Positions 1 through 64,000 of a DNA stretch of 64,000 nt are shown here, piece after piece. Source of the stretch: an uncultured Planctomycetia bacterium (GTDB taxonomy: Bacteria > Omnitrophota > Gorgyraeia > JABMRN01 > RBG-13-46-9); NCBI GenBank assembly GCA_964649665.1, contig CAZYPU010000001.1, positions 16,428 through 80,427 on the forward strand, given 5' to 3'. The notes below the pieces were generated by a model, which saw nothing but the letters and a program-made list of their open reading frames with translations, was not told the DNA's origin and ran no database searches. The translations under genes and the position numbers were made by a program. Numbering within the stretch: the stretch's first letter is position 1; each line of letters opens with the position of its first letter.

Positions 1-51
1 AGGAACACTGGAAAAGCGCCTAAAGATTCTATTGAGCGGATCAGCGGCAGG

Positions 52-3000
52 ATGAACGACGAGAACGAAGATATAGCGTATGAGGCCATCAAAGGCACCG
101 GATGCATTTACGCGGCTATGGTAGAGAGCGGACAACCTGTTCCCATAGGAAGCATAGTGAATAAATTAATGGCAGATAGAGACAAACCGGTAGTTCCCGC
201 CAGATACGCCGCCATAGAGGCGGTTGCCGCTATATGCATAGCCATGATAAATAGAGGGATAGATCCGCCGAGGGCAGCGATATCAGGATTGGAATGGCAA
301 TTTAAAGATTCAAAATTATCCGCTTGCAATAGCAGACGTGAGGCACTATGGGCATTATGTTCGATTTATCGGGTCATGGCAGACCACGATATGGATGTGC
401 CGTTTGAAAAAATTTGCCAGTACGCAGAAAATATCTTCGCATGGGTTAATGGCAAGGAATCGGCGGCATTCAGCGCTCTTTGTGTCACTCTTATTAATAA
501 AGGGATAAACGTCCCGCACTCTATGTTTAGGAATGCCTTAAACGAAGACTGGCTATTTTTTGTTCGGGATATCCTGATGTCCCAAGAACCGGTATATGAG
601 GCTTTGTTTGAGCGCGGTGACGTGCCGTTACACGATCTGGAAGAGAGGTTACGTGACGACCTTTATATAACCCCTGATATTGCAAAACCGGCAACGGCTT
701 TCATGGGATTAGCGTATGCGGCCCTTATCCGCCAGAATAGACTATCGGAACGCGACTGGCAGATATACGAGATGTGGTTAAAGTCGAGGTTTCCCAGGAC
801 ACCATGGATCCTGGAAGAATGCCTCTCGTCACCCGATCCGCTGACATACATAACCGATCTTGCGCGCGAATCCGAACTCCTTCTAAAAAACGGTTTTGAT
901 CCGGACAACGAAAAGGCGCTCTGGCGCGTCTATGTGGGTCTAAGGAGAGCAGGCATAGATATTAACTTTGGAGGCTTAAAAGAAAATGTCGAACACCTCA
1001 TGGCTTTTGACAAAAAACATCCGGGTTATTTCGCGAACATGTTTAATAAGGCAGGGATTTTAAGCCAGATACAGATAAGCGGAAAAGGCGGAGTTATTTT
1101 AGACGCGAGCGGAGTAGATGCGGGTAAGTTGGACAAGAATCTCGCTAAGCTTAAAGGCATGAAAGAGAGAATAGACAGCTTGAGATGGCTGGAAGAGGAC
1201 TTTCCCGGAAACAAGGTATTTAATTTGAAAAATATCTATTACCTTTTAAAACGCAGAGAGGCGGAAGCGTCCGGCGCGCATAAAGGCGGAAGGTTTGTTG
1301 TCACGTACCCGTCCGAAGACGCCATGGGAGAATATATTCTTCAGAATAGCCCTCTTTATTACCGGCTTGTTTTTGAACTTGCGCTCGCGCGCATGGGCGA
1401 CGGGGTATTAGGCAAAAGATGCTTTGCCCTGGCAAGGGATCTTATTGTGAGTGAGGCTCTTTCGGATGAAATTCTGGTTGGACGGATGGGATCGGCGGAT
1501 ACAGACGTAAAAACAGAAGCGTTCAAGAACTTTTACGAGAATTATAAAAACCATCTGCCGGATTCTGCCGGTGTAAGGCTGGCGAAGATAAAAGGCATGC
1601 CCGAGGCATTTGGTGAACTGTCGGGAGAAGTATATTCGGAGATCTCTAAGGTAAAGGTGACTAAAAATAGAAGCGAGGGGGCCTACCGGCTCGTCCCGCA
1701 GGGTTTCTTGAGCGTATTTCGCGGCATAGCCGGAATCAAGGACTGCTCTTACGGGCTGCGCGAGGCCTGTCCGAGGCCTATGCATGAGGACACGCTTTAC
1801 TATTTTGTCTATAAAGGCGAAGAATTAAAGGGGTACATAGGGATGTGCGTCGGTAAGACGCGGCTTGGCAAAAAGATATTGACAATAGATACCGTGCAAT
1901 CTCCTTCGCTTGACGGCGAGGAACTGCTCGCATGCCTATTTTGGGCCCTGGACGCGCAGGCGAAAGAATTAGGCTGCGCAGGCATAGCCCTGCCGAGGGA
2001 CCTTGCCCCGTCATTCAATTTTAGCAATAAGGATACCATATCCAGGATGAAGGCATATAGCCGAGGCCGCCGGATAAGAGTTACGCCGGTTCACAGTGGA
2101 AGCTGGAAAACGATGAATGACTATTTTGGCGAGGACGAATACAATTCAATCGAAGACGGACAATTTGTCTCGTTAAATTTCAAATATTTATCGAAACCGG
2201 AATCACCGCAAGACAGCGTAATCTCAGGCGGCGCGCGTCGAAGGCACAGGCCGGTGTATTTGATGAGTCTGCCCGGCGCGGGCACGCCGGAAGGCACGGG
2301 TGTGCCCGCAGACCCGCAACCTGACAATGCTAACCCGTTTATAAAAGATGGAAAAGAGATCGCTCCTGAGCGGATAAGGCAAGCCGCGACGCTTGCAAAA
2401 GGCATTTTTCCGGATCTACGAAAAGAACAGGAGATATGGATTTTAAAAACAGCGAAAGATGTAAAACAGCTTCGCGCCCAAGGAGCGAAAATAGCCGGAT
2501 CAATAGGTTTCAGCCGGGCGGCCAGGGACCGGTACGCCGGAGCATTAAGAAATAGTTTTGCGTTTAATGTGGCTGGCATTATCTGTTTAATTCCTAGAAA
2601 CGCAGATTCTTCCGGGGGAACGGCCGTTACAGATATGATAATAGCGCACGAGACAGGTGAGACATATCTTTTTCAATTGGGAATTACGCAAGAGATGGCA
2701 GAGCTTGCTTCAGACATTATCAGAAAAGCGAACTTAAGCAAAAAAGATGAGTGGGCAGGGGGTAATTTCGCGTGCGACCTTCTGATAAACAAGATGATTC
2801 TGGATAAAGGGAAAAACCGCTTTGCAGAGCAATATAGGATATTTTTTGACGCAAGAAAAAAACACTACAAAGCCAAGCGGCCGCATTTATTCAAAAGTTA
2901 CAATTTATACCTAAGGGCTCTCGAGATAGTAGCGGATATCGAGGAGGGAACGTTCTCTGAGCCCGATGACTCTCTCGAGGAAAAAGCGCTTCTTGTCGCA

Positions 3001-4992
3001 ATATCGGCAAAACTCGTAGTCGATAGTATACAAAAAAATGGCATGTCGCGTGTAGATGAAATCGCTAAAGCGGTTCGGAAGTTTTCGCCCGGCATGATCG
3101 AAGCGTTCGTAGATGAGATAAAAAGGGCGCCGGCTTCCCCCGCCGCGCCGAAGGACGCGAAGCTCGGCCCGCCATCGGGGCAAGCCACGCCTGTATTGAA
3201 AAGACCGCCCCCGTATGCAGACGAAAGTCAGGCTAAAGAACCATTTTGGAAAAATTCTGCATTAGAAAAAGCATTTGTAGAATTCATGCATAGCCCGCTC
3301 GCGCGCGTTAGCGAGAAAAGGAAGCTAACGCTTGTCAAGGCCATTGAGCAATATGAACTCGCCGCGGTCAAAATAATGAGCCGTGCGAGCCGGATTGAAG
3401 GAATTCCACGTGACATGCTGCCTGAACGCAGACGCGTCACCCATTTCGAAATCATACGGCTTTCCGACGGCAAATTGTTATACCAGATATTTAAGGAACA
3501 ACACATTAAGGTTGTTAAACATTTCGATAACGAAAATTTTGTCGATACGTTTATTGAAGTCGACAGCAGAGGATTGATTGGGCGCCACATTTTTATCCGT
3601 AAGACACGCGAAAACCAATACTACTATTCTCAAGGCTTGAAAATGTTTAAAGGCGCTGAAAGGTATATCCATGTCCAGCATATTGAAGAAGAAGATTACC
3701 AGCGGCATTTTTCTGATCCATATTTATCGGTCAGTCCCGAGTTGAGCAGTGAGCTGAAGCGTTTTAATGCCGCATTGGATGCCATTAATCGTAAACGTTC
3801 CGCCTTGATGGTACATTCGCACTTCCCGCACGCTTGCGGGTTTTCAGCAAAAATTATTCATGAGACTTTACTAAAGAATGGCTTTAAGGGTGCTTTACCG
3901 GAACGGCATAGCGACTCGGAAACGGATACGGTTCAAAACTACGTTTCGGTCGATGTAGCGGGTACGAATTTCATCGTCGATATGAACGCTGAAACATCTG
4001 AATGGCGATTGGTAGATGCAATAAATAATGTATGGGAGATGCGCGATGTTGGCGTGGTTGTTTTGCCACGCTGGTATTTGAAAGCTAATTATTCAAAATA
4101 TCAAAGGACATATTCAAGTAATTCTCTCATTGAAACATTGGCCAGTGTTCAGCATGGTGACATCACTTTGCCTGACGGGACACGCGTCATGGCTAATGAT
4201 AACACCGGCGTGCTGCAAGCCCCCGCCGCGCCGGAGGAGGGTGACATGAAACAACTAATGGAAGCCCGTGACGCGCTAAACGGGCTTTCGAAAAATAGCG
4301 AGTTAAATAGTCCCTTAAGCGAACTAGGCGGCAGGTGCCAGCGGAGGAAGGATATAGCGAAACTCCATTTCTTCGTACCGTGGACGGTCCTTAATAATTC
4401 CGCGGACATTGCGCTTACACTTGATGGATTAGGCGGGATGCAAGGCGGTATCCCGTTTGAGTTAATTGTGACAGGCGTTCCTAAGGAAGACGTCGCGATA
4501 GTGAACGGCCTGAATAGAGAGGATGTAAAACAGGCGCTTAATATTCCGAAAAACGTAACCGTGAAAATAATAGAAGAAAGCGATATTCGTAAAAGGGCCG
4601 AATTCTTAGGGATAGACGCGCCCGATCCTGAAACGAAGACAGGCATAGTTAAGACCCTGTATTTAGAGATGCTCGAAAAACAGTCGCTTCCCTCCGGTGA
4701 ATTCATGGCCATAGCGACGGAGGCGGTTAGTAAAGAGGCCGCGGAGGGGCTGGAGAACCGGCTCAAATCCAAGCTTGCGGAAAACATTTCCATACGCGTG
4801 CTCGTAAAACCCGAAAAGGGGAGAAGCGTCTTTTCACTTTCCGCCATAATCAATGATTGGTTAAAGGATATCCAGGACGGCAATAAATCCACTATCGCTA
4901 TGGTTTTCCCCACCTTTATTTCCCCCGACGTGATGATCGAGAAGCTTGACGAGGCCGTAAGGAAACTTTGGCGGATTCTGGCGAACGCGTAG
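52..4992 (+). CDS. Giant hypothetical multi-domain protein (1646 aa in window); the reading frame is open from nt 1 to the first ATG, so the gene may start upstream of the window
   Basis: Uninterrupted 4.9 kb ORF. No stop codon between nt 1 and the ATG at nt 52 in this frame. Helical-repeat-like N-terminal region, Pro/Ala-rich linkers (AAPAAPKD, APAAPEEG) like those in the two downstream giant ORFs, and a GNAT-like stretch (YFVYKGEELKGYIGMCVGKTRLGKKIL). No confident domain assignment. Confidence 0.65.
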   Translation: MNDENEDIAYEAIKGTGCIYAAMVESGQPVPIGSIVNKLMADRDKPVVPARYAAIEAVAAICIAMINRGIDPPRAAISGLEWQFKDSKLSACNSRREALWALCSIYRVMADHDMDVPFEKICQYAENIFAWVNGKESAAFSALCVTLINKGINVPHSMFRNALNEDWLFFVRDILMSQEPVYEALFERGDVPLHDLEERLRDDLYITPDIAKPATAFMGLAYAALIRQNRLSERDWQIYEMWLKSRFPRTPWILEECLSSPDPLTYITDLARESELLLKNGFDPDNEKALWRVYVGLRRAGIDINFGGLKENVEHLMAFDKKHPGYFANMFNKAGILSQIQISGKGGVILDASGVDAGKLDKNLAKLKGMKERIDSLRWLEEDFPGNKVFNLKNIYYLLKRREAEASGAHKGGRFVVTYPSEDAMGEYILQNSPLYYRLVFELALARMGDGVLGKRCFALARDLIVSEALSDEILVGRMGSADTDVKTEAFKNFYENYKNHLPDSAGVRLAKIKGMPEAFGELSGEVYSEISKVKVTKNRSEGAYRLVPQGFLSVFRGIAGIKDCSYGLREACPRPMHEDTLYYFVYKGEELKGYIGMCVGKTRLGKKILTIDTVQSPSLDGEELLACLFWALDAQAKELGCAGIALPRDLAPSFNFSNKDTISRMKAYSRGRRIRVTPVHSGSWKTMNDYFGEDEYNSIEDGQFVSLNFKYLSKPESPQDSVISGGARRRHRPVYLMSLPGAGTPEGTGVPADPQPDNANPFIKDGKEIAPERIRQAATLAKGIFPDLRKEQEIWILKTAKDVKQLRAQGAKIAGSIGFSRAARDRYAGALRNSFAFNVAGIICLIPRNADSSGGTAVTDMIIAHETGETYLFQLGITQEMAELASDIIRKANLSKKDEWAGGNFACDLLINKMILDKGKNRFAEQYRIFFDARKKHYKAKRPHLFKSYNLYLRALEIVADIEEGTFSEPDDSLEEKALLVAISAKLVVDSIQKNGMSRVDEIAKAVRKFSPGMIEAFVDEIKRAPASPAAPKDAKLGPPSGQATPVLKRPPPYADESQAKEPFWKNSALEKAFVEFMHSPLARVSEKRKLTLVKAIEQYELAAVKIMSRASRIEGIPRDMLPERRRVTHFEIIRLSDGKLLYQIFKEQHIKVVKHFDNENFVDTFIEVDSRGLIGRHIFIRKTRENQYYYSQGLKMFKGAERYIHVQHIEEEDYQRHFSDPYLSVSPELSSELKRFNAALDAINRKRSALMVHSHFPHACGFSAKIIHETLLKNGFKGALPERHSDSETDTVQNYVSVDVAGTNFIVDMNAETSEWRLVDAINNVWEMRDVGVVVLPRWYLKANYSKYQRTYSSNSLIETLASVQHGDITLPDGTRVMANDNTGVLQAPAAPEEGDMKQLMEARDALNGLSKNSELNSPLSELGGRCQRRKDIAKLHFFVPWTVLNNSADIALTLDGLGGMQGGIPFELIVTGVPKEDVAIVNGLNREDVKQALNIPKNVTVKIIEESDIRKRAEFLGIDAPDPETKTGIVKTLYLEMLEKQSLPSGEFMAIATEAVSKEAAEGLENRLKSKLAENISIRVLVKPEKGRSVFSLSAIINDWLKDIQDGNKSTIAMVFPTFISPDVMIEKLDEAVRKLWRILANA

Positions 4993-5030
4993 GATTCTTG
5001 ATAATGTAAAATATTGTGGACACTTTGTTT

Positions 5031-5175
5031 CTCCGTCATTGCGAGGACCCCGAGCAAGCGGCCGAAGGCCGCGCGTCGAGGGGGACGAAGCAATCTCAAA
5101 CGAAGAGATTGCTTCGGTCTGCTTCGCAGACCTCGCAATGACGGAATAAAGGCTTCGCGGCCTCGCAATGACGAA
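5031..5175. mobile_element. MITE-like palindromic element, copy 1 (TIR CTCCGTCATTGCGAGG / CCTCGCAATGACGGAG; internal core palindrome CGAAGCAATCTC..GAGATTGCTTCG; tandemly duplicated right terminus)
   Basis: This is the reverse complement of the element at 7768-7933 and is also related to 62409-62510. Terminal inverted repeats were read directly. It sits immediately 3' of the giant ORF stop and is preceded by the conserved flank GATAATGTAAAATATTGTGGRCACTTT. Confidence 0.75.
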
Positions 5176-5223
5176 GAAGCGAAATGTCCAATTATCTTGA
5201 TATTACAGGGCTTTTTTTCCGGC

Positions 5224-5252
5224 TTGATATTCCGTATCTTTGCAGGTATACT
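5224..5252 (+). promoter_or_regulatory. Sigma70-type promoter TTGATA-17 bp-TATACT upstream of the MFS transporter; the ATG lies about 9 nt after the -10, giving a leaderless or near-leaderless transcript
   Basis: -35 TTGATA at 5224-5229, 17 nt spacer, -10 TATACT at 5247-5252, ATG at 5261. The whole block is duplicated at 7985-8013. Confidence 0.55.
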
Positions 5253-5260
5253 CTACACAT

Positions 5261-6448
5261 ATGGGTGTACGCACTTTTTGCCTTCTGATGATGGCCGCGT
5301 TTTCCGCGTCGCTGGGCCTGGCGGTAATATCACCTTTCCTGCCGGAGCTTGCCCAAAACCACGGCGCCAACGGTTTCTGGATAGGCATGATATTCGCCGG
5401 TTTCGCGGTGTCTCGCGGTATTGTCACGCCTTTCATAGGAAAAATATCCGACAGGGTAGGGCGTAAAATATTTGTCGTCACCGGGCTTTTGCTCTATTCT
5501 CTCGCCTCTCTTCTTTATATCAAAGCCGATAATGTTTACCTTTTGACGCTGGTCCGGATTATCCACGGGCTCTCAGCCGGCATGATATTGCCTATCGTAA
5601 TGGCGTATGTCGGAGAGCTTGCCAGGCAGGGCAGGGAAGGCCTTACGGTAGGGGGATTGAATACGGTGCTATACCTGGGAGTGGCCGCGGGCCCGCTCCT
5701 CGGCGGAGAACTTGCCGAGCGTTACGGCTTCGACGCCGTTTTCTACGCCATGGCCCTTCTCGGGGCCACGACGCTTATTTTTGTAATATTCCTACTTCCC
5801 GAAGCGAAAGGCACGACCCCACAAAAAGCGCCCGGTATCGCGCCGTTTAATATATTGCTGAAATATAATTACGTAAAAGCTATTTTGATAATGGCGCTCA
5901 TTTCGACGGCGCTTTCAGCCGTCTTCATGTCATTTCTTCCGTCCATGGCCATAAGGGATTTTGTGGACGTCGCGCACACAGGCTTTATCATATCCGTATC
6001 TATATTTATCGCGGGGCTCCTGCAGATCCCGTTCGGCAAGTTCGCCGAACATCATGGCCGCCCGGGTAAACTTCTGCAGTCGAGCATGGGAATTTCCGTT
6101 TCCATGCTGGCCATATTTGTTCTGCCGCTTTGCCCGAGTTACTGGGCCCTTTTCGCGGCGGGATGTTTTATGGGGCTCGGTATTGCCATATGCGTGCCCG
6201 CTGTGACGAGCCTTTCCATGGAGATAGGCAGAAAAGTCGGCATGGGAATGTGGATGGGCGTATTCTGGGCAGTAATGAGCGCGGGGATTGTCGCCGCGCC
6301 GATAACGGCGGGCATCATAATGGACCGCCTCGGGATTGATTCCGTGTTTTATTCTTTCGCTATCTTTACCTTTTTCAGCGTACTTCTTTGTCTGTATTAC
6401 ATATTTCGAAAGACAACCGCAGAAAAGCGCCTAAAGTATTTAAAATGA
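5261..6448 (+). CDS. MFS transporter (major facilitator superfamily)
   Basis: 12-TM-like hydrophobic profile. MFS signature G-x-x-SDRxGRK (GKISDRVGRKIFVV) between TM2 and TM3. The ORF track begins at a TTG at 5240 that overlaps the -10; ATG 5261 (MGVRTF..) or ATG 5288 is more likely the true start. Confidence 0.85.
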   Translation: MGVRTFCLLMMAAFSASLGLAVISPFLPELAQNHGANGFWIGMIFAGFAVSRGIVTPFIGKISDRVGRKIFVVTGLLLYSLASLLYIKADNVYLLTLVRIIHGLSAGMILPIVMAYVGELARQGREGLTVGGLNTVLYLGVAAGPLLGGELAERYGFDAVFYAMALLGATTLIFVIFLLPEAKGTTPQKAPGIAPFNILLKYNYVKAILIMALISTALSAVFMSFLPSMAIRDFVDVAHTGFIISVSIFIAGLLQIPFGKFAEHHGRPGKLLQSSMGISVSMLAIFVLPLCPSYWALFAAGCFMGLGIAICVPAVTSLSMEIGRKVGMGMWMGVFWAVMSAGIVAAPITAGIIMDRLGIDSVFYSFAIFTFFSVLLCLYYIFRKTTAEKRLKYLK

Positions 6449-7707
6449 ACAAAAAAATCCCATTTTTACTTATATTTATGGTCGGCTGTTTCATTACCGG
6501 CAACATGATAGGCGCCGGAATACTGGGCCTACCCATAAAAACCGGCGTGGCAGGCTTTTGGCCGTCTATGGTAGGGCTTCTTGCGCTCAGCGCGGCGCTT
6601 TTTTTCACGGCGATCGTGCTCGCAAAAGAATCAATAAAGCGCCGCCAGGAGATTTTTCACTATCCCAGCCTATACCAGGAGTATTTCGGCCACGCGGGAA
6701 AATGGGTTGCCACCCTGGCGAATCTCACCATACTCTACGGCCTTCTTACCGTGTACCTTACCGGTTCGGCGACGGTTATCGCGAGGCTTCTAAACATTCC
6801 CGTTCCGAGATTCGTGATTCTACTGGTGTTTTTCGCGATCTTTACAGGTATCACGTTCCTCAAGCCGAAGCTGCTTTTTAAGCTTAGCACTTTGTTCGTA
6901 GTGCTTTTGTGGATTTCGTTTGGCATTCTTGTAGTCATGGGGGAGAGATACGTGGACGCCTCGCGTTTTGCCTACCAGGACTGGAAAATGCTGCCGGCCG
7001 CGCTCCCGATCATAGTAATAGCGGCAAACTTCCACAACATCATACCTACTATATGCAAGAAGCTCAACTGGAATCTCAGGGATATATTGCTGGCTTTTCT
7101 TTTCGGCGCTGTTGTGGGATTTGTGATGAACGCGATATGGATCCAGATAGGCATAGGGGTGCTGCCGCTTAAAGGAGCCGGAGGTATTTTACACGCCCTT
7201 CAAAAAAGCCTCCCGGCGACCGTGCCCCTCGCAAATGCGATAAAAACGCCGCTTTTTATCCAGGCGGCGCTCATGTTCACCCTTACGGCCATTATAACCT
7301 CGTATATCTCGATAGGCCGCACCCAGATTGATTTTATCGATGATGTCATTACGAATTATACCAGAATGCCGAGAAGCGCGGCTCTCAACTTTGCGCTGGC
7401 CTTCGCTCCGCCGCTCATTATATCGCTTGTGTACCCGGATATCTTTCTTGACGCTCTCGATTTTGTCGGAGGAATAGGGAAGGTCATACTCTTTGGTATT
7501 TTCCCCTGCATACTTGCCATAAGAAGCATGCGGTCATTGGCAAAGCGCCTGTTGATTGCGGTACCGGCGCTTCTTCTCTTCTGCGTTATCCTGATATTTA
7601 AAGTCGGACAGGGATTAGGTTTGTCACATATCAAGCGGGGAGTGAACTACTGGACGAATAATTTCAGGCCCCACAACTACAAACCTCAAGACGAATTTCG
7701 AAAGTAG
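6445..7707 (+). CDS. Aromatic amino acid permease, HAAAP family (TnaB/Mtr/TyrP-like)
   Basis: The N-terminal motif GNMIGAGILGLP resembles IIGAGMFSLP of Mtr/TnaB. The protein is about 420 aa and polytopic. The ATG overlaps the MFS stop (ATGA), indicating translational coupling. The track start at 6388 is an in-frame upstream extension. Confidence 0.7.
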   Translation: MNKKIPFLLIFMVGCFITGNMIGAGILGLPIKTGVAGFWPSMVGLLALSAALFFTAIVLAKESIKRRQEIFHYPSLYQEYFGHAGKWVATLANLTILYGLLTVYLTGSATVIARLLNIPVPRFVILLVFFAIFTGITFLKPKLLFKLSTLFVVLLWISFGILVVMGERYVDASRFAYQDWKMLPAALPIIVIAANFHNIIPTICKKLNWNLRDILLAFLFGAVVGFVMNAIWIQIGIGVLPLKGAGGILHALQKSLPATVPLANAIKTPLFIQAALMFTLTAIITSYISIGRTQIDFIDDVITNYTRMPRSAALNFALAFAPPLIISLVYPDIFLDALDFVGGIGKVILFGIFPCILAIRSMRSLAKRLLIAVPALLLFCVILIFKVGQGLGLSHIKRGVNYWTNNFRPHNYKPQDEFRK

Positions 7708-7712
7708 GAAAA

Positions 7713-7761
7713 AGGTGCCAGGCACCTTAGTTGAATTTATTTAAGGTGCCTGGCACCTTTT
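7713..7761 (+). terminator. Twin palindromic hairpins (AGGTGCCAGGCACCT and AGGTGCCTGGCACCT), the second followed by a T-run; a rho-independent terminator after the permease gene
   Basis: Perfect 7 bp stem palindromes at 7715-7729 and 7745-7759, then TTTTTC. Confidence 0.6.
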
Positions 7762-7767
7762 TCTATT

Positions 7768-7933
7768 TTGCGAGGTCTGCGAAGCCTTTACTCCGTCATT
7801 GCGAGGTCTGCGAAGCCTTTACTCCGTCATTGCGAGGTCTGCGAAGCAGACCGAAGCAATCTCTTCGTTTGAGATTGCTTCGTCCCCCTCGACGCGCGGC
7901 CTTCGGCCGTTTACTCGGGGTCCTCGCAATGAC
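7768..7933. mobile_element. MITE-like palindromic element, copy 2 (orientation opposite to copy 1; left end carries 2.5 tandem copies of a 31 bp unit TTGCGAGGTCTGCGAAGCCTTTACTCCGTCA)
   Basis: Its reverse complement matches 5031-5175 almost base for base. Same TIRs and the same core palindrome. Confidence 0.75.
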
Positions 7934-7984
7934 GGAGAAGCAAAGTACCTAATTATCTTGACATTACTGGGCTTTTTTTGCGGC

Positions 7985-8100
7985 TTGATATTTCGTATCT
8001 TTGCAGGTATACTTTACACATATGGGCGTACGTACTTTCTGCCTTCTGATGATGGCCGCGTTTTTCGCGTCGCTGGGCCTGGCGGTAATATCACCTTTTT
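7985..8100 (+). pseudogene. Duplicated MFS promoter (TTGATA-17-TATACT at 7985-8013) plus a 5' fragment of the MFS gene (first ~27 codons, ATG 8022), degenerating after ~8100
   Basis: Nucleotides 7934-8100 align to 5173-5339 with only a few substitutions, including the promoter, the ATG and MGVRTFCLLMMAAF(S/F)ASLGLAVISPF. The frame then diverges and terminates (SHNIVPRGPTTFSNI*). Confidence 0.7.
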
Positions 8101-8156
8101 CCCACAATATTGTCCCGCGCGGGCCGACAACGTTTTCGAATATATAAGGAGATGTT

Positions 8157-8426
8157 ATGAAAAAACTGGTAGTGTTAATTTTGGGATTTTGTCTTTTGTC
8201 CGGTTTTGCATACGGTATGTACGATGAGGGTACCGAACCTTCCGAGAGGGACTCGCAATATGCGCGGGATAAGGAAGATCCGGAAGATGTGACCCTGCCT
8301 GAAATGCAGACAGAGATGCCGGAAGCCATGCAGGATATAAGCGAAGAGCAGGAGGGTGATCCCCAGGAAGAATATGTCGAAGATAATGTAGGTGAAGACG
8401 AACGCGAAGCTCTTAATCTTGATTAA
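8157..8426 (+). CDS. Small secreted acidic protein (signal peptide plus a Glu/Asp-rich disordered tail)
   Basis: Good RBS (AAGGAG) 8 nt upstream. N-terminal MKKLVVLILGFCLLSGFAYG signal peptide. It may be transcribed from the duplicated MFS promoter upstream. Confidence 0.6.
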   Translation: MKKLVVLILGFCLLSGFAYGMYDEGTEPSERDSQYARDKEDPEDVTLPEMQTEMPEAMQDISEEQEGDPQEEYVEDNVGEDEREALNLD

Positions 8427-8462
8427 TCAAAGGCGCCGTATAGCCATGGGGGTAATTTAAAT

Positions 8463-9134
8463 ATGAAATTTATAAAACTTCTTTCAGTTTTAACAATTTT
8501 AATCGTAATGCCGCAGTTTGCTAAGGCCCAAGACGTCAAACCCCTGCAGCTTGCGGTTTTTAATCCCGTTCAGCTTGTTCCCGAGGAGGACTCCATTAAG
8601 GGCGCGCGCCTCGGCCTGTTTTACACCGTTAATGAAGATGTCACCGGATTGAGCCTTGTATGGGTCGGTGTGAATAGAGCTACGGGGGACGTGCGGGGAG
8701 TTGAGATCGGCCTTGGAAACTGGGTTGATGGTTCTTCGTATGGAGGGCAACTCGGCGTTCTCAACAATGTCGGGGAGCGTTTTGTCGGTTTGCAATACGG
8801 CGCGGTGAATGTCGCGGGAGGCGATTTCACCGGCCTGCAGTGGAGTTTCGTGAACTGGACGGAAGGATTCATGCATGGCGCACAGTGCGGCCTTGTGAAT
8901 ATTTCGAAGGGACAGTCAGTCGGCGTAAATTTAGGCATAGTGAATTATAACGTAGGGTCGTTCAAAGGTTTCCAGGGCGGATTTGTCAATTACGCCGATG
9001 AAATGCGCGGATTTCAACTGGGACTGGTTAACTATACCGAATCTCTTGACGGCGGCCTCCAAATAGGCCTCGCTAACTACAACGGCAATAAGGAACCCCT
9101 GGAGTTTATGGTTCTTGTCAATTGGTCGTTCTAA
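8463..9134 (+). CDS. Secreted repeat protein with about 9 tandem 15-residue repeats, G-[LFA]-Q-x-G-x-V-N-x7 (a beta-solenoid-like adhesin or outer-membrane protein)
   Basis: Signal peptide MKFIKLLSVLTILIVMPQFAKA. The repeats include GLQYGAVNVAGGDFT, GLQWSFVNWTEGFMH, GFQLGLVNYTESLDG and GLQIGLANYNGNKEP. I could not assign a named family. Confidence 0.6.
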   Translation: MKFIKLLSVLTILIVMPQFAKAQDVKPLQLAVFNPVQLVPEEDSIKGARLGLFYTVNEDVTGLSLVWVGVNRATGDVRGVEIGLGNWVDGSSYGGQLGVLNNVGERFVGLQYGAVNVAGGDFTGLQWSFVNWTEGFMHGAQCGLVNISKGQSVGVNLGIVNYNVGSFKGFQGGFVNYADEMRGFQLGLVNYTESLDGGLQIGLANYNGNKEPLEFMVLVNWSF

Positions 9135-9183
9135 TTGTTAAACAAAACCCTGCCCCGATGTTAAAATAGGGAGAAAGGCATAT

Positions 9184-9378
9184 ATGAACTGGAAGGTTGC
9201 ATTAATATTGATATTACTGCTTATCGTAGTGATATTTACGGCCCAGAACTATGAAATAGTTGAAATTAAATTTCTATTCTGGACCTTTGCGGCAAGCAGG
9301 GCCATCGTATTGTTTTTGACTTTGTGCATTGGAATTGCCGTAGGCTGGATAATCTCCTTTGTTATGCGCAAGGAATAG
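9184..9378 (+). CDS. LapA-like small inner-membrane protein (DUF1049 family)
   Basis: 64 aa with two TM segments and the FTAQN..V.V.FLFW pattern typical of LapA/DUF1049. Confidence 0.6.
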   Translation: MNWKVALILILLLIVVIFTAQNYEIVEIKFLFWTFAASRAIVLFLTLCIGIAVGWIISFVMRKE

Positions 9379-9380
9379 AC

Positions 9381-9602
9381 GTGGATAAGATCATCCGGGT
9401 AAGGGCAATCCCGAAATCCCGGAAAAACAAAGTGGAGAAATTCGGCGAAGGTTATAAGGTCCGCCTTACCGCCCCGCCCGTAGAGGGAAAGGCGAACAGG
9501 GCCCTCATAGAGGCGCTGGCAAACCATTTTAATCTAAAGAAATCACAGGTAAGGATTGCAAAAGGCGGCAAATCGAAAGACAAGCTCGTAAGACTTGGAT
9601 AA
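9381..9602 (+). CDS. DUF167 (YggU/UPF0235) family protein
   Basis: VRLTAPPVEGKANRALIEALANHFNLKKSQVRIAKGGKSKDKLVRL matches the YggU signature. The probable GTG start at 9381 lies directly after the LapA stop. The track ORF (9324) overlaps LapA. Confidence 0.7.
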   Translation: MDKIIRVRAIPKSRKNKVEKFGEGYKVRLTAPPVEGKANRALIEALANHFNLKKSQVRIAKGGKSKDKLVRLG

Positions 9603-9607
9603 TTACC

Positions 9608-9994
9608 ATGGGCATACAAAAGTTTACGGTAGAGACCTCGAAGAAAGAAGAATTTATTGACATAACCGCAGAGGTCCGTGATGCGCTGCGAAAACTGAAG
9701 CGCCGGGACGCCATTTGCACCGTATTTACGCCGCACACAACAGCGGCAATTACGATAAATGAGAACGCCGACCCCAGTGTGGCGCGCGACATGCTGCAGG
9801 GCCTGCGAAAAATGGTCCCTGAAACAGGGCACCATCATGCGGAAGGCAATTCCCCAGCCCACATTAAATCAAGTATTATAGGCTGTTCCGAGCAGATCCC
9901 GGTTGAAAACGGCGACTTGGCGCTCGGAACCTGGCAGGGCATATATTTTTGCGAATTCGACGGACCCCGAGAGCGCAGCGTATTTGTAAAATAA
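9608..9994 (+). CDS. YjbQ/UPF0047 family protein (secondary thiamine-phosphate synthase-like)
   Basis: Conserved TTAAITINENADPSV, HHAEGNSPAHIKSS and LGTWQGIYFCEFDGPRERSV blocks. Confidence 0.85.
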   Translation: MGIQKFTVETSKKEEFIDITAEVRDALRKLKRRDAICTVFTPHTTAAITINENADPSVARDMLQGLRKMVPETGHHHAEGNSPAHIKSSIIGCSEQIPVENGDLALGTWQGIYFCEFDGPRERSVFVK

Positions 9995-10070
9995 ACCCTC
10001 GGCCTGCGTTTCGGCAGAAATACCCATTATCGAATTTATCGCGGAAAAGTAGATAGTTACAACAAAATGC

Positions 10071-10099
10071 TTGAAATTTTTGCGTAAAAGGTCTATAAT
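10071..10099 (+). promoter_or_regulatory. Sigma70 consensus-like promoter TTGAAA-17-TATAAT
   Basis: TTGAAA at 10071-10076, 17 nt spacer, TATAAT at 10094-10099. The RBS AAAAAGGAGG and the ATG at 10157 follow. Confidence 0.6.
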
Positions 10100-10156
10100 T
10101 GAGCAACTTATATAGCGGAAGATTTGGAATATTTACGGAACCAAAAAGGAGGTAAC

Positions 10157-10321
10157 ATGGGAGATTATCAAAGCGGCGGATTCGACAGGCCCCCGCGCGA
10201 AATGCACAAGGCGATCTGCTCGGAATGCAAGAAAGAGTGCGAAGTTCCTTTCAAGCCAAGCGGTGATCGTCCGGTATATTGCAAGGAGTGCTTTTCAAAG
10301 CGCAGGAACCAGGACCGTTAA
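10157..10321 (+). CDS. Small zinc-ribbon protein (CxxC-x17-CxxC)
   Basis: Strong RBS. CSECKKECEVPFKPSGDRPVYCKEC. The track start (10124) is an upstream extension. Confidence 0.65.
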   Translation: MGDYQSGGFDRPPREMHKAICSECKKECEVPFKPSGDRPVYCKECFSKRRNQDR

Positions 10322-10358
10322 AAGCAGCCGAACGAAACACAGGAGCTTTTATTCAAAT

Positions 10359-10389
10359 GCCCTCTTTTTGAAAGAGGGCATTTTTTTTC
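10359..10389 (+). terminator. Rho-independent terminator (GCCCTCTTT-TTGA-AAGAGGGC plus T8)
   Basis: Perfect 9 bp stem followed by TTTTTTTT immediately after the zinc-ribbon gene. Confidence 0.8.
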
Positions 10390-10462
10390 GGACAACATGC
10401 AAAAGGCGGAGTGCCGGCAAAAGTTCTTTTAAAGTACACATTTTAGGAGTATAATCTAAGCT

Positions 10463-10957
10463 ATGGAAACATTTGACGCTATATCCAAAAGAGCGAGTGT
10501 CAGGAAATATCAATCAAAGCCGATTGATAAAGCCCTGCTCGAAAAACTTGTCGACGCCGCCAGGCGCGCCCCTACCGCGCGGGCGGTCGAGCCGTGGGAA
10601 TTTGTCGTTGTAACCGAGAAGAAGGCGCTTGAGGCGCTGGGGCGGATAGCCGCGACGGGAGCTTTCATAAAAGACGCGGCCTGCTGCATAGCGGTCTATT
10701 GTAAAGACACTAAATATTATCTCGAAGACGGCTCGGCGGCCACGGAAAATATTTTACTTGCCGCCGCGGGGTGCGGCCTTGGGACGTGCTGGGTCGCCGG
10801 GGATAAAAAGCCCTATGCGGGCCGGGTGTCGGAACTTTTGGGCGCGCCGCAGGAAATGAAACTGGTCAGTCTTATACCCGTGGGCTGGCCCGAAAAAGAA
10901 CCCGAGCAGATCAAAAATAGAAAACTAAAAGACGTAATCCATTGGGAAAAGTTTTAG
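10463..10957 (+). CDS. Nitroreductase family protein
   Basis: N-terminal SKRASVRKY (the FMN-binding R-x-S-x-R motif), the nitroreductase fold signature, and a C-terminal GWP motif. Confidence 0.85.
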   Translation: METFDAISKRASVRKYQSKPIDKALLEKLVDAARRAPTARAVEPWEFVVVTEKKALEALGRIAATGAFIKDAACCIAVYCKDTKYYLEDGSAATENILLAAAGCGLGTCWVAGDKKPYAGRVSELLGAPQEMKLVSLIPVGWPEKEPEQIKNRKLKDVIHWEKF

Positions 10958-11155
10958 TTTTAAAAAGATGCGGCAACACGCAGGGCACTCCGAAGATTCG
11001 TTGCGGGTACTCCGGGGATTGAGAGAGAACAGGATAATAGGCGAATAAAGCGGTGCCGAGAGAAAAAATCATAAGAAGGCAGAAGAACGTCTCCAGGCTC
11101 TTGAGGGAGAAAAGAGAGCAATATAAGAGCAAGCTGAAAACGCTCAGAAAGAAAC

Positions 11156-11419
11156 ATGTTAAAAATGGATTCCGGGGACACGGTAATTAATCCGGTTAAA
11201 TGGTACCGCAGGCCGGCTACGGTTATTATGGCGATTCTATGCACGGGGGCGTTAGCGCTGCCCCTTTTATGGACAAGCCCGGCTTTCAGCAAAAAGCTTA
11301 AAATCGTTATAACGCTGCTGGTTGTTGCCCTTAGCTTATGGCTCGTAAAGGCATCCGTGGATTTATATGCAATATGTTTGAACCGGCTGCAGGAATTGCG
11401 GAAGGTATTGGATTATTGA
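11156..11419 (+). CDS. Hypothetical small membrane protein
   Basis: ORF with two predicted TM helices and no recognisable family. It is followed by the hairpin AGAAGGCCTTCT plus TTTCTT (11433-11450). Confidence 0.35.
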   Translation: MLKMDSGDTVINPVKWYRRPATVIMAILCTGALALPLLWTSPAFSKKLKIVITLLVVALSLWLVKASVDLYAICLNRLQELRKVLDY

Positions 11420-11679
11420 GGTGAATTCGCGCAGAAGGCCTTCTTTTCTTCAGGCCGCCGGCTTACTTTGTAGGTATAACGATGGTAGTCGCCGGATTAA
11501 CCGGCTTTTGCTTGTTGGAGAAGTTCTTTAACAAGTTAGGCTGAAAAAGTCGTGTAGTTTGAAGTAACAGTTGAATTTCGGGGGCGTAGTGCTTAATTCT
11601 GACGCAGGATGTGCGCGAATTGGGCATTGAGCCCCTATAATTCTTCACGTTAGTAATGAAAAAGGAAGCTGGATTTTTG

Positions 11680-11708
11680 TTGACTTAACCGACCATATGT
11701 GCTACGAT
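11680..11708 (+). promoter_or_regulatory. Sigma70-type promoter TTGACT-17-TACGAT upstream of the hydrolase/acyl-CoA ligase cluster
   Basis: -35 at 11680-11685, 17 nt spacer, -10 at 11703-11708. The ATG of the next gene is at 11758. Confidence 0.5.
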
Positions 11709-11757
11709 ATGACTGCTTTGGCTGGCCTCACAACGACAGCTCAAAAACGGAATAAAG

Positions 11758-12573
11758 ATGAAAAAGTGCGGGAAAAGAAACATATTTTACAGGCAATGGG
11801 GATGCTCTGCCCCTAAGGCCGCCCTGCTTCTGATTCACGGCCTCGGCGGACACAGTAATAACTGGGAGTACTTTTCGGACTATTTTGTCCATAACGGCAT
11901 TGCCTGTTACGCGCTTGAGCTAAAAGGCTTTGGCGAGGATGTAAAGAACCGCGTTAAGGGGCACATAGATTCGCTCGATACCTATGTAAAGGATGTTCGC
12001 CGGCTTCACCATATCATAAAAAGAGAGCACAGGGGAAAGAAGGTTTTTGTGGCCGGCGAAAGCATGGGTGGGCTCATCGCTTTCATAGCGGCGATTAAAA
12101 AGCCGGATTTGTTCAGCGGGCTTATATGCATATCGCCCGGCTTCGGAAGCCTCTTGAAATTTTCATTTCTGGATTATACAAAAATGACGCTGGCATGGCT
12201 TCATAAACCGAAAAAACAGTTTGTCATGCCGTTTGACTCCGAGATGTGCACCCGCGATCCGAAATGCCGCAAGCAGATGGATTCGGATCCGCTCGAGCAC
12301 AGGTTTGCCACGCCGGGCCTTCTCCTGAACGTATTGCTCGGCCAGATGTATTCAAGCCTCCTGAAACGTAAAGTCAGGATGCGCACGCTTTTTTTGCTCG
12401 GCGAAAAGGACACCTTCGTGTGCGGCCGGTCCAGTCGGAAGATTTTCGAGGGCCTCAAAACGAAAGATAAGCAATTAATCAAATACTCCGAAATGCGCCA
12501 CACCCTTACGGCGGAGCTCGGGAGGGAAAAAGTTTTCGGCGATGCCTTCGAATGGGTTGAAAAAAGAATATAA
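11758..12573 (+). CDS. Alpha/beta hydrolase, lysophospholipase / monoacylglycerol lipase-like
   Basis: HGLGGHS oxyanion region, GESMGG nucleophile elbow and a C-terminal His block (EMRHTL). It is a paralog of the gene at 14363. Confidence 0.8.
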   Translation: MKKCGKRNIFYRQWGCSAPKAALLLIHGLGGHSNNWEYFSDYFVHNGIACYALELKGFGEDVKNRVKGHIDSLDTYVKDVRRLHHIIKREHRGKKVFVAGESMGGLIAFIAAIKKPDLFSGLICISPGFGSLLKFSFLDYTKMTLAWLHKPKKQFVMPFDSEMCTRDPKCRKQMDSDPLEHRFATPGLLLNVLLGQMYSSLLKRKVRMRTLFLLGEKDTFVCGRSSRKIFEGLKTKDKQLIKYSEMRHTLTAELGREKVFGDAFEWVEKRI

Positions 12574-12574
12574 A

Positions 12575-14287
12575 ATGATCAACTCAATGGTAAAAACCGT
12601 TTTGCAGAACCTTACCATAAGGGATATCCTGGAGGCGATAAATAAAAAATATGGTCAAAGGCCGGCTCTCAGGGTTAAGACAAAAGATGGGCGTTTAAAA
12701 GATATTTCGTATGTCAAACTGGGACGCAGGGTAGTTACCGTCTCTTCGGCGCTTATGGAGCTCGGCGTAAAAAAAGCCGATAAAGTCGCCATACTTTCCG
12801 AGAACAGGCCCGAGTGGGCGCTCGCGTACTTCGGTATCATATCCTGCGCCGGCATAGTGGTGCCCATCGATGTCAAGCTGAGCACAAAGGAAATCCAGTT
12901 CATAATGAATGACAGCCGGGTAAAATGCGTGTTTGTGAGCGCAAAATACATCCCCGTGATAGATGAGTTGAAAACAGTCCTTCCCAATCTCGAACATATA
13001 ATCCTTTTGGACAGAGCGGGCCGCGGGGATGTAATGCTTCTGAAAAACCTGAGCCGGCACAGGGGAAAACAAAGAGGCCGTCCCGTATATCCCGACGATA
13101 CCTCGCTGATCGTATACACATCCGGCACAACGGGCGTCGCCAAGGGTGTCGAGATAAGCTACAGAAACCTCTTATTTCAGGTGCTGGCCTTCAGCGAGAT
13201 AATTCACTCGAGCCCCGACGATAACCTCCTTTCGGTTTTGCCGTTAAATCACATGCTTGAAATAACAGGCGGCCTGATAGCCCCCTTATACGGCGGCGCA
13301 TGCATTACTTACTCCGACAACCTTAAGGCCGGCACGCTTTTGCCGCTCATGAAAGAGACAAAAACCACCGTGATGATTTGCGTGCCTCTTGTATTAAAGT
13401 TGATGCACGGCGGCATCATGAAAAAAATCGCCAGGCTTTCACCGGGCAGGCGAAAGGCGTTCGGGGCGGCTCTTGCGCTTTCAAGGGCTCTTCTTAAACT
13501 CAACGTAAGGGTGGGAAAGGCGCTTTTCGCGCCCATTCACGAGGAATTCGGCGGGCACTTGCGCGGATTCATAAGCGGCGGGGCGCCGCTTGACGCTGAT
13601 GTGGAGGTAGATTTAAACGCCCTGGGCTTCAGGGTACTGCAGGGCTACGGCCTTACGGAAACCGCGCCGGTCATATCGGTCAATACTTTTAATAATAATA
13701 AATTTGCCTCCGTGGGAAAACCCCTGTCGGGAGTCGAGGTAAAGATCCTTAAAAAGAACAAATTTTCCCGCGAAGGCGAAATTATAACCCGCGGGCCGCA
13801 CGTGATGAAGGGCTACTTTAACAATCCGGAAAAGACCGCGGAGGTAATAAGGGGCGGCTGGCTCCATACCGGCGACATAGGTTATTTCGACAGGGACAAT
13901 TTCCTGTTGATATCCGGCCGGATCAAAAATTTGATCGTCCTTGGCACCGGCAAAAAAGTTTTTCCGGAAGAAGTGGAAGCCGTAATGGAGAAGAGCCCTT
14001 ACATAAAAGAGATATCGGTCCTCGGAAGAATTGCCGGGCGCGGCATCCGTAAGGGCCATGAGGAAGTTTACGCTGTTATCGTGCCCGATCTCGAGGCGTT
14101 CGGAGAAAGCGAAAGCCCCGACAGTGAAAACATAAGAAAAAAGATATCCGCGGAAGTAAGCCGCCTGGGCAGGAATTTAGCCGAGTACAAAAGGATAACG
14201 GACTTTCAGATCCGGTTTCAGGAGCTTCCGAGAACAGTAACAAAGAAAATAAAGCGAAAAGCCGTTCGCGAGATGATCAACGTTTAA
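12575..14287 (+). CDS. Long-chain fatty acid-CoA ligase (AMP-binding, FadD-like)
   Basis: AMP-binding motif YTSGTTGVAKGV, the GYGLTET motif and the C-terminal ..GDIGYFD.. block. The ATG at 12575 lies just after the upstream stop. Confidence 0.85.
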   Translation: MINSMVKTVLQNLTIRDILEAINKKYGQRPALRVKTKDGRLKDISYVKLGRRVVTVSSALMELGVKKADKVAILSENRPEWALAYFGIISCAGIVVPIDVKLSTKEIQFIMNDSRVKCVFVSAKYIPVIDELKTVLPNLEHIILLDRAGRGDVMLLKNLSRHRGKQRGRPVYPDDTSLIVYTSGTTGVAKGVEISYRNLLFQVLAFSEIIHSSPDDNLLSVLPLNHMLEITGGLIAPLYGGACITYSDNLKAGTLLPLMKETKTTVMICVPLVLKLMHGGIMKKIARLSPGRRKAFGAALALSRALLKLNVRVGKALFAPIHEEFGGHLRGFISGGAPLDADVEVDLNALGFRVLQGYGLTETAPVISVNTFNNNKFASVGKPLSGVEVKILKKNKFSREGEIITRGPHVMKGYFNNPEKTAEVIRGGWLHTGDIGYFDRDNFLLISGRIKNLIVLGTGKKVFPEEVEAVMEKSPYIKEISVLGRIAGRGIRKGHEEVYAVIVPDLEAFGESESPDSENIRKKISAEVSRLGRNLAEYKRITDFQIRFQELPRTVTKKIKRKAVREMINV

Positions 14288-14362
14288 CCGACTTGCCCTC
14301 CGAAGCGCTGCCTGTTCCGCTTGCAAAAATCCCTTTTTACAAGTATATTTAGGTAAGGGGCA

Positions 14363-15175
14363 ATGATAAAAGAACACAAAAAAACGGGCACTTTGTACAG
14401 GAAATGGGCCGCCGAGTCGCCGAAAGCGGCGCTTCTATTGGTGCACGGCCTCGGCACGCACAGCGATTCCTGGAAATTTACGGGGGATTTTTTTCTTAAA
14501 AGAAATATATCCTCTTATGCCGTGGAATTAAGGGGATTCGGGGAGACCAAAGGCCTTAAGGGGCACATAGATTCTTTCGACACCTATTATAAGGACATAA
14601 AGACGCTGCGCGAGGTAATAACAGAGGAAAACGGCAATATAAAAGTTTTCCTCGCGGGCCAGAGTATGGGCGGCGTGATCGTTTTTACCGCCTCGGCGCT
14701 CTATCCGCGCATTTTTGACGGGATCATATGCGTCGCGCCGGCTTTTACGACGAAGATTAAATTCAGCGCCATAGAACGCGCGGATATTTTCGCGTCGTTT
14801 TTTTATAACGGGAAAAAGAACTTCAACCTGCCGTTTTCCGCGGAAATGTGCACGAGGGACCCCCATCACCGAAAGACCATGGATTCCGACCACCGGGAGA
14901 TAAGGTTCGCGACATCGAACCTTCTTGTGTCAATATTCCTGGCGGGCCTGCGGGGAAGGATCTTAAAAAACAGGATCAAGCCCCCCGTATTGTTTCTTCT
15001 GGCGGGGGAGGACGCGCTGGTTTCTTCCGGGGCGTGCAGAAAGGTATTTAAGGGCCTGAAGGTAAGAGATAAAACGCTGATAGAGTATCCCGGCATGTAC
15101 CACGCCCTGAACGTAGAGCTGGGCCGCGAGAAGGTTTTTGAGGATATCTTTAAATGGATAAAACATCGGTCGTGA
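14363..15175 (+). CDS. Alpha/beta hydrolase, lysophospholipase-like (paralog of 11758..12573)
   Basis: HGLGTHS, GQSMGG and the same C-terminal motif layout (HALNVELGREKVFEDIFKWI versus HTLTAELGREKVFGDAFEWV). Confidence 0.8.
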   Translation: MIKEHKKTGTLYRKWAAESPKAALLLVHGLGTHSDSWKFTGDFFLKRNISSYAVELRGFGETKGLKGHIDSFDTYYKDIKTLREVITEENGNIKVFLAGQSMGGVIVFTASALYPRIFDGIICVAPAFTTKIKFSAIERADIFASFFYNGKKNFNLPFSAEMCTRDPHHRKTMDSDHREIRFATSNLLVSIFLAGLRGRILKNRIKPPVLFLLAGEDALVSSGACRKVFKGLKVRDKTLIEYPGMYHALNVELGREKVFEDIFKWIKHRS

Positions 15176-15990
15176 GGAAGTATCTATATTTCAGCCTGTT
15201 TTTTTGCGCGATAATCTGCTTATGCACAAGCGTTGTTACCGCCCGGGCGCTCGCGGAGCCGGTAAAGGGCGCGCTTCTGACAGAGGACGGGGTTTCGATC
15301 GCGTACGAGCGGTACAAAAACGGGTTTGAAAAAGTAATTATAATATGCCCGGGTTTCTACAACAGCAAGAAAAACAGGTGGATGCGCAAAACCGCGGATT
15401 TTATATCTTCCAGGTATGACGTTATAATCTTTGACCCGAGGGGCCACGGCGAAAGCGGCGGGAAATTTACCTGGTCAGCCAAAGAGCACTGCGATCTGAA
15501 CGCCGTTATTGATTACGCGATAGCCGAAGGGTACGGGGCCGTGGGGGTGGTGGCTTTTTCCCTCGGAGCGGCCTCGGCTATTAATGCTGCCTCGGGCAGG
15601 GGCGATATAGACAGCATGGTATTGATAAGCGCCCCGTCGAGTTTCAGGATGGTCAACTTCCACTTCTGGGAGCCGGGAATGCTCTCGGACCTGAAAGACA
15701 ATATAGACTGTAAATGGGAAGGTAAGGGCGCGAGGTTCGGCAGTATCTTTACGCCGAAGGACAGGCCCATAGACACGATAGGCCTGATAAAGACCACACC
15801 GATGCTTTTTATACACGGTGACAGGGACTGGCTCATTAAGGACCGCCATTCCAGGAAGCTTTATCGGGCGGCGCGGGTTTATAAAAAAATAGAAATAATC
15901 AAAAACGGGCTTCACGCGGAGAGGATTATCCAGTTTAATCCCGATAAGATAAAGAAACTTATACTCGAGTGGTTTTCGGAAACGCTTTAA
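15154..15990 (+). CDS. Secreted alpha/beta hydrolase
   Basis: Signal peptide. The hydrolase fold shows HGESGG and AFSLGAA (a GxSxG variant), then a DRD..H block. Confidence 0.65.
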   Translation: MDKTSVVRKYLYFSLFFCAIICLCTSVVTARALAEPVKGALLTEDGVSIAYERYKNGFEKVIIICPGFYNSKKNRWMRKTADFISSRYDVIIFDPRGHGESGGKFTWSAKEHCDLNAVIDYAIAEGYGAVGVVAFSLGAASAINAASGRGDIDSMVLISAPSSFRMVNFHFWEPGMLSDLKDNIDCKWEGKGARFGSIFTPKDRPIDTIGLIKTTPMLFIHGDRDWLIKDRHSRKLYRAARVYKKIEIIKNGLHAERIIQFNPDKIKKLILEWFSETL

Positions 15991-16062
15991 GTCTGATAAT
16001 TTTATTTGAAATTACGCATTTTATGCGATATACTTTATACCGCTTCTGTAAATCAGGAATAA

Positions 16063-16434
16063 ATGGTTAACATGAAAAGATTTACGTTATATTTACTGAG
16101 ATGGCAGCTTAGCACGCCGATTCTCTGGCTGGTGATCAGGCGTTTAGGCGTGGGAATATGGCCCACGATTATAGCCAACTTTATCGGGGGGAGCATATTT
16201 TTCTGGGTGGACAAATTTATTTTTACGTCTAAAGCGGTTGAGATGTGGCATTTTAAAGAAAATGGAAAATGCGATAACTGCGGGAAAGTTACCAGCCTCT
16301 GGAGGCTGGTCCTGGCCCCGAACTACGACAAGAGCCGCGCCAAGCCGAAATTTTTCTGCATGGAATGTTCGAAGAAAAGAACGGACGAACTGAGGCGCGA
16401 GGGAATAAAAATCCGCGGAAAAAGCGGCAGGTAA
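16063..16434 (+). CDS. Membrane protein with a weakly GtrA-like N-terminus and a C-terminal CxxC..CxxC zinc ribbon
   Basis: Two or three TM helices (LWLVIRRLGVGIWPTIIANFIGGSIFFWV), then CDNCGK ... CMECSKK. Low sequence-family certainty. Confidence 0.5.
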   Translation: MVNMKRFTLYLLRWQLSTPILWLVIRRLGVGIWPTIIANFIGGSIFFWVDKFIFTSKAVEMWHFKENGKCDNCGKVTSLWRLVLAPNYDKSRAKPKFFCMECSKKRTDELRREGIKIRGKSGR

Positions 16435-16443
16435 GGAGAGTTC

Positions 16444-17394
16444 TTATTTTCCCGGAATTCGATCAATCAGGCGGATCAGGTCGCGATACGAGCCTACCCT
16501 CGAGATGCGGTCGCGGATTCTCGCGGCCTCAGGGATGCCTTTAAGATACCACATTGCTACCTTGCCCATGAAGCCCGCCTTGCTGGAATCCGCTATATCC
16601 TTGTATTTTTCTATGTAAGCCAGGTGGGTTTTCAGTGTTTTTTTCTTTACGGATAGCTCCGGATCCTCAGGGGCCACGCCGTTTTTAAGATATCTTTCAA
16701 TATTTCCGAATATCCAGGGATTGCCGAGCGCGCCCCTTGCCACCAGTATCCCGTCGCACCCGGTTTCATCAAGCATTTTTTTGGCCATTGAAGGATTGAA
16801 TATATTGCCGCTTCCGAAGACGGGTATTCTTAGAGCGGTTTTCACCTTTTTTATCGATTCGTAATCGATATCGCCGGAATAGCCCTGCGATACCGTCCTG
16901 CCGTGTATAAAAAGAATGGACGCCCCGTTATCCTGGCATATTTCGGCGATCCTGACGGATTCATCCGCATCCCTTTTGTAAAAACCACTTCGCAGCTTGA
17001 CCGTGATCGGGATACGCAGCCCGGAAGCCAGTTTCTTAACAATTTTACCCAGCTGCCGCGGATTTTTTAAGAGCGCCGCGCCGGCGCTTTTTTTGAGTAC
17101 TTTTTTTGCGGGGCAGGCGCTGTTTATGTCCAGAAAGGATATATCAGCAAAGTTTGGCAGTTTTTGAGCGGCCTCAAGCATTACCGAAGGGTCATGCCCC
17201 AGTAACTGCGCTGCCAGCGGCGAATCTTTCTTAAGGGTTTTCAGCAGGCGCCTGTTTTTCGGATGATCGTAAAGCAGGGCCCTCGCGTCAAGCATTTCAA
17301 AAAAACAATGCGCGGCGCCCAGCGAGCGGCTTACAAGCCGGAAAGAAAGGTCGGTTACCCCTGACATGGGGGCCAGATATATTCCAGGATCCAT
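16444..17394 (-). CDS. dus: tRNA-dihydrouridine synthase (Dus family)
   Basis: TIM-barrel Dus motifs: APMSGVTD at the N-terminus, and the FMN/catalytic region ..NSACPAKKV.. with the conserved Cys. The only minus-strand gene in the window. Confidence 0.85.
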   Translation of the reverse strand: MDPGIYLAPMSGVTDLSFRLVSRSLGAAHCFFEMLDARALLYDHPKNRRLLKTLKKDSPLAAQLLGHDPSVMLEAAQKLPNFADISFLDINSACPAKKVLKKSAGAALLKNPRQLGKIVKKLASGLRIPITVKLRSGFYKRDADESVRIAEICQDNGASILFIHGRTVSQGYSGDIDYESIKKVKTALRIPVFGSGNIFNPSMAKKMLDETGCDGILVARGALGNPWIFGNIERYLKNGVAPEDPELSVKKKTLKTHLAYIEKYKDIADSSKAGFMGKVAMWYLKGIPEAARIRDRISRVGSYRDLIRLIDRIPGK

Positions 17395-17458
17395 CACGCT
17401 ATTATACTATGAATTTCGTTGATAGAGAAGAGAGTTTCTGGTATTATATTATCCTCTC

Positions 17459-18694
17459 ATGGAAAAAATCGACGCAATCATAATCGGTGCCGGACCGGCC
17501 GGCATGATGGCTGCCATTCGCGCCGCGGAAAGAAAGAAAAGAGTTCTCCTCCTTGAGCGCAGCGATACCCCCGGCAGGAAGCTCCTCATCTCGGGAAAGG
17601 GCCGGTGCAACCTGACGAATTCCCGCGATGTCGCGGATTTTCTCGGAAAATTTTCGCCCTCGGGGAATTTTTTAAGAAACGCATTCGCGAGATTTTTCAG
17701 CGCCGACCTTATATCGTTTTTTGAAGGCTCCGGCCTTAAGCTTAAGACAGAACGCGGCGGCCGCGTATTTCCACAAAGCGATAGGGCGGGCGATGTCCTC
17801 GCCGTATTAGAATCAAAGCTGAAAAACAGGAATATTAAAATCCTCCGCGCCCAGCGCGCGCGCGAAATCGTCGTGAAGAACAAAAAAATAGAAGGTGTCC
17901 TGACGTATTCCGGCAGGCGTTTCAGGGCTCCGCACGTCGCCATTGCCACGGGCGGCCTTTCCTATCCACGGACGGGCTCAACGGGAGATGGATACGCCCT
18001 CGCTGAAAAACTAAAACATGACGTCATACCTTTAAAGCCGGCGCTTTCGCCCATTCTCATCAAAGAAAAATTTATACGGCCCTGGCAGGGCGTATCGCTT
18101 AAAAACGCGCGCTTAACGCTTTTTTCCGGGGGCAAAAAAATAGACGAAAGATTCGGCGAAATGGTGTTTACCCACTTTGGTCTATCGGGCCCGGTTGTCC
18201 TCGACATAAGCGCCTCTGTGTACGACGCGCTAAAAGAAAAAGGCGAGGCATCGATATCCATTAACTTCAAGCCCGCCCTGGACCACAAAAAACTGGACGC
18301 GAGACTATTGCGCGAATTTGAGGCGGCTCCGAGAAAAAGCGTAAAAAGCATATTTAAGAATCTGCTGCCGCGGGGCATAGTAGAACGATTCCTCGAATAT
18401 TGCGGCATGGACCCGAATAAAAACGCGTGCCGGATCACCTCCGGGGAAAGAAAAAAACTTATAAACGGATTATTTGATCTAAGGTTAAGCGTATCCGGCG
18501 TAATGCCGGTCAAAGAGGGTATCATCACAAGGGGCGGCGTGAATACAAAGGAAATAAACCCCAAGACCATGGAGTCAAAAATTGTAAAGGGGCTTTTTTT
18601 TGCGGGCGAAGTAATAGACGTGGATGCCGCGACAGGCGGATACAACATGCAGGCGGCATTTTCCATGGGATGGGTTTGCGGGGATAACATATGA
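17459..18694 (+). CDS. NAD(P)/FAD-dependent oxidoreductase, HI0933/BaiN family flavoprotein
   Basis: N-terminal GAGPAGMMAAI Rossmann motif and a C-terminal GEVIDVDAATGGYNMQAAFSMG block typical of the HI0933 family. Confidence 0.85.
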   Translation: MEKIDAIIIGAGPAGMMAAIRAAERKKRVLLLERSDTPGRKLLISGKGRCNLTNSRDVADFLGKFSPSGNFLRNAFARFFSADLISFFEGSGLKLKTERGGRVFPQSDRAGDVLAVLESKLKNRNIKILRAQRAREIVVKNKKIEGVLTYSGRRFRAPHVAIATGGLSYPRTGSTGDGYALAEKLKHDVIPLKPALSPILIKEKFIRPWQGVSLKNARLTLFSGGKKIDERFGEMVFTHFGLSGPVVLDISASVYDALKEKGEASISINFKPALDHKKLDARLLREFEAAPRKSVKSIFKNLLPRGIVERFLEYCGMDPNKNACRITSGERKKLINGLFDLRLSVSGVMPVKEGIITRGGVNTKEINPKTMESKIVKGLFFAGEVIDVDAATGGYNMQAAFSMGWVCGDNI

Positions 18695-19278
18695 AACACA
18701 GAATAATATTGGCCTCGGCGTCAAAGAGGCGTTCAAGGATACTCAGGGAATGCGGCATACCGCACAGAGTTCTTGTAAGCGGGGCGCCTGAAAAAATGGA
18801 ACACAAAAAAGGCGCGAGGTTCAACGCTCTTTGCAACGCCCGCGGCAAGGCCCAAAGAATAGCGTACAGGCAGGGGGAAGGTTTTATTATCGGCGCCGAT
18901 ACCATTGTGCTGCTGGGAAAGCGCCTTATCGGAAAGCCAAAGACGGGAAAAGAGGCAAAGCGCCTCCTTAAAGCGTTCTCGGCGAAGACAATCCTTGTCT
19001 ATACCGGACTCTGCGTAATAGACGCCGCAAAAGGAAAATCGGCATGCGCTGTCGAGGTATCAAAAATCCGCGTCAAAAAACTATCGCGTAAAGAAATAAA
19101 CGAATTTGTAAAAATAGCGGGCCCGCATGACAAGGCGGGCGGTTTTTCGATAGAGGGTCCAGGCGCGTTCATATTCGATAATGTAGAAGGCTCGTTCTAT
19201 AATATACTGGGACTGCCGCCGGCGAAACTCCATGAACTTTTTGAGAAATTAGGCGTGGACCTGTGCAAAATAACCTGA
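18691..19278 (+). CDS. maf: Maf-like nucleoside triphosphate pyrophosphatase
   Basis: ILASASKRRSRIL at the N-terminus and GADTIV in the catalytic region, both typical of Maf. The ATG overlaps the upstream TGA. Confidence 0.85.
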   Translation: MKHRIILASASKRRSRILRECGIPHRVLVSGAPEKMEHKKGARFNALCNARGKAQRIAYRQGEGFIIGADTIVLLGKRLIGKPKTGKEAKRLLKAFSAKTILVYTGLCVIDAAKGKSACAVEVSKIRVKKLSRKEINEFVKIAGPHDKAGGFSIEGPGAFIFDNVEGSFYNILGLPPAKLHELFEKLGVDLCKIT

Positions 19279-19886
19279 AATTGATATGCGAGCGCGCCAT
19301 GCTGGAGGGGCGGAAGATAGACCTCGCCGGCTGTCATTACGGCAGGACCACCGGGCCGCTCCCGTTTCTAAAGAGGCCGACCAACTATTATTATTTTCTG
19401 GCCGGGCTTGTCCGCTCACGGGCAATGACGGATATACTGGAGATAGGAACGCATTTCGGCGGGGCCATCATGTCCATGCGGAGGGGCCTAAAGGCGGAAA
19501 GCGCGCCCCGGAGCAGGCTTGTGACCGTGGATATAGAGCGCAAAAATCCGGACGGTTTCGGGGAATATTCCGATATCGAGCGCATTACGGGCGATTCGCT
19601 GGACGCGGATGTCGCGAAAAAAGTATGTGAATGTTTCGGCGGGGCCATAGACCTTATTTTCATAGATTCGCTTCACGAATATGAGCATACCAGAAAAAAT
19701 ATAGATATTTACGCCGGAGAGCTTAATCCGCGGTATATCGCGCTGGATGATATAAGGCAATGCGATTCGATGGCGCGCTTATGGAGGGACCTCCTTACGG
19801 AGTTTAAAGAAAACGCGTTCGACGCCTCGAATGTCTCTATCAGGAAAGGCGCCGGGTTCGGCGTCATAAAGTGGAGAAAAACTTAA
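19263..19886 (+). CDS. Class I SAM-dependent methyltransferase (CmcI/TylF/Methyltransf_24-like)
   Basis: ILEIGTHFGGAIMSM (motif I) ... LIFIDSLHEYEHTRKNIDIY. Start is a GTG at 19263 overlapping maf; an in-frame ATG at 19299 is an alternative. Confidence 0.6.
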   Translation: MQNNLKLICERAMLEGRKIDLAGCHYGRTTGPLPFLKRPTNYYYFLAGLVRSRAMTDILEIGTHFGGAIMSMRRGLKAESAPRSRLVTVDIERKNPDGFGEYSDIERITGDSLDADVAKKVCECFGGAIDLIFIDSLHEYEHTRKNIDIYAGELNPRYIALDDIRQCDSMARLWRDLLTEFKENAFDASNVSIRKGAGFGVIKWRKT

Positions 19887-19975
19887 TAAAAGCGGCCGGC
19901 TCGCTTGCAAATTATCCTTTCCGCAGGTATACTTTTAATAAGTTGCCGGGATCGCGAAAGGAGGAGGGTTAAAGC

Positions 19976-20341
19976 ATGTTCTTATTGACCAGACTTATCG
20001 GTATTATTTCTCTGGGCGCGGGGCTCATTTTTCTTTTGAATCCCGCGACGATGAAGAACGTTATTTCTTACGCGCTGAAGGGCAAAAGAATCTATGGAAT
20101 AGGCGTTGTTAGGATTGCGGTGGGCCTTGTATTGCTCATGGCCGCTTCGCAGTGCAGGGTAATATGGGCTATAATCGTAATCGGAATTTTACCGCTTACA
20201 GGCGGTATCGGTATTTTCATCCTCGGGATTGAAAAGTGCAAAGACATGATTAAAAAATGGCAGGGTAAGCCGCGGAAGATTCTGCGCCTGGTGAGCTTTG
20301 CCCCTATAATCTTCGGATTACTGATCCTTTATTTTGCCTGA
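19976..20341 (+). CDS. Hypothetical membrane protein (3-4 TM helices)
   Basis: Hydrophobic ORF. No family recognised. Confidence 0.45.
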   Translation: MFLLTRLIGIISLGAGLIFLLNPATMKNVISYALKGKRIYGIGVVRIAVGLVLLMAASQCRVIWAIIVIGILPLTGGIGIFILGIEKCKDMIKKWQGKPRKILRLVSFAPIIFGLLILYFA

Positions 20342-20363
20342 GAAGCGGAAAGAAACGGATAAA

Positions 20364-21029
20364 ATGGCGCCGCCGAGGCGCAGCGTAAAAATATACGCCG
20401 CACTTCTGCTCATTCTTGCTCTCGGTCTATTTTTTGCGGCCGGGTTGTGCCATGCGGATAAAGATGTTATTTCTCTTAAAGGCACTATCCGGCGCTTTTC
20501 ATACGGCGACAGCTTTTACGGCATAGACGGCGATGACGGAAGGCAATACAGGCCCGTGGGGCTTACGCCCGGATTCAAAATCGAGGGCCTGAAAGTAGAA
20601 GTCCGCGGCCGCCTCATCAGGAAAAAATTACTTTTCAAACCGCAGTGCATCCCGATAGAGATTATTGATATTAAAAGGGCCGGCCGCGATGAAGTAGCGG
20701 GGAAAAGGGTATATTCCGACCCGTCGATGCCCGTCAGCGTAAGAGCCGGCGAGAACTTTATCATAAAACTCGCATCCAACCGGACAACCGGCTTTCTCTG
20801 GAAGCTCACTTCGCCCGTCGATAAGAAAATCCTCAAGTGCGAAAATGTGAACTACATAAGCGGAGACGAAACCGGCATTATCATTGCGGGTTTCGCAGGC
20901 GAAGAGAGGTGGACTTTCAAGGCGGCCGGCCCGGGAAAAACGGAGGTATTTTTCGACTATATCCGGCCCTGGGAGAAAGACACGGCACCCGCCAAAAGCC
21001 TGACCTTTAAGATCAACGTTGACGATTGA
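20364..21029 (+). CDS. Secreted protein with a C-terminal chagasin-like cysteine-peptidase inhibitor (I42) domain
   Basis: Signal peptide. The C-terminal domain has NRTTGFLWKL, matching the chagasin NPTTGY.W motif, plus a downstream GxGxxxxxF block. Confidence 0.65.
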   Translation: MAPPRRSVKIYAALLLILALGLFFAAGLCHADKDVISLKGTIRRFSYGDSFYGIDGDDGRQYRPVGLTPGFKIEGLKVEVRGRLIRKKLLFKPQCIPIEIIDIKRAGRDEVAGKRVYSDPSMPVSVRAGENFIIKLASNRTTGFLWKLTSPVDKKILKCENVNYISGDETGIIIAGFAGEERWTFKAAGPGKTEVFFDYIRPWEKDTAPAKSLTFKINVDD

Positions 21030-21064
21030 GTAGTTTTTTCCGCCATTTCGCGCGAGCCCCCTTT

Positions 21065-21125
21065 GTCATTTCGAGGGTGCCCTTCGCTTTGATTCGGGAT
21101 AAACAGAAGGGCGCGCTCAGGATGA
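21065..21125. repeat. MITE-like palindromic element, short variant (TIR GTCATTTCGAGG ... CTCAGGATGAC)
   Basis: Same TIR family as 36429-36512 and related to the CATTGCGAGG elements. Confidence 0.55.
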
Positions 21126-21215
21126 CAGAGAAAACTATTTTGACGATTTTGATTGAAGTTTAAGCCGACTCATATTACAATATATTCCCGAGATGAAAAG
21201 GATGAACGAAGATAA

Positions 21216-21977
21216 ATGAGCAAGGATAAAGGCGAAAAGGGCTTGAATCCCGTCTACATAGAGGCGCTTGATCTTGATGACGCCTGGTTCCGGTGCCTGT
21301 CGGAAATACTGCGGCACGGTTATGTTTACAAGATTGACCGGGGAAGCTACGCGGGACAAAAGCGCCTTGAGTTTGATTTCATAACGGTCCGCGTCAAAAA
21401 CCCCGCCCATCAGATAATTCCCCTCATACCGGAAGGTTCCGGGATACCCGCCCCCACCGACATGAACTACATACAGCAGTATCTCTCGTATCTTCTCACG
21501 AGCCAGAAGACCAAGACCGAAGATTATACCTACGGCGAACGTCTGGTGGACCCGAAGGCAAAAATCGAAACGGAAGTTGACGGCAAAAAAATGGTTAAAG
21601 ATATGCCGCTCAAGTGCAATCAGGTGGAGGAGGTCATAAAGATTTACAAGACCCAGGGATTCGGGACCAACCAGGCTGTCATGGAAATAGGCATGCCATC
21701 GGACATAATGCTCGAGGACCCGCCGTGCCTGCGCATAATAGATACGCGCGTGCGCTACGGAAAACTGCATTTTTTCCTGTACTTCCGCTCCTGGGATCTC
21801 TGGGGAGGTTTTCCTTCGAATCTCGGCGGGCTTGAACTTGTGAAGCAATACATGGCGGACGAGATAGGGGTGGGAAACGGCGAAATCGTGGCGTGCTCCA
21901 AAGGGCTTCACCTCTACGAATACGCCTGGGAACTAGCCAAACAGAGAACCCATAAATACGACCTGGAAATAAAATGA
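21216..21977 (+). CDS. Thymidylate synthase family protein (ThyA fold, short archaeal-like type with a P-C-L active-site triad)
   Basis: EDPPCLRIIDTRV (nucleophile Cys), GKLHFFLYFRSWDLWGGFPSNLGGLELV (the RSxD..G.P.N block), and CSKGLHLYEY (the D.H.Y block). Confidence 0.6.
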   Translation: MSKDKGEKGLNPVYIEALDLDDAWFRCLSEILRHGYVYKIDRGSYAGQKRLEFDFITVRVKNPAHQIIPLIPEGSGIPAPTDMNYIQQYLSYLLTSQKTKTEDYTYGERLVDPKAKIETEVDGKKMVKDMPLKCNQVEEVIKIYKTQGFGTNQAVMEIGMPSDIMLEDPPCLRIIDTRVRYGKLHFFLYFRSWDLWGGFPSNLGGLELVKQYMADEIGVGNGEIVACSKGLHLYEYAWELAKQRTHKYDLEIK

Positions 21978-21991
21978 TCCCGCAGGAATAG

Positions 21992-23002
21992 ATGCAAAAA
22001 GTAAGATATGAAATCGACCCACATAACAGGCTTGTTATCAAAGATACCGGCCGAAAAACCCGCCTTCACGCCTTCAGAAGATCCCTGGACGGCAAATTCA
22101 AGATAGGCAAAAACAATACGCTGACCTACCGCGTAAAGGCCCCGATGCCCCGCGACGCGAATATTCCGCATCAGGTTAAATTAAGGGGAAAATGGTCGCT
22201 AAACAAGCGCCGCGATTTAATATTGACCCTCGATAAATGGGGCAGGCAGACCTTCGGCGACAGGCTGACGCTTACGGGGAACATAATAGGCGTAAATAAA
22301 GACGCGCTTCTTTTTGCCGTTTCCACCCGGACCAAAGAAGGCACCCGCTCGACTTACTGCCTGAAACTCAGCGGTTCGTGGCGGGCCGACCGGCATAACC
22401 GCCTTACGTTCAGGGTAAAAAAAGAGCGCGGAAGGCACGACATTCTAATCCTTGACGGGATATGGGAGATAGGCAAAAACCATCAAATTATATATCGCTA
22501 TGAAAAAGCCCGCCTCATACGTAAATCGAAAAAAATACATACTCTGAACTTTAAGGGGCACTGGGACATTAAGGGCAAAGCGCGAATTTCGTACGTTTTC
22601 GAAGGAAATACGGGCCCGAGTTTTGATTTCAGAACCGGCGCGGGCCTCTTCCGGGAAAACTATATAAAATACGAAATAGGCATAGGCCTCTCGCGGAGAG
22701 CCGGGCCCGCCAGGCGGATAGTCGCCCTTTTCGGCAGATGGAAAATAAACAGAAGAAAAGAGTTAATGTTCGAAGTAAAATATGAAAACGGAAAAATTCA
22801 CGCCATCGCTTTCAGCGCGGACATAAAAATAACGGATAAAGACACGATATTATTCAGGCTCAGGGCCAATAGCGGCAGGGATATAAGCGCGAATCTGAAA
22901 CTTTCCCGCAGTATGTTAGGGGGAAGCGCCGAGGCATTCGCGCGGGCGCTTAAATCGAAGCGGGAGTCCGCCGTTTATGCCGGCGCGGCTCTTGAATGGT
23001 AA
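21992..23002 (+). CDS. Hypothetical basic beta-rich protein with internal ~45-aa repeats
   Basis: Repeating L-x-G-x-W-x-[IL]-x-K blocks. No family recognised. Confidence 0.45.
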   Translation: MQKVRYEIDPHNRLVIKDTGRKTRLHAFRRSLDGKFKIGKNNTLTYRVKAPMPRDANIPHQVKLRGKWSLNKRRDLILTLDKWGRQTFGDRLTLTGNIIGVNKDALLFAVSTRTKEGTRSTYCLKLSGSWRADRHNRLTFRVKKERGRHDILILDGIWEIGKNHQIIYRYEKARLIRKSKKIHTLNFKGHWDIKGKARISYVFEGNTGPSFDFRTGAGLFRENYIKYEIGIGLSRRAGPARRIVALFGRWKINRRKELMFEVKYENGKIHAIAFSADIKITDKDTILFRLRANSGRDISANLKLSRSMLGGSAEAFARALKSKRESAVYAGAALEW

Positions 23003-23079
23003 CAATAATAGATAAATAAAACTTGAGGGTTCTTACCTATAGGGGTATAATCAAAGTTACAAACAAAGGAGGGACCGAA

Positions 23080-24270
23080 ATGAAAGAAAATCGGTTTTTA
23101 TCCCCGGCTTTATTGCTCACATTTCTCGGCGTATTCCTTTCAGGGTGTTCCTACTTTCCCATCCAGACAGCCACCCCCTACATCAAAGACCTGTATAGAC
23201 GCATTCCGTATAAGATGGACGGCCACTACAGGGTAATCAGTATTTTCTACGCGACATGCCGTAAGGTTGAAAAAGGGAAAGATTTTTCGTCGTCTTTCCT
23301 GCCGAAACTCGGGGACAAAACCTCATACGGTAAAATGGATGTCAAAGTGAACCCCCGCCTTAAAATAGGAAAGATGCAGCCCGCGAGCCTTAAGAAAAGG
23401 GGCATGATAGAAATGGATGGCCTCGAGGAAATGGGAAGCGATAATTTTATAGAGCGCCTGGACGAGGCGGTCAAAAACTCCCCGCATAATTCCCTCCTTG
23501 TGCTCGCGTTCGGTTACAAGGACGATTTTGAGGTGACGGCGATAAAGGCCGCTTACTTCGCCTATCTGCTTGATGTCAATACGCCGGTTCTTCTTTTTGA
23601 CTGGCCCGGCGACCAGCCGGTAAGCATAGGCGGCTATAAGAAGGCGCAATCCCTCGCTGTGGAGTCCGGGCCCTACATGGGGAGGCTCCTGGCGAAAATC
23701 GCGCGGGAGATAAAACCACAGAAGCTCTGGGTCGAGTCATCCAGCCTGGGATGCCAGGTTGTGTGCTCGGCTTTCGAGCACATGTGTAAGTATAATGACT
23801 GTGCAGATCCGGATTTTGAGATAGACCATGTGATACTTTCCGCGCCCGATGTCAGCAAAGAAGAGTTTGACAACTCGTTTGAGAACGAAATCTCGGCGCT
23901 TACGAGATATCTGACAATGTATGTTTCCTCGGACGACGAAGCGCTTCTTCTCAGCGGAATTATAGACGGCGAAAAAAAACTCGGCCGCCAGGTGATAAAG
24001 CCCACTGAGCACGTAAAGGACCATGAACAGTTCCAAGAGATGAAAAGTCTTATGTATCTTAAATCGCTTCATTCGGATAAAATTTCCCTGGTTGACGTAA
24101 CCCCGGTAAACAGGGCAAGCAACCGCCACGGCTATTACCTTGAATCGCCCGATTACTTCGACGATTTCTACATACGCATTTTGGCAAAACAGCCAAACTT
24201 AAACCGGCGACTCTACCTTATGAAAGTCAGGGAAAAGGTTGATTGCTGGGTTCTGCTGGGAGAGAGATAA
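23080..24270 (+). CDS. Lipoprotein, putative alpha/beta hydrolase (DUF900-like layout)
   Basis: Lipobox LSGC after the signal peptide. Domain order VLAFGYKDDF ... LLFDWPGDQ ... ESSSLGCQ (a candidate nucleophile elbow). The true start is the ATG at 23080 after the RBS AAGGAGGG. Confidence 0.5.
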   Translation: MKENRFLSPALLLTFLGVFLSGCSYFPIQTATPYIKDLYRRIPYKMDGHYRVISIFYATCRKVEKGKDFSSSFLPKLGDKTSYGKMDVKVNPRLKIGKMQPASLKKRGMIEMDGLEEMGSDNFIERLDEAVKNSPHNSLLVLAFGYKDDFEVTAIKAAYFAYLLDVNTPVLLFDWPGDQPVSIGGYKKAQSLAVESGPYMGRLLAKIAREIKPQKLWVESSSLGCQVVCSAFEHMCKYNDCADPDFEIDHVILSAPDVSKEEFDNSFENEISALTRYLTMYVSSDDEALLLSGIIDGEKKLGRQVIKPTEHVKDHEQFQEMKSLMYLKSLHSDKISLVDVTPVNRASNRHGYYLESPDYFDDFYIRILAKQPNLNRRLYLMKVREKVDCWVLLGER

Positions 24271-24316
24271 AAAATATTACAGATTCATGCGGATAAAACA
24301 AAAGAGGGAGGAAGGG

Positions 24317-24589
24317 ATGGCGCAGATAAAGATTGAAAAATTGCCGGAAGAAAAACTTAAAAAAATGGGCGTTTTTTCATGGCCCGTATGGGAAAAGGAA
24401 GTATCGCGCTTTGATTGGCATTACAATGATACCGAAATGTGCTATATCATTGAGGGAAAAGTAAGCGTGGAAACGGAGCCCGGAAAGGGCGTGAGCTTCG
24501 GCCCGGGAGATTTTGTTACATTTCCGAAAGGCCTGAAGTGCGTCTGGGACATAAAGGAGCCTGTTAAGAAGCATTACAACTTTAAATAA
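24317..24589 (+). CDS. Cupin domain protein (cupin_3/DUF861-like)
   Basis: GVFSWPVWEKEVSRFDWHYNDTEMCYIIEGKVSV...GDFVTFPKGLKCVWDIKEPVKKHY. Confidence 0.7.
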   Translation: MAQIKIEKLPEEKLKKMGVFSWPVWEKEVSRFDWHYNDTEMCYIIEGKVSVETEPGKGVSFGPGDFVTFPKGLKCVWDIKEPVKKHYNFK

Positions 24590-25599
24590 TGAAAAAGCCG
24601 TACATAACCCTGAAATTCGCCCAGACGCTGGACGGTAAAATTGCCGCGCCCGACGGCTCATCGAAGTGGATAAGCGGCCCGCAGGCGCGAAAATTCGCCC
24701 ACGGATTACGCGCAAAAAATGACGCCGTTCTTGTCGGGATAAGAACTATCCTGCGTGACAACCCCGCCCTTACCGTCCGCCTTGTAAAGGGGGGAAACCC
24801 CGCCAGGGTCGTTATTGACCGCAGGCTTCGCGTGCCGCTTGAGGCGCGCGTTGTGAAAGAAGCTAACCTCGCGAAAACAATTATTATTACTACGCCAAAA
24901 GCCCCGGAAAGCAAGATGAAACGGCTTAAAGCGGCGGGTGTCGAAATTATAGTTTTACCGGCCTCAAAAGGAGGGTATATTGACTTACACAGGATTATCC
25001 GTATACTCTATAAGAAGGGAATCAGGAGGATGCTTGTTGAAGGCGGCGCTCGCGTTATCGCCTCTTTCCTGAAAGCGCGCCTCGCGGATAGGATCATAAC
25101 GGTTATATCACCCAGGATTCTGGGAAGGGGCGTGGAAAGCGCGGGGGACATGGGTATCGGGAATATAAAAAATGCCGTTAAGTTACGAATAAAAAACGTA
25201 AAGCGCCTCGGTAAAGACATAATTTACACCTCGGCGGGCTTTACCCTTTTTGAAATAATGGTAGTTATTCTTATCGTCGGCTTCCTCGCGATGATAGCCA
25301 TACCCAATTACATGCAGGCCCGCCTTAAGACACAAGAGGAGTTGTGCCTCGCAAACCAGAAAGCGATCTTTGTCGCGGCCGCGGGATATGTTTTAAATGA
25401 GGCGGATTCCCTGGCGGCGATGAGTAATGACGAGCGTCTTGACGCACTTGTGGAGAGGGGATACCTTAGAAGCGCGGAATGGCAGGGATGCCCCTCGGCC
25501 CCCGGCGGAAACGGCAAGGATTATACCCTGGTATTCGACGGCGATGCTATTACCGACGTGGAGTGCGACATAAAAGGCGGCCAGCACCAGTGGCCGTAA
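24589..25599 (+). CDS. RibD C-terminal-type reductase domain (5-amino-6-ribosylamino-uracil reductase-like), in frame with a complete type IV pilin/pseudopilin-like domain
   Basis: Residues 1-215 have the RibD_C/DHFR-like pattern (LKFAQTLDGKIA ... LVEGGARV ... RLGKDIIY). This is followed directly by GFTLFEIMVVILIVGFLAMIAIPNY (a prepilin N-terminal methylation motif with E5) and a C-terminal Cys pair. Confidence 0.6.
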   Translation: MKKPYITLKFAQTLDGKIAAPDGSSKWISGPQARKFAHGLRAKNDAVLVGIRTILRDNPALTVRLVKGGNPARVVIDRRLRVPLEARVVKEANLAKTIIITTPKAPESKMKRLKAAGVEIIVLPASKGGYIDLHRIIRILYKKGIRRMLVEGGARVIASFLKARLADRIITVISPRILGRGVESAGDMGIGNIKNAVKLRIKNVKRLGKDIIYTSAGFTLFEIMVVILIVGFLAMIAIPNYMQARLKTQEELCLANQKAIFVAAAGYVLNEADSLAAMSNDERLDALVERGYLRSAEWQGCPSAPGGNGKDYTLVFDGDAITDVECDIKGGQHQWP

Positions 25600-25600
25600 T

Positions 25601-26140
25601 ATGAATTCGAAATCCGGATCTTATATTTTATCCGGATTTTTATTTTTGTCATTTGCTATTACAACAGGGGGTAATGCCATGGCGCTTCGATTAACGAGCC
25701 CCGCTTTTAAAGACGGGGAATTTATTCCGGATAAATATACGGGTAAAGGCGAGGATATTTCGCCGCCCCTTGAATGGGTGGACGCGCCAGGCGGGACGAA
25801 GAGCTTTGCGCTTATTTCCGATGACCCTGACGCGCCGATGGGCACGTGGGTTCATTGGGTTTTGTATGGCATACCCGCGGACAAAAAAAATCTCCCGGAG
25901 GGGGTAAAAAAAGACGGCGTTTTACCTGACGGCGCCATGCAGGGTATGACCAATTTCGGAAGTGTCGGCTACGGAGGGCCGTATCCGCCCCCCGGCCCGG
26001 CGCACAGGTATTTTTTCAGACTCTACGCCGTCGGAGCGAAATTGAATTTAAAATCGGGCCTCACGAAGAAAGCGCTTTTGGAGGCGATAAAAGAACATAT
26101 TATCGCGAAAGCTGAGCTTATGGGGAAATACCGGAGGTGA
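25601..26140 (+). CDS. YbhB/YbcL family PEBP (Raf kinase inhibitor-like) protein, secreted
   Basis: DDPDAPMGTWVHWV (D-P-D-x-P motif) and the GYGGPYPPPGPAHRYFFRLYA (His-containing YxGP region) PEBP signatures. Signal peptide. Confidence 0.85.
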   Translation: MNSKSGSYILSGFLFLSFAITTGGNAMALRLTSPAFKDGEFIPDKYTGKGEDISPPLEWVDAPGGTKSFALISDDPDAPMGTWVHWVLYGIPADKKNLPEGVKKDGVLPDGAMQGMTNFGSVGYGGPYPPPGPAHRYFFRLYAVGAKLNLKSGLTKKALLEAIKEHIIAKAELMGKYRR

Positions 26141-26784
26141 AACCCGCGAAAGAACGCGTCGCCGGCATTATAAGGGCGCTGCGCGGGGAGTATCCGGGAG
26201 CGAAAACGACGCTCAGTCATAAATCAGCTTTTGAGCTTCTTATCTCCACGATCCTTTCCGCGCAGTGTACCGACGCGCGCGTAAATAAAATAACGCCCGG
26301 ACTTTTCAGAAAGCATAAAAACCCGGGCGCTTTTGCCCGCGTAAAACAGGGCGTTTTGGAAAAAGAAATACGCTCTACGGGATTCTACAGGAACAAGGCG
26401 AAGAATATCATAGCGGCTTCAAAAAAGATAGTGAAGGAATTCGACGGCAAGGTTCCCGAGACAATGGACACCCTTACGAGCCTTCCGGGCGTGGCGCGAA
26501 AGACCGCCAATATAGTGCTTTCGAGTTCTTTCCGCAAGGCCGAGGGCATAGCGGTCGATACCCATGTCAAGCGGCTCTCGGGAAGGATCGGCCTGAGCGC
26601 GGAAAGGGACCCGGTCAAGATAGAAAAAGACCTTATGGAAATAGTCCCGCGCGGGGACTGGCTTGATTTTAATCACCTTCTTGTCAGTCATGGCCGCAAG
26701 ATCTGCAGCGCGCGAAAACCTCTCTGCGCGGAGTGCGTGATAAAATACCTCTGTCCTTCAGTGGGGACAGGCGCGGGCCCGTAG
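26137..26784 (+). CDS. nth: Endonuclease III (Nth)
   Basis: HhH-GPD motif LPGVARKTANIVL, catalytic Lys, and the 4Fe-4S loop C-x6-C-x2-C-x5-C (CSARKPLCAECVIKYLC). GTG start overlapping the upstream stop. Confidence 0.85.
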   Translation: MKPAKERVAGIIRALRGEYPGAKTTLSHKSAFELLISTILSAQCTDARVNKITPGLFRKHKNPGAFARVKQGVLEKEIRSTGFYRNKAKNIIAASKKIVKEFDGKVPETMDTLTSLPGVARKTANIVLSSSFRKAEGIAVDTHVKRLSGRIGLSAERDPVKIEKDLMEIVPRGDWLDFNHLLVSHGRKICSARKPLCAECVIKYLCPSVGTGAGP

Positions 26785-26793
26785 GGGGAGTAT

Positions 26794-27798
26794 ATGCAAA
26801 AAGAAGCGATGCTATACGAAACGTTAGATAACGATCGCGCGCATTGCTTCCTGTGCGCCCACAATTGCAAAATTGACGATTCGAAATACGGCGTTTGCGG
26901 CGTTCGCAGAAACGAAAAAGGGGCCCTTTATACGTGCGTGTACGCCGAAGCAATCGCCGCTCACGTGGACCCTATCGAGAAAAAGCCGTTTTATCACTTT
27001 CTCCCCGGCACCCGGGCGTTTTCTATCGCGACGATCGGCTGCAATTTCCACTGTCCATTCTGCCAGAACTGGCAGATATCGCAGGAATCAAAAAGAAACG
27101 GCGCTTTCGCAGGAAGGGAACTCAAACCCGAAGAAATCGTAAGGCAGGCGAAAAAAAACAAATGTAAGAGCATATCCTATACCTATACGGAGCCAACCGT
27201 ATTTTTTGAATATGCGTACGATACCTCCAAACTGGCGAAAAAAGAAGGGCTCTTTAACACCTTCGTGACAAACGGTTACATGAGCGCGGAGGCGCTGGAG
27301 ACGATAAAACCGTATCTCGACGCCTGCAATGTGGACCTTAAATTTTTTAACGAGCAAATGTATAAAAAGATATGCGGAGGGTCCCTTGGGCCGGTCCTTG
27401 AATCCATTCGCCTGATGAAGAAGCTCGGTATATGGGTTGAGGTTACGACACTGATCGTGCCGGGGCTGAACGACAGCGACGGGGAGCTTAAAGGCATCGC
27501 GGGATTCATAAAAAGCGTTGACGCGGCGGTTCCCTGGCATATAAGCAGGTTTCATCCCGATTATAAATTTACGGATACGGAAGACACCCCGCTTGCGGCT
27601 CTCAAGAGGGCCGAATCCATCGGGAAAGCAGAGGGCCTCAAATACATATATTTAGGCAACGTCGCCGAAGAAGGCAATACCCTCTGCGGTAAATGCGGCA
27701 AGGTTCTCATATCGAGGGCCGGTTATGCTATCGCGGAGAATAGCATAAAAAACGGAAAGTGCCCCGCGTGCGCCGCGGCGGTAGAAGGCGTGTGGTGA
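26794..27798 (+). CDS. AmmeMemoRadiSam system radical SAM enzyme
   Basis: CNFHCPFCQN radical SAM cluster motif and the N-terminal CFLCAHNC..GVCGVR cysteine motif characteristic of this family. Confidence 0.8.
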   Translation: MQKEAMLYETLDNDRAHCFLCAHNCKIDDSKYGVCGVRRNEKGALYTCVYAEAIAAHVDPIEKKPFYHFLPGTRAFSIATIGCNFHCPFCQNWQISQESKRNGAFAGRELKPEEIVRQAKKNKCKSISYTYTEPTVFFEYAYDTSKLAKKEGLFNTFVTNGYMSAEALETIKPYLDACNVDLKFFNEQMYKKICGGSLGPVLESIRLMKKLGIWVEVTTLIVPGLNDSDGELKGIAGFIKSVDAAVPWHISRFHPDYKFTDTEDTPLAALKRAESIGKAEGLKYIYLGNVAEEGNTLCGKCGKVLISRAGYAIAENSIKNGKCPACAAAVEGVW

Positions 27799-27799
27799 T

Positions 27800-28822
27800 A
27801 TGTATATAGTGTGGATTAAATTCGCGATATGCGCGTGCTTTATTCTTTTCGCGGGCAAGCGGATAGCCATGTACGCCGATGTCATAGCCGAGAAAACAGG
27901 CCTCGGCGGATTATGGATAGGCCTCGTTCTCGTGGCGGTAGCGACAAGCCTTCCCGAGCTTTTTACCGGTATCGGCAGCGTTGTCTTTCTCGATGCGCCG
28001 GATCTTACGATAGGGAACCTTTTCGGCGCAAATTCATATAATCTGCTCAATATCGGATTTCTTGATCTAATTACAAAGGGAAGCCCCCTTCTTTGCTCGC
28101 TCGGGTCCGGCCAGCTTTTAACGGCTGTTTTTACACTGATACCTATTTTGCTGGCTGCGCTCGGAATAATCTTCTGGAAAAGCGGTTTTCACGTATGGAG
28201 CATAGGTAACGTAGGATTCTTCAGTATTGCCATTATCATTTCGTATTGCGTTATTACGAAAATTATATATAATTTTGAAAAAAGAAAAGCCGTAAAAAAA
28301 GAGAATACCCGCCTGCCCGCTCCGCCGAAGGCCAAATATGATGACATTTCCCTTAAGAAAGCGTATATCCATTATGGGATTTCCGCCGGGGTGATCATAC
28401 TGAGCGGCATTTGGCTTGCATATATAGGTAAGGAGATATCGGAAATTATGGGCCTTAACCAGAGTTTCGTAGGCAGTCTCTTCATAGGCCTCGCTACGAC
28501 GCTTCCGGAAATCACGGTTTCCGTAGCGGCGCTCCTTATAGGGGCGCGAGAAATTGCCGTGGCCAATATGCTCGGAAGCAACCTCTTTAATACCGCGATT
28601 ATTTTTGTAAATGATGTTTTATACCGAAAATCCCCGATACTCGAGGCCGTTTCGCCGGGCCACCTGCGGCAGGCTTTCTGTGTTATGGCCATGACAGCCG
28701 TGGTGATTCTCGGCATGACAATGAAGCCGAAAAAAAAGTTTCTTAATATAAGCTGGTACGTTCCGGTGCTTTTTATTATCTTTCTGGTAAGCGCGTATTT
28801 TAATTTCCTTGGAGGGGGGTAA
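27800..28822 (+). CDS. Na+/Ca2+ exchanger family (CaCA/YrbG-like) membrane protein
   Basis: Two alpha-repeat signatures, ATSLPE and ATTLPE, in a 10-TM protein. Confidence 0.8.
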   Translation: MYIVWIKFAICACFILFAGKRIAMYADVIAEKTGLGGLWIGLVLVAVATSLPELFTGIGSVVFLDAPDLTIGNLFGANSYNLLNIGFLDLITKGSPLLCSLGSGQLLTAVFTLIPILLAALGIIFWKSGFHVWSIGNVGFFSIAIIISYCVITKIIYNFEKRKAVKKENTRLPAPPKAKYDDISLKKAYIHYGISAGVIILSGIWLAYIGKEISEIMGLNQSFVGSLFIGLATTLPEITVSVAALLIGAREIAVANMLGSNLFNTAIIFVNDVLYRKSPILEAVSPGHLRQAFCVMAMTAVVILGMTMKPKKKFLNISWYVPVLFIIFLVSAYFNFLGGG

Positions 28823-28824
28823 AA

Positions 28825-29247
28825 ATGTTAATACCGATGAATATCATAGTCCTGCGTCTTTTCCTGGCCGCCGTGTGCGGTGCCATAGTAGGGCTGGAAC
28901 GGGAAATCAGCGACAAAGCGGCGGGCCTCAGAACGCATATTTTGGTTTGCATAGGTTCCTGCATGTTCGGATTGCTGGGGATTGAATTAACGGTGAATTA
29001 CCCCGAGGCCGATATATTGCGGCTTGCGCAGGGGCTTCTGATAGGCGTGGGATTTCTCGGCGGCGGCGTTATAATGCGTGAGGGCGCTTCCGTGAAGGGC
29101 CTTACGACAGCGGCCGGAATATGGGTAATGGGCGTTATCGGCCTTTCAATCGGCGTCGGAAGATATTACATATCGTTAGTGGGGACCCTCTTCATTTTTC
29201 TTGTCATAGGTTTCTTCGGAAAAGTGGGGAAGATGGTGAAGAAATGA
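28825..29247 (+). CDS. MgtC/SapB family membrane protein
   Basis: RLFLAAVCGAIVGLERE (MgtC signature) and about 4 TM helices. Confidence 0.8.
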   Translation: MLIPMNIIVLRLFLAAVCGAIVGLEREISDKAAGLRTHILVCIGSCMFGLLGIELTVNYPEADILRLAQGLLIGVGFLGGGVIMREGASVKGLTTAAGIWVMGVIGLSIGVGRYYISLVGTLFIFLVIGFFGKVGKMVKK

Positions 29248-29897
29248 GTTTTAAAGGCGCGATATTCGATTTGGACGGCGTTATCGTAGATACCGTGCCG
29301 TTTCATTTCAAGGCGTGGAAGAAAATGTTTTCCGAATACGGCAGGGATTTTACCCATGAGGATTACAAGCGGAAAGTCGACGGCATACCGCGGCTTGACG
29401 GCGCGAGGGCTATTCTTACGGATCTCGGCGCCGTGGAGCTTGAAGAGGCCGCCGCGAAAAAGCAGCGATATTACCTCGCGCTGGTTGATTCCGGAGAGAT
29501 CGAGACCTATCCTTCCACGGTGGAGCTGATAAACGAACTTAAGAAAAACGGAGTAAAAATCGCCGCCGCCTCTTCAAGCAGGAATTGCAGATACATACTG
29601 GAAAAGGTGAAGCTCGTTACGCTTTTTGACACTATTGTAGGCGGAGGAGATTTTAAAAAAGGAAAACCGGACCCAGAAATATTTCTTCTGGCCGCTTCGA
29701 GGCTCGGGTTTTCCGCGCCCGAGGTAGTGGTTTTTGAAGACGCGATACTCGGCGTGGAAGCCGCCGAAAACGGCGGCATGCGCTGCGTCGGCATCGCAAG
29801 AAAGGAAGGCAAGCAGGTTCTTAAAAAAGCGGATATCGTGGTAAGGGACTTAGTCGAGGTTGATTACGCGAAACTGAAAGGACTTTTCAAGGCATGA
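29244..29897 (+). CDS. HAD-family hydrolase, beta-phosphoglucomutase-like
   Basis: DLDGVIVDT (HAD motif I), a downstream Ser/Thr motif II, and FEDA..GVEAA...GM (motifs III/IV). The ATG at 29244 overlaps the mgtC stop. Coupled to the GH65 gene downstream. Confidence 0.8.
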   Translation: MSFKGAIFDLDGVIVDTVPFHFKAWKKMFSEYGRDFTHEDYKRKVDGIPRLDGARAILTDLGAVELEEAAAKKQRYYLALVDSGEIETYPSTVELINELKKNGVKIAAASSSRNCRYILEKVKLVTLFDTIVGGGDFKKGKPDPEIFLLAASRLGFSAPEVVVFEDAILGVEAAENGGMRCVGIARKEGKQVLKKADIVVRDLVEVDYAKLKGLFKA

Positions 29898-32206
29898 AGA
29901 GCAGGTTTTATAAATATCTGGCGGATAAAAGCTGGCTCATTGTGGAAAACGGGTATTCCCCCCGCGGCTTAAAAGTGAAGGAGAGCCTATTTACGCTCGG
30001 GAACGGCTATATCGGCTCAAGGGGTATTTACGAAGAAATACCCGACGGTACAGAAGCGGGTACTTACATAGCGGGCATTTATGATAAAGCGGTTTCCATG
30101 GTCCCGGAACTGGTAAACGCCCCTAACCCGATCGATTTTCGCATTGCGGTAGAAGGCGAAAAGCTGGATATCGGCAGGATGGATATTGTCGAAAACAAAA
30201 GAGTGCTCGACTTGAAAAATGGTATCCTTGCGAGAAGAACGATATTTTCGGACACGAAAAAAAGAAGGTTTTTATACGAATCGCTTCGCTTTTTCAGCCT
30301 GCGCGAGGCGCACATCGGGGCGATGCAGGTTTACCTGAAAGCCATGGATAGGCCCGCCAGGATTATCGTCCAGGATACGGTGGATGATTCGGTGACAAAT
30401 CCCGGGGGCATCCTTGAAGGGAGAAAGAGGCACACACAGCTTGTGGATGTCTCGGCCGCTCCGGACGTAAATTATCTTTGCGTCAAGACGTTTACGAACA
30501 AAATCTGGATTGCTTACGCCTCGTTTCTTGCGATCGGAAGGGGCCTGGGCCAGGGCGTGGGCACGCTGAACAAGATCTTTAACATGTCGTTAAAGCGGGG
30601 CGAAACGGTATGTTTCACGAAAATTTTCTCAATACGCACCTCCAAGCATATCAGGCGCGAAAAGCTGAAAAGGATAACGGTAAAGGAACTGCAGCGGGCA
30701 AAGCAGACAGGATTCACGGCGCTTCTGAAAAGCCATACCGCGGCGTGGCGGGAGAGATGGAAGACGGTGGACATAAAAATAGCGCAAGACAAAGAAGCCC
30801 AGAAGGCCCTGCGTTTCAACATATACCACCTGCTCATAGCCGGCAAGGAAGGCGATGGCGACGTAAGTATAGGCGCGAAGACTTTGAGCGGGTACGGCTA
30901 CAGGGGGCACATTTTCTGGGACACGGAAATTTTCATACTGCCGTTTTTTATATATACAAACCCCCACATAGCCAGGAATCTTCTGATGTACAGGTTTCGC
31001 CGGCTTGGCGCGGCCCGGGAGATAGCTAAAGCCAAAGGATACAGGGGCTCGCTTTTCCCCTGGGAATCCGCCGACACCGGCCGTGAGACAACCCCGCCGT
31101 ACGCGAAAAACCTGGATGGTTCCATTATAGAAATCCACACTGGCGAGATGGAACATCACATCGTCTCCGATATCGCCTACGGCGTCTGGCATTATTTCAA
31201 CATCACAGGCGATGTTGACTTTATGCTGGAGGCGGGGCTTGAGATGCTGTTTGAGGCGGCCAGGTTCTGGGCCAGCCGCGTGACGCGCAAACGCAGGAGA
31301 AAGAAATTCGACATAAACGGCGTCATCGGCCCGGATGAATTTCATGAAAACGTAAACAATAACGCCTATACCAACAAAATGGCCCGATGGAACCTCCTCA
31401 TGGCGAAAGATCTTCACAAGCGCTTTTGCAAACAAAGGCCGCGCGCCCTGAGAAGGGTAATGAGGAAAATTTCGCTCAAGGAAGAGGAGCTTAAGCACTG
31501 GGCGTACGTAGCGGAAAATATGAAATTCCCATTTTCGCAATCGAAAGGAATTATCGAGGAGTTCGACGGATATTTCAGAAAAAGGGATGTCATCCCGAAA
31601 AAATTCAACCACTACTTTATGCCGATCGTCCCCCACGATATTTCCCTTTCCGACATCGCGAAAACACAGCTGGTAAAACAGGCCGATGTCGTGATGCTCA
31701 TGTATCTTCTTTCGGAGAATTTCAGGGAAAGCCAGAAAGCGAAAAACTATTTATATTACGTGAAAAGAACCCTGCACAAATCTTCATTGAGTCCGAGTAT
31801 TCATTCAATAATCGCTTCCGAAGTTAAAGACCGCACAAGGAGCTATCTGTACTTTCTTTTTTCGCTCTACGCGGACTTGAAAAATACCCACTCCAATACG
31901 GGAGACGGCATACACGCCGCCTCGCTTGGCGGCACGTGGCAGGCGGCGATAATGGGATTCGCCGGCTTCAGGAACATACATAATCTGCCCTCCTTCGAGC
32001 CGCGCCTTCCCGCGCACTGGAAAAATATGAAATTCTGCCTTAAGTGGAGAAAATGCATCCTGAAGATCTTGGTCAGCAATAAAAGGGTAAAAATTTACGC
32101 CGAAAACCAAAAAAAAGGCGCCATGCTCATCAAATGTTTTAATTCGGTTTATAAAATACCATTTAACAAAACGCACACATTTTACGATAAAAAAGAAAAG
32201 AGGTGA
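29894..32206 (+). CDS. Glycoside hydrolase family 65 disaccharide phosphorylase (maltose/trehalose/kojibiose phosphorylase type)
   Basis: N-terminal LFTLGNGYIGSRG, a central (alpha/alpha)6 region (HIFWDTE, the GPDE catalytic region) and about 770 aa, all typical of GH65. Confidence 0.85.
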   Translation: MKSRFYKYLADKSWLIVENGYSPRGLKVKESLFTLGNGYIGSRGIYEEIPDGTEAGTYIAGIYDKAVSMVPELVNAPNPIDFRIAVEGEKLDIGRMDIVENKRVLDLKNGILARRTIFSDTKKRRFLYESLRFFSLREAHIGAMQVYLKAMDRPARIIVQDTVDDSVTNPGGILEGRKRHTQLVDVSAAPDVNYLCVKTFTNKIWIAYASFLAIGRGLGQGVGTLNKIFNMSLKRGETVCFTKIFSIRTSKHIRREKLKRITVKELQRAKQTGFTALLKSHTAAWRERWKTVDIKIAQDKEAQKALRFNIYHLLIAGKEGDGDVSIGAKTLSGYGYRGHIFWDTEIFILPFFIYTNPHIARNLLMYRFRRLGAAREIAKAKGYRGSLFPWESADTGRETTPPYAKNLDGSIIEIHTGEMEHHIVSDIAYGVWHYFNITGDVDFMLEAGLEMLFEAARFWASRVTRKRRRKKFDINGVIGPDEFHENVNNNAYTNKMARWNLLMAKDLHKRFCKQRPRALRRVMRKISLKEEELKHWAYVAENMKFPFSQSKGIIEEFDGYFRKRDVIPKKFNHYFMPIVPHDISLSDIAKTQLVKQADVVMLMYLLSENFRESQKAKNYLYYVKRTLHKSSLSPSIHSIIASEVKDRTRSYLYFLFSLYADLKNTHSNTGDGIHAASLGGTWQAAIMGFAGFRNIHNLPSFEPRLPAHWKNMKFCLKWRKCILKILVSNKRVKIYAENQKKGAMLIKCFNSVYKIPFNKTHTFYDKKEKR

Positions 32207-32210
32207 TTTT

Positions 32211-32591
32211 ATGCTTTATGTAAGGGACGTTATGAAAAAAGAAATCATTGCCGCTAAAATACACGAGCCCATACAGCATATCAGCAAGGTCCTCACGGAA
32301 AAAAAGATAAGCAATATGCCCGTTATGGACACAAGGGGCAGGCTCATAGGCGTTGTTTCCGAGCAGGACATCATAAGGGCGATGGAATCGGAGAATTTCA
32401 TGAAGCTTACGGCAAAAGACATCATGACAAAGACGGTTCGTTCCGTGAAGGAGAACGATTCGCTTGAATATGTTTCGAAAATTTTCGTAGAGCACCCCTT
32501 CAGGCGGCTTCCCGTTACGCGAAACAAAAAAGTAGTGGGCGCCGTAACGCGCGAGGACATAATAAACAGCTTTATGAGCGAGTATTATTAA
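32211..32591 (+). CDS. CBS domain pair protein
   Basis: Two CBS motifs (VRDVM ... PVMD..GRLIGVVS; AKDIMT ... LPVT..KKVVGAVT). Confidence 0.85.
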   Translation: MLYVRDVMKKEIIAAKIHEPIQHISKVLTEKKISNMPVMDTRGRLIGVVSEQDIIRAMESENFMKLTAKDIMTKTVRSVKENDSLEYVSKIFVEHPFRRLPVTRNKKVVGAVTREDIINSFMSEYY

Positions 32592-32656
32592 TAAAAAAAC
32601 TTGTCATTTCGGAGGATTGTGGTATAATCCTCTTTATTGAAAGGCGGGGTAAGAAA

Positions 32657-32848
32657 ATGGGTAAAACTTTAAGTATTGCAATGGGCGCTCTGGCAGCGTT
32701 CGTAGGGCTCGTCCTTCTCATAGCCTGGTGGTATGAATTTCTTTTTATGCTGAGAGCCGCTGTTCCGGTCCTGCTTATAGCCGGCGGACTTATCGCGCTT
32801 TTTGCCGGGTTCAGCGAGTTCAGGGATACGCTGAAAAGCCGGAAATAG
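32657..32848 (+). CDS. Small two-TM membrane protein
   Basis: 63 aa ORF with upstream purine-rich RBS-like sequence (AAGGCGGGG). Two hydrophobic helices. Confidence 0.4.
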   Translation: MGKTLSIAMGALAAFVGLVLLIAWWYEFLFMLRAAVPVLLIAGGLIALFAGFSEFRDTLKSRK

Positions 32849-32903
32849 CCCGCAAAAACCGCCATCCATAACTACTACAAATAGTAGCTTTCCACGTCGA
32901 CAT

Positions 32904-32919
32904 CTACAATATATTGTGT
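32904..32919. promoter_or_regulatory. Candidate NrdR box (CTACAATATATTGTGT) upstream of the ribonucleotide reductase gene
   Basis: It matches the NrdR-box consensus acaCwAtATaTwGtgt at 14 of 16 positions and contains the perfect palindrome ACAATATATTGT. A second, degenerate palindrome (TACTACAAATAGTAGC, 32873-32888) lies about 31 bp upstream, as in tandem NrdR boxes. Confidence 0.5.
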
Positions 32920-32927
32920 TTTCCCCC

Positions 32928-32955
32928 TTGACAAAGTGACTTTTTATGATATACT
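32928..32955 (+). promoter_or_regulatory. Promoter of nrdJ: TTGACA-16-(TGa)TATACT, an extended -10
   Basis: TTGACA at 32928-32933, TG at 32947-32948, TATACT at 32950-32955, RBS GGGAGG, ATG at 32981. Confidence 0.5.
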
Positions 32956-32980
32956 TATTTTCACCGGGAGGAAATCTGAA

Positions 32981-35251
32981 ATGAAAAATAAAAATTTACA
33001 TTTTTCGGAAAACGCAATGAAAGTCATGAAAAGAAGATACCTTGCGAAAAACGAAAAAGGCGAGAGTCGCGAGTCCCCGGAGGAAATGTTTCGCCGCGTG
33101 GCCGCAAATATCGCCTCGGCTGACGCGCTGTACGATAAAAGTAAGGATACCCGCAAAACCGAAGACGAATTTTATAACGTAATGACGGGCCTGGAATTCC
33201 TGCCGAATTCTCCCACCCTGATGAACGCCGGCAGAGACCTCCAGCAATTAAGCGCTTGTTTCGTCCTGCCGATAGAAGATTCGATGAATTCCATATTTGA
33301 AACCATTAAAGATACGGCCATGATCCACAAGTCAGGCGGCGGCACCGGCTTCAGTTTCTCGCGCCTCAGGCCGAAGAATTCCCCCGTCCGCTCTACCGGC
33401 GGGATCTCAAGCGGCCCGGTTTCTTTCATGAAAGTGTTCAACGCCGCCACACAGGCGGTAAAACAGGGAGGCACAAGGCGCGGGGCGAACATGGGCATAC
33501 TGCGCGTTGATCATCCGGATATACTTGAATTTATCACCTGCAAGGAGAACGACAAAGAGATAACCAATTTTAACATTTCGATAGGCCTGACCGAAGATTT
33601 TATCTCCCGCGCCTCCGAAAACCGGGAATACGAACTTATCGATCCGCACACGAAAACACCCTCCGGCAAATTGAATGCCAGGTCGGTTCTGGATCTGATC
33701 ATTAAAATGGCGTGGAAAAACGGCGAGCCGGGCATTGTCTTCATTGACCGGCTGAATAAGAATAATCCTACGCCCGAACTCGGCGAGATAGAATCAACCA
33801 ATCCCTGCGGCGAGCAGCCTTTACTGCCTTACGAAAGCTGCAACCTCGGCTCAATCAATCTTTCGCTGATGGTAGATGAGGAATCGAAAAAAATAAATTG
33901 GGAAAAACTCGCAAAAACCGTAAAGATCGCCGTGCATTTCCTGGATAACGTGATTGACATGAACAGATACCCTTTAAAGCGCATAGAGGAAACGACAAAA
34001 GGCAACCGCAAGATCGGCCTCGGCGTGATGGGTTTCGCGGACATGCTGATAAAACTCGACGTAAAATATGACTCCGAGGAAGCCGTGAGGGTCGCGGAAA
34101 ACACGATGAAATTCATCCTGGAAAAAGCGCTTGAGGCCTCTCGCGTTCTCGCGGAAGAAAGAGGAACTTTTCCGAATATTGAAAAGAGCATCTATGCCAA
34201 ACACCCCCGACTCCGGCTTAGAAACGCGACTCTTACGACAATCGCGCCGACCGGCTCCATAAGCATCATCACCGGCTGTTCCAGCGGCATAGAGCCGCTT
34301 TTCGCGCTTTCGTACGTCAGGAAAATTCTGGATAACGAAATCCTGGCCGAGGCCCACCCGATTTTTGAAAAAACCGCAAAAAGAGAAGAATTCTATTCAC
34401 CCGAACTTATGAAAAAAATAGCCGAAACCGGCTCGATAAAAGACATAGAAGAAATACCGCCTCACATAAGGGACGTTTTCGTTACGTCCTTTGATATAAC
34501 GCCACCCTGGCACATAAGGATGCAGGCGGCTTTCCAGAGGCACACGCATAACGCCGTATCCAAGACCGTGAATTTTCCGAACTCAAGTACCGAGGCCGAT
34601 ATAAACGAGGTGTACATGCTAGCGTATAAGACGGGCTGTAAGGGCGTTACCGTGTACAGGGACAAATCGCGCCAGGAGCAGGTATTAAATATCGGAAAAA
34701 AAGAGGAAGACAAAACCGCAGCGCTCACTTCGAATATAGTTCCGAGGCCCAGGCCCGACGTCATCTACGGCACGACCACGAAAATAGCCACCGGATGCGG
34801 CAATCTTTATGTCACTATAAACGAAGACGAAAACGGACTTCCCTTCGAGGTATTCATGCAGATGGGAAAAGCCGGCGGATGCGCAATGAGCCAGCTTGAA
34901 GCCATTGGCAGGCTTCTGTCTTTGGCCCTGAGAAGCGGCATAGAGACGGGCTCCATCATCGAGCAGTTGAGGGGGATAAGATGCCCGTCGCCGAGCTGGG
35001 AAAAGGGCGGAAGGATATTTTCCTGCAGCGACGCTATCGCGCGCGTCATAGAAAGGCGCCTCGTTAAAGTAAAAAGAAAAGAAGAAAGCGAAGCGAAACC
35101 CGAGCCGCTGTCCCCGCCGGAGACAGGCGGTGTGGCCGTGAAAAAGAAAGCGGGCAGTGTTGTCGGCGTGTGCCCGGATTGCGGCGGGGCGCTGTGGCAC
35201 ATCGAAGGATGCATGGTCTGCAGGTCCTGCGGGTATTCCAAATGCGGATAA
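32981..35251 (+). CDS. nrdJ: Adenosylcobalamin-dependent (class II) ribonucleoside-diphosphate/triphosphate reductase
   Basis: Class II RNR blocks (NSPTLMNAG, CFVL, SNPCGEQPL with the catalytic Cys, TIAPTGS) and a C-terminal zinc ribbon CPDCGG...CMVCRSCGYSKC. The true start is the ATG at 32981. Confidence 0.9.
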   Translation: MKNKNLHFSENAMKVMKRRYLAKNEKGESRESPEEMFRRVAANIASADALYDKSKDTRKTEDEFYNVMTGLEFLPNSPTLMNAGRDLQQLSACFVLPIEDSMNSIFETIKDTAMIHKSGGGTGFSFSRLRPKNSPVRSTGGISSGPVSFMKVFNAATQAVKQGGTRRGANMGILRVDHPDILEFITCKENDKEITNFNISIGLTEDFISRASENREYELIDPHTKTPSGKLNARSVLDLIIKMAWKNGEPGIVFIDRLNKNNPTPELGEIESTNPCGEQPLLPYESCNLGSINLSLMVDEESKKINWEKLAKTVKIAVHFLDNVIDMNRYPLKRIEETTKGNRKIGLGVMGFADMLIKLDVKYDSEEAVRVAENTMKFILEKALEASRVLAEERGTFPNIEKSIYAKHPRLRLRNATLTTIAPTGSISIITGCSSGIEPLFALSYVRKILDNEILAEAHPIFEKTAKREEFYSPELMKKIAETGSIKDIEEIPPHIRDVFVTSFDITPPWHIRMQAAFQRHTHNAVSKTVNFPNSSTEADINEVYMLAYKTGCKGVTVYRDKSRQEQVLNIGKKEEDKTAALTSNIVPRPRPDVIYGTTTKIATGCGNLYVTINEDENGLPFEVFMQMGKAGGCAMSQLEAIGRLLSLALRSGIETGSIIEQLRGIRCPSPSWEKGGRIFSCSDAIARVIERRLVKVKRKEESEAKPEPLSPPETGGVAVKKKAGSVVGVCPDCGGALWHIEGCMVCRSCGYSKCG

Positions 35252-35259
35252 TCAACTTG

Positions 35260-35373
35260 CCATTGCGAGCGACCGTCTCCGACCCTACAGGTCGTAGACC
35301 CGGAGGGAAGGGGGCGAAGCAATCTCATAGTTTTAGATTGCTTCGCCCCGACTTCGTCGGGGCTCGCAATGAC
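35260..35373. repeat. Divergent MITE-like palindromic element (TIR CCATTGCGAGCG ... GCTCGCAATGAC; core CGAAGCAATCTCATAGTTTTAGATTGCTTCG)
   Basis: Same core palindrome and TIR family as copies 1-3. Intergenic between nrdJ and ychF. Confidence 0.6.
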
Positions 35374-35387
35374 GAATAATATATGTA

Positions 35388-36407
35388 ATGAAAATCGCGA
35401 TAATCGGTTTTCCGGGGTGCGGCAAGTCGACCTGTTTCAAAGCCATTACGCGAAAGAAAAAAGAAGAGACCCAAACCCTTGACCCCACCAAACCGCATCT
35501 CGGCGCGGTAAAAATTCCCGACCCGAGGCTTGAAAAATTAAGAGCCCTCTTTAATCCAAAAAAACTCACGAACGCCGAAATTATTTTTGAGGACCTGCCG
35601 GGCTTTCACATTCCGCAGATCAAAGAAGTAGAGGCCCTTGTGGAGGTTCTGGGTATTTTTTCCGGAAGGGACCCTATTAAAGACATTGAAAACGCGGACG
35701 TTGAATTTATGTTGAGCGATCTGGAAATAATCAATCACAGGCTCTCAACCCTGGAGAAGGAACTGAAGGTCCCCAACCCGCCGAGAGAAAGGCTGAGAGA
35801 GCGCGATACACTGCTGGAGTGCAGGGAATTTCTTGAGCAAAACAGGCCGCTCAGGGATTTGGAATTGAAAAAAGACAGGGAGAGGGAAATCCGCGGCTTT
35901 CAGTTTTTAAGCCGGAAACCGGTCTTTATTCTCGCCAATATAGATGAAAACCGCAAAGCCGCCGACATAACGGAAAAGACAGAAAAATTTTGCCACGGGA
36001 AAAAAATCAAATGCATGGAGTTCTGCGCGAAACTCGAATCCGAAATCGCCGATCTTGAAGAAAAAGAAAGGGATGTCTATATTGAGGAAATGGGGCTCGA
36101 GAAAGAATCCCCGGAAAGGATGATCAGCTCCGCCTATGGCGCCCTTGGCTATATAACGTTTTTCACGGTTAAAGGAAACGAAACAAAAGCCTGGGCCGTT
36201 AAAGCCGGCACCTCCGCCATAGATGCTTCGGGGAAGATACATTCGGACATACAGAAAGGATTCATAAAAGCCGGGGTCATAGGTTTTGATGATTTACTTG
36301 CGTGCGGTTCGATGCAGGGCGCGAAGAAAAAAGGGTTGTTGAAATTAGAGGGAAAAGATTATACAATAAGAGACGGGGATATAGTTGACTTCCGATTCAG
36401 CGTTTAA
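35388..36407 (+). CDS. ychF: YchF/Obg-family ribosome-associated ATPase with C-terminal TGS domain
   Basis: G1-like IIGFPGCGKST, a D-P-R-L ... F.DLPGF arrangement as in YchF, and a C-terminal TGS-like block (FIKAGVIGFDDLLACGSMQGAKKKGLLKLEGKDYTIRDGDIV). Confidence 0.7.
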   Translation: MKIAIIGFPGCGKSTCFKAITRKKKEETQTLDPTKPHLGAVKIPDPRLEKLRALFNPKKLTNAEIIFEDLPGFHIPQIKEVEALVEVLGIFSGRDPIKDIENADVEFMLSDLEIINHRLSTLEKELKVPNPPRERLRERDTLLECREFLEQNRPLRDLELKKDREREIRGFQFLSRKPVFILANIDENRKAADITEKTEKFCHGKKIKCMEFCAKLESEIADLEEKERDVYIEEMGLEKESPERMISSAYGALGYITFFTVKGNETKAWAVKAGTSAIDASGKIHSDIQKGFIKAGVIGFDDLLACGSMQGAKKKGLLKLEGKDYTIRDGDIVDFRFSV

Positions 36408-36428
36408 ATACGAAAAAGTCCTCCAATT

Positions 36429-36512
36429 GTCATTCTGAGGCGCTTCGCCGCCGAAGGCGGCAGGGCGCCGAAGAATCTTAACGATAAGATCCTTCGCTCG
36501 GCTCAGGATGAC
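36429..36512. repeat. MITE-like palindromic element (TIR GTCATTCTGAGG ... CTCAGGATGAC)
   Basis: Read directly. Same family as 21065-21125. Confidence 0.55.
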
Positions 36513-36584
36513 AGGTGGAATGGCTTTTTCAATAGTTGTTGCACTTTTTCGACAAACAATTTAAATTCAAATGGCAAAATTCAA

Positions 36585-37142
36585 ATGTTTCAGACACTGC
36601 TTTTAATTTTGATCCTGTCAGTTCCGCTCACCGGGTGCGGCCGCGTGAGCGAAAGTAAAATAAGCGAAATTCTCAAGAAAGATCCCTCGTTCGAAAAAGA
36701 TTTAAGCAGAAAAAAACAGATAGCTTCGAAAATCTCGGATTTAAAAAACTCCCACCGGGAAGAGAAGCGCGATATTGCCCAAAAAATACGCACGCTCGAA
36801 ACAAGTTTGAAGGATAAAAGGAATGCTCTCAACACGGCGATTCTTTCGCTGGAGGCCGGAATTCAGCCGAACATACGCGAACTGCGCGCCGGGCTGAAAG
36901 GGAAACGCTCCGAATACGCCTTAAAGAATAAGGAATTTAAAAGTTCCATCGCGAAGGCGGAAAATATAAGAAAACTTCTTGAGAAGAAAAAAGAACTTGC
37001 CCTTTCATCGGACGAACTTTCCGTCTGGAATAAGAGGGTGCAAAAGCTTGAAGAGAAAATCACCGCCCTCCGCAAAACGCTTGAAGAAATCCGGGCCAAG
37101 ATCCGCCTCATCAAAACCGAGATCCGCATCCTCGAAGAGTAA
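36585..37142 (+). CDS. Coiled-coil lipoprotein, hypothetical
   Basis: Signal peptide plus the lipobox LTGC, then a highly charged heptad-like sequence. Confidence 0.55.
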   Translation: MFQTLLLILILSVPLTGCGRVSESKISEILKKDPSFEKDLSRKKQIASKISDLKNSHREEKRDIAQKIRTLETSLKDKRNALNTAILSLEAGIQPNIRELRAGLKGKRSEYALKNKEFKSSIAKAENIRKLLEKKKELALSSDELSVWNKRVQKLEEKITALRKTLEEIRAKIRLIKTEIRILEE

Positions 37143-37184
37143 AACCACACTCCATCGTGAAGTCTTCCGGCATGCATTTTAGGG

Positions 37185-37493
37185 CTTTGCTTTGGGGTGC
37201 ATTCTTCCGCTTGCCGCTCGAAAAAGGATGCGCGCCTTTTTCTCGCTGTGACAAAAATCACTCATGTTCTAAATGGCGCGATTGTATTCGCGATTTTTGA
37301 CAGTCGCTCCAGAACACACCCCAAAGCAAAGCTTCTAGTTACAATAGGGGACGTTTCACTTTGACGTAACAGCTTGCGAATAAAGATGTTAGAACACGTC
37401 ATTTTCCGCTTTTTTTCTACAAAAGTGGAAAATGGCAAGTTGTATATTATTGTAACACAATGAGTTATGGCAAAGTGAAACGTCCCCTATTGT
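37185..37493. repeat. Nested long inverted repeats in the 540 bp leader region of the 4284-aa giant gene
   Basis: IR-A: GCTTTGCTTTGGGGTG (37185-37200) with CACCCCAAAGCAAAGC (37317-37332). IR-B: a perfect 23 bp pair, ACAATAGGGGACGTTTCACTTTG (37341-37363) with CAAAGTGAAACGTCCCCTATTGT (37471-37493). There is also an inner imperfect IR (CATTTTCC..GGAAAATG). Confidence 0.7.
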
Positions 37494-37578
37494 CATTAAA
37501 TCAACCCAAGCTAGCGTGCACTTCTCCGTGAATAGTTGACCCGTGTTAAAGATAAAAAAGCCAGATTAAATATTACAC

Positions 37579-37615
37579 TCCTGTGACACGCCGAAGCCGT
37601 GGATATGCTATATTA
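37579..37615 (+). promoter_or_regulatory. Conserved bipartite upstream motif TCCTGTGACAC-N15-ATGCTATATTA (extended -10 TGcTATATT), shared with the second giant gene
   Basis: Identical motif halves and identical 15 nt spacing are found at 50589-50625, upstream of the 3897-aa ORF. Confidence 0.55.
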
Positions 37616-37681
37616 CTCAAGACAATATTGCGGAGCCGCACACGCGCTTCAATAGTATTATAAAAGGCAAGATATAACCAT

Positions 37682-40600
37682 ATGGGTCAAAATAAAAGCA
37701 TAATATTTAAGGCTATATGTTTCTCCCTTGTAATCACGTTTTGCTTTGAGAACATTCTCTGGGCGAACCCGGAAGCTTTTAAAAAGAATGTCTCAAATGG
37801 CACCCTTCAGGTCCAGTCCAAAATTAACCCCATCGCCACTCCTGAGCTTCTTCATCAGGGGCTTATAGAGTTCTCGCTTAGATACATCGTTCAGGCCGTA
37901 GATGATATCGCGAACATCAATTTCCCCCTAACGCCGGAGGCCCCGCATTACGCCAAAGACATAAAAATCGTCCTTGATTTCAGCCCGCCGACTGAAAATA
38001 AAAAAGAGGGTAAACATAAAGAAGGCGACAACTGGATAGTGCCCTGCACTATTTTTGACAGCCGCGGCCGCTATTTCTGGACGTACGAGGCGGTTATACA
38101 TCCGGATAAAAGTATCTCGTGGAAGAAAAAGATATCCGCGGAATCCGCCATCGTTCCCGAACCCCAACCCCCCGCGCCTCCGGTCGAAGAACCAACCCTA
38201 GCCCCGCAGGCTTCAAGGCCCTTACCTAACCCAAGTGCCTTCCGGGATTTACACCGTAGCGAGGAGGGTGCGCGGTGGCCGTTCGGAAAACGTCAACTCG
38301 CAACCCAAGACCCGAGAAGAGATTCGGACAGGGTGGAACATGCCCTTGGGAAAACGAGGCAAAGATATGAATTAACACAGGTTATGGATAGAATCGTGCA
38401 GGGCGTAAAAGAAAAATTCGGATCAGGATTCGTATTAGCCATAGACGGGCAAAAAGCAACACGCAAAACGACACTTTCAGAAATAATGTCAAAAGGCATT
38501 AGCGATATATCGTCCGGAGACATAGAAGTGCTTAGTTACACAAAAGGTATGTATGAACGGGAAAGAGATTATATGAGAGTTGTCAAAAGGGCCTTACGCG
38601 AGAAGAAGTTAGTTGTTTGCGAGGGGCAGAGCATGGTGCAGATTCTGGAAGAAGGAAACATCTTTCCGGATTTAATCCTTTACCATAAAGCCAACTTAAT
38701 GACGCAATTATATTCCAGTTTTCTTAGGTCCTTTTTATTATCAAAGGCTTACAGGGAACGTATGTTAGATGACGAGAAAAAAGGCCTTTCATTATTGTTG
38801 ACGCTTTGCGATTGGGCGCCGTTCGGACTAATATTCTTTATATGGGAAGTTTATAAAATATTCACAGAAAAAAAATCCGATAAGGAAACGCTTAATGAGT
38901 TGTCAAAAAGGCCTAACTGCGTTACGCTGAATTTCAGTACTTATAAGTTGGGCGGATTAACAATAGAAGATGTATATGGAATCATGACAAGCGTGGCAGA
39001 TTCGGCTAGTTATCCGTCCGTTGCCACAGTCGAACATGGTCTGATAAGCGAGGTCCCGGGTGCGCCTCTTACAGCCGAGGATTACGTCAGGCAAAAAGAA
39101 AAAGAGGGAGCTGAATTTATTCTCCTCTACAGCAGGGAAGGGCGCCTGGTGCGTTGCATGTCGATAAAAGAAGCCAAATACGCCGCCGGAAATATGGAGA
39201 TAGCGGGTATTGCCCTGAGAATCAAGGAGGGAGAGACACAGTTCTTTGAGGCTGGCCGAACCGACTTTGAGACCGGGAAAATCGTAGAGTCGCTGGACTA
39301 CACCGCGGAGATGAAAGAGCCGAAAAAGGTCTATTTCGTAGTACCGATGCACAAGGAAATGAAGCGGCTCCTTCCGGAAACGAAAGACAACCCTTATGGC
39401 GAGGACGCGTTGCGGAAAACGGTATGGCAGCTTCAGGAAGGAAGCAGAATAAACAGGCGTTTCAAATGGCAGCTTATCCTGGTAGATGACGGCACTCCCG
39501 GAAACGCCTCAGCAAAGCTTGCGGAAAAACTTTGGGCCGAAATTCAGGAAGAATATGCGTCCTGGGGAGAAACGCTTGATCCATCGCAGGTTATAATCGA
39601 AAAAATTACGCCTCGGGAAAAAAAGAAAATGAAAAGCCGAAAGGGAGGCGCCGTTCTCCGCGGGTTTAATATTGCCCTGAAAAGCGCATCGCCCGGCGAT
39701 TACATAGGATATACGGACCTGGACATCTCAACCGATATGCGCCAGACAGGGTTTCTATTAAAAGCGCTGGCCGAAGGTGATGCGGAGGTGGCCATAGGTT
39801 CCCGCTGGGCAAAAGGCGGAAAGGGAGAAAAAGTCCCTCCTTCAGGCATAGTATCAAGCAAGGTCTACAACCTTTTGGTCCAAACACTTATGCCGCCTTT
39901 ACGCGGTATTCAGGATACGCAGCGCAGCTTCAAGCTTTTTACAAAGCGCGCGGCAGAAGAAATCTTACGTCACGCCAAAGATAACGGCTTTGCCTTTGAC
40001 ACGGAGCTCCTGCTTTTGGCGAAGCTCTTGAGTTATCGGACAAGTGAGGTCCCAATCGCCTGGATTGATTCGCCCGGGGCCACTACTCTGAGCATGTTTA
40101 CCGACGGGCCAAAGATGGTTTGGAGCCTGTTTAGACAGCGCAGACACATGTTCGGGAAGATGTTCCGCTCCTCGTACATCATGACCCGGTCAGGCGCCAC
40201 AAGCGGTTCCGGCGAAGGGGAACGTCCCCTTGGGCTTATCGGGAAGTGGATGCTGACGCCGGAAGCTAAATTTAAAGAGGACCACCCGGGATGCCGCGCC
40301 GGGGATATAACGTTCATGGCCAGGCGCATAGATTATCCCGAGAGGGATGAGATTGAGATAAAGCTTCGGGCGAGGTGCGTGCCGTTCACGGAGTTTGATA
40401 ATTTCCGGAGGACAGGTGTGGAGGAAATCGATAGCGCGCTGAAAGAATTCCTCTACGCTTTCACATCACTTAAGGTCAAAGGCGTGACGCTTTACATGGA
40501 ACCCAACCGGTACGGCATATACGGCATAGGCACAAAGGACATTATTGCCGTAAGAGGCCCTCTCAGGTTCAGTAAAATTGCCAAAACCCATGAAATAATG

Positions 40601-43600
40601 CATGCGGCCCTTGACGCGGGCGCGCTGACCCTCAAAACAGTGATAGACAACATAAAAGGCGGCGAAAAGGCGCTGAATGAATATATAGGAAAAAATCCGC
40701 GCAGGCAGGTGCCCGGCATGCGGGCTCATTATGCCCTCCGCCTTCTTTTTAGGCAGAGAAATCCAATAAGAGACAAACTTCTTACGAGGTTTTTAAAAAT
40801 TATCCAGCCCGTAAGGGATTTTCTTGACATCCGGCTGTTCGGCGGCTTGAGCTTAGCAGGGCGTGCGGGAATCCTGGCGGTATTCGCGTATGTCCTTGAG
40901 AGTTACGTAGGAACAAATCGATGGCTTTTGCTCTCGGTCATCGCGGTATCTTCGATTATATTAGTGGATGTATGGTATTCTTTATGGGAAAAATGGGAAA
41001 AAACCGGTGAACTTATAAACGGTCTCTTGGGCACGCGAAAAGGGCACGAAACTTTAACGGCAGAAGTAAACGAGATCGTGTTTGATCGGTATCCGGGACG
41101 ACGGTGGATTCCTGGTAATGTGAAAGAAGCGTTGAAGCTTGATGATCCATCGGCGGATACGACATACATAATAGCGAGTTTTAAAAAGAGTAATGTTCCC
41201 ATTGGGTACCTCGCCTTTACGGCCAAATCAACAGACGCGGCGATTACATGCGTGAATCTTTGGATTAATGAAAAACACCGGCACAAGGGTATAGCCCTGA
41301 AGCTATTGGAAAGATTTTTGGAGGAGGCGGAACGCAGGCAGAAAAAAAGCGCAATATTTAGATTGAAAAAAAACGAGGGCATCAATCTGGATGTCGTAAC
41401 AGGGCTTCTGAAGGCCGCCGCGGCTTTGCGGGGAGCGAGGATTGCGATTGTCCCAACAAGTTACGGTCGGCTGATACGCATATGGTTGTATAAATCAAGG
41501 CCGCGGACGCAACTTCTTTCAGCGGCGCTGCCTTTGTCCCTACTGGCCATAGAAGCCGCGAAGGAAGAGCCGATTATCATAAAGCCGTGGATGGAGGCCG
41601 CGTTTATGGCAGGTTTTGCTTTTCTATGCTTGTGTGAAATTATCCGGAAGTATTGGGATGCGATCAAAGAAAACAGGGCGGTTGGATACGCGATTGAAAG
41701 ATTCGCCAATTTGATCAAATGGCTTGATGACTTTTTACCGATCGTATTTTTAGCCGCTATTTTGAGCTTTGTGCCGTGTCCGAAAGTAAGTCCATCCGCG
41801 CATGCCGCCATGGTGACACAACCGCCCGCCGCGGCGGGGGTTGTTAATACCTTGCCAGTTGCAGCGCAAGTAGGCGCGGCCGATATTTCGTCAACGCTGC
41901 TAGACTTCATATCGACACCTGTGTCAATCGGGTTAATGATAGGACTGATTTTTGCTATCTTATGCATGATGTACAGAAAAGTGGCGGCCGCTCTGTTTAA
42001 CAACACGTGCGTATATATAAAAGAGATGCTGGGAGATAAGTATATTAGGTTCTGGGCGCGTTTTCAGGAAGACCGCGAGGCGCTCGAACGGCTTTTTGCA
42101 GAGTCAAGAAAGACCGCGCAGAAATATTCGTCATCGCCGCAAGATAGCGTGGAATTTTATGCCATAGAATGTTACCTTATAGCGCGTCGGAAGGGCAAAG
42201 TCAAGTATATACACTTTTCACAAGAACTGGCCAAAGCGTTTCGTAGAGATCGTCGATTTATCGGGCGGTCTATCGCATGGTACAGATTCAGGGTGCGACT
42301 TAAGTCCCTTTGGGCGCGGATATTGCTTAAAGGTGAAGGATTGGCCGGCGACGGGCTCGAGGATCTGCAAAAAAGTATAAGATACTGCGAATCATTATTA
42401 AGGTTGGACACGTTGATTTACAAAAATAGGGAACAATACGCACGGCAAATATTCGACGCAATAATTAATAACCCCGAGCGTTTCCCGGGCATCAAAGAAG
42501 TTCCCGATCCGGATGATCCCGGAACGCACATGTTGGTGTACGAATCTCCGAATAGTTCCGGCGTAAGAAATCCCAAAGACGGTTTTATAAAACCGCTTTT
42601 AATACCCACTTTAACCGGTATCGCCGCGCCGGCGGCGGGGGCGGTATTAGCGGCTCCCTACTTTGCGGAAATTCCCACATATATTAGTGACATTTTAAAC
42701 TGGTTTGCCTCTATCGGCGCGGGTGGCGCACTTTCGTGGAAGACAATAGCTATATTAGTTACCTTTGTCCCGCTTTTCATTTCCATCGTATCCGCTGTTA
42801 AAGGGGAATCGTTGTCAGGAAAATACCGGGGTATCTGGCGGGAAAGGCTTGAAAAAGCCCTGAGGAAGCACTCGAAACTTAACAAAGACGGCGTAATTCC
42901 GGATCTCGCGACACTTTTGAGTATCCGACACAAATTATTTAGATCAGAAAGAGCAAGCGGCAGTCTTTTGGCAATTTTGCAGGCATATCAAGATTTGCTA
43001 TCCGGCGGAATTATCAAAAAACCGAAATTCGCGCCTTTACACATTTTCGTCCTTCGTGACTTGGGTTTCGTCACTGACGAATTGTGGGCGGAATATGAAG
43101 TGTATATAACCTCAAAGAACAATGATGAAATCAGTGAACCACGGATAAAACTGTGGCATTCTTTGGTGCGGGCGGTTCTTAAAAAAGAAGATATGCTGGG
43201 TAAAGACGGAACTATCGACGATGTAAAAAAGCTGGAGGGCATCAAACCGGACTTCTTTACATCCAGAAAAGGGCGGGCTGGAATCAACGAGGTATACGAA
43301 GCCTTTCAGCGCGCGGCCAAAAAGAAAAACATTCCATATAGGTACGCGCACAAAAGAAAATTCGTATTATATGTGCTTAGGATTCTGGGTTTTTTGACGG
43401 ATGAGATGTGTGGGATAGTCGAGAATATTGATTTCACATTTCCATCGGACAAATTAAAGAAAAAATACCACGCCGCATTGGCGCCGGTGTTACGAAAAAA
43501 GGATATTTTGAACGAGAAGGGGAAAGTGCGGGACATTGATGCTCTTTTACGTGTCAACGTTAAATTATTCCGGGCGCGTAAGGAAGAAGGGAAGGGCGTC

Positions 43601-46600
43601 AGTTTATACAGTATTTTTATTAGCTATCAGAAAAAAGCGAGACTCAGCAGGATAAAGAAGCCGAAGCACGCGACATGGCCTTGCTTTATCCTGTATAGTT
43701 TGGGGTTCGTAACTGATGAAGTATGGAAAGGTTATTTATCCTACCGCAGGAAATTACTGCTAAAAAGAGAGACACGGGCTGCTGAAAGGCAATCTAAACC
43801 GGTGCCCTTTCCCGCTTCATTCAATGTAACGCAGGCGCAGTTATCGGGTGTCCGAAAAGCGCTCGAAAAAATACACGTCCTTGACGAAAAAGGCATGATA
43901 AAATCGCTCGGCGCATTTGATAGTATAACCAGGCAGTCAATTGTTGAAGGCGGAGGCGGCCCCGCGTACGGCATTTTTAAATCAGGCATACAAAGGACAG
44001 AGCAGGCGCTGCCCGGAGGAACGGACTTGTGTCACTATATGCTTTATCACCTGGGCTTTGTAAGCGAGGCTGTGTGGCTGGAATACACACAATATCTGAA
44101 GATAAAAGAAGCGCTGAAAAAAGTCAACATGCTCAACCGCCGGGGCAAAATCCGCGATATCACCGCTCTTCTACGCGTAAATGCAACGTTTTTAAGCAAT
44201 CAGGGCATCTTAGGCGTATACCTATCCTACGTAAGAGCGCATTATGAGTTTAAGCGGGATACGCCTAAAGGCATAAAATTACACTATTACGCGCTATATC
44301 GCCTCGGGTTAGTTACCGAAGAATTATTGCGCGAATACAAATGGTATATCCGGCTGGAGAAGGCGTTACGGACAAGGTTAAAACTTGACCAAAACGGGAA
44401 AATTCGCGACCACGCGACCCTTTTAAGCATAAATACGAATTTCCTTGAAAAAGAAGGCCTTTTGGAAGGATACAGGCTTTATATGGAAGCCCATCCCGAA
44501 CTTGCCAAAGAAACACCCGAAGGCACGGAACCCCATCATTACCTTCTACGCCATTTAGGGTTATTTGCCAAGGCGCTATTCACGCAGGAGAGCGAGGGAT
44601 ACGCACAGCTTAAAAACGCGCTTAAGGAGAGCGAAAAGCTTACCCCCGAAGGCGAAGTCCGCGACCTCAAGGCTCTTTTAAGCATAAACATAGAGTTTTT
44701 CGAAAAGAAAAAAGTTCTTGAAGCCTATCAATCCTGTCTGAAAACCGTCGCCGAAGAATTACCGGAAGGCGCAGAGGGCTGTCATTACGTCTTATACAGT
44801 TTAGGGCTTGTTTCGGGCAACCTCTGGACCGAATACACATGGTACTGCCGCCTGAAAAAGGCGCTCAAAGGCGCCGGGAAGCTCAGCCCCGAAGGCATTA
44901 TTAAAAACCTCACCAGCCTGCGCGGCATAGACTACGCATTTTTTAATGAGCATGGCATTGTGAGAATATCGCAATTCTATACACGCCGGTATCCCGGATT
45001 CTGGAGAGGGATTCCGCGCGGCGCGGATGGGTGGCGCTATCTTTTATACAATCTCGGGTTCGTTGACGATGAGTTGTGGCAAAACTATCTATGGTATGCG
45101 AAGATAAGCGTCACGCTTAAAGCGGCCGGAAAACTCGATAAGCAGGGAGCAATCAGGGACATAAACACCCTTTCAAACATCGGCGCAGCGTTTTTTAAAG
45201 AACACGACATCTCGGGCATATACCAGGCATATTTAGAAGAAAACCCTGATTTTATTCAAAGCGTGCCGGAAGGGGTGGAACCGCGGCATTATTTTTTGTT
45301 TATTTTAGATTTCATGCCGGACAAATTCTTGCGCGAATACAAATGCTGCAGCGAGATGAAAAGAGCGTTAGAAAAAGCCGGAAAACTGAATAAGGCAGGG
45401 GAGATTCCCGATTTGGCGACGCTGCTCGGCATGAATAAAAAATTCTTCTCTGAAATTGGCGCATTACCTGCATACGAGGCATACCTTGAGTTTTACCCCG
45501 AGCTTGAGCATCATGCGCCTGAGAAGGAGTCCGCGGAGTGCGATGCGCTTCACCGGATGGGGTTTGTTTCAAAAGAGCTCTATCAGAAATACATGCTGCA
45601 CCTCAAGGTAAAACAAATTTTGAAAAACTCCGGAAAACTCGACAAAACGGGTAAATTCCGAGATATAGACAGCTTCTTGAGCGTAAACTCTGGTTTCTTA
45701 AGGGAACATAAAATCTTAAACAGTGCCGACGCTTTTTTCAGGAAAAACCCGGAACTGATGAAGAAAATGCTCGCCACTGCGGACATATCCCACTGTTTCC
45801 TGTATTGTTTAGGTCTTGTTTCCGAAGAACTTTGGAATAAGTACGAAACGCGTTGCCCGTTCAAAGCGGTGCTGTGGAAAGAAAGGCTCCTTGATTCGCA
45901 CAGAAGAATTCGCGATTATGACGCACTGTTTAGTATAAACGCCGCGTTTTTGAAGAAGCACGGACTGCTAAGCTTATATCAATCTTACGTACAAGAGCAT
46001 CCGGGTTTTGCTGAAAAACTGCCGGAGGGAGCGAATCCGCGACACTATTTCCTGTACCGGATGTACCGGATGGGGCTTGTGTCTGACGAGGTATGGAACG
46101 GATACATAAAGTGCGTGACCACGCCGGAGTTTCTTAAGCTAAACGACGAGAAGCGAATGTGGTATGTTACACGCCGCTATTGTCTTGAGGCCGCGCGGAT
46201 AATAAGGCCGGGAGAGATTATACAGGAGGCCGCGATCCTCTTAAACATAAGGGAACCGGTTTTTCGCCGCAAAAAAACAAAAGAGACGTGGCGTGAAGCG
46301 ACGAGATATTACAGCAGGCAATGGGAAGAAGGGCTATTGGGAAAATTTGAGCTCGAAAACCTTGATATATATATACTAAAGGACCTGGGACTTGCGACAG
46401 CGTCATCATGGGATGAGTATCTTGCCTATTCTGCCCGGGAGAGAGCGGCGCGGATTGAGAAATCCGCTATGACTGCGAGGGGAAGCGTTCTTAACAGAAT
46501 CAAAGGCCTGGCTGTGGATATCCAAAAAGCTATCGAGGAAGGCGATATCGCTTCCGCGGCGGCCGCCCTTGATATGATCGATAAGCTGTGTGAAGGACAT

Positions 46601-49600
46601 GGCGGTAGAATATCGCTTCCGGAGCAAATTAAAATCCTTCTCGACGGATTCAGAGAACAAACCTCTCAAATGATCGACGCGGGAATGCGTGAATTCGCGG
46701 ACGCGCGCCGGGAAATAGAAAAAGGTATATATGCCGCGTATGCCGATTTAGTAAATTTAGTAGACAATATAGACGCTCTTGCCAATCCTCCGGTAGGAGA
46801 GGAGGGGGTAGAAGAAGAAGATCGGGCCACACACGAGCTTTTGATAATCCTTCAGTTTAAGCGGGAGTCTCTCGATAGTTTAAAAACGCTGGAAGATGAC
46901 CTGGAAGTTATCAGGAAAAAAATAACAGAACTGGTCGGCGAATCAGGCAATTTTGAAAATACGCTCGCGGCCCGTGCCGTTATCCAGCTCGAAGAGCTGG
47001 AGGAAGGAATCCCTAAGTTGCCGGCAAAAATTGAAAAATTGTTTAGCCGGTTATTAGGAGAAAACTCTGGAAAAGAAGAAGCGCAAGAACCTATCGAGGA
47101 TATTGAAGTTATTGTAGATATTGAGGTAGAGCCGGGGGCAGCGAAAGGGCCGGACTTAGAAATAGCAGCCGATATAACGATTGAGGAAATGCCGGACGAA
47201 GAGCCGAAAACCACGGAAACTGAAAACATAAAAGAACGAAGATTGGACCTGGAGTTTGCCCGGGACTTATTATCGATGTTTGATAGCGGTGTGCCTGTAA
47301 CCGAAGGTGAAATACAGGACGAGATAGACTATATCGAGTCTAATCTGGAGGCAATAAGAGGGGAGAGCAAAAAGCTGTGGGAGACGGCAAAAATGCTTTT
47401 AGAAAGGCTGAAAAAAGCAAGGTGGATAGTAAGGATAAAAGCCAGGAAGTGCCTCGCTGGAGCCAGGAAAACTACGGAACAACCTTCATCAGAGTTAATA
47501 GCGAGCCGCACTATTGGGGGATTCTTGAGGCAAAATCCTGACAAAACATTGCTCCAGATTATGCCGTTAGTCGTCAGAACCGGGAATTGGGTAGCTGTGG
47601 AAATCGCGATAGGAATGATCAGAGAAGACGAAACACTAAAGCTTAAAAAGGATGACGCGGCCTATTTAGCGGAAATCGAAGCACAACTGCTCAAAGCGCA
47701 AAAAGCACAAAAGGGCGCTAAAAAAACTGCCAAAAGCAAGCCCACCAGAAATCCCAAAGACGGTTTTATAAAACCGCTTTTAATACCCACTTTAACCGGT
47801 ATCGCCGCGCCTGCGGCGGGGGCGGTATTAGCGGCTCCCTACTTGTCGAAATCATTCGGTTTGCCGCTCGTGGCGGGCGTGGCGATAATAGCCATCATCC
47901 TTATTTTGTATTCACGATACAGCAAAGAGATAAAAGCCTTATGGAAAATGACCTGTATCAATTTAGGTGACTTATACGAAGATTTTTCTATTGAGATCAT
48001 GGAGCGCCTTAGAAAAGACCACGAAACATTTAAGTGGCTTTTTGATTATGTCGATGAACTTGTGAAACTTCCGATGTCATTTGAAAACGCCGAGAAATTA
48101 TTCGCGGTAAAATGCTATTTGTTAATTCGTAAAAAAGGTCGTGTTAATTGCGACCGATTTTTGAGAACGTTGACAAGCGCTTTGAGGGACGACATAGAGT
48201 ATTCCAGGCAATCCATAGTCTGGAACAATTCCATGATAGGGCGGAAGAAATTTTGGGTGCATCTTTTACGGCGGAGCGACGATAGTACAACCAAAAGGGA
48301 AATCAGGGACCTTGAATCCGAAATAGAACGCGAAAGAATCTTAAGCGAGATGGAGATAGAGGGGGCGCAAGACATGCTTAATGGTAAGGAAAATTCTGTC
48401 AGGCGGATATTCGACCTGGTATGCGCTAACCCGGATTTTTTTCCGGGAATAAAGAAGATACCCGATTCAAAGAATCCCGAAATAGGGGCGCTTGCGTACA
48501 TGCCGGCGGCGCCGGAAAGCTCGGTCGCTGACATGGGCATTTGTAAACACGTGCTTTTAAGCGTGTCTCCGAGGGAAGAGACAACGCTTGAAAAACAGAC
48601 CCAAGAGGCGCTTTCAAGGGCAAAGAAACTTTTGACGGACATGGGATACAATGAGAGCGCCGTAGTGAAACAAACCGTTTTTTTGAGGAGCGTTTCGGAT
48701 AAGGCAGAATGCAAAGAGATAATCGAAGCGCATTACGACAGGGGCCCGCCTCCGGCCACAAGCTACATAAAGGAACCGCCCGCCGACGGAAGCGATGTTA
48801 CGATTGAGATATTGGCCATAAAAGGCGAAAACACAAATGTCAGAAGAGTAAACGAATTTCTCACCGTTGTAGAACAGGAAAATCTCAAATGGGCCTACGT
48901 CGCCGGCATCGAGCCGGATGAAACGATACCGGATGAAACGATAGAAGATACCTATGAGCAGGCGCTTAATGCTTTCCGGAAAATGAAGGATGTCCTCGAG
49001 GAGAATGGATTCAATTTTGAAGACGTGATACGAACATGGATTTACGAGCGCGATCTTTTAAAGACAGAAAACGGAAGCCAGAGATATCAGCTTTTGAATG
49101 ACGCGAGAAGCGAGTTTTTTAATACAGGGGACAATGGTAAAAAGATACATTTTGGCAGGAATTTCAGGAATTTAATAAGAGACCCGCAATTGAAAGAAGA
49201 GATTCTGCCTCCCGCTTCCACAGGTATTGGCATGTCAGGCGGAACGTTTGTCATGGAATGCCTGGCGCTTTCCACGACGAGAAACGACGTAAGCATCACG
49301 CCTTTGGAAAATCCCGACCAGGTACCCGCGCACAAATACAGCAAAAAAGTGTTGAGAAAAGGAAGGAGCGAAGAGGAAAAAACATCACCCATGTTTTCGC
49401 GGGGGATGGTTGTTAATATCGGCGGTTATAAAATGACTTTGATTTCCGGCACCGCCTCAATAAAGGGCCCTAAAACCGTACACAAAAGAAGTGTTAAAAA
49501 ACAGACAAAAACCACCATAGAAAATATCTTAAGGGTTATAGAGCAGGCGGGTGCGAGCCTGGCGGATATACCACAACTCAGGGTTTACATCAAAAATTCG

Positions 49601-50536
49601 AAACATTATAAAGCGATACGGAAAATCGTGGAAGAAAGATTCCCGGGTAAAGCGTGCGTGTATTTAATAGCTGACGTCTGCCGGGATAATCTCCTCGTGG
49701 AAATCGAGGCAGTGGCGTATACATACCAAAAGCCTGAAGCCGTAACCGAAGAGACGGTTTTGCAAGAGACAGATCCGCCGAAGGAAGCCGCAAGAAGAGA
49801 AGGTAAGAAAGACCGGCCGGCTGATGAACCGCATGAACCGGGCGTACCGGTTGCAGAAACGAAGGGGAGCCCGGAAGACGTAATGCAATTCTTGAGGAAT
49901 CTTCGGATCCCCAAAGAGCTCGCGCAACGTTTTGTGGAAAGCATAACTTCGCGCGCCTTGGGCAAAAAAGAAATTATTCTGGCGTTCGAGGATGCGATAG
50001 GAAGCGGCAGTGATAAAAGCCCCCTCAGCATCTTCGAGGCGTTGAAAAAACTGAGAAAAAACCCCACATTCTGCCTTCTTCTTAAAAACGTTGACGTTGT
50101 TATTGGTTCATCGAATAGTCTTCATAATAAGCTCCAGCGGCATTTCGCAAAACCCGATACGGAGGTATTCCTGTTCGCGAGGGCAGATTCCAGGGAGAGA
50201 TTGAGAGGGGTAGAAGGCAAGCGAGGCGTGCATTCCTTCTACATAAAAGATAAGGGTTTTAACATAAAAGATAAGGATTTTACCAAAAACGCCTATTATC
50301 CCCTTCTGGAGATAGTGACAATTGCCCTAAAACAGCATATTGCTGATTTAGTTTCGGTCAGCGTTGGGCTCGATAAACTAGGCATAGAGCTTGAGCAATT
50401 GGGAATAGAATCGATACTGGAAGAAGAATCCACGGGTGTTTTGGTTTTCACACTTCTGCCTAACGCGAAAGCGCATGACAAACAAGCCCTTATCAAGCGA
50501 TACGCCGACTTAAAGCGCTTCATCCGCTCTGCGTAG
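37682..50536 (+). CDS. Giant multi-domain membrane-associated protein (4284 aa): GT2, GNAT, ~13 novel ~80-aa repeats and tandem RidA-like domains
   Basis: Single uninterrupted 12.9 kb ORF. N-terminal signal-anchor homologous to that of the next giant ORF (ILWANP versus ISWAYP). Domain calls are listed as separate features. Confidence 0.85.
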   Translation: MGQNKSIIFKAICFSLVITFCFENILWANPEAFKKNVSNGTLQVQSKINPIATPELLHQGLIEFSLRYIVQAVDDIANINFPLTPEAPHYAKDIKIVLDFSPPTENKKEGKHKEGDNWIVPCTIFDSRGRYFWTYEAVIHPDKSISWKKKISAESAIVPEPQPPAPPVEEPTLAPQASRPLPNPSAFRDLHRSEEGARWPFGKRQLATQDPRRDSDRVEHALGKTRQRYELTQVMDRIVQGVKEKFGSGFVLAIDGQKATRKTTLSEIMSKGISDISSGDIEVLSYTKGMYERERDYMRVVKRALREKKLVVCEGQSMVQILEEGNIFPDLILYHKANLMTQLYSSFLRSFLLSKAYRERMLDDEKKGLSLLLTLCDWAPFGLIFFIWEVYKIFTEKKSDKETLNELSKRPNCVTLNFSTYKLGGLTIEDVYGIMTSVADSASYPSVATVEHGLISEVPGAPLTAEDYVRQKEKEGAEFILLYSREGRLVRCMSIKEAKYAAGNMEIAGIALRIKEGETQFFEAGRTDFETGKIVESLDYTAEMKEPKKVYFVVPMHKEMKRLLPETKDNPYGEDALRKTVWQLQEGSRINRRFKWQLILVDDGTPGNASAKLAEKLWAEIQEEYASWGETLDPSQVIIEKITPREKKKMKSRKGGAVLRGFNIALKSASPGDYIGYTDLDISTDMRQTGFLLKALAEGDAEVAIGSRWAKGGKGEKVPPSGIVSSKVYNLLVQTLMPPLRGIQDTQRSFKLFTKRAAEEILRHAKDNGFAFDTELLLLAKLLSYRTSEVPIAWIDSPGATTLSMFTDGPKMVWSLFRQRRHMFGKMFRSSYIMTRSGATSGSGEGERPLGLIGKWMLTPEAKFKEDHPGCRAGDITFMARRIDYPERDEIEIKLRARCVPFTEFDNFRRTGVEEIDSALKEFLYAFTSLKVKGVTLYMEPNRYGIYGIGTKDIIAVRGPLRFSKIAKTHEIMHAALDAGALTLKTVIDNIKGGEKALNEYIGKNPRRQVPGMRAHYALRLLFRQRNPIRDKLLTRFLKIIQPVRDFLDIRLFGGLSLAGRAGILAVFAYVLESYVGTNRWLLLSVIAVSSIILVDVWYSLWEKWEKTGELINGLLGTRKGHETLTAEVNEIVFDRYPGRRWIPGNVKEALKLDDPSADTTYIIASFKKSNVPIGYLAFTAKSTDAAITCVNLWINEKHRHKGIALKLLERFLEEAERRQKKSAIFRLKKNEGINLDVVTGLLKAAAALRGARIAIVPTSYGRLIRIWLYKSRPRTQLLSAALPLSLLAIEAAKEEPIIIKPWMEAAFMAGFAFLCLCEIIRKYWDAIKENRAVGYAIERFANLIKWLDDFLPIVFLAAILSFVPCPKVSPSAHAAMVTQPPAAAGVVNTLPVAAQVGAADISSTLLDFISTPVSIGLMIGLIFAILCMMYRKVAAALFNNTCVYIKEMLGDKYIRFWARFQEDREALERLFAESRKTAQKYSSSPQDSVEFYAIECYLIARRKGKVKYIHFSQELAKAFRRDRRFIGRSIAWYRFRVRLKSLWARILLKGEGLAGDGLEDLQKSIRYCESLLRLDTLIYKNREQYARQIFDAIINNPERFPGIKEVPDPDDPGTHMLVYESPNSSGVRNPKDGFIKPLLIPTLTGIAAPAAGAVLAAPYFAEIPTYISDILNWFASIGAGGALSWKTIAILVTFVPLFISIVSAVKGESLSGKYRGIWRERLEKALRKHSKLNKDGVIPDLATLLSIRHKLFRSERASGSLLAILQAYQDLLSGGIIKKPKFAPLHIFVLRDLGFVTDELWAEYEVYITSKNNDEISEPRIKLWHSLVRAVLKKEDMLGKDGTIDDVKKLEGIKPDFFTSRKGRAGINEVYEAFQRAAKKKNIPYRYAHKRKFVLYVLRILGFLTDEMCGIVENIDFTFPSDKLKKKYHAALAPVLRKKDILNEKGKVRDIDALLRVNVKLFRARKEEGKGVSLYSIFISYQKKARLSRIKKPKHATWPCFILYSLGFVTDEVWKGYLSYRRKLLLKRETRAAERQSKPVPFPASFNVTQAQLSGVRKALEKIHVLDEKGMIKSLGAFDSITRQSIVEGGGGPAYGIFKSGIQRTEQALPGGTDLCHYMLYHLGFVSEAVWLEYTQYLKIKEALKKVNMLNRRGKIRDITALLRVNATFLSNQGILGVYLSYVRAHYEFKRDTPKGIKLHYYALYRLGLVTEELLREYKWYIRLEKALRTRLKLDQNGKIRDHATLLSINTNFLEKEGLLEGYRLYMEAHPELAKETPEGTEPHHYLLRHLGLFAKALFTQESEGYAQLKNALKESEKLTPEGEVRDLKALLSINIEFFEKKKVLEAYQSCLKTVAEELPEGAEGCHYVLYSLGLVSGNLWTEYTWYCRLKKALKGAGKLSPEGIIKNLTSLRGIDYAFFNEHGIVRISQFYTRRYPGFWRGIPRGADGWRYLLYNLGFVDDELWQNYLWYAKISVTLKAAGKLDKQGAIRDINTLSNIGAAFFKEHDISGIYQAYLEENPDFIQSVPEGVEPRHYFLFILDFMPDKFLREYKCCSEMKRALEKAGKLNKAGEIPDLATLLGMNKKFFSEIGALPAYEAYLEFYPELEHHAPEKESAECDALHRMGFVSKELYQKYMLHLKVKQILKNSGKLDKTGKFRDIDSFLSVNSGFLREHKILNSADAFFRKNPELMKKMLATADISHCFLYCLGLVSEELWNKYETRCPFKAVLWKERLLDSHRRIRDYDALFSINAAFLKKHGLLSLYQSYVQEHPGFAEKLPEGANPRHYFLYRMYRMGLVSDEVWNGYIKCVTTPEFLKLNDEKRMWYVTRRYCLEAARIIRPGEIIQEAAILLNIREPVFRRKKTKETWREATRYYSRQWEEGLLGKFELENLDIYILKDLGLATASSWDEYLAYSARERAARIEKSAMTARGSVLNRIKGLAVDIQKAIEEGDIASAAAALDMIDKLCEGHGGRISLPEQIKILLDGFREQTSQMIDAGMREFADARREIEKGIYAAYADLVNLVDNIDALANPPVGEEGVEEEDRATHELLIILQFKRESLDSLKTLEDDLEVIRKKITELVGESGNFENTLAARAVIQLEELEEGIPKLPAKIEKLFSRLLGENSGKEEAQEPIEDIEVIVDIEVEPGAAKGPDLEIAADITIEEMPDEEPKTTETENIKERRLDLEFARDLLSMFDSGVPVTEGEIQDEIDYIESNLEAIRGESKKLWETAKMLLERLKKARWIVRIKARKCLAGARKTTEQPSSELIASRTIGGFLRQNPDKTLLQIMPLVVRTGNWVAVEIAIGMIREDETLKLKKDDAAYLAEIEAQLLKAQKAQKGAKKTAKSKPTRNPKDGFIKPLLIPTLTGIAAPAAGAVLAAPYLSKSFGLPLVAGVAIIAIILILYSRYSKEIKALWKMTCINLGDLYEDFSIEIMERLRKDHETFKWLFDYVDELVKLPMSFENAEKLFAVKCYLLIRKKGRVNCDRFLRTLTSALRDDIEYSRQSIVWNNSMIGRKKFWVHLLRRSDDSTTKREIRDLESEIERERILSEMEIEGAQDMLNGKENSVRRIFDLVCANPDFFPGIKKIPDSKNPEIGALAYMPAAPESSVADMGICKHVLLSVSPREETTLEKQTQEALSRAKKLLTDMGYNESAVVKQTVFLRSVSDKAECKEIIEAHYDRGPPPATSYIKEPPADGSDVTIEILAIKGENTNVRRVNEFLTVVEQENLKWAYVAGIEPDETIPDETIEDTYEQALNAFRKMKDVLEENGFNFEDVIRTWIYERDLLKTENGSQRYQLLNDARSEFFNTGDNGKKIHFGRNFRNLIRDPQLKEEILPPASTGIGMSGGTFVMECLALSTTRNDVSITPLENPDQVPAHKYSKKVLRKGRSEEEKTSPMFSRGMVVNIGGYKMTLISGTASIKGPKTVHKRSVKKQTKTTIENILRVIEQAGASLADIPQLRVYIKNSKHYKAIRKIVEERFPGKACVYLIADVCRDNLLVEIEAVAYTYQKPEAVTEETVLQETDPPKEAARREGKKDRPADEPHEPGVPVAETKGSPEDVMQFLRNLRIPKELAQRFVESITSRALGKKEIILAFEDAIGSGSDKSPLSIFEALKKLRKNPTFCLLLKNVDVVIGSSNSLHNKLQRHFAKPDTEVFLFARADSRERLRGVEGKRGVHSFYIKDKGFNIKDKDFTKNAYYPLLEIVTIALKQHIADLVSVSVGLDKLGIELEQLGIESILEEESTGVLVFTLLPNAKAHDKQALIKRYADLKRFIRSA
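39329..40150 (+). other. Domain: family 2 glycosyltransferase (DPM1-like polyprenol-phosphate glycosyltransferase)
   Basis: YFVVPMHKE ... LVDDGTPGNAS ... YTDLDIS (DxD) ... QRSFKLFTK. Confidence 0.7.
41150..41345 (+). other. Domain: GNAT N-acetyltransferase
   Basis: IGYLAF...VNLWINEKHRHKGIALKLLERFLEEA (motif A, R-x-x-G-x-A-type). Confidence 0.55.
43040..46430 (+). repeat. Intragenic array of ~13 divergent tandem repeats of ~75-85 aa (K-A-L-x-K-x-G-x-I-R-D-x-x-x-L-L-x-I-N ... P-E-G-x-E-x-x-H-Y-x-L-Y-x-L-G-[FL]-V-[ST]-[DE]-E-x-W-x-x-Y)
   Basis: Recurrent LGFVTDELW, LGFVSEAVW, LGLVTEELL and LGLVSEELW units read in the translation. No known family recognised. Confidence 0.7.
48533..48826 (+). 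other. Domain: RidA/YjgF/L-PSP-like (first copy)
   Basis: AVVKQTVFLRSVSDKAECKEIIEAHYD..PPATSYIKEPPADGSDVTIEILAI. Confidence 0.55.
49394..49722 (+). other. Domain: RidA/YjgF/L-PSP-like (second copy)
   Basis: LISGTASIKGP..TIENILRVIEQAGASLADIPQLRVYIKN..HYKAIRKIVEERFPGKACVYLIADVCRDNLLVEIEAVAY. Confidence 0.65.
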
Positions 50537-50588
50537 CACGCCGTAACAGCGTGTAAATCAACCCTGTTAGTATTTTCAATAGTTACCT

Positions 50589-50625
50589 TCCTGTGACACT
50601 TGCCCCACTATTTTATGCTATATTA
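50589..50625 (+). promoter_or_regulatory. Second copy of the TCCTGTGACAC-N15-ATGCTATATTA motif, directly upstream of the 3897-aa giant ORF (ATG 9 nt after TATATT, so likely leaderless)
   Basis: See 37579-37615. Confidence 0.55.
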
Positions 50626-50633
50626 AATCTTAT

Positions 50634-53600
50634 ATGTTGCATATAAAACGTAGTATTTGGGTAAAATTTATAGCAATGGGCATGGCCTGCCTATTTTTTC
50701 TTGACACCATCTCGTGGGCGTATCCCGTTGACCGGTCCGAAATTACCACTCTCGCCGCGCAAAGCATGTTCAACTCCATTCTCGACGCCATTACAAAAAA
50801 GCCCTCCGAACGCTACTCATACCGAAAGCGTCTGGAAAAAGAAATGGTCTGCATTATCGAAATGGCGCTTAGGGCGCTGGATAGGAAGAACCCTGACATT
50901 GACTGGGGAAGCCACCTCAACATTAACGCGGCGCTTAACACGATGCAGCATGACGGGCGTTACCGCAAGCTGATGGAAGTCCTGGATATACCGAGGCGCC
51001 TGGAGGACGAAAAAGGGGAGTACATCGAAATACTCGTAAAAACCACAAGGCCAAGCGGAAGACAAAAAGAATTTACGATTAAATTCCGCGGCGAAAAACT
51101 CGATGACCTCTCTGATCGGGGCAAGATTGAGATTATATCCGCGGAAGGGAATACTGCGCCGGCGCCAAATACGGATATCGAGGCGCCGAAAGGACCGTAC
51201 GGAACCGGGGTAAAAAGGGTTAAGGTACCATTCAAGGAAAAGAATCTGGAGGCGCGAAAAAAGAAAGCGCTTTCCTTTATTAAAATAAAATCCGCCGAAT
51301 ACTGCCACAGTGAACTTTGGGATAATATCTGGAACAGCCTTGTTTATAATGGGGGCGTAGCTGAAATAGGAGCGGTTTTAAAAAGGAAGATAAATCGGGT
51401 TCTGCGCTCGCCCCCGGTGGTTAGGAAAAAAGAAGTTGCCATGGAGGCGGTGAAGAGCCTTGCGACTTCTCTTGCCCTAAAAGAGAACTCCGGCAGCGTT
51501 GACCGCGCGTTAATGCGTGATTTTAGAATAGCGGTTCTTTTATTGCTGGATATCTTTGTGCCGGGCATACATGAGGAATTTAAAAAGCAAGATATTTTGG
51601 ACGGCGAACATTTCTTTCCCGGGATATTCGACCGCCTCTCGATTCGCGGTATCCCTGCCGCCCCGGCCGCAGACATGGCCGAGCCGCAATCGCCAAAACC
51701 TGAAGGCCCAGCGCAGGGGCCGAAAGCCGAATTCATGATTCCGGGCGCGGCGCCGGACATGGGCGCGGCGGCGCTCGGAGCGCTCTGGCCGTTCGGGTTA
51801 GTCGGCGCTCTGCCGAGAACACCGCGGCGCCGGTTCGGGGAGCCCCTTATAGATTCGTTATTTAATCGCGGCAAGCGCTTCATGCAGCCGGCTATCCCGC
51901 CCGAGATGGGCGGCGCCGTAGCCGAGCCGGCATCGCCGAAGCCCGCACATGGGACAGGTACAAGCTCGGATTTGAAAGCGTCCCTACCGTCCTATACCGA
52001 AGAGACCCTGTATGCGCTGGAACAAGCAGGAGGCAATCAGGCAAAAGCAGCCGGCATACTTAACATAGGCCTATCAGCTGTCTCAGAGAGAAAAAGCCGC
52101 ATAAGACGAGTCGCCGTCAAAATAAACGATAATGCCACGCTCAAACGGCTGCTACCCCTACCGTCCTATACCGAAGAGACCCTGGAGGCGCTGAAAAAAG
52201 TAGGGGGTAATCAAGTAAAAGCAGCTCGTGTGCTTAGTATAATCCAACAAACTGTTTCACAGAGAATAATCGCCATAAGACGGGCCGCCGCCAGAATAGG
52301 CGATAAGGCCACGCTTGAACGACTTGCTAAAGCGCTATTATCATTACCTGCTTATACCGAAGCAACCCTGGAGGCGCTGGAACAATCGCAAGGCAAGCAG
52401 AAAGAAGCAGCCGGTATACTTAAGATAAGCCAAGCAACTGTTTCACGAAGAATAAGCGCCATAAGATCAATCGCCACCAGAATAGACGATAAGACTACAC
52501 TTGAACGGTTTAATGAAGTGTTAAAAGTCTCAAAAGGCGCCGCCCCAGGCGACAGCGTATCGTCAAGAGGTCGTCAAGGCGCCGCAATCGGCGCGGGACT
52601 TACCACTTTAAGCTGGCAGGCGGGATTATGCTTCTTCGCGTTCCTATTCGTTTATGAGATCGCCCGGCAGGTCTGGTATGCGAGATTCTACAAGAATTTA
52701 CTCGATAGCCACCCCAAGGCTACGCGAATAATCAATTCCTTCTTCTCAAGCTCCTTCCATTTCCCGCGGGTCATAGAAGATTTTATAAAGAACCATATCA
52801 CGCAGCCGTTACTGAATATATTCTCAAGAATAAGATTTCAAAGCCCGATCGTGCAGGTCCGATTAGCCGGCATTGGCCGCACGATTACCGTTTTCAGAAT
52901 GCCGGTGGAACTAATGATGTCTGAGAAATCGCCGCAGAAGCCGCCGGGCCATGCGCTAGGAGAGCTGCCGGCGTCCACCGCAGTCCCGTCCGAGCCGCTA
53001 GGCGCGCCGGAGGGAGCACACTCCCAACCTGACAAACTCGAACAGGTTAGGATCTTGTTGCGCACGCTCATCCAAAAAATAAATTTATTCTTTTTTGGAA
53101 TATTTTCGCAAAAGAAACAATCGCGCGAAGTTGGCCTTGAAGATTTGGTTTTTGAAAGGGCCGTTATAATCGGCGAAGGATCGTTCTCCCGTGTATTCAG
53201 AGTCCCGCATAAAGACAATGGCGTCGATTACGCGTTAAAACTTTATTGCAAGGCGCCTCCGGGTTATTCTCTGAAGAGCGCCGTTGAATTGATCGATTAT
53301 CAAATGCGCATCGCCCGCGAGTATCCGCAACTGATTAAATCCGGAATCATGCCCAAGTATTTTACAAAAGGCAGTTGTTATTTTGACGGCGATAGGCTCA
53401 GCCTTGCACCAATAAGCGAAAAAGCATACCCATGCCTGCTGATGGAGTATATCAAGGGAGATGATCTATCTTCTCTATCAGATCTGGATTATCACGTAGG
53501 GACAAAACTTGTTAGGGATGCATTGGCGGAGGGGCAAGACCAATATATTATCGCTGCCCTATATAATATTCTGCGTGATAAGCTGGACGAGGCATATTCT

Positions 53601-56600
53601 ATAGCGCAGGCAGTTAATGCCTGTCATAGCGCAGAGCCTCATGGCACTTTTCCCGGGGGATTACTGATTAAGGAGCTCAAGCCGACTAACATTAAAGTAC
53701 GGCCAGACAAAACCGTTTGCCTGGTGGATCTCGAAAGTGCGGTCCCGCTAAATTATGACTGGGTGCGTAATCCTTCCGGAGTGCCGCCGGTAGCGAGACT
53801 GGTGATGACCAGCGCTTTCAGCGAGGATAAAAACGCTTTTAAAGACAAATCCAAAGCGGGCTTAATCCTCTTAGGGCAAAAATTGGATGTGCCGTGGGAT
53901 ATTTATAGTTTTGGCGTGGTATTATCGAGGATGCTGCATGAATATAACATAACGCTGGATGACGCCGCAGAGATTAAGGAAGCAGCAGTACAAACCGATA
54001 CGATGAGAAGGTTCTTGGAAAGAGCAGAATTTGCCAAGGGACAATTTAAGCGGTCGATCGCCGGCATGAAGGAGATTATAAAGAAATGCACGATAAAAGA
54101 TCGAACGAAGCGCTACCGGGATATGGGCGAGGTCATCGAGGCGCTTAAAGATTGCATTGGCGTGGTTGATAAAGAATTCAGGGGCAAAATTCCCGCTGAG
54201 CTGCCGTCGCAGGAACCGCGCGGCACCACGTCCCAAGAGAGCATTGAGCCTAAAGCAGCCGCGGCCGAGCCGCCGGCGCCGCGAGTCGCGCCAAAGGCGA
54301 CAGAGCCATTGCCGGAAACTGCAGGAACAAATTCAGGCCCAGATTCGAAATCGCCTCTGTCCCCGTCTATGCTTCCGGGCGGGGAAGAACAGCCGTATAA
54401 GCCCGGCCAATACGTATACGAACACCCGTATAAGTGGTTTTTAATTTCCGCAGCAGGGTTGTCAGCCAATTTGCTTGCGGCGGCCTTATGCCTGGTCCCG
54501 GCTATATTGATTTCATCTTCCATCAACCTTTCCACGCCACCGCTTATAGCGCTCGGCGGCGCGCTATTATATTGCGCAGGCGCTCTGAACGCGATAATAT
54601 TTGCCGTTAACATTCTCGAAGCCGGCATGGCGTTTATCCGGGGAGACGTTGTGGTAAAAGACATCCCGTCGGAAACGGATAAAATTAAAAAATACCTTTA
54701 TACCGCCAGCATACCGCACGAACTGGGCCACTATCTTATGGCGAGGTTATTCGGATTAAATGTGAAATTTTCCACAATCGGGGTTGATTGTAAAGATATC
54801 GACGTGTTTGAAGTAACCGATTATACGAATATGCGCTACGCGATTAATATGATGAAAGAACGCGGCCTTTTCCCATTCTCAAGCTCGCAACCCGGCAAAT
54901 TTAATCGGGTTAAAATCGGGGGGAGTAATGAATTCGTTTTTAATGTTACCGAAAAAGACAGATATTTGTTAGAGCAAATGGTTCGGGCCTGGGCTTCGGA
55001 GAAAAGCCTTGACGCCGGCATTGAAGTGACAATGGATAACCGTCTCATCAACGTTTATAAAGGCCATGACCAGTACGCAATTCTGAGTTATTCGGTGGGG
55101 ATGGGAGAAAATTCAGAAATTGAAATCACTATCTATAATCAACGCGTAGAGTATCCATATAAAAGTCAGGGATTGATGGCGCTTTTACAAACCTATATCT
55201 TTTATCTGTCTAAATCGGACAAAGTCACTTATTGGAACATAGAAGGTACGGACGGAAAGGTATTCGCGAAAACAATGGAGGATAAAGGTATCTTAACGGA
55301 TGTAAAATACAAGAAAACTTCCCGCCTCGAAGATCATACCGAAGTGCGCTATGCGGAAGCGAGCATTAATAAAAACGTAGTGGCACAAAGAGCCAAGGAC
55401 TATCCGTTCGCGGCCGAGCCGCCGTCGCCGCAGGGTCCGAAAGCCGAATTCATGGTCCCGGGCGCGGCGCTGGATACAGGCGCGGCGGCGCTCGGAGCGC
55501 TCTGGCCGCTCGGGTTAGTCGGCGCTCTGCCGAGAACACTGCGGCGCCGGTTCGGGGAGCCCTTTATGGATTCGATATTTAACCGCGGCAGGTGCTTTAT
55601 GCAGCCGGCTATCCCGCCCGAGATGGGTGGCAGCGCGACCGAGTGCGAGGCGCCGAAGCCTGTGAATATTAGCGCTGAAAAAAAGGAGGCGTTTTTTAAT
55701 GAATTAGGTATAGGAGAGGAAGCCCTCGCAGCCGCTATCTTGAAATCCCCTACACTCGCAGGGCTTAACCCAGCCCGTGTAAGGAGGGCCTGGAGAGATA
55801 AATTAGGCATAGAAAAAGAAGCCCTCGCGGCCGCTATCTTGAAATGGCCTAAAATTGCAGGCTATAATGTTCCAAATAATATCAAGCCGAAACTGCAGAT
55901 TCTCAAGATGTTTAATGTCGGAAAAAATAAAATAATGGACTTCCTTATCAGGATAGTTGATTTTAACAGCAAGGCATTGGAATTTATTTTAGAGGCCTCA
56001 AAAGCGTCTTCTTTTGAGATAAAAGACATCAAGACATTAATAAGGATCTATAGAAAACTGAATAAAGCTGTCAAAGCTAAGACAAAAGTTACACTTGCCG
56101 GATGGTTCCGGGAACGAATAACCGATGATATTAATTTGACGGTGAAGCCAATTCTGTCGGATATTATAACCGAATTGCAGTCAGAAGAGACTGTGGATGA
56201 GGATTTGTGGGCAATGATAAAAGAAGCGAAGGCAATATTTGAGAGACAAGAAGAGAATGCCGTTGCCAGAGGCGAAAGAGAAGAACCTCGTAAATTTTCT
56301 CCTATTGCCTTATTTAGAATAGATTCGGCCCTTTACTATAGAGCCAGAAGAATAGGAATGTTGCGCAGGCTGCATTATATTAAACCCAGGTTAGGGTTGC
56401 GCAAGGAAGATACCGGCAGGCTTATTCAGGAGATAATGAAAGCAGAAGAAGAGTTTGACCGGCGTGAAGAGCGGGATGTCCGACGAGGATTTAGGGACAG
56501 CGCCCGCCCATGGATTCGTAGAAGGCTTTGGGAAATCAACCCATACCTGTATGATTTTTTACATAATCATAGGCCGGATTTACTCAAAACCTGCGTGCCT

Positions 56601-59600
56601 GCCGGCCTCCCGGGAAAGGGAAACCGCCACCAAAAGCTTCCAGATAACATATCTCTGGTAGGAAGAGAGGTTGATACTGAAGGGTTGGATTTAGATAATG
56701 TTTACTCTGACGTCAAGTTTTCCAAACCCGCTAAAGCGTCCGGTATAGGTATTTTTGCAAGAAACGAAGAATTGCTGGCAAAGATTGAAGAGATGATATC
56801 CGCCGGTGTCTGGGATCGGCGTGAAGCGTTCATTGTGAAGGAACGGTTGGGACTTAATCCGGAGGGAGCCAGGCGTTCCCTGCAGGAAATTGCGCATGCC
56901 CTGCGCATTACCAGAAACAGGGTATGGCAGATTGAGACAGACGCTATCCGGAAAGCGCAATTTTGGCTGAGGAAATCCCAACACCCTGTATTGAACGCAG
57001 AAAACGATGGACCGGCGTCTGGCACTGCGTCTGAACAGACAACAGCTACCGCCTCGGCCAAGTTGGCACCGCAAAAAGAACATGGTGGCACGTCGTCAGG
57101 AAATTCTTACGGCGCCGCAATCGGCGCGGGGCTTACCGGATTAAGCTGGCAGGCGGGATTATGCTTCTTCGCGTTCCTATTCGTTTACGAGATAGCCCGG
57201 CAGGTCTGGTACGCGAGATTCTACAAGAATTTACTCGAGAGCCACTCCGGGCCTGCCCGAATAATCAATTCCTTCTTCTCAAGCTCCTTCCATTTCCCGC
57301 GGGTCATAGAAGATTTCATAAAGGACCATATCACGCAGACGCTACTTAGCGTCGTTTCAAGAATAAGATTCCAAAGCCCGATCGCCAAAGCTCGGCTGGT
57401 TGATGGTTCAGTGGCACAGTTTCTTCAGATGCCGGTTGTATTTATGAGCACGGATTCAGGCGGCGAGGCTATAAAACGACCCGCCACCCTGCCTGTGAGG
57501 GTAAAAGAATTTTCTCAGTTGGATTCGATGCCGCTACACGGCTCGATAATGGAGTTGCCGATTTCCAGTAGAATTAAAAAAAGGTTGGCACGTGGAGGCG
57601 TCAAAACTATCGATGAACTTAAAAACATGACGCTCGACAAAATTCGTCAAATTTACGGGATTGGCGAAAAATCCATGACTATTATAAAAGCTATAAAGGA
57701 TAGGCTTGATGAATTGGCTGATATAGAGATGATGAAAAAAGAGCAATTAGCTAAGGAAGAGAAAAAGGCAGAAAATAAAAGGCGGCGGGAAAGACTAAAA
57801 TATATACGTGACGAGTTAGGCGTTAGCAGACTAAAATTCATTTCACTATTAAATGCCGCTGGGGCCGCATCCACGATAGAGATGTTGGGATATCTAAGAG
57901 GGTTAACCATTATCCCGGATCGGGTTATCGATAGTGCGGAGAATTTATTGCGACACGAGCGCGAAATAGCAAGAACAAGAGCGGTTCAGCTAGAAGCAAA
58001 AAGACAATTGGTTTCCTGCATTACGGCGTTTGAACAATTAAAAGAAAAACTTAAGACAGCAGATTTTGATGAGAGGAGGAGCGAACTTACGATTGCGCAA
58101 ATCTGGGTTGAGCCGGATTACCATACAAAGGAAATAGGCATTCACGGTTTTATGGATACAATCGCTGATAAAATAATCGCTCTAGATATTAAACCTCAAA
58201 ACCACAAGGCATTAAGGGCGCTTTTTGAATTAAGTGTAAGATATTTCAGCGGCAATATCAATGTTTTTAGAACCGTTTTGGCAAATATAAATAATGTAGA
58301 AGAACTGATAGAATTCCCTGCTTATATTGGATCCAACGGATTTAATCGCGAAAGCATAGATGAAGAAATGCGGCGTTTCCGAGAATGGCTACGTTCTAGA
58401 AGGGCAATACTTCCTTTCGAAACGGGCACATTTTCGTGTCCTTCTTGGTGGCCGTATGTGCCGAATGAGCTGGCTCCCGTCACAAGTGTCGGCAGGAGAA
58501 AATATTCCAAGGACGAAAGAGTTTCCGTAGGATATGGAGGATTTTTTGAAGGGTATTTAGATTTTATTATTGTCGGCGATACAATGCGAATTGGCGAGAT
58601 TCACGGTAAAATAGAAATGCACAGATTAATCCCAGAGGTTCGAAAGAAAGTAAGCGGCTGGGAAAAGTTGGCGCTAGAAGAAGCCATTAAAGAGGCCGGG
58701 CGGCGAGGGGTCAAGACGATTTTGTTCTCCCCTCCATTCGCGCAATACAGAGCGCTTAGCCAATGGAATACGTCTAACCCCGATTCGGATATAGCTTACA
58801 GGATTTATAGTAACCTGCCTTTTGATTCAGGGTTTAGATTAAAGATTAGAGAAAAAATCGTTTTTAGCGAAAATTTCCGCAATCAATTATTCTCTCATCT
58901 TGTATGGCAAAGAGACGCCGCCCCGGCCGCAGTCGCGGCCGAGCCGCCGGCGCCTCTGGCATCGGCCGGAGCCGCGGGCGAAACCCAAACACCCGCCGCG
59001 CGGAGGATAGTCGATACTATAAATGGTTATGAAGAAATCTTCCCGGGAGGCAACGCAGTCGGCCGTTATATAGATCCTGAAGGTAATCCGAGGAATTGCA
59101 CACTAAGCAGGGCGTGTTATGACAATGACTTCTGCAGAATACTGGCGGCGGATATCGGCAATGGCAACGCCGGAAAGAAAGCCCTCTCCATAGGCGCGGG
59201 CTCGGGTGTGCTTGAGAGTCGGCTAAACGAGGCCCATGGCCTTGAAGTTACATGTATAGATATAATCTCGAAATTCATGCCGTGGGATATGCGGGGGTCC
59301 ATGGCGTTTACTCTTGCCGACGGTGAGCATCTTCCGTTTGCGGACAATAGCTTCGATATTGTCATCTTATCGGAAAGCATAGGGCATATGAAACTTGATA
59401 TCGCCCTGGCTGAAGCGTTCAGGGTCTTGAAGCCGGGAGGAGTGATTCATATACTGACGCCTGATCCTGCGAACAAACTGTCCTGCGATCCCAGTTTGTT
59501 CGCGGCGCTAAAATATTCTCCCTATGATATCGCTCAAATTATACATGGATTGAAGAATTCAGGTTTTGAAAATGGTGAAAGAATAAAAGATGACAACCGC

Positions 59601-62327
59601 TCGGCATTCCTGGGGCTTATATATGTGCGGGCCGAAAAGGCTGCGATAACCATTCCCTCCGAGCCGGCGCCGGCCACGCAGTCAGGTCACGCGACCGCCG
59701 CCGTAAAAATACGCGAACTTACAGTTGATGAGTTAGGCGGATATTCAGTTGACCTGATAGCGTTGGAAGATAAGATGCCGCCGGCTGCCAGGGAAGATTT
59801 AGTAATACTATTGGAAGAGATTAAGAGGTGCGCTTCTCAATGTCAGCATTTTGTAATTTTAGGCGCTTTTGATAACGGTCAATTGATAGGATACACGATA
59901 GGTATGTCCGTATCATGGCTTATCGACTATTTCACGAATAAAAAGATAGCCGCTCCGGCATTCATATCCAGAATAGCAAAAGACAGCAAGAATTGGTTTA
60001 TTCCCAGGATAGTAGTTTTACCGGAATACAGAAAACATGCCGTGGCTTACAGGCTCTTTCAGCAACTATCAGGTATGGCCCGAGATAGAAACGCTCAAAG
60101 GTTTTATGCTGTTCTATTGGACGAGAGATTAGCCGCGACCCTTGAGGAATTAGGCGCTAAGCGGATAAGTCGATGGTTTAGTCTGTTAACTTCCCTCAAA
60201 GGTCAAGGCGGCGTGCATCTGAAAATACCCGTAAATTTATTTTCCGCCGGCCACACAGGTAACACAGGCGGACAGAAAAAGTACCGTTCAAAAGCCGCCG
60301 ACCCGACCGCAGGCGCGGCCGAGCCGCCGGCGACGGAACCAGCGCCGGGGGCAAGTCCAAGCTCAGATTCGGAGGAGTCTATTTCGGTACATAGTGATTT
60401 TGGAAGACGACAGTTGCTCGGATTACCCGATAAAGCACGAATGCTGAAATACATCGCTGGTAACAAAGTTATTGAGTTAGGATGCGGAGGAGGTTCGGTT
60501 ACGGGATTGATAAAACAAAGGCTTCCTGATGGCCGTGTTGTAGGCATAGATTTTGAAGAAAGATTTTTAAGAAAAGCGAGAAACGATTACCCGACTTGCG
60601 AGTTTTATCATAGAAACCTTCTGGAATGGGATGACATCGATAGCTTTAAAGGGCAATTCAGCACGGTAATATTATCAAGCGCATTACACGAGATAGAAGG
60701 TGAAGACACCAGAGAGAGGGTATTAAGGACAGCATATGAACTATTGGAGAATGGCGGCGTTATAATTTTCCGTGATGGAGTGAAACCCAAAAACAAGGAA
60801 GAAGAGGTTGAAGTAATATTAAAAACCCCATATGCAAAAGAAAAGTTTGAGCTATTTGTCAAGGAATATAGACATAGAAAAATTAGGTTCATCTATACGG
60901 ATGAAACGCATACGCGTATTCGTATTACCAGTTATGATCTGCATGATCTCCTCTGTAAATATTATTTTGAGGGTGAACTTTGGAAAAGAGACATGAGTGA
61001 GTCTTTCGGACAAATGAATATGGGGGAATATCTTGATTTAATCGGCAGGTATTTTGCTATTACGCATCATGAAAAATACATAGCGCCTTACCTAAAAGAA
61101 TTGTGGGAAAAAGATTTTGAAGTAGTAAACAAAGACTATCCCGAAAGCCATACCCTTATAGTAGCGTCAAAACCGGCCGAGCCGCAAATTTCTAAGCCGG
61201 ATGGTACGAGAACCGAAATTCTGCAGGCCGCAGCCGCGGCCGAGCCGACATCGTCGAAGCCTGCCGAGGGCGGCAGAACGATATTCAAATTTTTTTCAAG
61301 TCAAAAGGAAGTAGTTGAGATATATCGGGATGGAACGCTTAAGGTGGCAATAAAAAGACCGGACAGGGACCTCCGGGATATTTTTGAAGAATGGCTTAAG
61401 AACGAACAAGACCCCAACGTGAAGGAAGCGATTAATTTAGCGCTTGCAAAATTGCCCTTTGACACCGATAGACAAGAAGGGGTCGATACAAAAGGCGCCG
61501 CCGCGGCCGAGCCGCCGGCGACGGGGGACTATAAAACGAATATGCAGGCAATTATAAAGCCCGGTGATATCTCAATCGAAGACAGCAAATTTCTTTTAAG
61601 CCGCGCTTCGGAATACCTCAAGGAGAAGCCGGTCGATATGTCGATAGACCTTTCCCTGATACCGAAGGAAGACATGGAGAGGAACATGGAAATATGGGCC
61701 TATATAATAGCACTTCATGATAAATACGGGTTTAATGCCCACTATATATTTGAAGGGAAGGATAAGAAATATAAAGCATCGGCGGAGGAAACGCTTCTCG
61801 CGAAAATAAAAGATTTATCCTTTTGGAAACGCCTTGATGTTAAGGCCATAAAGGCGCGCGTAACCGATGAATCGCGGCCGGCCGCTATGAGAATAAGCAT
61901 CATGCCGCTCAAGAAACTGGAGGCAATGCCCGTGATACCCGAAAATACTTTTCCGGTGGCCATGTCAGAAGGGCAAAACTTAGACGGCGTACCCTTGTGG
62001 GATTTTGTGGGCGCGGCGAGCCTGGGCCTCGCGCAGGCGGCTTGCGCGAAATTAATAAGGGAAAATAAAGCCGGCTATTTGGAAACCATAGAGCGTAAGT
62101 TTCTCCCGAGAATGCAGGCTATATACGAAAGGCTATTTCCAGGGAAGGAAGTAAAAGAAATAGTTACGAGGCAAACAATCCTCGAAATGGTAAACGAAGA
62201 TCCTTCCGCCGTAAGGGCGCGAATAAACCTGCTCATAGAGCTTGCCTTGCCGCCCATCGTGCGCCTGGCCCTGCGGGATCTAGACGACTACTACGCCAGT
62301 CTCCGCACCCTGCTAAGAGCCGCGTAA
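50634..62327 (+). CDS. Giant multi-domain membrane-associated protein (3897 aa): Fis-type HTH x3, Hanks-kinase-like, M50-like HExxH, sigma70 region-4-like, RNAP alpha-CTD-like, two SAM-methyltransferase domains and a GNAT domain
   Basis: Single uninterrupted 11.7 kb ORF. N-terminal leader homologous to that of the previous giant ORF. Multiple hydrophobic segments. AAAEPPAP-type linkers occur between modules. Confidence 0.85.
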   Translation: MLHIKRSIWVKFIAMGMACLFFLDTISWAYPVDRSEITTLAAQSMFNSILDAITKKPSERYSYRKRLEKEMVCIIEMALRALDRKNPDIDWGSHLNINAALNTMQHDGRYRKLMEVLDIPRRLEDEKGEYIEILVKTTRPSGRQKEFTIKFRGEKLDDLSDRGKIEIISAEGNTAPAPNTDIEAPKGPYGTGVKRVKVPFKEKNLEARKKKALSFIKIKSAEYCHSELWDNIWNSLVYNGGVAEIGAVLKRKINRVLRSPPVVRKKEVAMEAVKSLATSLALKENSGSVDRALMRDFRIAVLLLLDIFVPGIHEEFKKQDILDGEHFFPGIFDRLSIRGIPAAPAADMAEPQSPKPEGPAQGPKAEFMIPGAAPDMGAAALGALWPFGLVGALPRTPRRRFGEPLIDSLFNRGKRFMQPAIPPEMGGAVAEPASPKPAHGTGTSSDLKASLPSYTEETLYALEQAGGNQAKAAGILNIGLSAVSERKSRIRRVAVKINDNATLKRLLPLPSYTEETLEALKKVGGNQVKAARVLSIIQQTVSQRIIAIRRAAARIGDKATLERLAKALLSLPAYTEATLEALEQSQGKQKEAAGILKISQATVSRRISAIRSIATRIDDKTTLERFNEVLKVSKGAAPGDSVSSRGRQGAAIGAGLTTLSWQAGLCFFAFLFVYEIARQVWYARFYKNLLDSHPKATRIINSFFSSSFHFPRVIEDFIKNHITQPLLNIFSRIRFQSPIVQVRLAGIGRTITVFRMPVELMMSEKSPQKPPGHALGELPASTAVPSEPLGAPEGAHSQPDKLEQVRILLRTLIQKINLFFFGIFSQKKQSREVGLEDLVFERAVIIGEGSFSRVFRVPHKDNGVDYALKLYCKAPPGYSLKSAVELIDYQMRIAREYPQLIKSGIMPKYFTKGSCYFDGDRLSLAPISEKAYPCLLMEYIKGDDLSSLSDLDYHVGTKLVRDALAEGQDQYIIAALYNILRDKLDEAYSIAQAVNACHSAEPHGTFPGGLLIKELKPTNIKVRPDKTVCLVDLESAVPLNYDWVRNPSGVPPVARLVMTSAFSEDKNAFKDKSKAGLILLGQKLDVPWDIYSFGVVLSRMLHEYNITLDDAAEIKEAAVQTDTMRRFLERAEFAKGQFKRSIAGMKEIIKKCTIKDRTKRYRDMGEVIEALKDCIGVVDKEFRGKIPAELPSQEPRGTTSQESIEPKAAAAEPPAPRVAPKATEPLPETAGTNSGPDSKSPLSPSMLPGGEEQPYKPGQYVYEHPYKWFLISAAGLSANLLAAALCLVPAILISSSINLSTPPLIALGGALLYCAGALNAIIFAVNILEAGMAFIRGDVVVKDIPSETDKIKKYLYTASIPHELGHYLMARLFGLNVKFSTIGVDCKDIDVFEVTDYTNMRYAINMMKERGLFPFSSSQPGKFNRVKIGGSNEFVFNVTEKDRYLLEQMVRAWASEKSLDAGIEVTMDNRLINVYKGHDQYAILSYSVGMGENSEIEITIYNQRVEYPYKSQGLMALLQTYIFYLSKSDKVTYWNIEGTDGKVFAKTMEDKGILTDVKYKKTSRLEDHTEVRYAEASINKNVVAQRAKDYPFAAEPPSPQGPKAEFMVPGAALDTGAAALGALWPLGLVGALPRTLRRRFGEPFMDSIFNRGRCFMQPAIPPEMGGSATECEAPKPVNISAEKKEAFFNELGIGEEALAAAILKSPTLAGLNPARVRRAWRDKLGIEKEALAAAILKWPKIAGYNVPNNIKPKLQILKMFNVGKNKIMDFLIRIVDFNSKALEFILEASKASSFEIKDIKTLIRIYRKLNKAVKAKTKVTLAGWFRERITDDINLTVKPILSDIITELQSEETVDEDLWAMIKEAKAIFERQEENAVARGEREEPRKFSPIALFRIDSALYYRARRIGMLRRLHYIKPRLGLRKEDTGRLIQEIMKAEEEFDRREERDVRRGFRDSARPWIRRRLWEINPYLYDFLHNHRPDLLKTCVPAGLPGKGNRHQKLPDNISLVGREVDTEGLDLDNVYSDVKFSKPAKASGIGIFARNEELLAKIEEMISAGVWDRREAFIVKERLGLNPEGARRSLQEIAHALRITRNRVWQIETDAIRKAQFWLRKSQHPVLNAENDGPASGTASEQTTATASAKLAPQKEHGGTSSGNSYGAAIGAGLTGLSWQAGLCFFAFLFVYEIARQVWYARFYKNLLESHSGPARIINSFFSSSFHFPRVIEDFIKDHITQTLLSVVSRIRFQSPIAKARLVDGSVAQFLQMPVVFMSTDSGGEAIKRPATLPVRVKEFSQLDSMPLHGSIMELPISSRIKKRLARGGVKTIDELKNMTLDKIRQIYGIGEKSMTIIKAIKDRLDELADIEMMKKEQLAKEEKKAENKRRRERLKYIRDELGVSRLKFISLLNAAGAASTIEMLGYLRGLTIIPDRVIDSAENLLRHEREIARTRAVQLEAKRQLVSCITAFEQLKEKLKTADFDERRSELTIAQIWVEPDYHTKEIGIHGFMDTIADKIIALDIKPQNHKALRALFELSVRYFSGNINVFRTVLANINNVEELIEFPAYIGSNGFNRESIDEEMRRFREWLRSRRAILPFETGTFSCPSWWPYVPNELAPVTSVGRRKYSKDERVSVGYGGFFEGYLDFIIVGDTMRIGEIHGKIEMHRLIPEVRKKVSGWEKLALEEAIKEAGRRGVKTILFSPPFAQYRALSQWNTSNPDSDIAYRIYSNLPFDSGFRLKIREKIVFSENFRNQLFSHLVWQRDAAPAAVAAEPPAPLASAGAAGETQTPAARRIVDTINGYEEIFPGGNAVGRYIDPEGNPRNCTLSRACYDNDFCRILAADIGNGNAGKKALSIGAGSGVLESRLNEAHGLEVTCIDIISKFMPWDMRGSMAFTLADGEHLPFADNSFDIVILSESIGHMKLDIALAEAFRVLKPGGVIHILTPDPANKLSCDPSLFAALKYSPYDIAQIIHGLKNSGFENGERIKDDNRSAFLGLIYVRAEKAAITIPSEPAPATQSGHATAAVKIRELTVDELGGYSVDLIALEDKMPPAAREDLVILLEEIKRCASQCQHFVILGAFDNGQLIGYTIGMSVSWLIDYFTNKKIAAPAFISRIAKDSKNWFIPRIVVLPEYRKHAVAYRLFQQLSGMARDRNAQRFYAVLLDERLAATLEELGAKRISRWFSLLTSLKGQGGVHLKIPVNLFSAGHTGNTGGQKKYRSKAADPTAGAAEPPATEPAPGASPSSDSEESISVHSDFGRRQLLGLPDKARMLKYIAGNKVIELGCGGGSVTGLIKQRLPDGRVVGIDFEERFLRKARNDYPTCEFYHRNLLEWDDIDSFKGQFSTVILSSALHEIEGEDTRERVLRTAYELLENGGVIIFRDGVKPKNKEEEVEVILKTPYAKEKFELFVKEYRHRKIRFIYTDETHTRIRITSYDLHDLLCKYYFEGELWKRDMSESFGQMNMGEYLDLIGRYFAITHHEKYIAPYLKELWEKDFEVVNKDYPESHTLIVASKPAEPQISKPDGTRTEILQAAAAAEPTSSKPAEGGRTIFKFFSSQKEVVEIYRDGTLKVAIKRPDRDLRDIFEEWLKNEQDPNVKEAINLALAKLPFDTDRQEGVDTKGAAAAEPPATGDYKTNMQAIIKPGDISIEDSKFLLSRASEYLKEKPVDMSIDLSLIPKEDMERNMEIWAYIIALHDKYGFNAHYIFEGKDKKYKASAEETLLAKIKDLSFWKRLDVKAIKARVTDESRPAAMRISIMPLKKLEAMPVIPENTFPVAMSEGQNLDGVPLWDFVGAASLGLAQAACAKLIRENKAGYLETIERKFLPRMQAIYERLFPGKEVKEIVTRQTILEMVNEDPSAVRARINLLIELALPPIVRLALRDLDDYYASLRTLLRAA
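51981..52530 (+). other. Three tandem ~56-aa repeats, each a Fis-type (HTH_8-like) helix-turn-helix
   Basis: LPSYTEETLYALEQAGGNQAKAAGILNIGLSAVSERK, LPSYTEETLEALKKVGGNQVKAARVLSIIQQTVSQR and LPAYTEATLEALEQSQGKQKEAAGILKISQATVSRR resemble the NtrC/Fis C-terminal HTH (AL..TGGN..KAA..LGI.R.TL.RK). Confidence 0.55.
53135..54170 (+). other. Domain: eukaryotic-like (Hanks-type) Ser/Thr protein kinase fold with an atypical catalytic loop (IKELKPTN in place of HRDLKPxN); possible pseudokinase
   Basis: Gly loop IGEGSFSRVF, the YALKL Lys, helix-C Glu, hinge LLMEYIKGDDL, VDLES in the DFG position, and subdomain IX DIYSFGVVL. The catalytic Asp is replaced by Glu (GAG at about 53673-53675). Confidence 0.7.
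54714..54746 (+). other. HExxH zinc-metalloprotease-like motif (PHELGHYLMAR) in a transmembrane context, similar to site-2 protease (M50)
   Basis: HELGH followed by ..AR, as in RseP/SpoIVFB, and preceded by hydrophobic helices. No downstream LDG motif was found, so this is tentative. Confidence 0.35.
56815..56970 (+). other. Domain: sigma-70 region 4-like HTH
   Basis: RREAFIVKERLGLNPEGARRSLQEIAHALRITRNRVWQIETDAIRKAQ fits the r4 pattern (ER...L.LRYGL.....TLEEIG...gvTRERIRQIE.kALRKL). Confidence 0.6.
57519..57720 (+). other. Domain: RNA polymerase alpha-subunit C-terminal domain (alpha-CTD, HhH)-like
   Basis: MELPISSRIKKRLARGGVKTIDELKNMTLDKIRQIYGIGEKSMTIIKAIKDRL against the alpha-CTD pattern LELSVRSANCLK.A.I.TVGELV..TE.EL..I.NFG.KSL.EIKE.L. 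Confidence 0.6.
59180..59465 (+). other. Domain: class I SAM-dependent methyltransferase (Methyltransf_11-like), first copy
   Basis: LSIGAGSGV (motif I), LPFADNSFDIVI, LKPGGVI. Confidence 0.65.
59855..60165 (+). other. Domain: GNAT-like acetyltransferase
   Basis: QLIGYTIGM ... IVVLPEYRKHAVAYRLFQQL. Confidence 0.45.
60463..60785 (+). other. Domain: class I SAM-dependent methyltransferase, second copy
   Basis: VIELGCGGGSVT (motif I) ... VVGIDFEERFL ... FSTVILSSALHEI ... LENGGVIIF. Confidence 0.65.
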
Positions 62328-62408
62328 TCATTAAGTGATAAAGAAACTGTGTCCGACCGCGTAAGTCGGACCTACGCGGTGATAATGTAAAATATTGTGG
62401 GCACTTTC

Positions 62409-62510
62409 AACATGTCATTGCGAGGTCTGCGAAGCAGACCGAAGCAATCTCTTCGTTTGAGATTGCTTCGGCCGCAAACGAAGAACAGGGCGGCCTCGCA
62501 ATGACGGAGA
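62409..62510. mobile_element. MITE-like palindromic element, copy 3 (same orientation as copy 2; shortened right arm), with conserved left and right flanks
   Basis: CATGTCATTGCGAGGTCTGCGAAGCAGACCGAAGCAATCTCTTCGTTTGAGATTGCTTCG ... CCTCGCAATGACGGAG. Left flank GATAATGTAAAATATTGTGGGCACTTT and right flank GAGAAGCAAAG..CAATTATCTTGACACTAC match those of copy 1. A double hairpin (GTCCGACCGCGTAAGTCGGACCTACGCGG, 62351-62376) precedes it. Confidence 0.7.
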
Positions 62511-62555
62511 AGCAAAGCGCCCAATTATCTTGACACTACTTACGCGGTCGAATTC

Positions 62556-62585
62556 TTGGAAATTCGGGCCCGCTTGTGGTATAAT
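62556..62585 (+). promoter_or_regulatory. folC promoter TTGGAA-18-(TGg)TATAAT; ATG 10 nt after the -10, so near-leaderless
   Basis: TTGGAA at 62556-62561, TG at 62577-62578, TATAAT at 62580-62585, ATG at 62596. Confidence 0.5.
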
Positions 62586-62595
62586 TAAATTTCTT

Positions 62596-63963
62596 ATGGA
62601 CCAAAAAGAGGCGCTTCAATATCTGGATTCGTTCGTAAACTACGAGAAAATCGGCTACAGGGAACAGGGCTTATTTGAGCTCGGAAGGATGCGCCGCCTG
62701 GCCGGGCTTTTCGGCGATCCGCAGGATTCTTTTCCCGTAATTCACATCGCGGGCACAAAGGGCAAGGGCTCTATAGCGGCCTTTACCTCGAGCATGCTTA
62801 AATCCGCGAACTTCAAAACGGGCCTTTATACGTCACCGCATCTTATTGACTTTCGAGAAAGGGTGAAATTCAATGACGAGATGATACCGGAGGCGGATTT
62901 TGCTTTTCACGCGAACATGATAAAGGATAAGCTCGAAGTAGAGAATTTAGGGTTTTCACCGACATTTTTTGAGATTTTCACGATTCTCGCCTTTAATTAC
63001 TTCAAGGCGAAAAAAATAGACATAGGGGTAATAGAAGCGGGCCTTGGCGGGCGATTGGACGCGACGAATATCGTAAACCCGGCAGTTTCCGTCATATCCC
63101 CCATAAGCTACGACCACACAGAGGTCCTGGGCGAAAGCCTGGAGAAAATAGCCGCGGAGAAAAGCGATATTATAAAAAAAGGGTGCGTCTGCATCAGCGC
63201 GCCGCAGGACGAAAAGGTTTTAGAAATAATACGGGAGAAATGCGATTCGCTCGGTGTTAAACTTATCCAGGCGGGGAGGGATATAGGCGTTGGGGAAATC
63301 TCTTACACCGACGACAAAGAGGTATTCGACATTCGGGGCACGTTCGGAGAATATAAAGCTTGCGAAAGCCGCCTTATAGGCAGGCATCAGCTCATGAACG
63401 CCGCCTCGGCCGTCGCTGCAATCGAAAGCTTGTCAGCCGACGCAGCTGATTGGGGTCGGCTAACATCAGCCGACCCCAATCAGCTGCGTCGGCTGACAAA
63501 GGGTCGGCTGACGCGCAACATAAAGAAAGGGCTGGAGAAAACACGGAATCCGGCAAGGTGCGAGGTAATAGCAAGGAACCCTTATATCATCTTCGACGGC
63601 GCACAGAATAGGGCGAGCGCGAACGCCCTAAAAGAAACGATTAAAAGAAATTTTAACCATAAACGGCTTATTTTAATATTGGGTATTTCGAAGGAAAAGG
63701 ACATAAAAGGCGTATGCGAAGAACTTGCGCCCCTGGCCGATCATGTTATTTTAACAAAGGCGATGATAGAACGCGCTGAAGAGCCGCGCTCTATCGCGCG
63801 CTTTGTAGCGGGAAAAAACGTGATTTTAACAAATTCCGTAAGCGAAGCGATGGAAAAAGCGCGTTCTTTGGCGGGAGAGGGCGACATGATATTGATTGCG
63901 GGATCTTTTTATGTGGCGGGTGAGGCATGGAAGACACAATCGTTGCTATATCAACACCGGTAG
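62596..63963 (+). CDS. folC: Folylpolyglutamate synthase / dihydrofolate synthase (FolC), carrying a ~23-codon in-frame palindromic insertion
   Basis: Mur-ligase P-loop HIAGTKGKGS, YTSPHL, the RLDATN-region motif, HQ..NAA.A.AA, ..DGAQNRASANAL.. The true start is the ATG at 62596. Confidence 0.85.
   Translation: MDQKEALQYLDSFVNYEKIGYREQGLFELGRMRRLAGLFGDPQDSFPVIHIAGTKGKGSIAAFTSSMLKSANFKTGLYTSPHLIDFRERVKFNDEMIPEADFAFHANMIKDKLEVENLGFSPTFFEIFTILAFNYFKAKKIDIGVIEAGLGGRLDATNIVNPAVSVISPISYDHTEVLGESLEKIAAEKSDIIKKGCVCISAPQDEKVLEIIREKCDSLGVKLIQAGRDIGVGEISYTDDKEVFDIRGTFGEYKACESRLIGRHQLMNAASAVAAIESLSADAADWGRLTSADPNQLRRLTKGRLTRNIKKGLEKTRNPARCEVIARNPYIIFDGAQNRASANALKETIKRNFNHKRLILILGISKEKDIKGVCEELAPLADHVILTKAMIERAEEPRSIARFVAGKNVILTNSVSEAMEKARSLAGEGDMILIAGSFYVAGEAWKTQSLLYQHR
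63431..63498. repeat. Perfect 68 bp palindrome (31 bp arms TGTCAGCCGACGCAGCTGATTGGGGTCGGCT, 6 bp loop AACATC) inside the folC coding sequence
   Basis: Read directly. arm2 is the exact reverse complement of arm1. It encodes SLSADAADWGRLTSADPNQLRRLTK between two conserved FolC blocks. A partial repeat, GTCGGCTGAC, recurs at 63503-63512. Confidence 0.85.
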
Positions 63964-64000
63964 GCGAGGGCGGAATCGGCATAGTCCGTTTAAGCGGTAG
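63927..64000 (+). CDS. mnmE: tRNA modification GTPase MnmE (TrmE), N-terminal fragment running off the window end
   Basis: MEDTIVAISTPVGEGGIGIVRLSG matches the MnmE N-terminus (..IAAIATPPGRGGIGIVRISG). It overlaps the folC 3' end in a different frame. Confidence 0.6.
   Translation, partial: MEDTIVAISTPVGEGGIGIVRLSG

Follow-up and report, generated by a model that had tools for sequence, protein, structure and literature searches.

A gene of 12.9 kb within the 64,000-nt stretch of DNA analyzed here (the window) encodes a giant protein of 4,284 residues, which is a variant of the known long multi-enzyme membrane proteins of Omnitrophota and carries a new domain family. The ~84-aa repeat that founds this family is a previously undescribed, non-catalytic domain. 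The protein is probably a polytopic inner-membrane protein, with cytoplasmic modules pinned by helical hairpins and the repeat array serving as a scaffold. We infer how the protein lies in the membrane, that the array has a scaffold or binding role, and which substrate each enzyme module uses.

The giant ORF is a real gene

37682-50536, + strand: giant ORF, a single uninterrupted frame of 4,284 aa
37580-37615, + strand: candidate promoter element CCTGTGACAC-N16-TGCTATATTA (extended -10 type), 66 nt upstream of the start codon
50634-62327, + strand: second giant ORF of 3,897 aa, with methyltransferases, GNAT, a kinase-like region and HTH/sigma-like pieces

The interval 39329-49722, to which a sequence-only reading of this DNA had assigned the giant protein, corresponds to aa 550-4014 of the 4,284-aa ORF. 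An identical 4,284-aa protein is recorded by NCBI, JGI and ENA (ENA contig k141_640942, 27,577 bp), and two JGI variants differ by only 1-3 residues. Because the same protein was obtained in independent assemblies, the ORF is a real gene and not an assembly or frameshift artefact. The metagenomic origin of the DNA, together with the occurrence in a long ORF of repeats and of a 98-nt near-identical internal direct repeat, might suggest that ordinary genes were fused by assembly or sequencing errors and that the repeats come from a collapsed or chimeric assembly. This is extremely improbable: 12.8 kb are read without a stop in one frame, relatives of comparable length have the same N- and C-terminal domains, and the repeats cannot mis-assemble because they are only 28% identical and invisible at the DNA level. 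Named relatives of the giant protein belong to Candidatus Omnitrophica and Ca. Zapsychrus exili, and every named YchF relative at 57% identity or more is from Omnitrophota.

The bipartite promoter-like motif is present in exactly two copies in the 64-kb window, where none is expected by chance. The second copy (50590-50625) lies ahead of the next giant ORF, which also has a similar N-terminal anchor motif and a similar C-terminus (...RAA). The two giant ORFs were rejected as paralogues, since BLASTP revealed only weak similarity of the N-terminal anchor (E 0.18) and, at the C-terminus, no similarity beyond the alike last dozen residues. The neighbouring genes are ordinary metabolism and transport genes. 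A 63-aa ORF with a precomputed label as MamI had pointed to a magnetosome context, which was rejected when the label was not reproduced.

Thirteen copies of an undescribed all-alpha domain form a basic array

42848-46435, + strand: array of 13 copies of the new ~84-aa all-alpha domain, aa 1723-2918 (HMM iteration, AlphaFold)
42848, 43166, 43478, 43850, 44102, 44354 and 44609, + strand: starts of repeat units 1-7
44852, 45104, 45356, 45608, 45860 and 46172, + strand: starts of repeat units 8-13
46436-47746, + strand: acidic region, aa 2919-3355, net charge -23, pI 4.8 (composition)

Iterated HMM searches of the giant protein detected exactly 13 repeat copies over 3.6 kb, with a period of 84 aa in the central copies and per-copy E values of 1e-23 to 1e-31. 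The consensus and copy number (~13) proposed by the sequence-only reading were right; the array it described is present, but its true start is ~60 residues earlier. The mean pairwise identity among the 13 copies was 28%. Tandem Repeats Finder detected no tandem repeat in the DNA of the array and no 252-nt period, so that the duplications are old and a recent DNA-level expansion was rejected.

The repeat had been thought to belong to no recognised family, and this was confirmed in Pfam, NCBIfam, PDB sequences and PDB/BFVD folds. TPR, HEAT, Sel1 and ARM models of Pfam matched neither the array nor any of 55 individual units, and a TPR, HEAT or Sel1 relationship was likewise absent at the level of the fold. 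Foldseek searches against PDB/BFVD gave best E values of 2.2 (one unit) and 0.48 (three units) with TM scores ≤0.32. The repeat resembles TPR, HEAT, ARM, Sel1 and mTERF in forming a tandem all-alpha array whose helices are continuous between units, and like those scaffolds it plausibly serves in binding. In contrast with their 30-45-aa helical pairs, however, the unit here is 84 aa long with seven helices and a small hairpin, it occurs singly in some relatives, and its Foldseek TM scores to ARM, HEAT and TPR structures were ≤0.21.

The AlphaFold model of a single unit reached a pLDDT of 97.3 and a pTM of 0.86; that of three units, with a pLDDT of 85, had one continuous helix (residues 84-102) joining two units. 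Conserved columns were nearly all hydrophobic, aromatic, Gly or Pro, and no catalytic-type invariant residue was found among the repeat columns. The array is basic (net +45, pI 9.4), with 4 of the 13 units acidic and two more roughly neutral. The acidic region that follows, for which Pfam and NCBIfam gave no family match, is assumed from its composition to be helical or coiled-coil.

When 1.84 billion representative proteins were searched with the profile, only 23 matched the repeat family, most of them very long; 79 domain copies were counted across 21 proteins. Both members with an organism name (n=2) are from Omnitrophota. The most conserved peptide, DLGF[VI][TS][DP][EDK][LM]W, was present in one species representative of a genome-collection scan, Ca. 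Zapsychrus exili. The repeat co-occurs in its relatives with HTH_3, HTH_19, HTH_8, HATPase_c and sigma-like regions.

A borderline GT2-like domain and a GNAT domain precede the array

39323-40147, + strand: GT2 (GT-A) glycosyltransferase-like domain, DPM1/AglJ-like, aa ~548-822 (PF00535, TIGR04182, 5MLZ)
41099-41356, + strand: GNAT acetyltransferase domain, aa ~1140-1225 (PF00583; RHKGIA)

The GT2 domain of the sequence-only reading is borderline, falling just short of the superfamily model and well short of the equivalog models. PF00535 scored 22.5 bits against a gathering score of 23.3, TIGR04182 (AglJ) 32 bits (E 6e-8) against a cut-off of 325, and NF041391 18.5 bits against 375. In its favour, the domain matched the Pyrococcus dolichol-phosphate mannose synthase 5MLZ (E 2.5e-6, 30 bits) with the DxD in register, TDLDIS (D679, D681) being aligned with MDADLQ of the P. 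furiosus enzyme, and VDDG could be read at aa 601-604. As in DPM1, AglJ and GtrB, a GT-A domain with an aligned DxD is associated with the membrane and has a hairpin downstream, but the module here is very divergent, under the Pfam gathering score, and ~220 residues away from the next membrane helices.

The GNAT assignment stands. PF00583 passed its gathering score of 20.7 with 25.1 bits for the sub-window and with 22.5 bits for the full-length protein. The GNAT pyrophosphate-binding motif for acetyl-CoA is R/Q-x-x-G-x-G/A, and RHKGIA was read at aa ~1200-1205, within the PF00583-matched stretch. The enzyme domains did not collapse in the HMM searches.

The C-terminal YjgF/RidA-fold region resembles a Hyg5-type chorismatase

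48554-49720, + strand: YjgF/RidA-fold region, aa ~3625-4013 (PF01042, PF21168, TIGR04444, 5AG3, 5A3K, 4BPS)

The C-terminal region had been read as tandem RidA domains with a deaminase fold. The YjgF/RidA fold was recovered (PF01042, 112.8 bits against a gathering score of 27.3, over three stretches), but the region is better read as a Hyg5-type chorismatase-like module, with a RidA-like stretch (aa 3636-3713) and a chorismatase-like core (aa ~3753-4013). RidA-type matches were obtained for the N-terminal stretch. The best solved relatives were the chorismatases Hyg5 (5AG3, E 2.4e-19, aa 3843-4013) and FkbO (4BPS). TIGR04444 (FkbO/Hyg5) scored 103.4 bits against a cut-off of 325, with profile positions 144-310 of 311 aligned, and PF21168, the N-terminal chorismatase domain model, was under threshold (23.8 bits against 27). 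The chorismatase match is confined to the C-terminal half of the TIGR04444 family model, and the N-terminal half of the module is barely recognisable.

Functional RidA proteins have a conserved active-site arginine, Arg105 in E. coli RidA, which we take to be the P-A-R arginine of PH0854 (RidA family). In HMMER alignments, this arginine was opposite Thr for the N-terminal stretch and opposite Tyr for the C-terminal one, and Hyg5 also has Tyr there. The deaminase call is thus not sustained, and the residues of a Hyg5-type enzyme are found instead. The signature Gly, Gly and Cys of CH-Hyg5/CH-II enzymes are G164/G231/C318 of Nat-hyg5 and G173/G240/C327 of Hyg5, in which Glu-334 is catalytic (PMC7170507). 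G3848 (STGIG), G3923 (SGTAS) and C4000 (DVCR) aligned with G173, G240 and C327, and E4007 in LLVEIEAV aligned with E334 in LLVEIEGV, whereas FkbO has Ala at both positions aligned with G3923 and C4000.

The region shares the SGTAS and DVCRxxLLVEIE motifs with the Hyg5 chorismatase/3-hydroxybenzoate synthase (CH-II, EC 4.1.3.45; 5AG3). The known Hyg5 and FkbO enzymes are free ~340-aa proteins of actinobacterial or proteobacterial natural-product clusters, whereas the module here lies within a membrane giant, close to the C-terminus, and has an additional RidA-like stretch ahead of it.

Bookend domains, duplicated modules and direct repeats frame the chain

37682-38191, + strand: N-terminal signal/anchor helix (aa 7-25) and 'bookend' domain (aa ~1-170) (hydropathy peak, homology)
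49859-50533, + strand: C-terminal 'bookend' domain, aa 4060-4284, ending ...RFIRSA (jackhmmer)
41972-42556, + strand: helical module A, aa 1431-1625 (BLASTP)
47915-48511, + strand: helical module B, aa 3412-3610 (BLASTP against module A)
42566-42670, + strand: copy A of the direct repeat; it codes for RNPKDGFIKPLLIPTLTGIAAPAAGAVLAAPY, overlapping helix 1 of the aa 1639-1706 hairpin
47747-47851, + strand: direct repeat copy B, which leads into the transmembrane hairpin aa 3366-3409

The N-terminal bookend region is common to the very long proteins P0015, P0012, P0024, P0004 and P0016, and the C-terminal one was found in the same five proteins by jackhmmer (E 1e-52 to 1e-77); of these proteins, one carries the name Omnitrophica. 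Neither domain has a Pfam match. Modules A and B share 28% identity over 195 aa (BLASTP, E 3e-25), and by this similarity module A appears as an old internal duplicate of module B; module A has no Pfam match. The direct repeat spans 105 nt (96% identity) and includes a core of 98 nt in which the copies differ by 1 synonymous mismatch; they are 5181 nt (1727 codons) apart, in frame. RNPKDGF...AAPY occurs twice, beside the duplicated ~195-aa modules. Two further segments, aa 200-560 (with a degenerate P-loop-like stretch, AIDGQKATRKTT) and aa 851-1060 (containing HEIMH), gave no PDB sequence match and only noise in Pfam/NCBIfam.

Positive-inside counts favour a cytoplasmic location of the array

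40841-40984, + strand: predicted transmembrane hairpin, aa 1054-1072 and 1083-1101 (Kyte-Doolittle peaks, flanking K/R)
41510-41962, + strand: cluster of predicted transmembrane helices, aa ~1277-1427 (hydropathy, K/R counts)

Hydropathy analysis predicted 11 candidate membrane helices, ~1 per 390 residues. NDP-sugars, acetyl-CoA and chorismate, the substrates of the three enzyme types, are cytoplasmic. At both of the hairpins between which the array lies (aa 1639-1706 and 3366-3409), K/R residues are concentrated on the outer flanks, and because of these positive-inside counts we favour a cytoplasmic location of the array. The helices at aa 1639-1657 and 3366-3384 are Ala/Pro-rich and weakly hydrophobic; should they fail to cross the membrane, either the array or the C-terminal enzymes would lie outside instead. 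The topology was assigned from a hydropathy window and the positive-inside rule only, and membrane predictions for giant Omnitrophota proteins come with a warning that they are unreliable (10.1101/2023.11.21.568195).

Discussion

Long Omnitrophota proteins are mostly mosaics with a signal peptide and membrane helices, or with membrane helices only, and contain many enzyme domains, GNAT and methyltransferase being among the commonest (10.64898/2026.06.07.730766; 10.1101/2023.11.21.568195). The protein described here is from the same phylum as the 'multi-enzyme metabolic cluster' class (Nielsen and Lui, 2026) and 'Archaeovorin' (West-Roberts et al., 2023). Like them it has a signal peptide and many membrane helices, is a mosaic of unrelated enzymes (GT and GNAT, with methyltransferases in the adjacent ORF), lacks a close homologue over its length and has old, diverged internal repeats. 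It differs in length, 4.3 kaa against catalogues of at least 10 kaa or above 30 kaa, and Pfam found no SecA-DEAD, C39/S8 peptidase, dockerin, TSP3, glycoside hydrolase or NUDIX domain. Its mixture of domains and the frequency of its membrane helices (topology by hydropathy) fit the multi-enzyme class, but its length does not. What it has in common with Archaeovorin is limited to the phylum, to membrane helices and to the presence of GT, methyltransferase and acetyltransferase domains; the gene is 12.9 kb long against more than 90 kb, and Pfam found no SecA-DEAD, glycosyl hydrolase, peptidase or NUDIX domain in it. Unlike in 'tandem-repeat scaffolds' (TSP3, NHL, HEAT, WD, TPR), the dominant repeat is an unannotated domain.

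We propose that the N-terminal signal/anchor and the small conserved N-terminal domain probably face outward, and that the remaining chain would consist of cytoplasmic modules stitched to the membrane by helical hairpins. These would be, in order, (i) a DPM1/AglJ-like polyprenyl-phosphate glycosyltransferase; (ii) a GNAT acetyltransferase; (iii) the 1,200-residue basic array of 13 copies of the new non-catalytic seven-helix domain; (iv) the acidic region, assumed to be helical; (v) a Hyg5-type chorismatase-like module, whose predicted reaction turns chorismate into 3-hydroxybenzoate and pyruvate; and (vi) the conserved C-terminal domain, common to very long proteins probably of the same phylum. 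The array may serve as a semi-rigid scaffold for binding, anchored at either end by a membrane hairpin, since in the model the last helix of a unit continues into the first helix of the next, and would be neither an enzyme nor an external stalk.

The four-part inventory of the sequence-only reading (a GT2-like domain, a GNAT domain, ~13 novel repeats and a YjgF/RidA-fold C-terminal region) was correct, but its joint interpretation of these parts was not supported. It had suggested a self-contained modification line tethered to a long repeat stalk; nothing ties the three enzymes into one pathway, and published long proteins of Omnitrophota are as a rule mosaics of unrelated enzymes. An extracellular stalk displaying GT2, GNAT and deaminase activities on glycans or small molecules at the cell surface would be akin to the role in prey contact that has been proposed for giant Omnitrophota proteins, most domains of which were predicted to be extracellular, with prey adhesion and cell-wall attack as suggested functions (West-Roberts et al., 2023; 10.1101/2023.11.21.568195). 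The signal-like N-terminal helix, the many membrane segments and the extended, helix-linked three-unit model would also suit it. We nevertheless regard a stalk as unlikely, given that both array ends lie on the K/R-rich side, that all three enzyme types use cytoplasmic substrates, that the repeat relatives are rich in HTH, HATPase_c and sigma-like domains, which are cytoplasmic types, that the deaminase call fails at the RidA-arginine-aligned position, and that Pfam found no adhesin, dockerin, lectin or hydrolase domain in the giant protein. Cleavage of a polyprotein into separate enzymes and a free repeat protein, with the linker and membrane-helix elements marking the cuts, is very unlikely. 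Module boundaries do recur, as where RNPKDGF...AAPY flanks the duplicated modules, an HExxH motif is present (HEIMH, aa ~981-985), and self-cleavage by N-terminal peptidase domains has been raised as a possibility (10.1101/2023.11.21.568195); however, no peptidase family match was found anywhere in the giant protein with Pfam and NCBIfam, or with PDB for aa 851-1060, and HExxH is short and frequent by chance.

It is doubtful, though conceivable, that the repeat binds nucleic acids or RNA polymerase/sigma, the basic array tethering DNA, RNA or the transcription machinery to the membrane. The charge of the array, followed by an acidic region, is consistent with such a role, and the last two helices of the unit (HYxLYxLG-[FL]VS-DELW) look helix-turn-helix-like by eye. 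At least 8 relatives have a conserved ~250-aa region directly after the last repeat, whose profile reads as ECF sigma region 2 followed by sigma-70 region 4; 10 of its 12 weak PDB matches were sigma factors, but these sigma-like matches were individually insignificant (E 0.1-0.8). Pfam Sigma70_r4 reached E 0.008 in repeat relatives, others carry arrays of XRE or Fis-type HTH, and the neighbouring giant ORF has HTH_8, Sigma70_r4 and RNA_pol_A_CTD matches. Against this, Foldseek returned no HTH, winged-helix or other DNA-binding fold among matches no better than E 2.2 and TM 0.32, the units that are acidic or roughly neutral do not fit, and the conserved residues are core hydrophobics rather than surface basic residues. 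Because the repeat directly precedes a divergent ECF-like sigma region in smaller relatives, one may go further and picture a transcription or nucleic-acid module, so far confined to Omnitrophota, whose array tethers machinery to the membrane and whose 98-nt direct repeats form a recombination switch. This is a long shot; if true, recombination at the in-frame 98-nt direct repeats would delete or regain the array as a 5,181-nt block.

The long proteins of Omnitrophota are known to be puzzling, and large parts of their sequence lack annotation. With the cytoplasmic scaffold as our preferred reading of the array, the findings refine current views of giant proteins, overturn none of them and offer testable handles. 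A Hyg5-type chorismatase, normally a free natural-product enzyme, inside a giant provides an assayable predicted activity, chorismate to 3-hydroxybenzoate, and the conserved pair of N- and C-terminal domains marks a sub-family of giant Omnitrophota-type proteins. The locus defines one recurring unannotated piece of such proteins, a compact, confidently modelled and extremely rare domain. It has so far been seen only in proteins named as, or resembling, Omnitrophota, where it is present as a single copy, within small sigma-like proteins and in arrays with as many as 13 copies. Its registration as a new family could help in the annotation of other giants.

Giant ORF 1 is an intact gene among ordinary chromosomal genes

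The sequence-only reading placed its giant ORF at coordinates that correspond to aa 550–4014 of a longer reading frame, here giant ORF 1, which has a second giant ORF downstream.

37682–50536, + strand: giant ORF 1, a single ORF of 4,284 codons
50634–62327, + strand: giant ORF 2, 3,897 codons, starting 98 nt past giant ORF 1

The exact giant ORF 1 protein is present in NCBI, JGI and ENA records (the ENA contig is 27.6 kb long), and two JGI variants carry 1–3 residue changes; giant ORF 1 is therefore a real ORF rather than an artefact of assembly. The surrounding genes are ordinary chromosomal ones (GH65 phosphorylase, ribonucleotide reductase, YchF, Mur ligase, transporters and hydrolases), and the named homologues of the window YchF with at least 57% identity are all Candidatus Omnitrophota. 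No tRNA or Rfam family was found across the window. At its left end (52–4992) lies another long ORF, of 1,646 aa and without any Pfam match, which has no exact copy in the protein collection, possibly owing to a differing start call.

32657–32848: 63-aa ORF with two predicted membrane helices, labelled PF26391 (the magnetosome protein MamI) in a precomputed Pfam annotation

The MamI label was not reproduced with a local Pfam copy, no further magnetosome genes were found nearby, and the assignment was rejected.

37580–37615 and 50590–50625: bipartite motif CCTGTGACAC-N16-TGCTATATTA, upstream of giant ORFs 1 and 2

There are exactly two copies of this motif in the 64 kb window, where none is expected by chance: one 66 nt before giant ORF 1, the other 8 nt before giant ORF 2. 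Its TGCTATATT portion resembles an extended −10 element, and GTGACAC forms a 7-bp palindrome. Upstream of a relative's gene in another genome (locus L003, ~9905–9935) we found TTGTGC-N17-TATAAT, with TGC abutting TATAAT.

The array consists of 13 copies of a domain absent from the libraries searched

Iterated HMM searches seeded with one unit converged on exactly 13 copies of an ~84-aa domain at aa 1723–2918 (nt 42848–46435), with E-values of 1e-23 to 1e-31 per copy. Spacing is close to 84 aa for the eight central copies, and mean pairwise identity is 28%. Tandem Repeats Finder detected no DNA-level tandem repeat in the array, which makes these old duplications. With the array and 55 individual units as queries, no consistent family was found in Pfam-A and no match in NCBIfam, and the repeat profile had no match below E 0.5 among PDB sequences.

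An AlphaFold2 model of a single unit, built from a 55-sequence alignment, has seven helices and a tiny hairpin (pLDDT 97.3, pTM 0.86). The best Foldseek hits of this model were at E 2.2 in PDB (TM ≤0.32) and E 1.5 in BFVD. In a three-unit model (pLDDT 85, pTM 0.61) the last helix of a unit runs unbroken into the first helix of the next; its best PDB hit was at E 0.48 (TM ≤0.21), and no similarity to ARM, HEAT or TPR was found. Conserved alignment columns hold L, I, F, Y, W, G and P and a single Asp/Asn, a pattern typical of a structural or binding domain rather than an enzyme. The array is basic (net charge +45), and the next 437 residues are acidic (net −23).

42566–42670 and 47747–47851: direct repeat copies inside giant ORF 1, 105 nt, 96% identity, sharp bounds

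The 98-nt core of the direct repeat contains one mismatch, which is synonymous, and the adjacent ~195-aa helical modules are only 28% identical, so that the direct repeat looks like a recent gene conversion. The 13-repeat array lies between the copies, together with a membrane helix and the acidic region. The copies are 5,181 nt (1,727 codons) apart, hence in frame, and recombination across them would delete the array precisely.

The repeat family is small and occurs mostly in long proteins

Of 1.84 billion representative proteins searched exhaustively with the repeat profile, only 23 matched at E ≤1e-3, most of them 1,000–7,300 aa long. We counted 79 domain copies in 21 proteins; arrays reach 13, 12 and 11 copies, and five proteins have a single copy. 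Members with an organism name come from Ca. Zapsychrus exili (Omnitrophota) and one Candidatus Omnitrophica MAG, and the most conserved repeat peptide pattern matched 1 of 185,579 species-representative genomes.

Repeat-bearing relatives also carry XRE-type HTH arrays, Fis-type HTH_8, HATPase_c, transglutaminase and ribulose-phosphate epimerase domains. Directly after the last repeat, at least eight of them (P0006, P0010, P0011, P0013, P0014, P0017, P0018 and P0021) share a conserved ~250-aa region with the motifs GNxAAYxxLMRYW, RIKWD, RRK and SRVSQI. Its profile gave weak collinear matches to ECF sigma region 2 and sigma-70 region 4, and sigma factors made up 10 of the 12 PDB matches (E 0.1–0.8, individually insignificant); the region resembles a highly divergent sigma factor of ECF type. 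The company of HTH and sigma-like regions is informative as an association and is no proof of function.

Terminal bookends and giant ORF 2

37682–38191, + strand: N-terminal bookend domain (first ~150 aa), no Pfam match
49859–50533, + strand: C-terminal bookend domain (last ~220 aa), no Pfam match

Giant ORF 1 shares these bookends with five very long proteins (P0004, P0012, P0015, P0016 and P0024), one of which is named Candidatus Omnitrophica; the middles of the six are otherwise unrelated. Giant ORF 2 has two methyltransferase domains, a GNAT domain and a protein-kinase-like region, with weak matches to HTH_8, HTH_30, Sigma70_r4, RNA_pol_A_CTD and mTERF. It was rejected as a paralogue of giant ORF 1. 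The two share an N-terminal anchor motif (a hydrophobic helix, then I/L-x-W-A-x-P, then TL..Q), and the giant ORF 2 C-terminus, ...LRTLLRAA, is similar to that of giant ORF 1. An [S/A/R]-A C-terminal end was observed in 12 of 25 proteins examined, both giant ORFs included, and may mark these proteins for sorting or processing.

The C-terminal module is chorismatase-like

The initial observation stands, and its domain inventory (GT2, GNAT, repeats and a RidA-fold region) is correct. The GT2 region scores 22.5 bits with PF00535, slightly below the gathering score of 23.3, and matches NCBIfam AglJ (E 6e-8); among solved structures it matched only the dolichol-phosphate mannose synthase of P. furiosus (E 2.5e-6), in an alignment that keeps the DxD in register. 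We read it as a putative divergent DPM1/AglJ-like GT-A domain. GNAT (PF00583) is above threshold and retains the acetyl-CoA motif RHKGIA.

aa 3636–3713: separate RidA-like stretch, N-terminal to the chorismatase-like core

PF01042 scores 112.8 bits in the C-terminal region, spread over three stretches. The best solved relatives of aa 3843–4013 are the chorismatases Hyg5 (5AG3, 2.4e-19; 5A3K, the C327S mutant) and FkbO, and the NCBIfam FkbO/Hyg5 model, whose cut-off is 325 bits, scored 103 bits and aligned through its C-terminal half only. The CH-Hyg5 signature is Gly, Gly, Cys (164/231/318 in Nat-hyg5, offset by 9 from Hyg5), and Hyg5 Glu-334 is the essential acid (PMC7170507). Signature and acid align with G3848, G3923, C4000 and E4007 of giant ORF 1; FkbO carries Ala in place of the last two signature residues. 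In PH0854, a RidA-family protein, the P-A-R arginine (taken here as the active-site arginine of RidA) aligns with Thr of the first RidA-like stretch and Tyr of the second. The deaminase proposed by the sequence-only reading is thus not borne out: with the Hyg5 residues kept and the arginine position replaced in both stretches, the module is, as judged from these alignments, chorismatase-like and not deaminase-like, full family membership not being established.

Two motifs lie in regions without family or PDB match: HEIMH, an HExxH motif (aa 981–985; ~40622–40636), and a degenerate P-loop-like stretch, AIDGQKATRKTT (aa ~252–263; ~38435–38470). Both may have arisen by chance, or may be remnants of former peptidase and kinase modules.

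Membrane hairpins would hold the modules on the cytoplasmic side

Hydropathy gave 11 candidate membrane helices in giant ORF 1. The hairpins at aa 1639–1706 and 3366–3409 have 3–5 K/R on their outer flanks versus 0–1 in the loop, and that at aa 1054–1101 shows the same tendency more weakly (flanks 3 and 2, loop 1), which fits helical hairpins pinning cytoplasmic modules to the membrane. By this simple rule, only aa ~26–368, the conserved N-terminal domain and a Pro-rich linker, would lie outside, and GT2, GNAT, the array, the acidic region and the chorismatase-like module would be cytoplasmic. GT2, GNAT and chorismatase-type modules need cytoplasmic substrates, in agreement with this placement. 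The hairpin flanks thus speak against the array as a stalk, and a single pathway joining the enzyme modules, also proposed earlier, is unsupported. Membrane predictions are shaky for giant Omnitrophota proteins (West-Roberts et al., 10.1101/2023.11.21.568195).

The Omnitrophota proteins of 10–147 kaa are membrane-threaded enzyme mosaics or repeat scaffolds, mostly sequence singletons with diverged internal repeats, and GNAT and methyltransferase are among their commonest domains (10.1101/2023.11.21.568195; 10.64898/2026.06.07.730766). Giant ORFs 1 and 2 have the same design as these giants of West-Roberts et al. and Nielsen & Lui, but are smaller; new here are the repeat domain, the terminal bookends and the embedded Hyg5-type module. 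With moderate confidence, we regard giant ORF 1 as a cytoplasmic multi-enzyme protein stitched to the membrane, whose non-catalytic scaffold comprises 13 units of a new domain family.

Follow-up and report, generated by a model that had tools for sequence, protein, structure and literature searches.

How bacterial genes are built and remodelled when their products run from thousands of amino acids to over 100,000 is the question raised by the two giant genes described here. They are neighbours, in tandem, within a 64-kb stretch of DNA (the window; coordinates are counted from its first letter, and all features described lie on its + strand). G1 (37682-50536, 12.9 kb) encodes 4,284 aa, in which a signal peptide-like N-terminus is followed by a GT2-like domain, GNAT, module X, repeat R1, an array of ~84-aa repeats, a coiled-coil/acidic region, repeat R2, module X′, a RidA/FkbO-like domain and a C-terminal domain. 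G2 (50634-62327, 11.7 kb) encodes 3,897 aa, starting with a signal peptide-like N-terminus, repeat A, three Fis-type HTH domains, repeat B, a protein kinase, a TM hairpin and A′, and continuing with an mTERF-like region and a sigma70 region-4 HTH, B′, HhH, a methyltransferase, GNAT, another methyltransferase and a C-terminal domain. The enzyme content of both genes comprises a GT2/AglJ-like domain, GNAT, a RidA/FkbO-like domain, a kinase and two methyltransferases, and five strong and several marginal hydrophobic helices are predicted in the giant proteins. A nearby ribonucleotide reductase gene is 76-77% identical to its best matches, in Omnitrophota MAGs, and an Omnitrophota label is carried by most of the 80 loci listed in that search; judging from this gene, the host chromosome is that of a member of the Omnitrophota.

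Self-BLASTN of the 37-63 kb region and of the whole window, together with a repeat search, recovered the three near-identical pairs of segments that an initial annotation had listed within these genes. Pair 1 is formed by R1 (42566-42663) and R2 (47747-47844), identical at 97/98 nt (E 7e-44); pair 2 by A (51712-51943) and A′ (55429-55660), with 204/232 nt (87.9%, E 3e-80); and pair 3 by B (52560-52851) and B′ (57093-57384), with 259/292 nt (88.7%, E 1e-105). Although the pairs were correctly identified, their second copies had been placed 1-4 nt off. For pair 1, the ~99% identity was right, but copy 2 begins at 47747 and not at 47748. For pair 2, the similarity is real but its register was not: the second copy of the span then reported lies at 55433-55642, instead of 55437-55640, and its identity is 188/210 (89.5%) rather than ~92%. 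The span given for pair 3, in the correct register, yields 248/275 (90.2%), as estimated (~90%). The copies of pairs 1, 2 and 3 are offset by 5,181 (1,727 codons), 3,717 and 4,533 nt, all divisible by three, and the six copies are in frame with the giant ORFs. The flanks are unalignable and their synonymous sites saturated, in agreement with the earlier remark that the surroundings are far more diverged. No other repeats in the window are this strong, except for REP-like intergenic elements and older tandem repeats in G2; the latter, with 73-83% identity, comprise HTH units and a 64-nt unit (55699/55798).

As read from the translations, the repeats are connector segments of 32-100 codons that separate unrelated domain blocks, and not whole modules. 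R1 encodes RNPKDGFIKPLLIPTLTGIAAPAAGAVLAAPY, a marginally hydrophobic segment with a strong TM helix (aa 1688-1706) 28 aa downstream, and another strong TM helix (aa 3392-3410) immediately follows R2. The only difference between R1 and R2 is synonymous (CCG/CCT). A encodes QGPKAEFMIPGAA...GALWPFGLVGALPRTPRRRFGEP...PPEMGG, a Gly/Ala/Pro-rich stretch followed by an Arg cluster, for which no membrane-spanning segment is predicted. B encodes GAAIGAGLT.LSWQAGLCFFAFLFVYEIARQVWYARFYKNLL...FQSPI, predicted to form a marginal TM helix and a long amphipathic helix. As for the blocks between the repeats, the ~84-aa array of G1 (42785-46453) contains ~14 diverged units (23-40% aa identity); it is old, with no identity at the nucleotide level. 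The A-B cargo (51982-52514) holds the three tandem Fis-type HTH repeats, of 58-62 aa and 73-75% nt identity, and is not homologous to the A′-B′ cargo, which excludes a simple tandem duplication. Consequently, the recent duplication of modules that had been proposed is not what is seen, as only connectors are repeated and the blocks between them are mutually unrelated.

The pairs could, in principle, be old duplicates whose peptides are held by strong purifying selection, for instance through a shared partner protein, insertase or protease. In keeping with this, the peptides lie at domain boundaries and have a hydrophobic or charged character, module B is kept across its family and dN/dS in the cores is below 1 (0.42-0.61). 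However, selection on a protein does not hold synonymous sites in place and, of the positions that share an amino acid, 31/32 (10.5 expected), 51/57 (19.4) and 72/80 (27.8) also share the codon in pairs 1, 2 and 3, that is, 89-97% against the about 33-35% that the codon usage of these genes would give. Such values arose in none of 200,000 simulations, and an old pair of paralogues used as a control, modules X (41972-42559, G1 aa 1431-1626) and X′ (47918-48523), with 26-30% aa identity, stays at chance (24/56 vs 20.6 expected). Additionally, dS in the cores is about 0.04, 0.195 and 0.227 for pairs 1, 2 and 3 (with dN of 0.118 and 0.095 in the last two), against saturation in the flanks and old paralogues, and dN/dS values of 0.4-0.6 are too weak for strong constraint. 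The codon test thus already contradicts an explanation by constraint, which we consider highly improbable: the identity of the pairs reflects recent shared DNA ancestry, and the initial annotation was right in calling it recent.

Repeats are well known to cause assembly errors, and the DNA comes from a metagenome, so collapsed or chimeric repeats also had to be considered. The same sequences are present in contigs of JGI samples 3300022553 and 3300025824 and of ENA ERZ27245787 (MEGAHIT), with 100% DNA identity over 13-14 kb, including every inter-copy difference. The exceptions are 1-7 SNPs in G1 in the two JGI contigs, all of them outside the repeats; 6 nt distinguish these two contigs within this gene. 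The G1 protein is identical in the ENA, NCBI and JGI assemblies, and the G2 protein in three assemblies. Repeats of 98-292 nt, of which two of the three pairs are only 88-89% identical, are moreover easy for assemblers, and the frames remain open across 12.9 and 11.7 kb. Since every difference between copies is reproduced in three independent assemblies, mis-assembly, a concern raised at the outset, is very unlikely; it is the least probable of all the explanations weighed here.

How this recent ancestry came about is best approached from pair 3. The core of module B (aa 649-739) is identical to that of B′ in 80/91 residues (88%), whereas the homologous tails that follow (52852-52958, aa 740-775, and 57385-57491) share only 9/35 (26%). 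The B and B′ tails are thereby no closer to each other than to module tails in other proteins, the values for copies in proteins of other organisms being 10/31 and 10/29. With such a core and a tail as diverged as those of other proteins, B and B′ are old paralogues with a young core. The mismatches of pair 3 are, additionally, clustered (P = 0.0001-0.005, permutation), while clustering is marginal in pair 2 (P = 0.03-0.04, permutation). A tract embedded in older, more diverged homology is therefore found in pair 3 and marginally in pair 2; in pair 1, a search for residual homology on both sides found none. The edges of the repeats are either sharp or graded. A search with module B of 1.8 billion representative proteins matched only the giant proteins P0028 and P0029, with identities of 24-35%; these two were the sole, distant relatives found, and no orthologues in sister species were retrieved. 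Module A is without detectable relatives in protein searches, so the direction of its history cannot be polarised.

The mosaic of pair 3 indicates, at the level of sequence comparison, that its core was recently homogenised within old paralogues by short-tract gene conversion, and conversion between older paralogous connector modules of the same gene is the explanation that we regard as somewhat probable for all three pairs. The starting state would be a gene with paralogous connector modules, long diverged, in which a recent non-reciprocal homologous recombination event, presumably a RecA-type conversion, overwrote about 100-300 nt of one connector and left the sequence beside the tract at its old divergence. 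Pairs 1 and 2 would presumably derive from the same process as pair 3. The homogenised connectors might then act as in-frame homology patches, where recombination could delete, duplicate or exchange the cargo between them. Of the earlier proposal of ongoing recombination or concerted evolution that shuffles modules, recombination fits the young core, diverged tail and clustered mismatches of pair 3. By contrast, "ongoing" and shuffling are not borne out, as copy-number or junction variants were looked for in the three assemblies and none was found; module shuffling is an inference. Against conversion, dS is alike in pairs 2 and 3, as might also follow from a single duplication event with later replacement of the cargo.

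A recent copy-paste event, or in-frame insertion of a cassette, would also leave a connector as direct repeats on both sides of its cargo, for example through template switching or when an excised circle integrates at the connector by Campbell-type recombination; how far the repeats have diverged would then date the insertion. This applies mainly to R1 and R2, which flank 5.18 kb, differ at 1 nt in 98 and have knife-sharp edges, with no homology in the flanks of either side; they enclose a self-contained block formed by a TM helix, the 84-aa repeat array and the coiled coil. Near-identical connectors in related genes likewise enclose single enzyme cassettes (a kinase-like domain; Ribul_P_3_epim and Rib_5-P_isom_A, both pentose-phosphate enzymes; CheR). 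As a conversion tract needs some starting homology, and the flanks of pair 1 have none, pair 1 may stem from conversion or from copy-paste/insertion, the latter fitting at least as well. However, the three assemblies showed neither a donor copy nor a circle junction nor an allele free of the insertion, the GC content inside the R1-R2 block is not clearly different, and G2 has its pairs in alternating order (A B A′ B′) around unrelated cargo, for which single insertions offer no simple account. The old homology of module B, furthermore, extends past the identical core, as conversion and not insertion predicts. Taken for the locus as a whole, insertion seems to us possible but rather unlikely.

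Selfish repeats or functional elements within the coding sequence were also considered. Rickettsia palindromic elements, which Ogata et al. reportedly described in 2000, are selfish repeats that have entered protein genes in frame, with many copies across unrelated genes and intergenic DNA, and the repeats found here resemble them in their length (~100-150 nt), in being translated within host proteins and in ending abruptly at unrelated flanks. Among the repeats with the sharpest edges, here and in the related genes, lengths are 93-145 nt, and R folds slightly better than shuffled sequences (z = -2.0), two points in favour of such an element or of a functional RNA. However, the present repeats are not palindromic (they have no terminal inverted repeat, and the sole palindrome within R is of 13 nt), and each has only two copies in the 64 kb, in the same gene and frame. 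The fold z-scores of A and B range from -0.06 to -1.3, and Rfam matches are absent from the whole window. B has relatives at the protein level, where it forms the core of a conserved module that is longer than the repeat, while the true REP-like elements of the window are intergenic and unrelated in sequence to the repeats. Consequently, we find it very doubtful that the repeats are a selfish mobile element read in frame or have a function as RNA or DNA.

Recent gene conversion that copied connectors onto each other thus appears, from these comparisons, to be the most likely origin of the repeats. On present evidence, gene conversion would be a known, ordinary process in a new setting, with no new mechanism implied. 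Young connector repeats of this dispersed kind are also present in three related giant genes of other metagenomes, namely a 145-nt linker (97.9% identity; same codon in 44/47 vs 17.2 expected), a 93-nt TM segment (96.8%; 29/29 vs 8.5) and a 293-nt module (82%; 58/74 vs 25.9). Homogenisation is nevertheless not universal in the family, as P0029 has two copies of B whose codon identity is not in excess (22/49 vs 17.2 expected, P = 0.09).

Some better-known genes show partly similar patterns. Bacterial surface and adhesin genes contain intragenic repeats whose DNA is held near-identical by recombination and which may change in copy number in frame; those repeats are tandem and form most of the protein, whereas the present ones are scattered at distances of 3.7-5.2 kb, beside unrelated domains. 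Conversion between modules, including GRINS, has been described in assembly-line PKS genes, where non-reciprocal recombination makes paralogous parts unusually alike and has been proposed to speed diversification (Nivina et al. 2021, PMC8256042). The likeness is that very long modular genes contain scattered segments whose DNA matches another part of the same gene at more than 80% identity. By contrast, the segments are of 98-292 nt here and typically of 300-1,400 nt in PKS, they encode connectors instead of catalytic domains, and homology, shared by all PKS modules, is absent from the cargo between them. GRINS are defined by a duplicated region of >500 bp with >80% identity in the cluster and by mean absolute GC and TA skews >0.15 (PMC8256042). 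The repeats described here are not GRINS, either by length (98, 232 and 292 nt) or by skew (|GC skew| 0.05-0.10 and |TA skew| 0.00-0.05, also below the gene-wide means of 0.135 and 0.162).

Giant proteins are already known in the Omnitrophota. For instance, the "Archaeovorins" are encoded by genes of >90 kb, exceed 30,000 aa and, in most members, contain a divergent SecA DEAD helicase (West-Roberts et al. 2023, bioRxiv 10.1101/2023.11.21.568195), and a multi-enzyme, SP+TM class of very long proteins has been described in this phylum (Nielsen & Lui 2026, bioRxiv 10.64898/2026.06.07.730766). G1 and G2 share with them the phylum, the signal peptide, the scattered TM helices, the arrangement of two genes in tandem and the mixture of glycosyltransferase, methyltransferase, acetyltransferase and kinase in one polypeptide. 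However, with 3.9-4.3 kaa, they are far below the thresholds of the two studies (at least 10 kaa and >30 kaa), and a Pfam scan of both at E <= 0.01 found no SecA_DEAD domain. Nielsen & Lui, in the latest survey of long Omnitrophota genes, scanned only tandem nucleotide repeats and judged the repeat architecture to be old (10.64898/2026.06.07.730766); old arrays are confirmed here, yet the short dispersed connector repeats are young. This locus and the three related genes add a second layer, of young dispersed connectors beside an old repeat architecture. As the connectors are young at the DNA level, recombination would still be acting in these genes, at the joints. If this holds across complete genomes, it would offer a testable route for the in-frame gain, loss and exchange of domain blocks, and connector divergence could date such events.

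A broader proposal, which we regard as speculative and unlikely, is that giant Omnitrophota proteins consist of unrelated cargo cassettes joined by a few standard connectors (TM/linker), which short-tract conversion would keep near-identical in DNA within a gene and which would serve as in-frame homology joints for the insertion, loss and exchange of cassettes. If true, these genes would have a built-in recombination grammar that would explain their growth and diversification, and R1/R2, being young, would point to a 5.2-kb cassette gained very recently.

Sorting signals of C-terminal type (PEP-CTERM, IPTL-CTERM and LPXTG), placed internally, were rejected as candidates for the connectors, as R with its flanks, A and B gave no relevant NCBIfam/Pfam match even at E <= 10; the likeness of "IPTL" and "RRRF" to such signals is by eye only. 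The domain boundaries of G2 also carry six copies of an Ala/Pro linker, "AAAEPPA", one at 58910-58952 and the others at 51650, 54236, 60290, 61211 and 61478, with 88-96% nt identity to each other over 26-43 nt.

Comparing the giant-gene region and the whole window with themselves yields exactly three pairs of strong intragenic repeats (BLAST E values of 7e-44 to 1e-105), every copy of which is in frame within one of two adjacent plus-strand ORFs, G1 (37682-50536, 4,284 aa) and G2 (50634-62327, 3,897 aa). The two copies are spaced by 5,181 nt in pair 1, 3,717 nt in pair 2 and 4,533 nt in pair 3. In G1, the copies of pair 1 (R1/R2) occupy 42566-42663 and 47747-47844 on the plus strand and are identical at 97 of 98 nt; in G2, also on the plus strand, pair 2 (A/A') comprises 51712-51943 and 55429-55660 (87.9% identity over 232 nt), and pair 3 (B/B') comprises 52560-52851 and 57093-57384 (88.7% over 292 nt). 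The near-identical duplications that the initial annotation had read in the giant ORFs are thus real, although in pairs 1 and 2 the downstream copy had been misplaced, by 1 and 4 nt respectively. The identities of about 99, 92 and 90% given there correspond, for the same spans in register, to 97/98, 188/210 and 248/275, which bears out the values for pairs 1 and 3 and places pair 2 below its estimate. The surroundings are, as had been described, much more diverged: the flanks of the pairs give no alignment whatsoever and are saturated in synonymous comparison.

Proteins identical to G1 and G2 are encoded in the JGI metagenomes 3300022553 and 3300025824 and in the ENA MEGAHIT assembly ERZ27245787, whose contigs are 100% identical to the window across 13-14 kb, the exception being G1 in the two JGI contigs, where 1-7 SNPs occur (the alleles are 1 and 7 nt from the window, with every difference outside the repeats). 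The single difference between R1 and R2 (G/T) and all 28-33 differences in pairs 2 and 3 are reproduced in these assemblies. Mis-assembly, which had been considered as an explanation of the repeats, is consequently very unlikely, since independent contigs (two from JGI and one from ENA) carry the same sequence and the same inter-copy differences. Differences in module copy number had also been envisaged; no allele among the JGI and ENA contigs compared shows any change in the copy number of the repeats. One JGI assembly (locus L090) has, inside 9 nt at 40225-40233, a 2-nt deletion that is compensated by an insertion of 2 nt, changing G1 at two residues (L850W, G851A), and both JGI assemblies carry C49331T (H3884Y in G1). 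The population is otherwise nearly clonal between samples.

Similarity between the copies might reflect constraint on the peptides or youth of the DNA. Where aligned amino acids are identical, the same codon is used at 31 of 32 positions in pair 1, 51 of 57 in pair 2 and 72 of 80 in pair 3, against 10.5, 19.4 and 27.8 expected from the genes' own codon usage, and these counts were reached in none of 200,000 simulations. By contrast, the old paralogous modules X/X' of G1 (26-30% amino acid identity), which served as an internal control, share 24 of 56 codons (20.6 expected). The core of pair 2 has a dS of 0.195 and a dN of 0.118 (Nei-Gojobori), that of pair 3 a dS of 0.227 and a dN of 0.095, and the one change in pair 1 is synonymous. 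Because of the codon excess, the low dS of the cores and the saturation of the flanks, peptide-level purifying selection alone is insufficient to account for the identity, and recent homogenisation at the DNA level is shown.

As to how this homogenisation arose, the most informative case is module B, a member of a module family present in other giant proteins too: among 1.8 billion representative proteins searched, its matches are confined to P0028, with one copy, and P0029, with two. Over core residues 649-739, B agrees with B' at 80 of 91 positions, versus 23-34 of 88-89 when compared with the outside copies, while in the still alignable tail (aa 740-775) B is no closer to B' (9/35) than to P0029 (10/31) or P0028 (10/29). 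A young core beside an old, diverged tail argues that B and B' are old paralogues with a recently overwritten core; gene conversion would have replaced the core and left the tail at its old divergence. Within pair 3 the mismatches cluster, both by the adjacent-mismatch statistic (P = 0.0001-0.0003) and by gap variance (P = 0.001-0.005); clustering in pair 2 is marginal (P = 0.03-0.04). Pair 1 has knife-sharp edges and no residual homology in either flank, features that a discrete copy-paste event, or an insertion duplicating the connector (a short repeated segment between unrelated domain blocks), would explain at least as well. Judging from these sequence patterns, gene conversion is the mechanism with the best support: the case is strong for pair 3 and extends from there to pair 2, whereas pair 1 may equally have arisen by copy-paste. 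The proposal of intragenic recombination or concerted evolution therefore stands for recent homogenisation and, as conversion, for pair 3.

The repeated pieces are connectors, less than whole domains. R, the unit of pair 1, has 32 residues (RNPKDGFIKPLLIPTLTGIAAPAAGAVLAAPY) and is marginally hydrophobic, with a strong TM helix following closely at both sites; the 1,727 codons between R1 and R2 encode a TM helix, about 14 old repeats of about 84 aa and a coiled-coil/acidic region. A is a Gly/Ala/Pro-rich stretch followed by RTPRRRFGEP, and B is a marginal TM helix continuing into a long amphipathic helix. In G2, the order is A, three HTH repeats, B, a kinase, a TM hairpin, A', an mTERF-like region plus a sigma-type HTH, B' and the remainder. 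The cargo (the domain block between connectors) of A..B shows no homology to that of A'..B', either by BLASTP or with the HTH-repeat profile, which rules out a simple tandem duplication of one A-cargo-B unit; the suggested recent duplication of modules is likewise not borne out, as the repeated stretches fall short of whole domains. A sorting signal was considered for R (an IPTL-like motif) and A (a hydrophobic stretch plus RRRF), and neither these nor B matched any Pfam or NCBIfam model, sorting-signal models included. For A and B, a simple analysis of hydrophobicity predicts conflicting sides of the membrane, and no topology is proposed. In an AlphaFold2 model of residues 343-770 of G2, made without an alignment, only helices are readable, the mean pLDDT being 47. 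That connectors could act as in-frame recombination joints for cargo shuffling is an appealing idea, in keeping with the way they bracket cargo; it can only be inferred, because no deletion, duplication or exchange variants were seen at the connectors among the alleles of the assemblies compared. Additionally, an Ala/Pro linker, AAAEPPA, occurs at six or more domain boundaries of G2 (51650-51692, 54236-54278, 58910-58952, 60290-60332, 61211-61253 and 61478-61520; 88-96% nucleotide identity over 26-43 nt), and its similarity could reflect codon bias or the same homogenisation on even shorter joints.

Among very long modular genes, those of assembly-line PKSs are a well-documented site of gene conversion (PMC8256042), and the connector repeats work the same way, except that their tracts are shorter, that connectors rather than catalytic domains are affected and that the intervening cargo is non-homologous. 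They are not GRINS, the PKS gene-conversion elements of Nivina et al. (2021), which are longer than 500 bp with skews above 0.15 (PMC8256042), as the repeats measure 98-292 nt with skews of at most 0.10. An RNA element is unsupported, with no Rfam match and weak fold z-scores (-0.06 to -2.0), and so, within the window, is a selfish in-frame repeat, since there are two copies of each, always in the same gene and without palindromic ends.

Similar repeats are found in giant genes from other metagenomes. An exhaustive HMMER search returned 35 relatives, nearly all matching the HTH repeats alone, two matching B and none A; none was a close orthologue of G2. Of 18 proteins above 1,500 aa (the window's three giant proteins and 15 of these relatives), six have dispersed internal repeats with amino acid identities of 55% or more: G1, G2 and four relatives, three of which were compared at the DNA level. 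P0030 (6,252 aa) has a 145-nt linker, 97.9% identical and 993 nt apart (44 of 47 codons the same, 17.2 expected), with a third copy at about 80%, bracketing a kinase-like block and Ribul_P_3_epim plus Rib_5-P_isom_A domains. In P0019 (3,849 aa), a 93-nt TM segment (96.8%, 1,230 nt apart; 29/29 codons, 8.5 expected) brackets a CheR-type methyltransferase. P0029 (3,929 aa) has a 293-nt module at 82% (58/74, 25.9 expected); its two B copies are old, with no significant codon excess (22/49, 17.2 expected). In all three genes, the spacings preserve the reading frame. In this small sample, picked for having such repeats, short young dispersed repeats at the joints of unrelated domain blocks are a recurring trait of the giant-protein family. 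At locus L092, a related metagenome contig, two adjacent giant genes (4,767 and 6,252 aa) have 3' ends (C-terminal domains) that agree at 94% of 522 nt (1-522 and 18746-19267), which indicates homogenisation between neighbouring giant genes as well as within single ones.

A word-index protein search with the A-HTH-B region, the B core and X+R1 gave no matches and missed the query proteins themselves; the index appears not to cover such giant proteins. Peptide-pattern scans for module B matched at least 600 and at least 599 stretches in genomes and metagenomes, none confirmed by tblastn, and a degenerate DNA pattern for YEIARQVWYARFYKN matched no metagenome contig, its source included; absence of relatives is not inferable from these scans.

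The window is chromosomal (about 48% GC), with genes for ribonucleotide reductase (best matches in Candidatus Omnitrophota MAGs, 76-77% identity), YchF, a Mur ligase, GH65 and transporters. The nearest of these MAGs are represented by JADHYN010000014.1, JABMQJ010000009.1 and JBDRHE010000027.1. G1 contains GT2/AglJ-like glycosyltransferase, GNAT and RidA/FkbO-like domains, and G2 a protein kinase, two class I methyltransferases, GNAT, Fis-type and sigma70 region-4 HTH, and HhH; each has a signal-peptide-like start and a few strong plus several marginal hydrophobic helices. Both are similar to the long Omnitrophota proteins classed as "multi-enzyme, signal peptide plus TM" (Nielsen & Lui, 10.64898/2026.06.07.730766) and the Archaeovorin domain mix (West-Roberts et al. 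2023, 10.1101/2023.11.21.568195), although they are far below the size thresholds of those studies, and no SecA_DEAD domain is detectable in either. Nielsen and Lui, whose catalogue lists 916 proteins, scanned Omnitrophota long genes for tandem nucleotide repeats only and concluded that repeat architecture does not stem from recent expansion (10.64898/2026.06.07.730766). The old array of G1 (aa ~1702-2924, 42785-46453) agrees with this: its repeats, with the motif HYxLxxLGFVTDELWxxY (also present in P0012), share 23-40% amino acid identity without DNA-level identity. The connector repeats, being dispersed, depart from this pattern and would be invisible to a tandem-only scan.

The HTH repeat of G2 (51982-52514, aa 450-630; consensus LPSYTEETLxALExxGGNxxxAAxxLxIxxxxVSxRIxxIRxxA) is arrayed in tandem in about 30 proteins of 250-6,900 aa that bear signal peptides (including P0001-P0027), many with an ALRPxAxKAS motif right behind the signal peptide; oddly, DNA-binding-type domains thus sit on apparently exported proteins. 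The N-termini of G1 (37682-37780), G2 (50634-50730) and giant proteins from other metagenomes have a signal-like segment ending D/N-I/V-A/S-W-A-x-P, often followed by a TLAP.S.F-type motif. By eye, the C-termini of G1, G2, P0018, P0023, P0027 and P0031 end in QAA, RSA or RAA; by BLASTP, a C-terminal domain of about 200 aa is common solely to G1 and P0031 (29%) and to P0023 and P0027 (38%), and the C-terminus of G2 has no significant match. The common terminal features suggest a family-specific export and C-terminal module. ORF 52-4992 (1,646 aa) ends in RILANA, resembling giant-protein C-termini; it has no Pfam or NCBIfam match, no exact counterpart in the protein collection, no signal peptide and no more than a single marginal hydrophobic segment (aa 48-66, 1.71 on the Kyte-Doolittle scale; none by a Hessa-type scale).

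The true REP-like elements of the window are intergenic and unrelated in sequence to R, A and B. These palindromic REP/MITE-like elements (5022-5337, 7791-8098 and 62414-62540; 78-98% identical, in both orientations; core tcattgcgagg...cgaagcaatctc...gagattgcttcg...cctcgcaatgacg) lie just downstream of ORF 52-4992, of a permease gene and of G2. A 27-nt motif, GATAATGTAAAATATTGTGGRCACTTT, is identical at 5000-5026 and 62381-62407, behind the stop codons of ORF 52-4992 and G2, where none is expected by chance; it could be a signal common to both genes, for termination or regulation, or mark the edge of a REP-like element. Finally, the 540-nt gap that precedes the start codon of G1 contains two inverted structures (37184-37498): a 22-nt inverted repeat (37184-37205/37311-37332) with arms 91% complementary, and a large imperfect palindrome (37336-37498) with 78-nt arms, 73% complementary, and a 7-nt spacer.

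Follow-up and report, generated by a model that had tools for sequence, protein, structure and literature searches.

A divergent family of Hanks-type kinase domains with glutamate or aspartate at the catalytic position, in large and giant proteins of Candidatus Omnitrophota

Hanks-type kinases such as PknB and PknG (PF00069) are recognized by a bilobal fold, a Gly-rich loop, the β3 Lys, an L-K-P-x-N catalytic loop, the DFG Asp, an APE-like Glu, the αF Asp and the subdomain XI Arg. According to the standard triad rule (β3 Lys, HRD Asp and DFG Asp), a kinase domain without the HRD Asp is a pseudokinase (PMC12599244). The seven bacterial pseudokinase families described all lose the β3 Lys (in 34–100% of members), and most of them also lose the DFG Asp (10.1101/2025.01.12.632604). 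Conservative Asp-to-Glu changes at a triad residue of an otherwise intact kinase domain are known from Csk and titin kinase. In Csk (the engineered mutant D314E) the change lies in the catalytic loop and strongly lowers activity, as PMC3223231 cites Cole et al. (1995). In titin kinase it affects the metal-binding Asp of DFG (EFG) and has become fixed in vertebrates along with a YMAK change; the enzyme is experimentally inactive (PMC4042850). Finally, in the membrane-associated DYD kinases and pseudokinases of Actinobacteria and Firmicutes, and in eukaryotic POMK, an acid at DFG+2 accompanies loss of the αC Glu; in the AlphaFold3 models of the former and the structure of the latter, this acid is the pairing partner of the ATP-binding Lys or Arg (PMC12599244).

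The domain reported here comes from an uncultivated Omnitrophota bacterium and lies in a protein of a kind known from this phylum, in which unrelated enzyme and regulatory domains are strung together and anchored in the membrane (West-Roberts et al. 2023; a 2026 complete-genome preprint). Neither of these two sources mentions Pkinase, PF00069 or the present domain family. The window, that is, the whole stretch of 64,000 nucleotides analysed, encodes the giant ORF B (Table 1), which shares a methyltransferase (PF08241) and a GNAT domain (PF00583) with the described ‘signal-transduction / regulatory’ module. Being only 3,897 aa long and devoid of SecA-DEAD, dockerin, C39 and S8 domains, however, ORF B is neither an ‘Archaeovorin’ nor a dockerin-type giant. 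The window also encodes a YchF with 60–72% identity to named Omnitrophota proteins.

Table 1. Positions of ORF B, its kinase-like domain and the flanking features in the window (nucleotides; residue numbers refer to ORF B).
Feature	Position	Strand	Details
Giant ORF B	50634..62327	+	3,897 aa; hosts the kinase-like module
ORF B, modules			N-terminal signal anchor, HTH modules, kinase-like domain, TM cluster with HExxH
ORF B, other modules			mTERF-like, sigma70-r4, RNAP alpha-CTD-like, two SAM methyltransferases, one GNAT
Three HTH_8-like repeats, aa 450-630, 5' of kinase	51981..52523	+	Pfam HTH_8 E 1e-10, 3 stretches
Moderately hydrophobic helix LIQKINLFFFGIFS directly 5' of kinase, then QKKQSRE	53067..53108	+	Kyte-Doolittle 1.43
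Kinase-like domain, aa 830-1182	53121..54179	+	Pfam Pkinase, AlphaFold2, Foldseek
Pfam Pkinase envelope, aa 841-1161	53154-54116	+	
Gly-rich loop G-E-G-S-F-S-R-V (G-x-G-x-x-S), aa 847-854	53172..53195	+	
β3 (VAIK) Lys869 in A-L-K	53238..53240	+	Lys in 19/19 members
Hinge/β5 LLMEYIKGDDL, aa 935-945	53436..53468	+	
Insertion SAEPHGTFPG between αE and β6	53628..53657	+	gap in all other members
Catalytic loop I-K-E-L-K-P-T-N (cf. H-R-D-L-K-P-x-N), aa 1012-1019	53667..53690	+	
Glu1014, codon GAG	53673-53675	+	at the catalytic Asp position
VDLES, aa 1031-1035	53724-53738		
D-L-E replacing D-F-G	53727..53735	+	Asp1032, metal-binding Asp; Glu1034, DFG+2 acid
Activation-segment motif V-P-L-N-Y-D-W (VPxxYDW)	53742..53762	+	family-specific
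P+1/APE-equivalent T-S-A-F-S-E-D-K	53808..53831	+	Thr1059, Glu1064
αF (subdomain IX) W-D-I-Y-S-F-G, aa 1088-1094	53895..53915	+	Asp1089
Subdomain XI D-R-T-K-R-Y	54099..54116	+	Arg1160
Linker repeat GCGGCCGAGCCGCCGGCG, 18 nt (A-A-E-P-P-A), first copy	54261..54278	+	downstream bound of kinase module
Strong TM cluster, aa 1268-1335, 3' of kinase	54435..54638	+	hydropathy 1.9-2.2
HELGH after TM cluster	54717-54731	+	weak Peptidase_M50 match, E 0.0027

The domain lies, as had been predicted, between membrane segments and the HTH modules. The HTH_8-like repeats, which make up the DNA repeat family D1, and two hydrophobic helices (aa 650–677 and aa 812–825) stand on its 5' side, and the strong TM cluster stands on its 3' side; the HTH-TM-kinase block is collinear with that of the relative P0004. 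A juxtamembrane or TM nature is possible for the helix LIQKINLFFFGIFS, which would then put the kinase on the cytoplasmic face; in the relatives L003/P0001 a strong TM segment (hydropathy 2.45) takes the equivalent position. The linker repeat downstream occurs in six copies in ORF B, as opposed to 0.08 expected. Two further, independent assemblies (JGI 3300025824 and ENA ERZ27245787) carry the 11,694-nt gene without a mismatch, and since it is identical in all three, Glu1014 is not a sequencing error.

The region is a genuine but very divergent Hanks-type (eukaryotic-like) kinase fold, in agreement with the original prediction. The excised domain matches Pfam Pkinase (PF00069) significantly, with 41.0 bits (E 1.9e-10; gathering score 31.7), and the family profile matches PDB kinases with E-values as good as 6e-11. 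The AlphaFold2 model has a pTM of 0.87 and a pLDDT of 85.8, which reaches 92–95 in the blocks of the catalytic loop and of DFG. At an E-value threshold of 0.001, Foldseek matched this model to about 1,940 kinase chains (best E about 1e-10); the best matches, all with probability 1.00, are BMPR2, TGF-beta receptor, AAK1, PknB and PknG, the closest being TKL-type protein kinases. PknB and PknG are also among the best profile matches, and the domain shares with this type all of the features listed at the outset. Model and alignment both contain the αF–αI region, a hallmark of kinases acting on protein substrates.

Several departures from the canonical kinases are found. First, every motif quoted in the original prediction (GxGxFSxV, AxK, LLMEYIKGDDL, DIYSFG, VDLES and IKELKPTN) is in frame in ORF B, but the statement that all hallmark subdomains are present was overstated. 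Thus, Ser replaces the third Gly of the Gly-rich loop, Ile and Lys stand in place of the His and Arg of HRD, and DFG reads D-L-E. Of the span given for the domain (53135–54170), the start is one base off the frame, the codon beginning at 53136. Second, the substitution of the catalytic Asp by Glu was placed correctly. Both sequence and profile alignments put IKELKPTN on HRDLKPSN of RIPK3 and NRDLKPSN of PKR, and alignments to the same two kinases put D-L-E on D-F-G. No intact HRD loop exists elsewhere; the only other RD dipeptides, in VRDAL (aa 960–964) and LRDKL (aa 980–984), belong, in the model, to the long helices of the αD–αE insert and not to a catalytic loop. Third, this long helical insert and the VPxxYDW motif set the domain apart from canonical kinases, as does its place within giant multi-enzyme proteins rather than a receptor-kinase architecture. 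About eight residues of the insertion SAEPHGTFPG are unique to the window's copy in the family alignment.

A search of 1.84 billion representatives yielded only twelve related clusters, and GTDB-genome and metagenome loci gave a further ten copies, nine from Omnitrophota MAGs and one labelled Planctomycetia; a weak eleventh locus (L013) resembles an ordinary kinase and was not counted. The clusters come from Candidatus Omnitrophota wherever their source is named, and nearly all named sources overall belong to this phylum. Thus, the domain defines a small, rare and hitherto undescribed kinase family that is almost confined to this phylum. Its similarity to Pfam Pkinase is only 23–50 bits, and it often escapes detection (at E 1e-5, for example, in P0053, P0003 and L003). 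Throughout the family it is always one module of a large or giant membrane-anchored multi-enzyme protein, six of the ten loci sitting in ORFs that exceed 6,990 aa with both ends still open.

Conservation was counted over up to 21 members at about 30% identity, with smaller denominators at some columns. At the catalytic position, 14 of the 21 have Glu and 7 have Asp, and no other residue occurs. The comparison of homologues suggested in the original prediction thus goes beyond it: Glu is not fixed, but alternates with Asp and never gives way to a non-acidic residue. Members of either kind are intermingled on a neighbour-joining tree, which is too star-like for a firm count of independent D/E switches, and because the paralogue L010a keeps I-R-D-I-K-P-S-N, Asp is plausibly ancestral. 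The β3 Lys (19/19), DFG Asp (21/21) and αF Asp (21/21) are invariant. Also well kept are the catalytic-loop Lys (18/21), the P+1 Thr and APE Glu (19/21 each) and the subdomain XI Arg (19/20), and the position of the following Asn holds Asn in 14 members, His in 6 and Gln in 1. The VPxxYDW motif is near-constant in full-length members (P 15/16, Y 14/15, W 15/15). In the Gly-rich loop, the first Gly is kept in 13/19 and the second in 16/19, several members (P0003, P0005 and P0006) having a degraded loop. The αC column is not conserved, the window's own acid there being Asp or Glu. DFG+2 is acidic in 18/20.

With a probability of roughly 55%, these data point to a Ser/Thr kinase that is rewired and probably active and accepts either acid at its catalytic position; its catalytic competence is inferred. 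The phosphotransfer apparatus is nearly all kept, from the β3 Lys, the catalytic-loop Lys with Asn/His, the DFG Asp and the P+1 Thr to the APE Glu, αF Asp and subdomain XI Arg, and the active site is rewired in three ways: HRD to [I/V/L]-K-[D/E], DFG to D-x-[D/E], and loss of αC Glu conservation. Because the catalytic position is always acidic, yet freely Glu or Asp, a carboxylate there is presumably required for function. The domain would thus most likely be a working, if perhaps slow, ATP-dependent phosphotransferase. Either acid could orient the substrate hydroxyl, and the DFG+2 acid, in the role of the missing αC Glu, would hold the β3 Lys through a compensating salt bridge. By motif, this likens it to DYD and POMK (P0007 literally reads D-Y-D). 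In the DYD kinases, however, the HRD Asp is kept and the β3 Lys is replaced by Arg in about 60% of members, whereas in the present family the β3 Lys never varies and it is the HRD Asp that does. POMK, which phosphorylates mannose, lacks the β3 Lys.

The original prediction left two options, a pseudokinase or a kinase with a Glu base, and it is supported: the two outcomes that it named as refuting were looked for and neither occurred. A nucleotide-binding pseudokinase would keep the fold, and perhaps ATP and metal binding, having lost phosphate transfer; its role in the giant protein would be that of a scaffold, an allosteric module or a switch of conformation. It has a case that counts against an active kinase: the HRD Asp is missing in two thirds of members, which formally makes a pseudokinase, the His and Arg of HRD are lost, the αC Glu is unconserved and the Gly-rich loop is degenerate in some members. 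The effect of Asp-to-Glu in Csk and the inactive EFG of titin kinase, which likewise lies in a giant multidomain protein, also count against activity. In titin, however, the change is at the DFG Asp, which is invariant here, whereas in the present family Glu alternates with Asp at the catalytic loop. Phospho-signalling partners such as FHA or PP2C were found neither in the window nor in about 45 kb-equivalents of the relatives' giant ORFs, another point against activity; in favour of it, calcineurin-like phosphoesterase domains directly precede the kinase in L003 and lie about 1,100 aa before it in L004. Where a pseudokinase still binds ATP, the catalytic Asp is typically replaced by Asn, Ser or Ala. 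Here, no such drift is seen in 21 sequences; unlike in the described bacterial pseudokinase families, β3 Lys and DFG Asp are both invariant, and the catalytic-loop Lys and the P+1 Thr, which act in transfer and not in binding, are kept as well. The alternation of Glu and Asp therefore tilts the choice toward a functional carboxylate, and we regard a pseudokinase, the main rival, as the less likely option.

Quite improbable is a kinase-fold enzyme acting on metabolites or polymers of neighbouring enzyme modules, either as a POMK-like sugar or glycan kinase or through AMPylation or glutamylation as in SelO and SidJ. Such atypical chemistries are known, D-x-[D/E] resembles the DLD of the O-mannose kinase POMK (PMC12599244), the giant proteins that host the domain in relatives abound in carbohydrate enzymes (GH77, alpha-amylase, GT1/GT4, glycogen debranching enzyme and sugar transferase), and the lack of FHA and PP2C domains fits as well. 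Against it, the L-K-P-x-N loop is that of Ser/Thr protein kinases, the family conserves features that mark kinases of protein substrates (P+1 Thr, APE-like Glu, αF W-D-x-x-x-F-G and subdomain XI Arg), the best structural matches are protein kinases of the TKL type, and the flanking domains vary across the family, being regulatory in the window rather than carbohydrate enzymes. An artefact (an erroneous Glu, a catalytic loop elsewhere or chance motif resemblance) was rejected: although the whole protein scores only 30.5 bits, slightly below the Pfam gathering score, and Pfam overlooks three relatives, the excised domain exceeds that score, model and Foldseek matches are unambiguous, the gene is identical in three assemblies, Glu recurs in thirteen other members and the remaining RD dipeptides lie in insert helices.

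The domain adjoins a membrane helix and has no dedicated partner domain. As a rewired but active kinase, it would probably phosphorylate Ser/Thr residues of the giant polypeptide itself or of adjacent modules. In ORF B, candidate targets would be the tethered HTH modules, the other transcription-type modules and their Ser/Thr/Pro-rich linkers.

The kinase-like domain occupies residues 830-1182 of ORF B, a giant membrane protein, and every motif string quoted in the original prediction was located in the translation of this ORF (see the table); the start quoted for the feature was off frame by one base. Once excised, the domain matched the Pkinase profile (Pfam PF00069) with 41.0 bits (E 1.9e-10), where the gathering score is 31.7, and the match spans positions 2-252 of the 263 in the profile; scored inside the whole protein, it reached 30.5 bits, slightly under that threshold. 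A specific NCBIfam family could not be assigned, since every match was far under its cut-off and none of the models came close. Two further independent assemblies carry a base-for-base identical copy of the ORF B gene; the Glu codon in the catalytic loop is therefore real, and a sequencing error as its source is ruled out.

A model of residues 830-1182, predicted by AlphaFold2 from a 13-sequence family alignment, adopts the bilobal kinase fold with a mean pLDDT of 85.8 and a pTM of 0.87; the blocks with the catalytic loop and the DFG position have pLDDT values of 92-95. A Foldseek search with this model against the PDB returned ~1,940 kinase chains at E <= 0.001, the best being BMPR2 (E 2e-10, TM 0.60/0.69), and the top matches were all protein kinases (BMPR2, TGF-beta receptors, AAK1, PknB, PknG and BRI1, also MLKL), with E ~1e-10 to 1e-8 and probability 1.00. 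The register of the catalytic loop was fixed by two alignments, one in which phmmer aligned the domain segment LLIKELKPTNIKVRPDKTVCLVDL to a 24-residue segment of RIPK3, and one in which the family profile 'GLLiKeLKPeNI...ivDld' aligned to PKR KLINRDLKPSNI...IGDFG. Thus, I-K-E corresponds to H-R-D and D-L-E to D-F-G, and Glu1014 aligns to the HRD Asp in both RIPK3 and PKR, which bears out the predicted replacement of the catalytic Asp by Glu. VRD and LRD were each considered as a possible alternative catalytic loop and rejected: these RD dipeptides (aa 960-964 and 980-984), the only others in the domain, sit in two long helices of an insert that the model places between the hinge and alphaE, not in the loop after beta6. 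Given a significant Pkinase match and no other catalytic loop, neither ground for abandoning the original prediction was therefore found. Fold and profile place the domain in the Hanks-type superfamily, although it lacks the HRD Asp.

Relatives of the domain are few. Searched exhaustively with HMMER, 1.84 billion cluster representatives gave only 12 true relatives (E 3e-59 to 1.5e-9), below which the next matches were ordinary kinases at E ~1e-4; all named relatives among the 12 come from Candidatus Omnitrophota MAGs. A pattern scan of GTDB species genomes, based on a 3-sequence alignment, yielded ten related loci, nine from Omnitrophota MAGs and one from a MAG labelled Planctomycetia, together with a weak eleventh (L013, E 3e-4) that resembles an ordinary kinase; a metagenome scan added one locus, L014. 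No relatives came from a GTDB genome scan with a single protein as query, or from word-index searches of a 5.8-billion-protein set with either the single domain or the family alignment, where the lists were probably swamped by ordinary kinases. At E 1e-5, Pfam left the domain undetected in three relatives. The bacterial kinase atlas, built from RefSeq and UniProt, does not mention Omnitrophota (10.1101/2025.01.12.632604), and the family is probably absent from it because Pfam and NCBIfam miss the domain. Since Pfam often misses the family, current surveys leave it uncounted.

Conservation at the active site was counted in an alignment of 23 sequences; 21 of them span the catalytic loop, and their identity to the window domain is ~27-37%. 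The catalytic-base position holds Glu in 14 and Asp in 7 of the 21, and no other residue; Glu is therefore not fixed among the homologues, and the position is always acidic. It is preceded, where kinases have the HRD Arg, by Lys (19) or Arg (2), and the HRD His position holds Ile, Val or Leu. Conserved are the beta3 Lys (19/19), the catalytic-loop Lys (18/21), the DFG Asp (21/21; Asp1032 in the window), the P+1 Thr (19/21), the APE-equivalent Glu (19/21), the alphaF Asp (21/21) and the subdomain XI Arg (19/20). The catalytic-loop Asn is Asn in 14 (Asn1019 in the window), His in 6 and Gln in one, while DFG+2, which completes D-L-E in the window, is acidic in 18 of 20 (Asp 14, Glu 4, Lys 2). Where the alphaC Glu is expected, at Lys+19, only 8 of 21 members have an acid; the predicted alphaC helix of the window domain offers Asp888 (Lys+19) and Glu885, both in columns that the family does not conserve. 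Most members have an intact Gly-rich loop, but in P0003, P0005 and P0006 it is degraded. After the DFG position follows an invariant V-P-x-x-Y-D-W, which is specific to the family.

Asp and Glu codons are one third-position transversion apart, and on a star-like neighbour-joining tree the Asp and Glu members are interspersed. A divergent second copy in the Omnitrophota locus L010 retains I-R-D-I-K-P-S-N, which suggests that Asp is the ancestral state. A search for residues co-varying with the Asp/Glu state found nothing convincing: His at the Asn position is confined to Glu members (6/14 vs 0/7), with a Fisher p of 0.06 for sequences that are not independent.

How does this pattern compare with known systems? 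A pseudokinase is defined by the absence of the beta3 Lys, the HRD Asp or the DFG Asp (PMC12599244). The seven described bacterial pseudokinase families all lose the beta3 Lys (34-100% of members), and most also the DFG Asp (10.1101/2025.01.12.632604), whereas the Omnitrophota family keeps both. Closer is the DYD family of O'Boyle et al., compared here by description, which shares the acid at DFG+2 (D-L-E in the window) with an unconserved alphaC Glu; the D-x-acid motif is common to the DYD family, POMK and the Omnitrophota family. For the DYD family it has been proposed that a DFG+2 acid holds the beta3 Lys in place of the alphaC Glu, and POMK shows such an arrangement (PMC12599244). The DYD family, however, is found in Actinobacteria and Firmicutes, has the beta3 Lys changed to Arg in most members and retains the HRD Asp (PMC12599244; 10.1101/2025.01.12.632604), whereas in our family the Lys is invariant, the HRD position is Glu in two-thirds of members (14/21), and the named sources are all Omnitrophota plus the one MAG labelled Planctomycetia. 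From the DYD family and POMK alike it differs in phylum, in the kept Lys and in the variable catalytic acid. In the literature we found no natural kinase or kinase family described as having Glu in place of the HRD Asp, and no account of this Omnitrophota family.

Our preferred reading is a rewired active site with a functional carboxylate, because the beta3 Lys and the DFG Asp are invariant at ~30% identity, the transfer residues are kept and only two acids are allowed at the catalytic position. In particular, the catalytic-loop Lys and the P+1 Thr, which serve transfer rather than binding, are kept in nearly all members; the conservation pattern is not that of a decaying, dead domain. In such a site, the carboxylate of either Asp or Glu would be catalytic, Lys takes the place of the HRD Arg, and the DFG+2 acid would plausibly stand in for the alphaC Glu by holding the beta3 Lys. 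We put the probability that the domain is a competent kinase of this sort at about 0.55. That it is instead a pseudokinase that binds nucleotide seems unlikely to us: Glu at the HRD Asp position does satisfy the formal definition, by which substitution of at least one triad residue suffices (PMC12599244), the same Asp-to-Glu change is reported to reduce the activity of Csk greatly (Cole et al. 1995, cited in PMC3223231), and the analogous change at the DFG position inactivates titin kinase (PMC4042850), but the strictly acidic position and the invariant Lys and DFG Asp argue against simple decay.

As to what a competent kinase would phosphorylate, the alphaF to alphaI region and a TKL-like C-terminal motif (C-x-x-x-D-R-x-x-R-Y) are retained and point to proteins rather than small molecules; that the domain uses another substrate or a different chemistry is improbable. 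The most economical targets, speculatively, would be the modules of the host polypeptide itself and its Ser/Thr/Pro-rich linkers. There is also a fuller proposal, which we advance tentatively and with the odds somewhat against it: the family may be an active protein-kinase lineage of Omnitrophota in which Asp and Glu are freely interchangeable through the rewired site (Lys before the acid, D-x-[D/E], no alphaC Glu, a fixed VPxxYDW), and in which the domain acts as an on-board regulator by phosphorylating its own giant multi-enzyme polypeptide.

The architecture of the host proteins varies. Besides the features in the table, ORF B has mTERF-like, sigma70 region 4 and RNAP alpha-CTD-like modules, two SAM methyltransferases and a GNAT domain, and the kinase-like domain is the only part that it has in common with most relatives. 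Their flanking modules include HAD, P-loop kinase, methyltransferases, GH77, amylase, GDSL lipase, DHQ synthase, glycosyltransferases and HATPase, among others; the domain is thus a mobile module, and no conserved partner domain is common to the relatives. One relative, P0004, is collinear with ORF B from the HTH repeats through the kinase (an HTH-TM-kinase block). In L003/P0001, a strong TM helix and then basic residues immediately precede the kinase-like domain, which by the positive-inside rule suggests a cytoplasmic, juxtamembrane location. In six related loci the reading frame is open at both ends of the 21-kb stretch, that is, over >6,990 aa, which makes the hosts giant genes such as have been described from Omnitrophota. 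The described 'Archaeovorin' and dockerin-type giants have at least 30,000 aa and SecA-DEAD, C39 or S8 peptidase, or dockerin domains (West-Roberts et al. 2023; 2026 complete-genome preprint); ORF B, unlike these, has 3,897 aa and none of those Pfam domains, and neither of the two papers mentions a Pkinase domain. The window itself has bacterial housekeeping neighbours (ribonucleotide reductase, YchF, Mur ligase, GH65, transporters, Maf and others), and a phage or eukaryotic origin was rejected on that ground. The phylum was deduced from YchF, which shares 60-72% identity with proteins named Candidatus Omnitrophota; tRNA genes are not present in the window.

Several further observations concern individual members. 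The MAG ELA036 (Omnitrophota) has four copies of the domain at three sites (L004, L006 and L010) up to ~94 kb apart on a single 398-kb contig, JBAWWL010000001.1, with each ORF exceeding its 21-kb locus; the giant ORF of L010 holds two copies (aa 492-844 and 3333-3673), of which the upstream one, with I-R-D-I-K-P-S-N, is the most canonical of the family and is without VPxxYDW. L012 (2-559) has an in-frame stop codon at DFG+2 (I-D-N-*-S), which could reflect a pseudogene, a sequencing error or a recoded codon. Calcineurin-like phosphoesterase (Metallophos) domains lie upstream of the kinase-like domain in L003 (aa 168-396 and 1475-1698) and L004 (aa 1974-2201), directly adjoining it in L003/P0001, and the L003 polypeptide also has an APH-type phosphotransferase domain, a second kinase fold. 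FHA and PP2C domains were not found in the window or in ~45 kb-equivalents of the giant ORFs of the relatives. The TM cluster with HELGH just downstream of the domain in ORF B matches Peptidase_M50 weakly (E 0.0027), and P0004 has a similar TM and HEGLH module at aa ~350-375, just upstream of its kinase-like domain; such a module could be an on-board membrane metalloprotease with a part in processing or in releasing the tethered HTH modules.

Coordinates of ORFs A and B, the kinase-like domain motifs, and the modules and repeats around them (window positions unless marked aa)
Feature	Position	Strand	Remarks
ORF A	37682-50536	+	4,284 aa; tandem with ORF B
ORF B	50634-62327	+	3,897 aa; holds the kinase-like domain
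Three HTH_8-like repeats	ORF B aa 450-630	+	upstream of the domain
Duplicated hydrophobic segment	ORF B aa 643-768, again aa 2154-2278	+	
Moderately hydrophobic helix, then basic residues	ORF B aa 812-825	+	upstream of the domain
GEGSFSRV	ORF B aa 847-854	+	translation and motif location
A-L-K, beta3 (VAIK) Lys869	ORF B	+	translation and motif location
LLMEYIKGDDL	ORF B aa 935-945	+	translation and motif location
IKELKPTN	ORF B aa 1012-1019	+	Glu1014 is codon GAG, 53673-53675
VDLES	ORF B aa 1031-1035	+	translation and motif location
WDIYSFG	ORF B aa 1088-1094	+	translation and motif location
A-A-E-P-P-A linker	ORF B	+	downstream of the domain
Strong TM cluster with HELGH	TM cluster ORF B aa 1268-1335; cluster and HELGH together 54435-54731	+	after the linker
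18-nt GCGGCCGAGCCGCCGGCG copies	54261-54278, 55410-55427, 58935-58952, 60315-60332, 61236-61253, 61503-61520	+	
ORF B duplication, first pair	51712-51943 vs 55429-55660		
ORF B duplication, second pair	52560-52851 vs 57093-57384		
C-terminal ends of the three large multidomain ORFs	4975-4992, 50519-50536, 62310-62327		...LANA, ...IRSA, ...LRAA
Intergenic repeat, three copies	about 5075-5250, 7841-8016, 62413-62550		
ORF A tandem array	42788-46453 (aa 1703-2924)		
ORF A duplicated TM-containing block	ORF A aa 1431-1663 and 3348-3614		

The 18-nt GCGGCCGAGCCGCCGGCG, encoding A-A-E-P-P-A, occurs in six copies (four exact, one with 1 mismatch, one with 3), all at module boundaries inside ORF B, where 0.08 copies are expected by chance; its flanks diverge around an invariant 15-nt core, so that conservation is at the nucleotide level, beyond the needs of the peptide. 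Such a repeat might mark a joint formed by recombination or gene conversion, or serve as a processing signal; ORF A and the relatives' giant ORFs have no exact repeat of this type. The window's three large multidomain ORFs all end in a small residue plus Ala, and the four complete relatives P0003, P0005, P0053 and P0009 end in ...SAA, ...SAA, ...SAA and ...KAA, against an Ala C-terminus in only 1 of 26 ordinary window ORFs; these ends resemble the left half of the internal linkers (AA|EPP, SAAG, SSSG), which hints at standardised module ends or protease sites. The ORF B duplications (88-89% nucleotide and 77-86% amino-acid identity) each carry a hydrophobic helix followed by basic residues, and the pair brackets a nucleic-acid-binding block both times, first the three HTH_8 repeats and then mTERF-like and sigma70-r4 modules followed by an alpha-CTD-like one. 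The intergenic repeat of ~150 nt, with one of its copies in the gap that separates ORF B from the Mur ligase gene, combines a perfect hairpin GAAGCAATCTC...GAGATTGCTTC with a conserved CCTCGCAATGACGGAGAAGCAAAG block and a stretch that contains TTGACA; possible explanations are a REP/MITE-like element and a promoter-terminator unit shared by the copies. ORF A has nearly the same N-terminal signal anchor as ORF B, a long array of ~84-aa tandem repeats (25-45% identity), an internally duplicated TM-containing block and three RidA/L-PSP domains near its C-terminus, and its aa 526-824 are 45% identical to part of the L008 giant ORF.

In all kinomes, three residues serve to tell kinases from pseudokinases, and the catalytic-loop Asp is among them. 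A family in which Asp and Glu are swapped repeatedly while all other catalytic residues are kept is a natural experiment on this triad rule. Should the Glu forms prove active, automated annotation of pseudokinases that equates non-Asp with dead would need a caveat, and the compensating K-[D/E] and D-x-[D/E] could teach something about kinase mechanism and engineering. Should they prove inactive, an acid so strictly retained would imply a structural or ligand-binding role for the residue. For Omnitrophota, the family provides a first regulatory handle on their giant multi-enzyme proteins.
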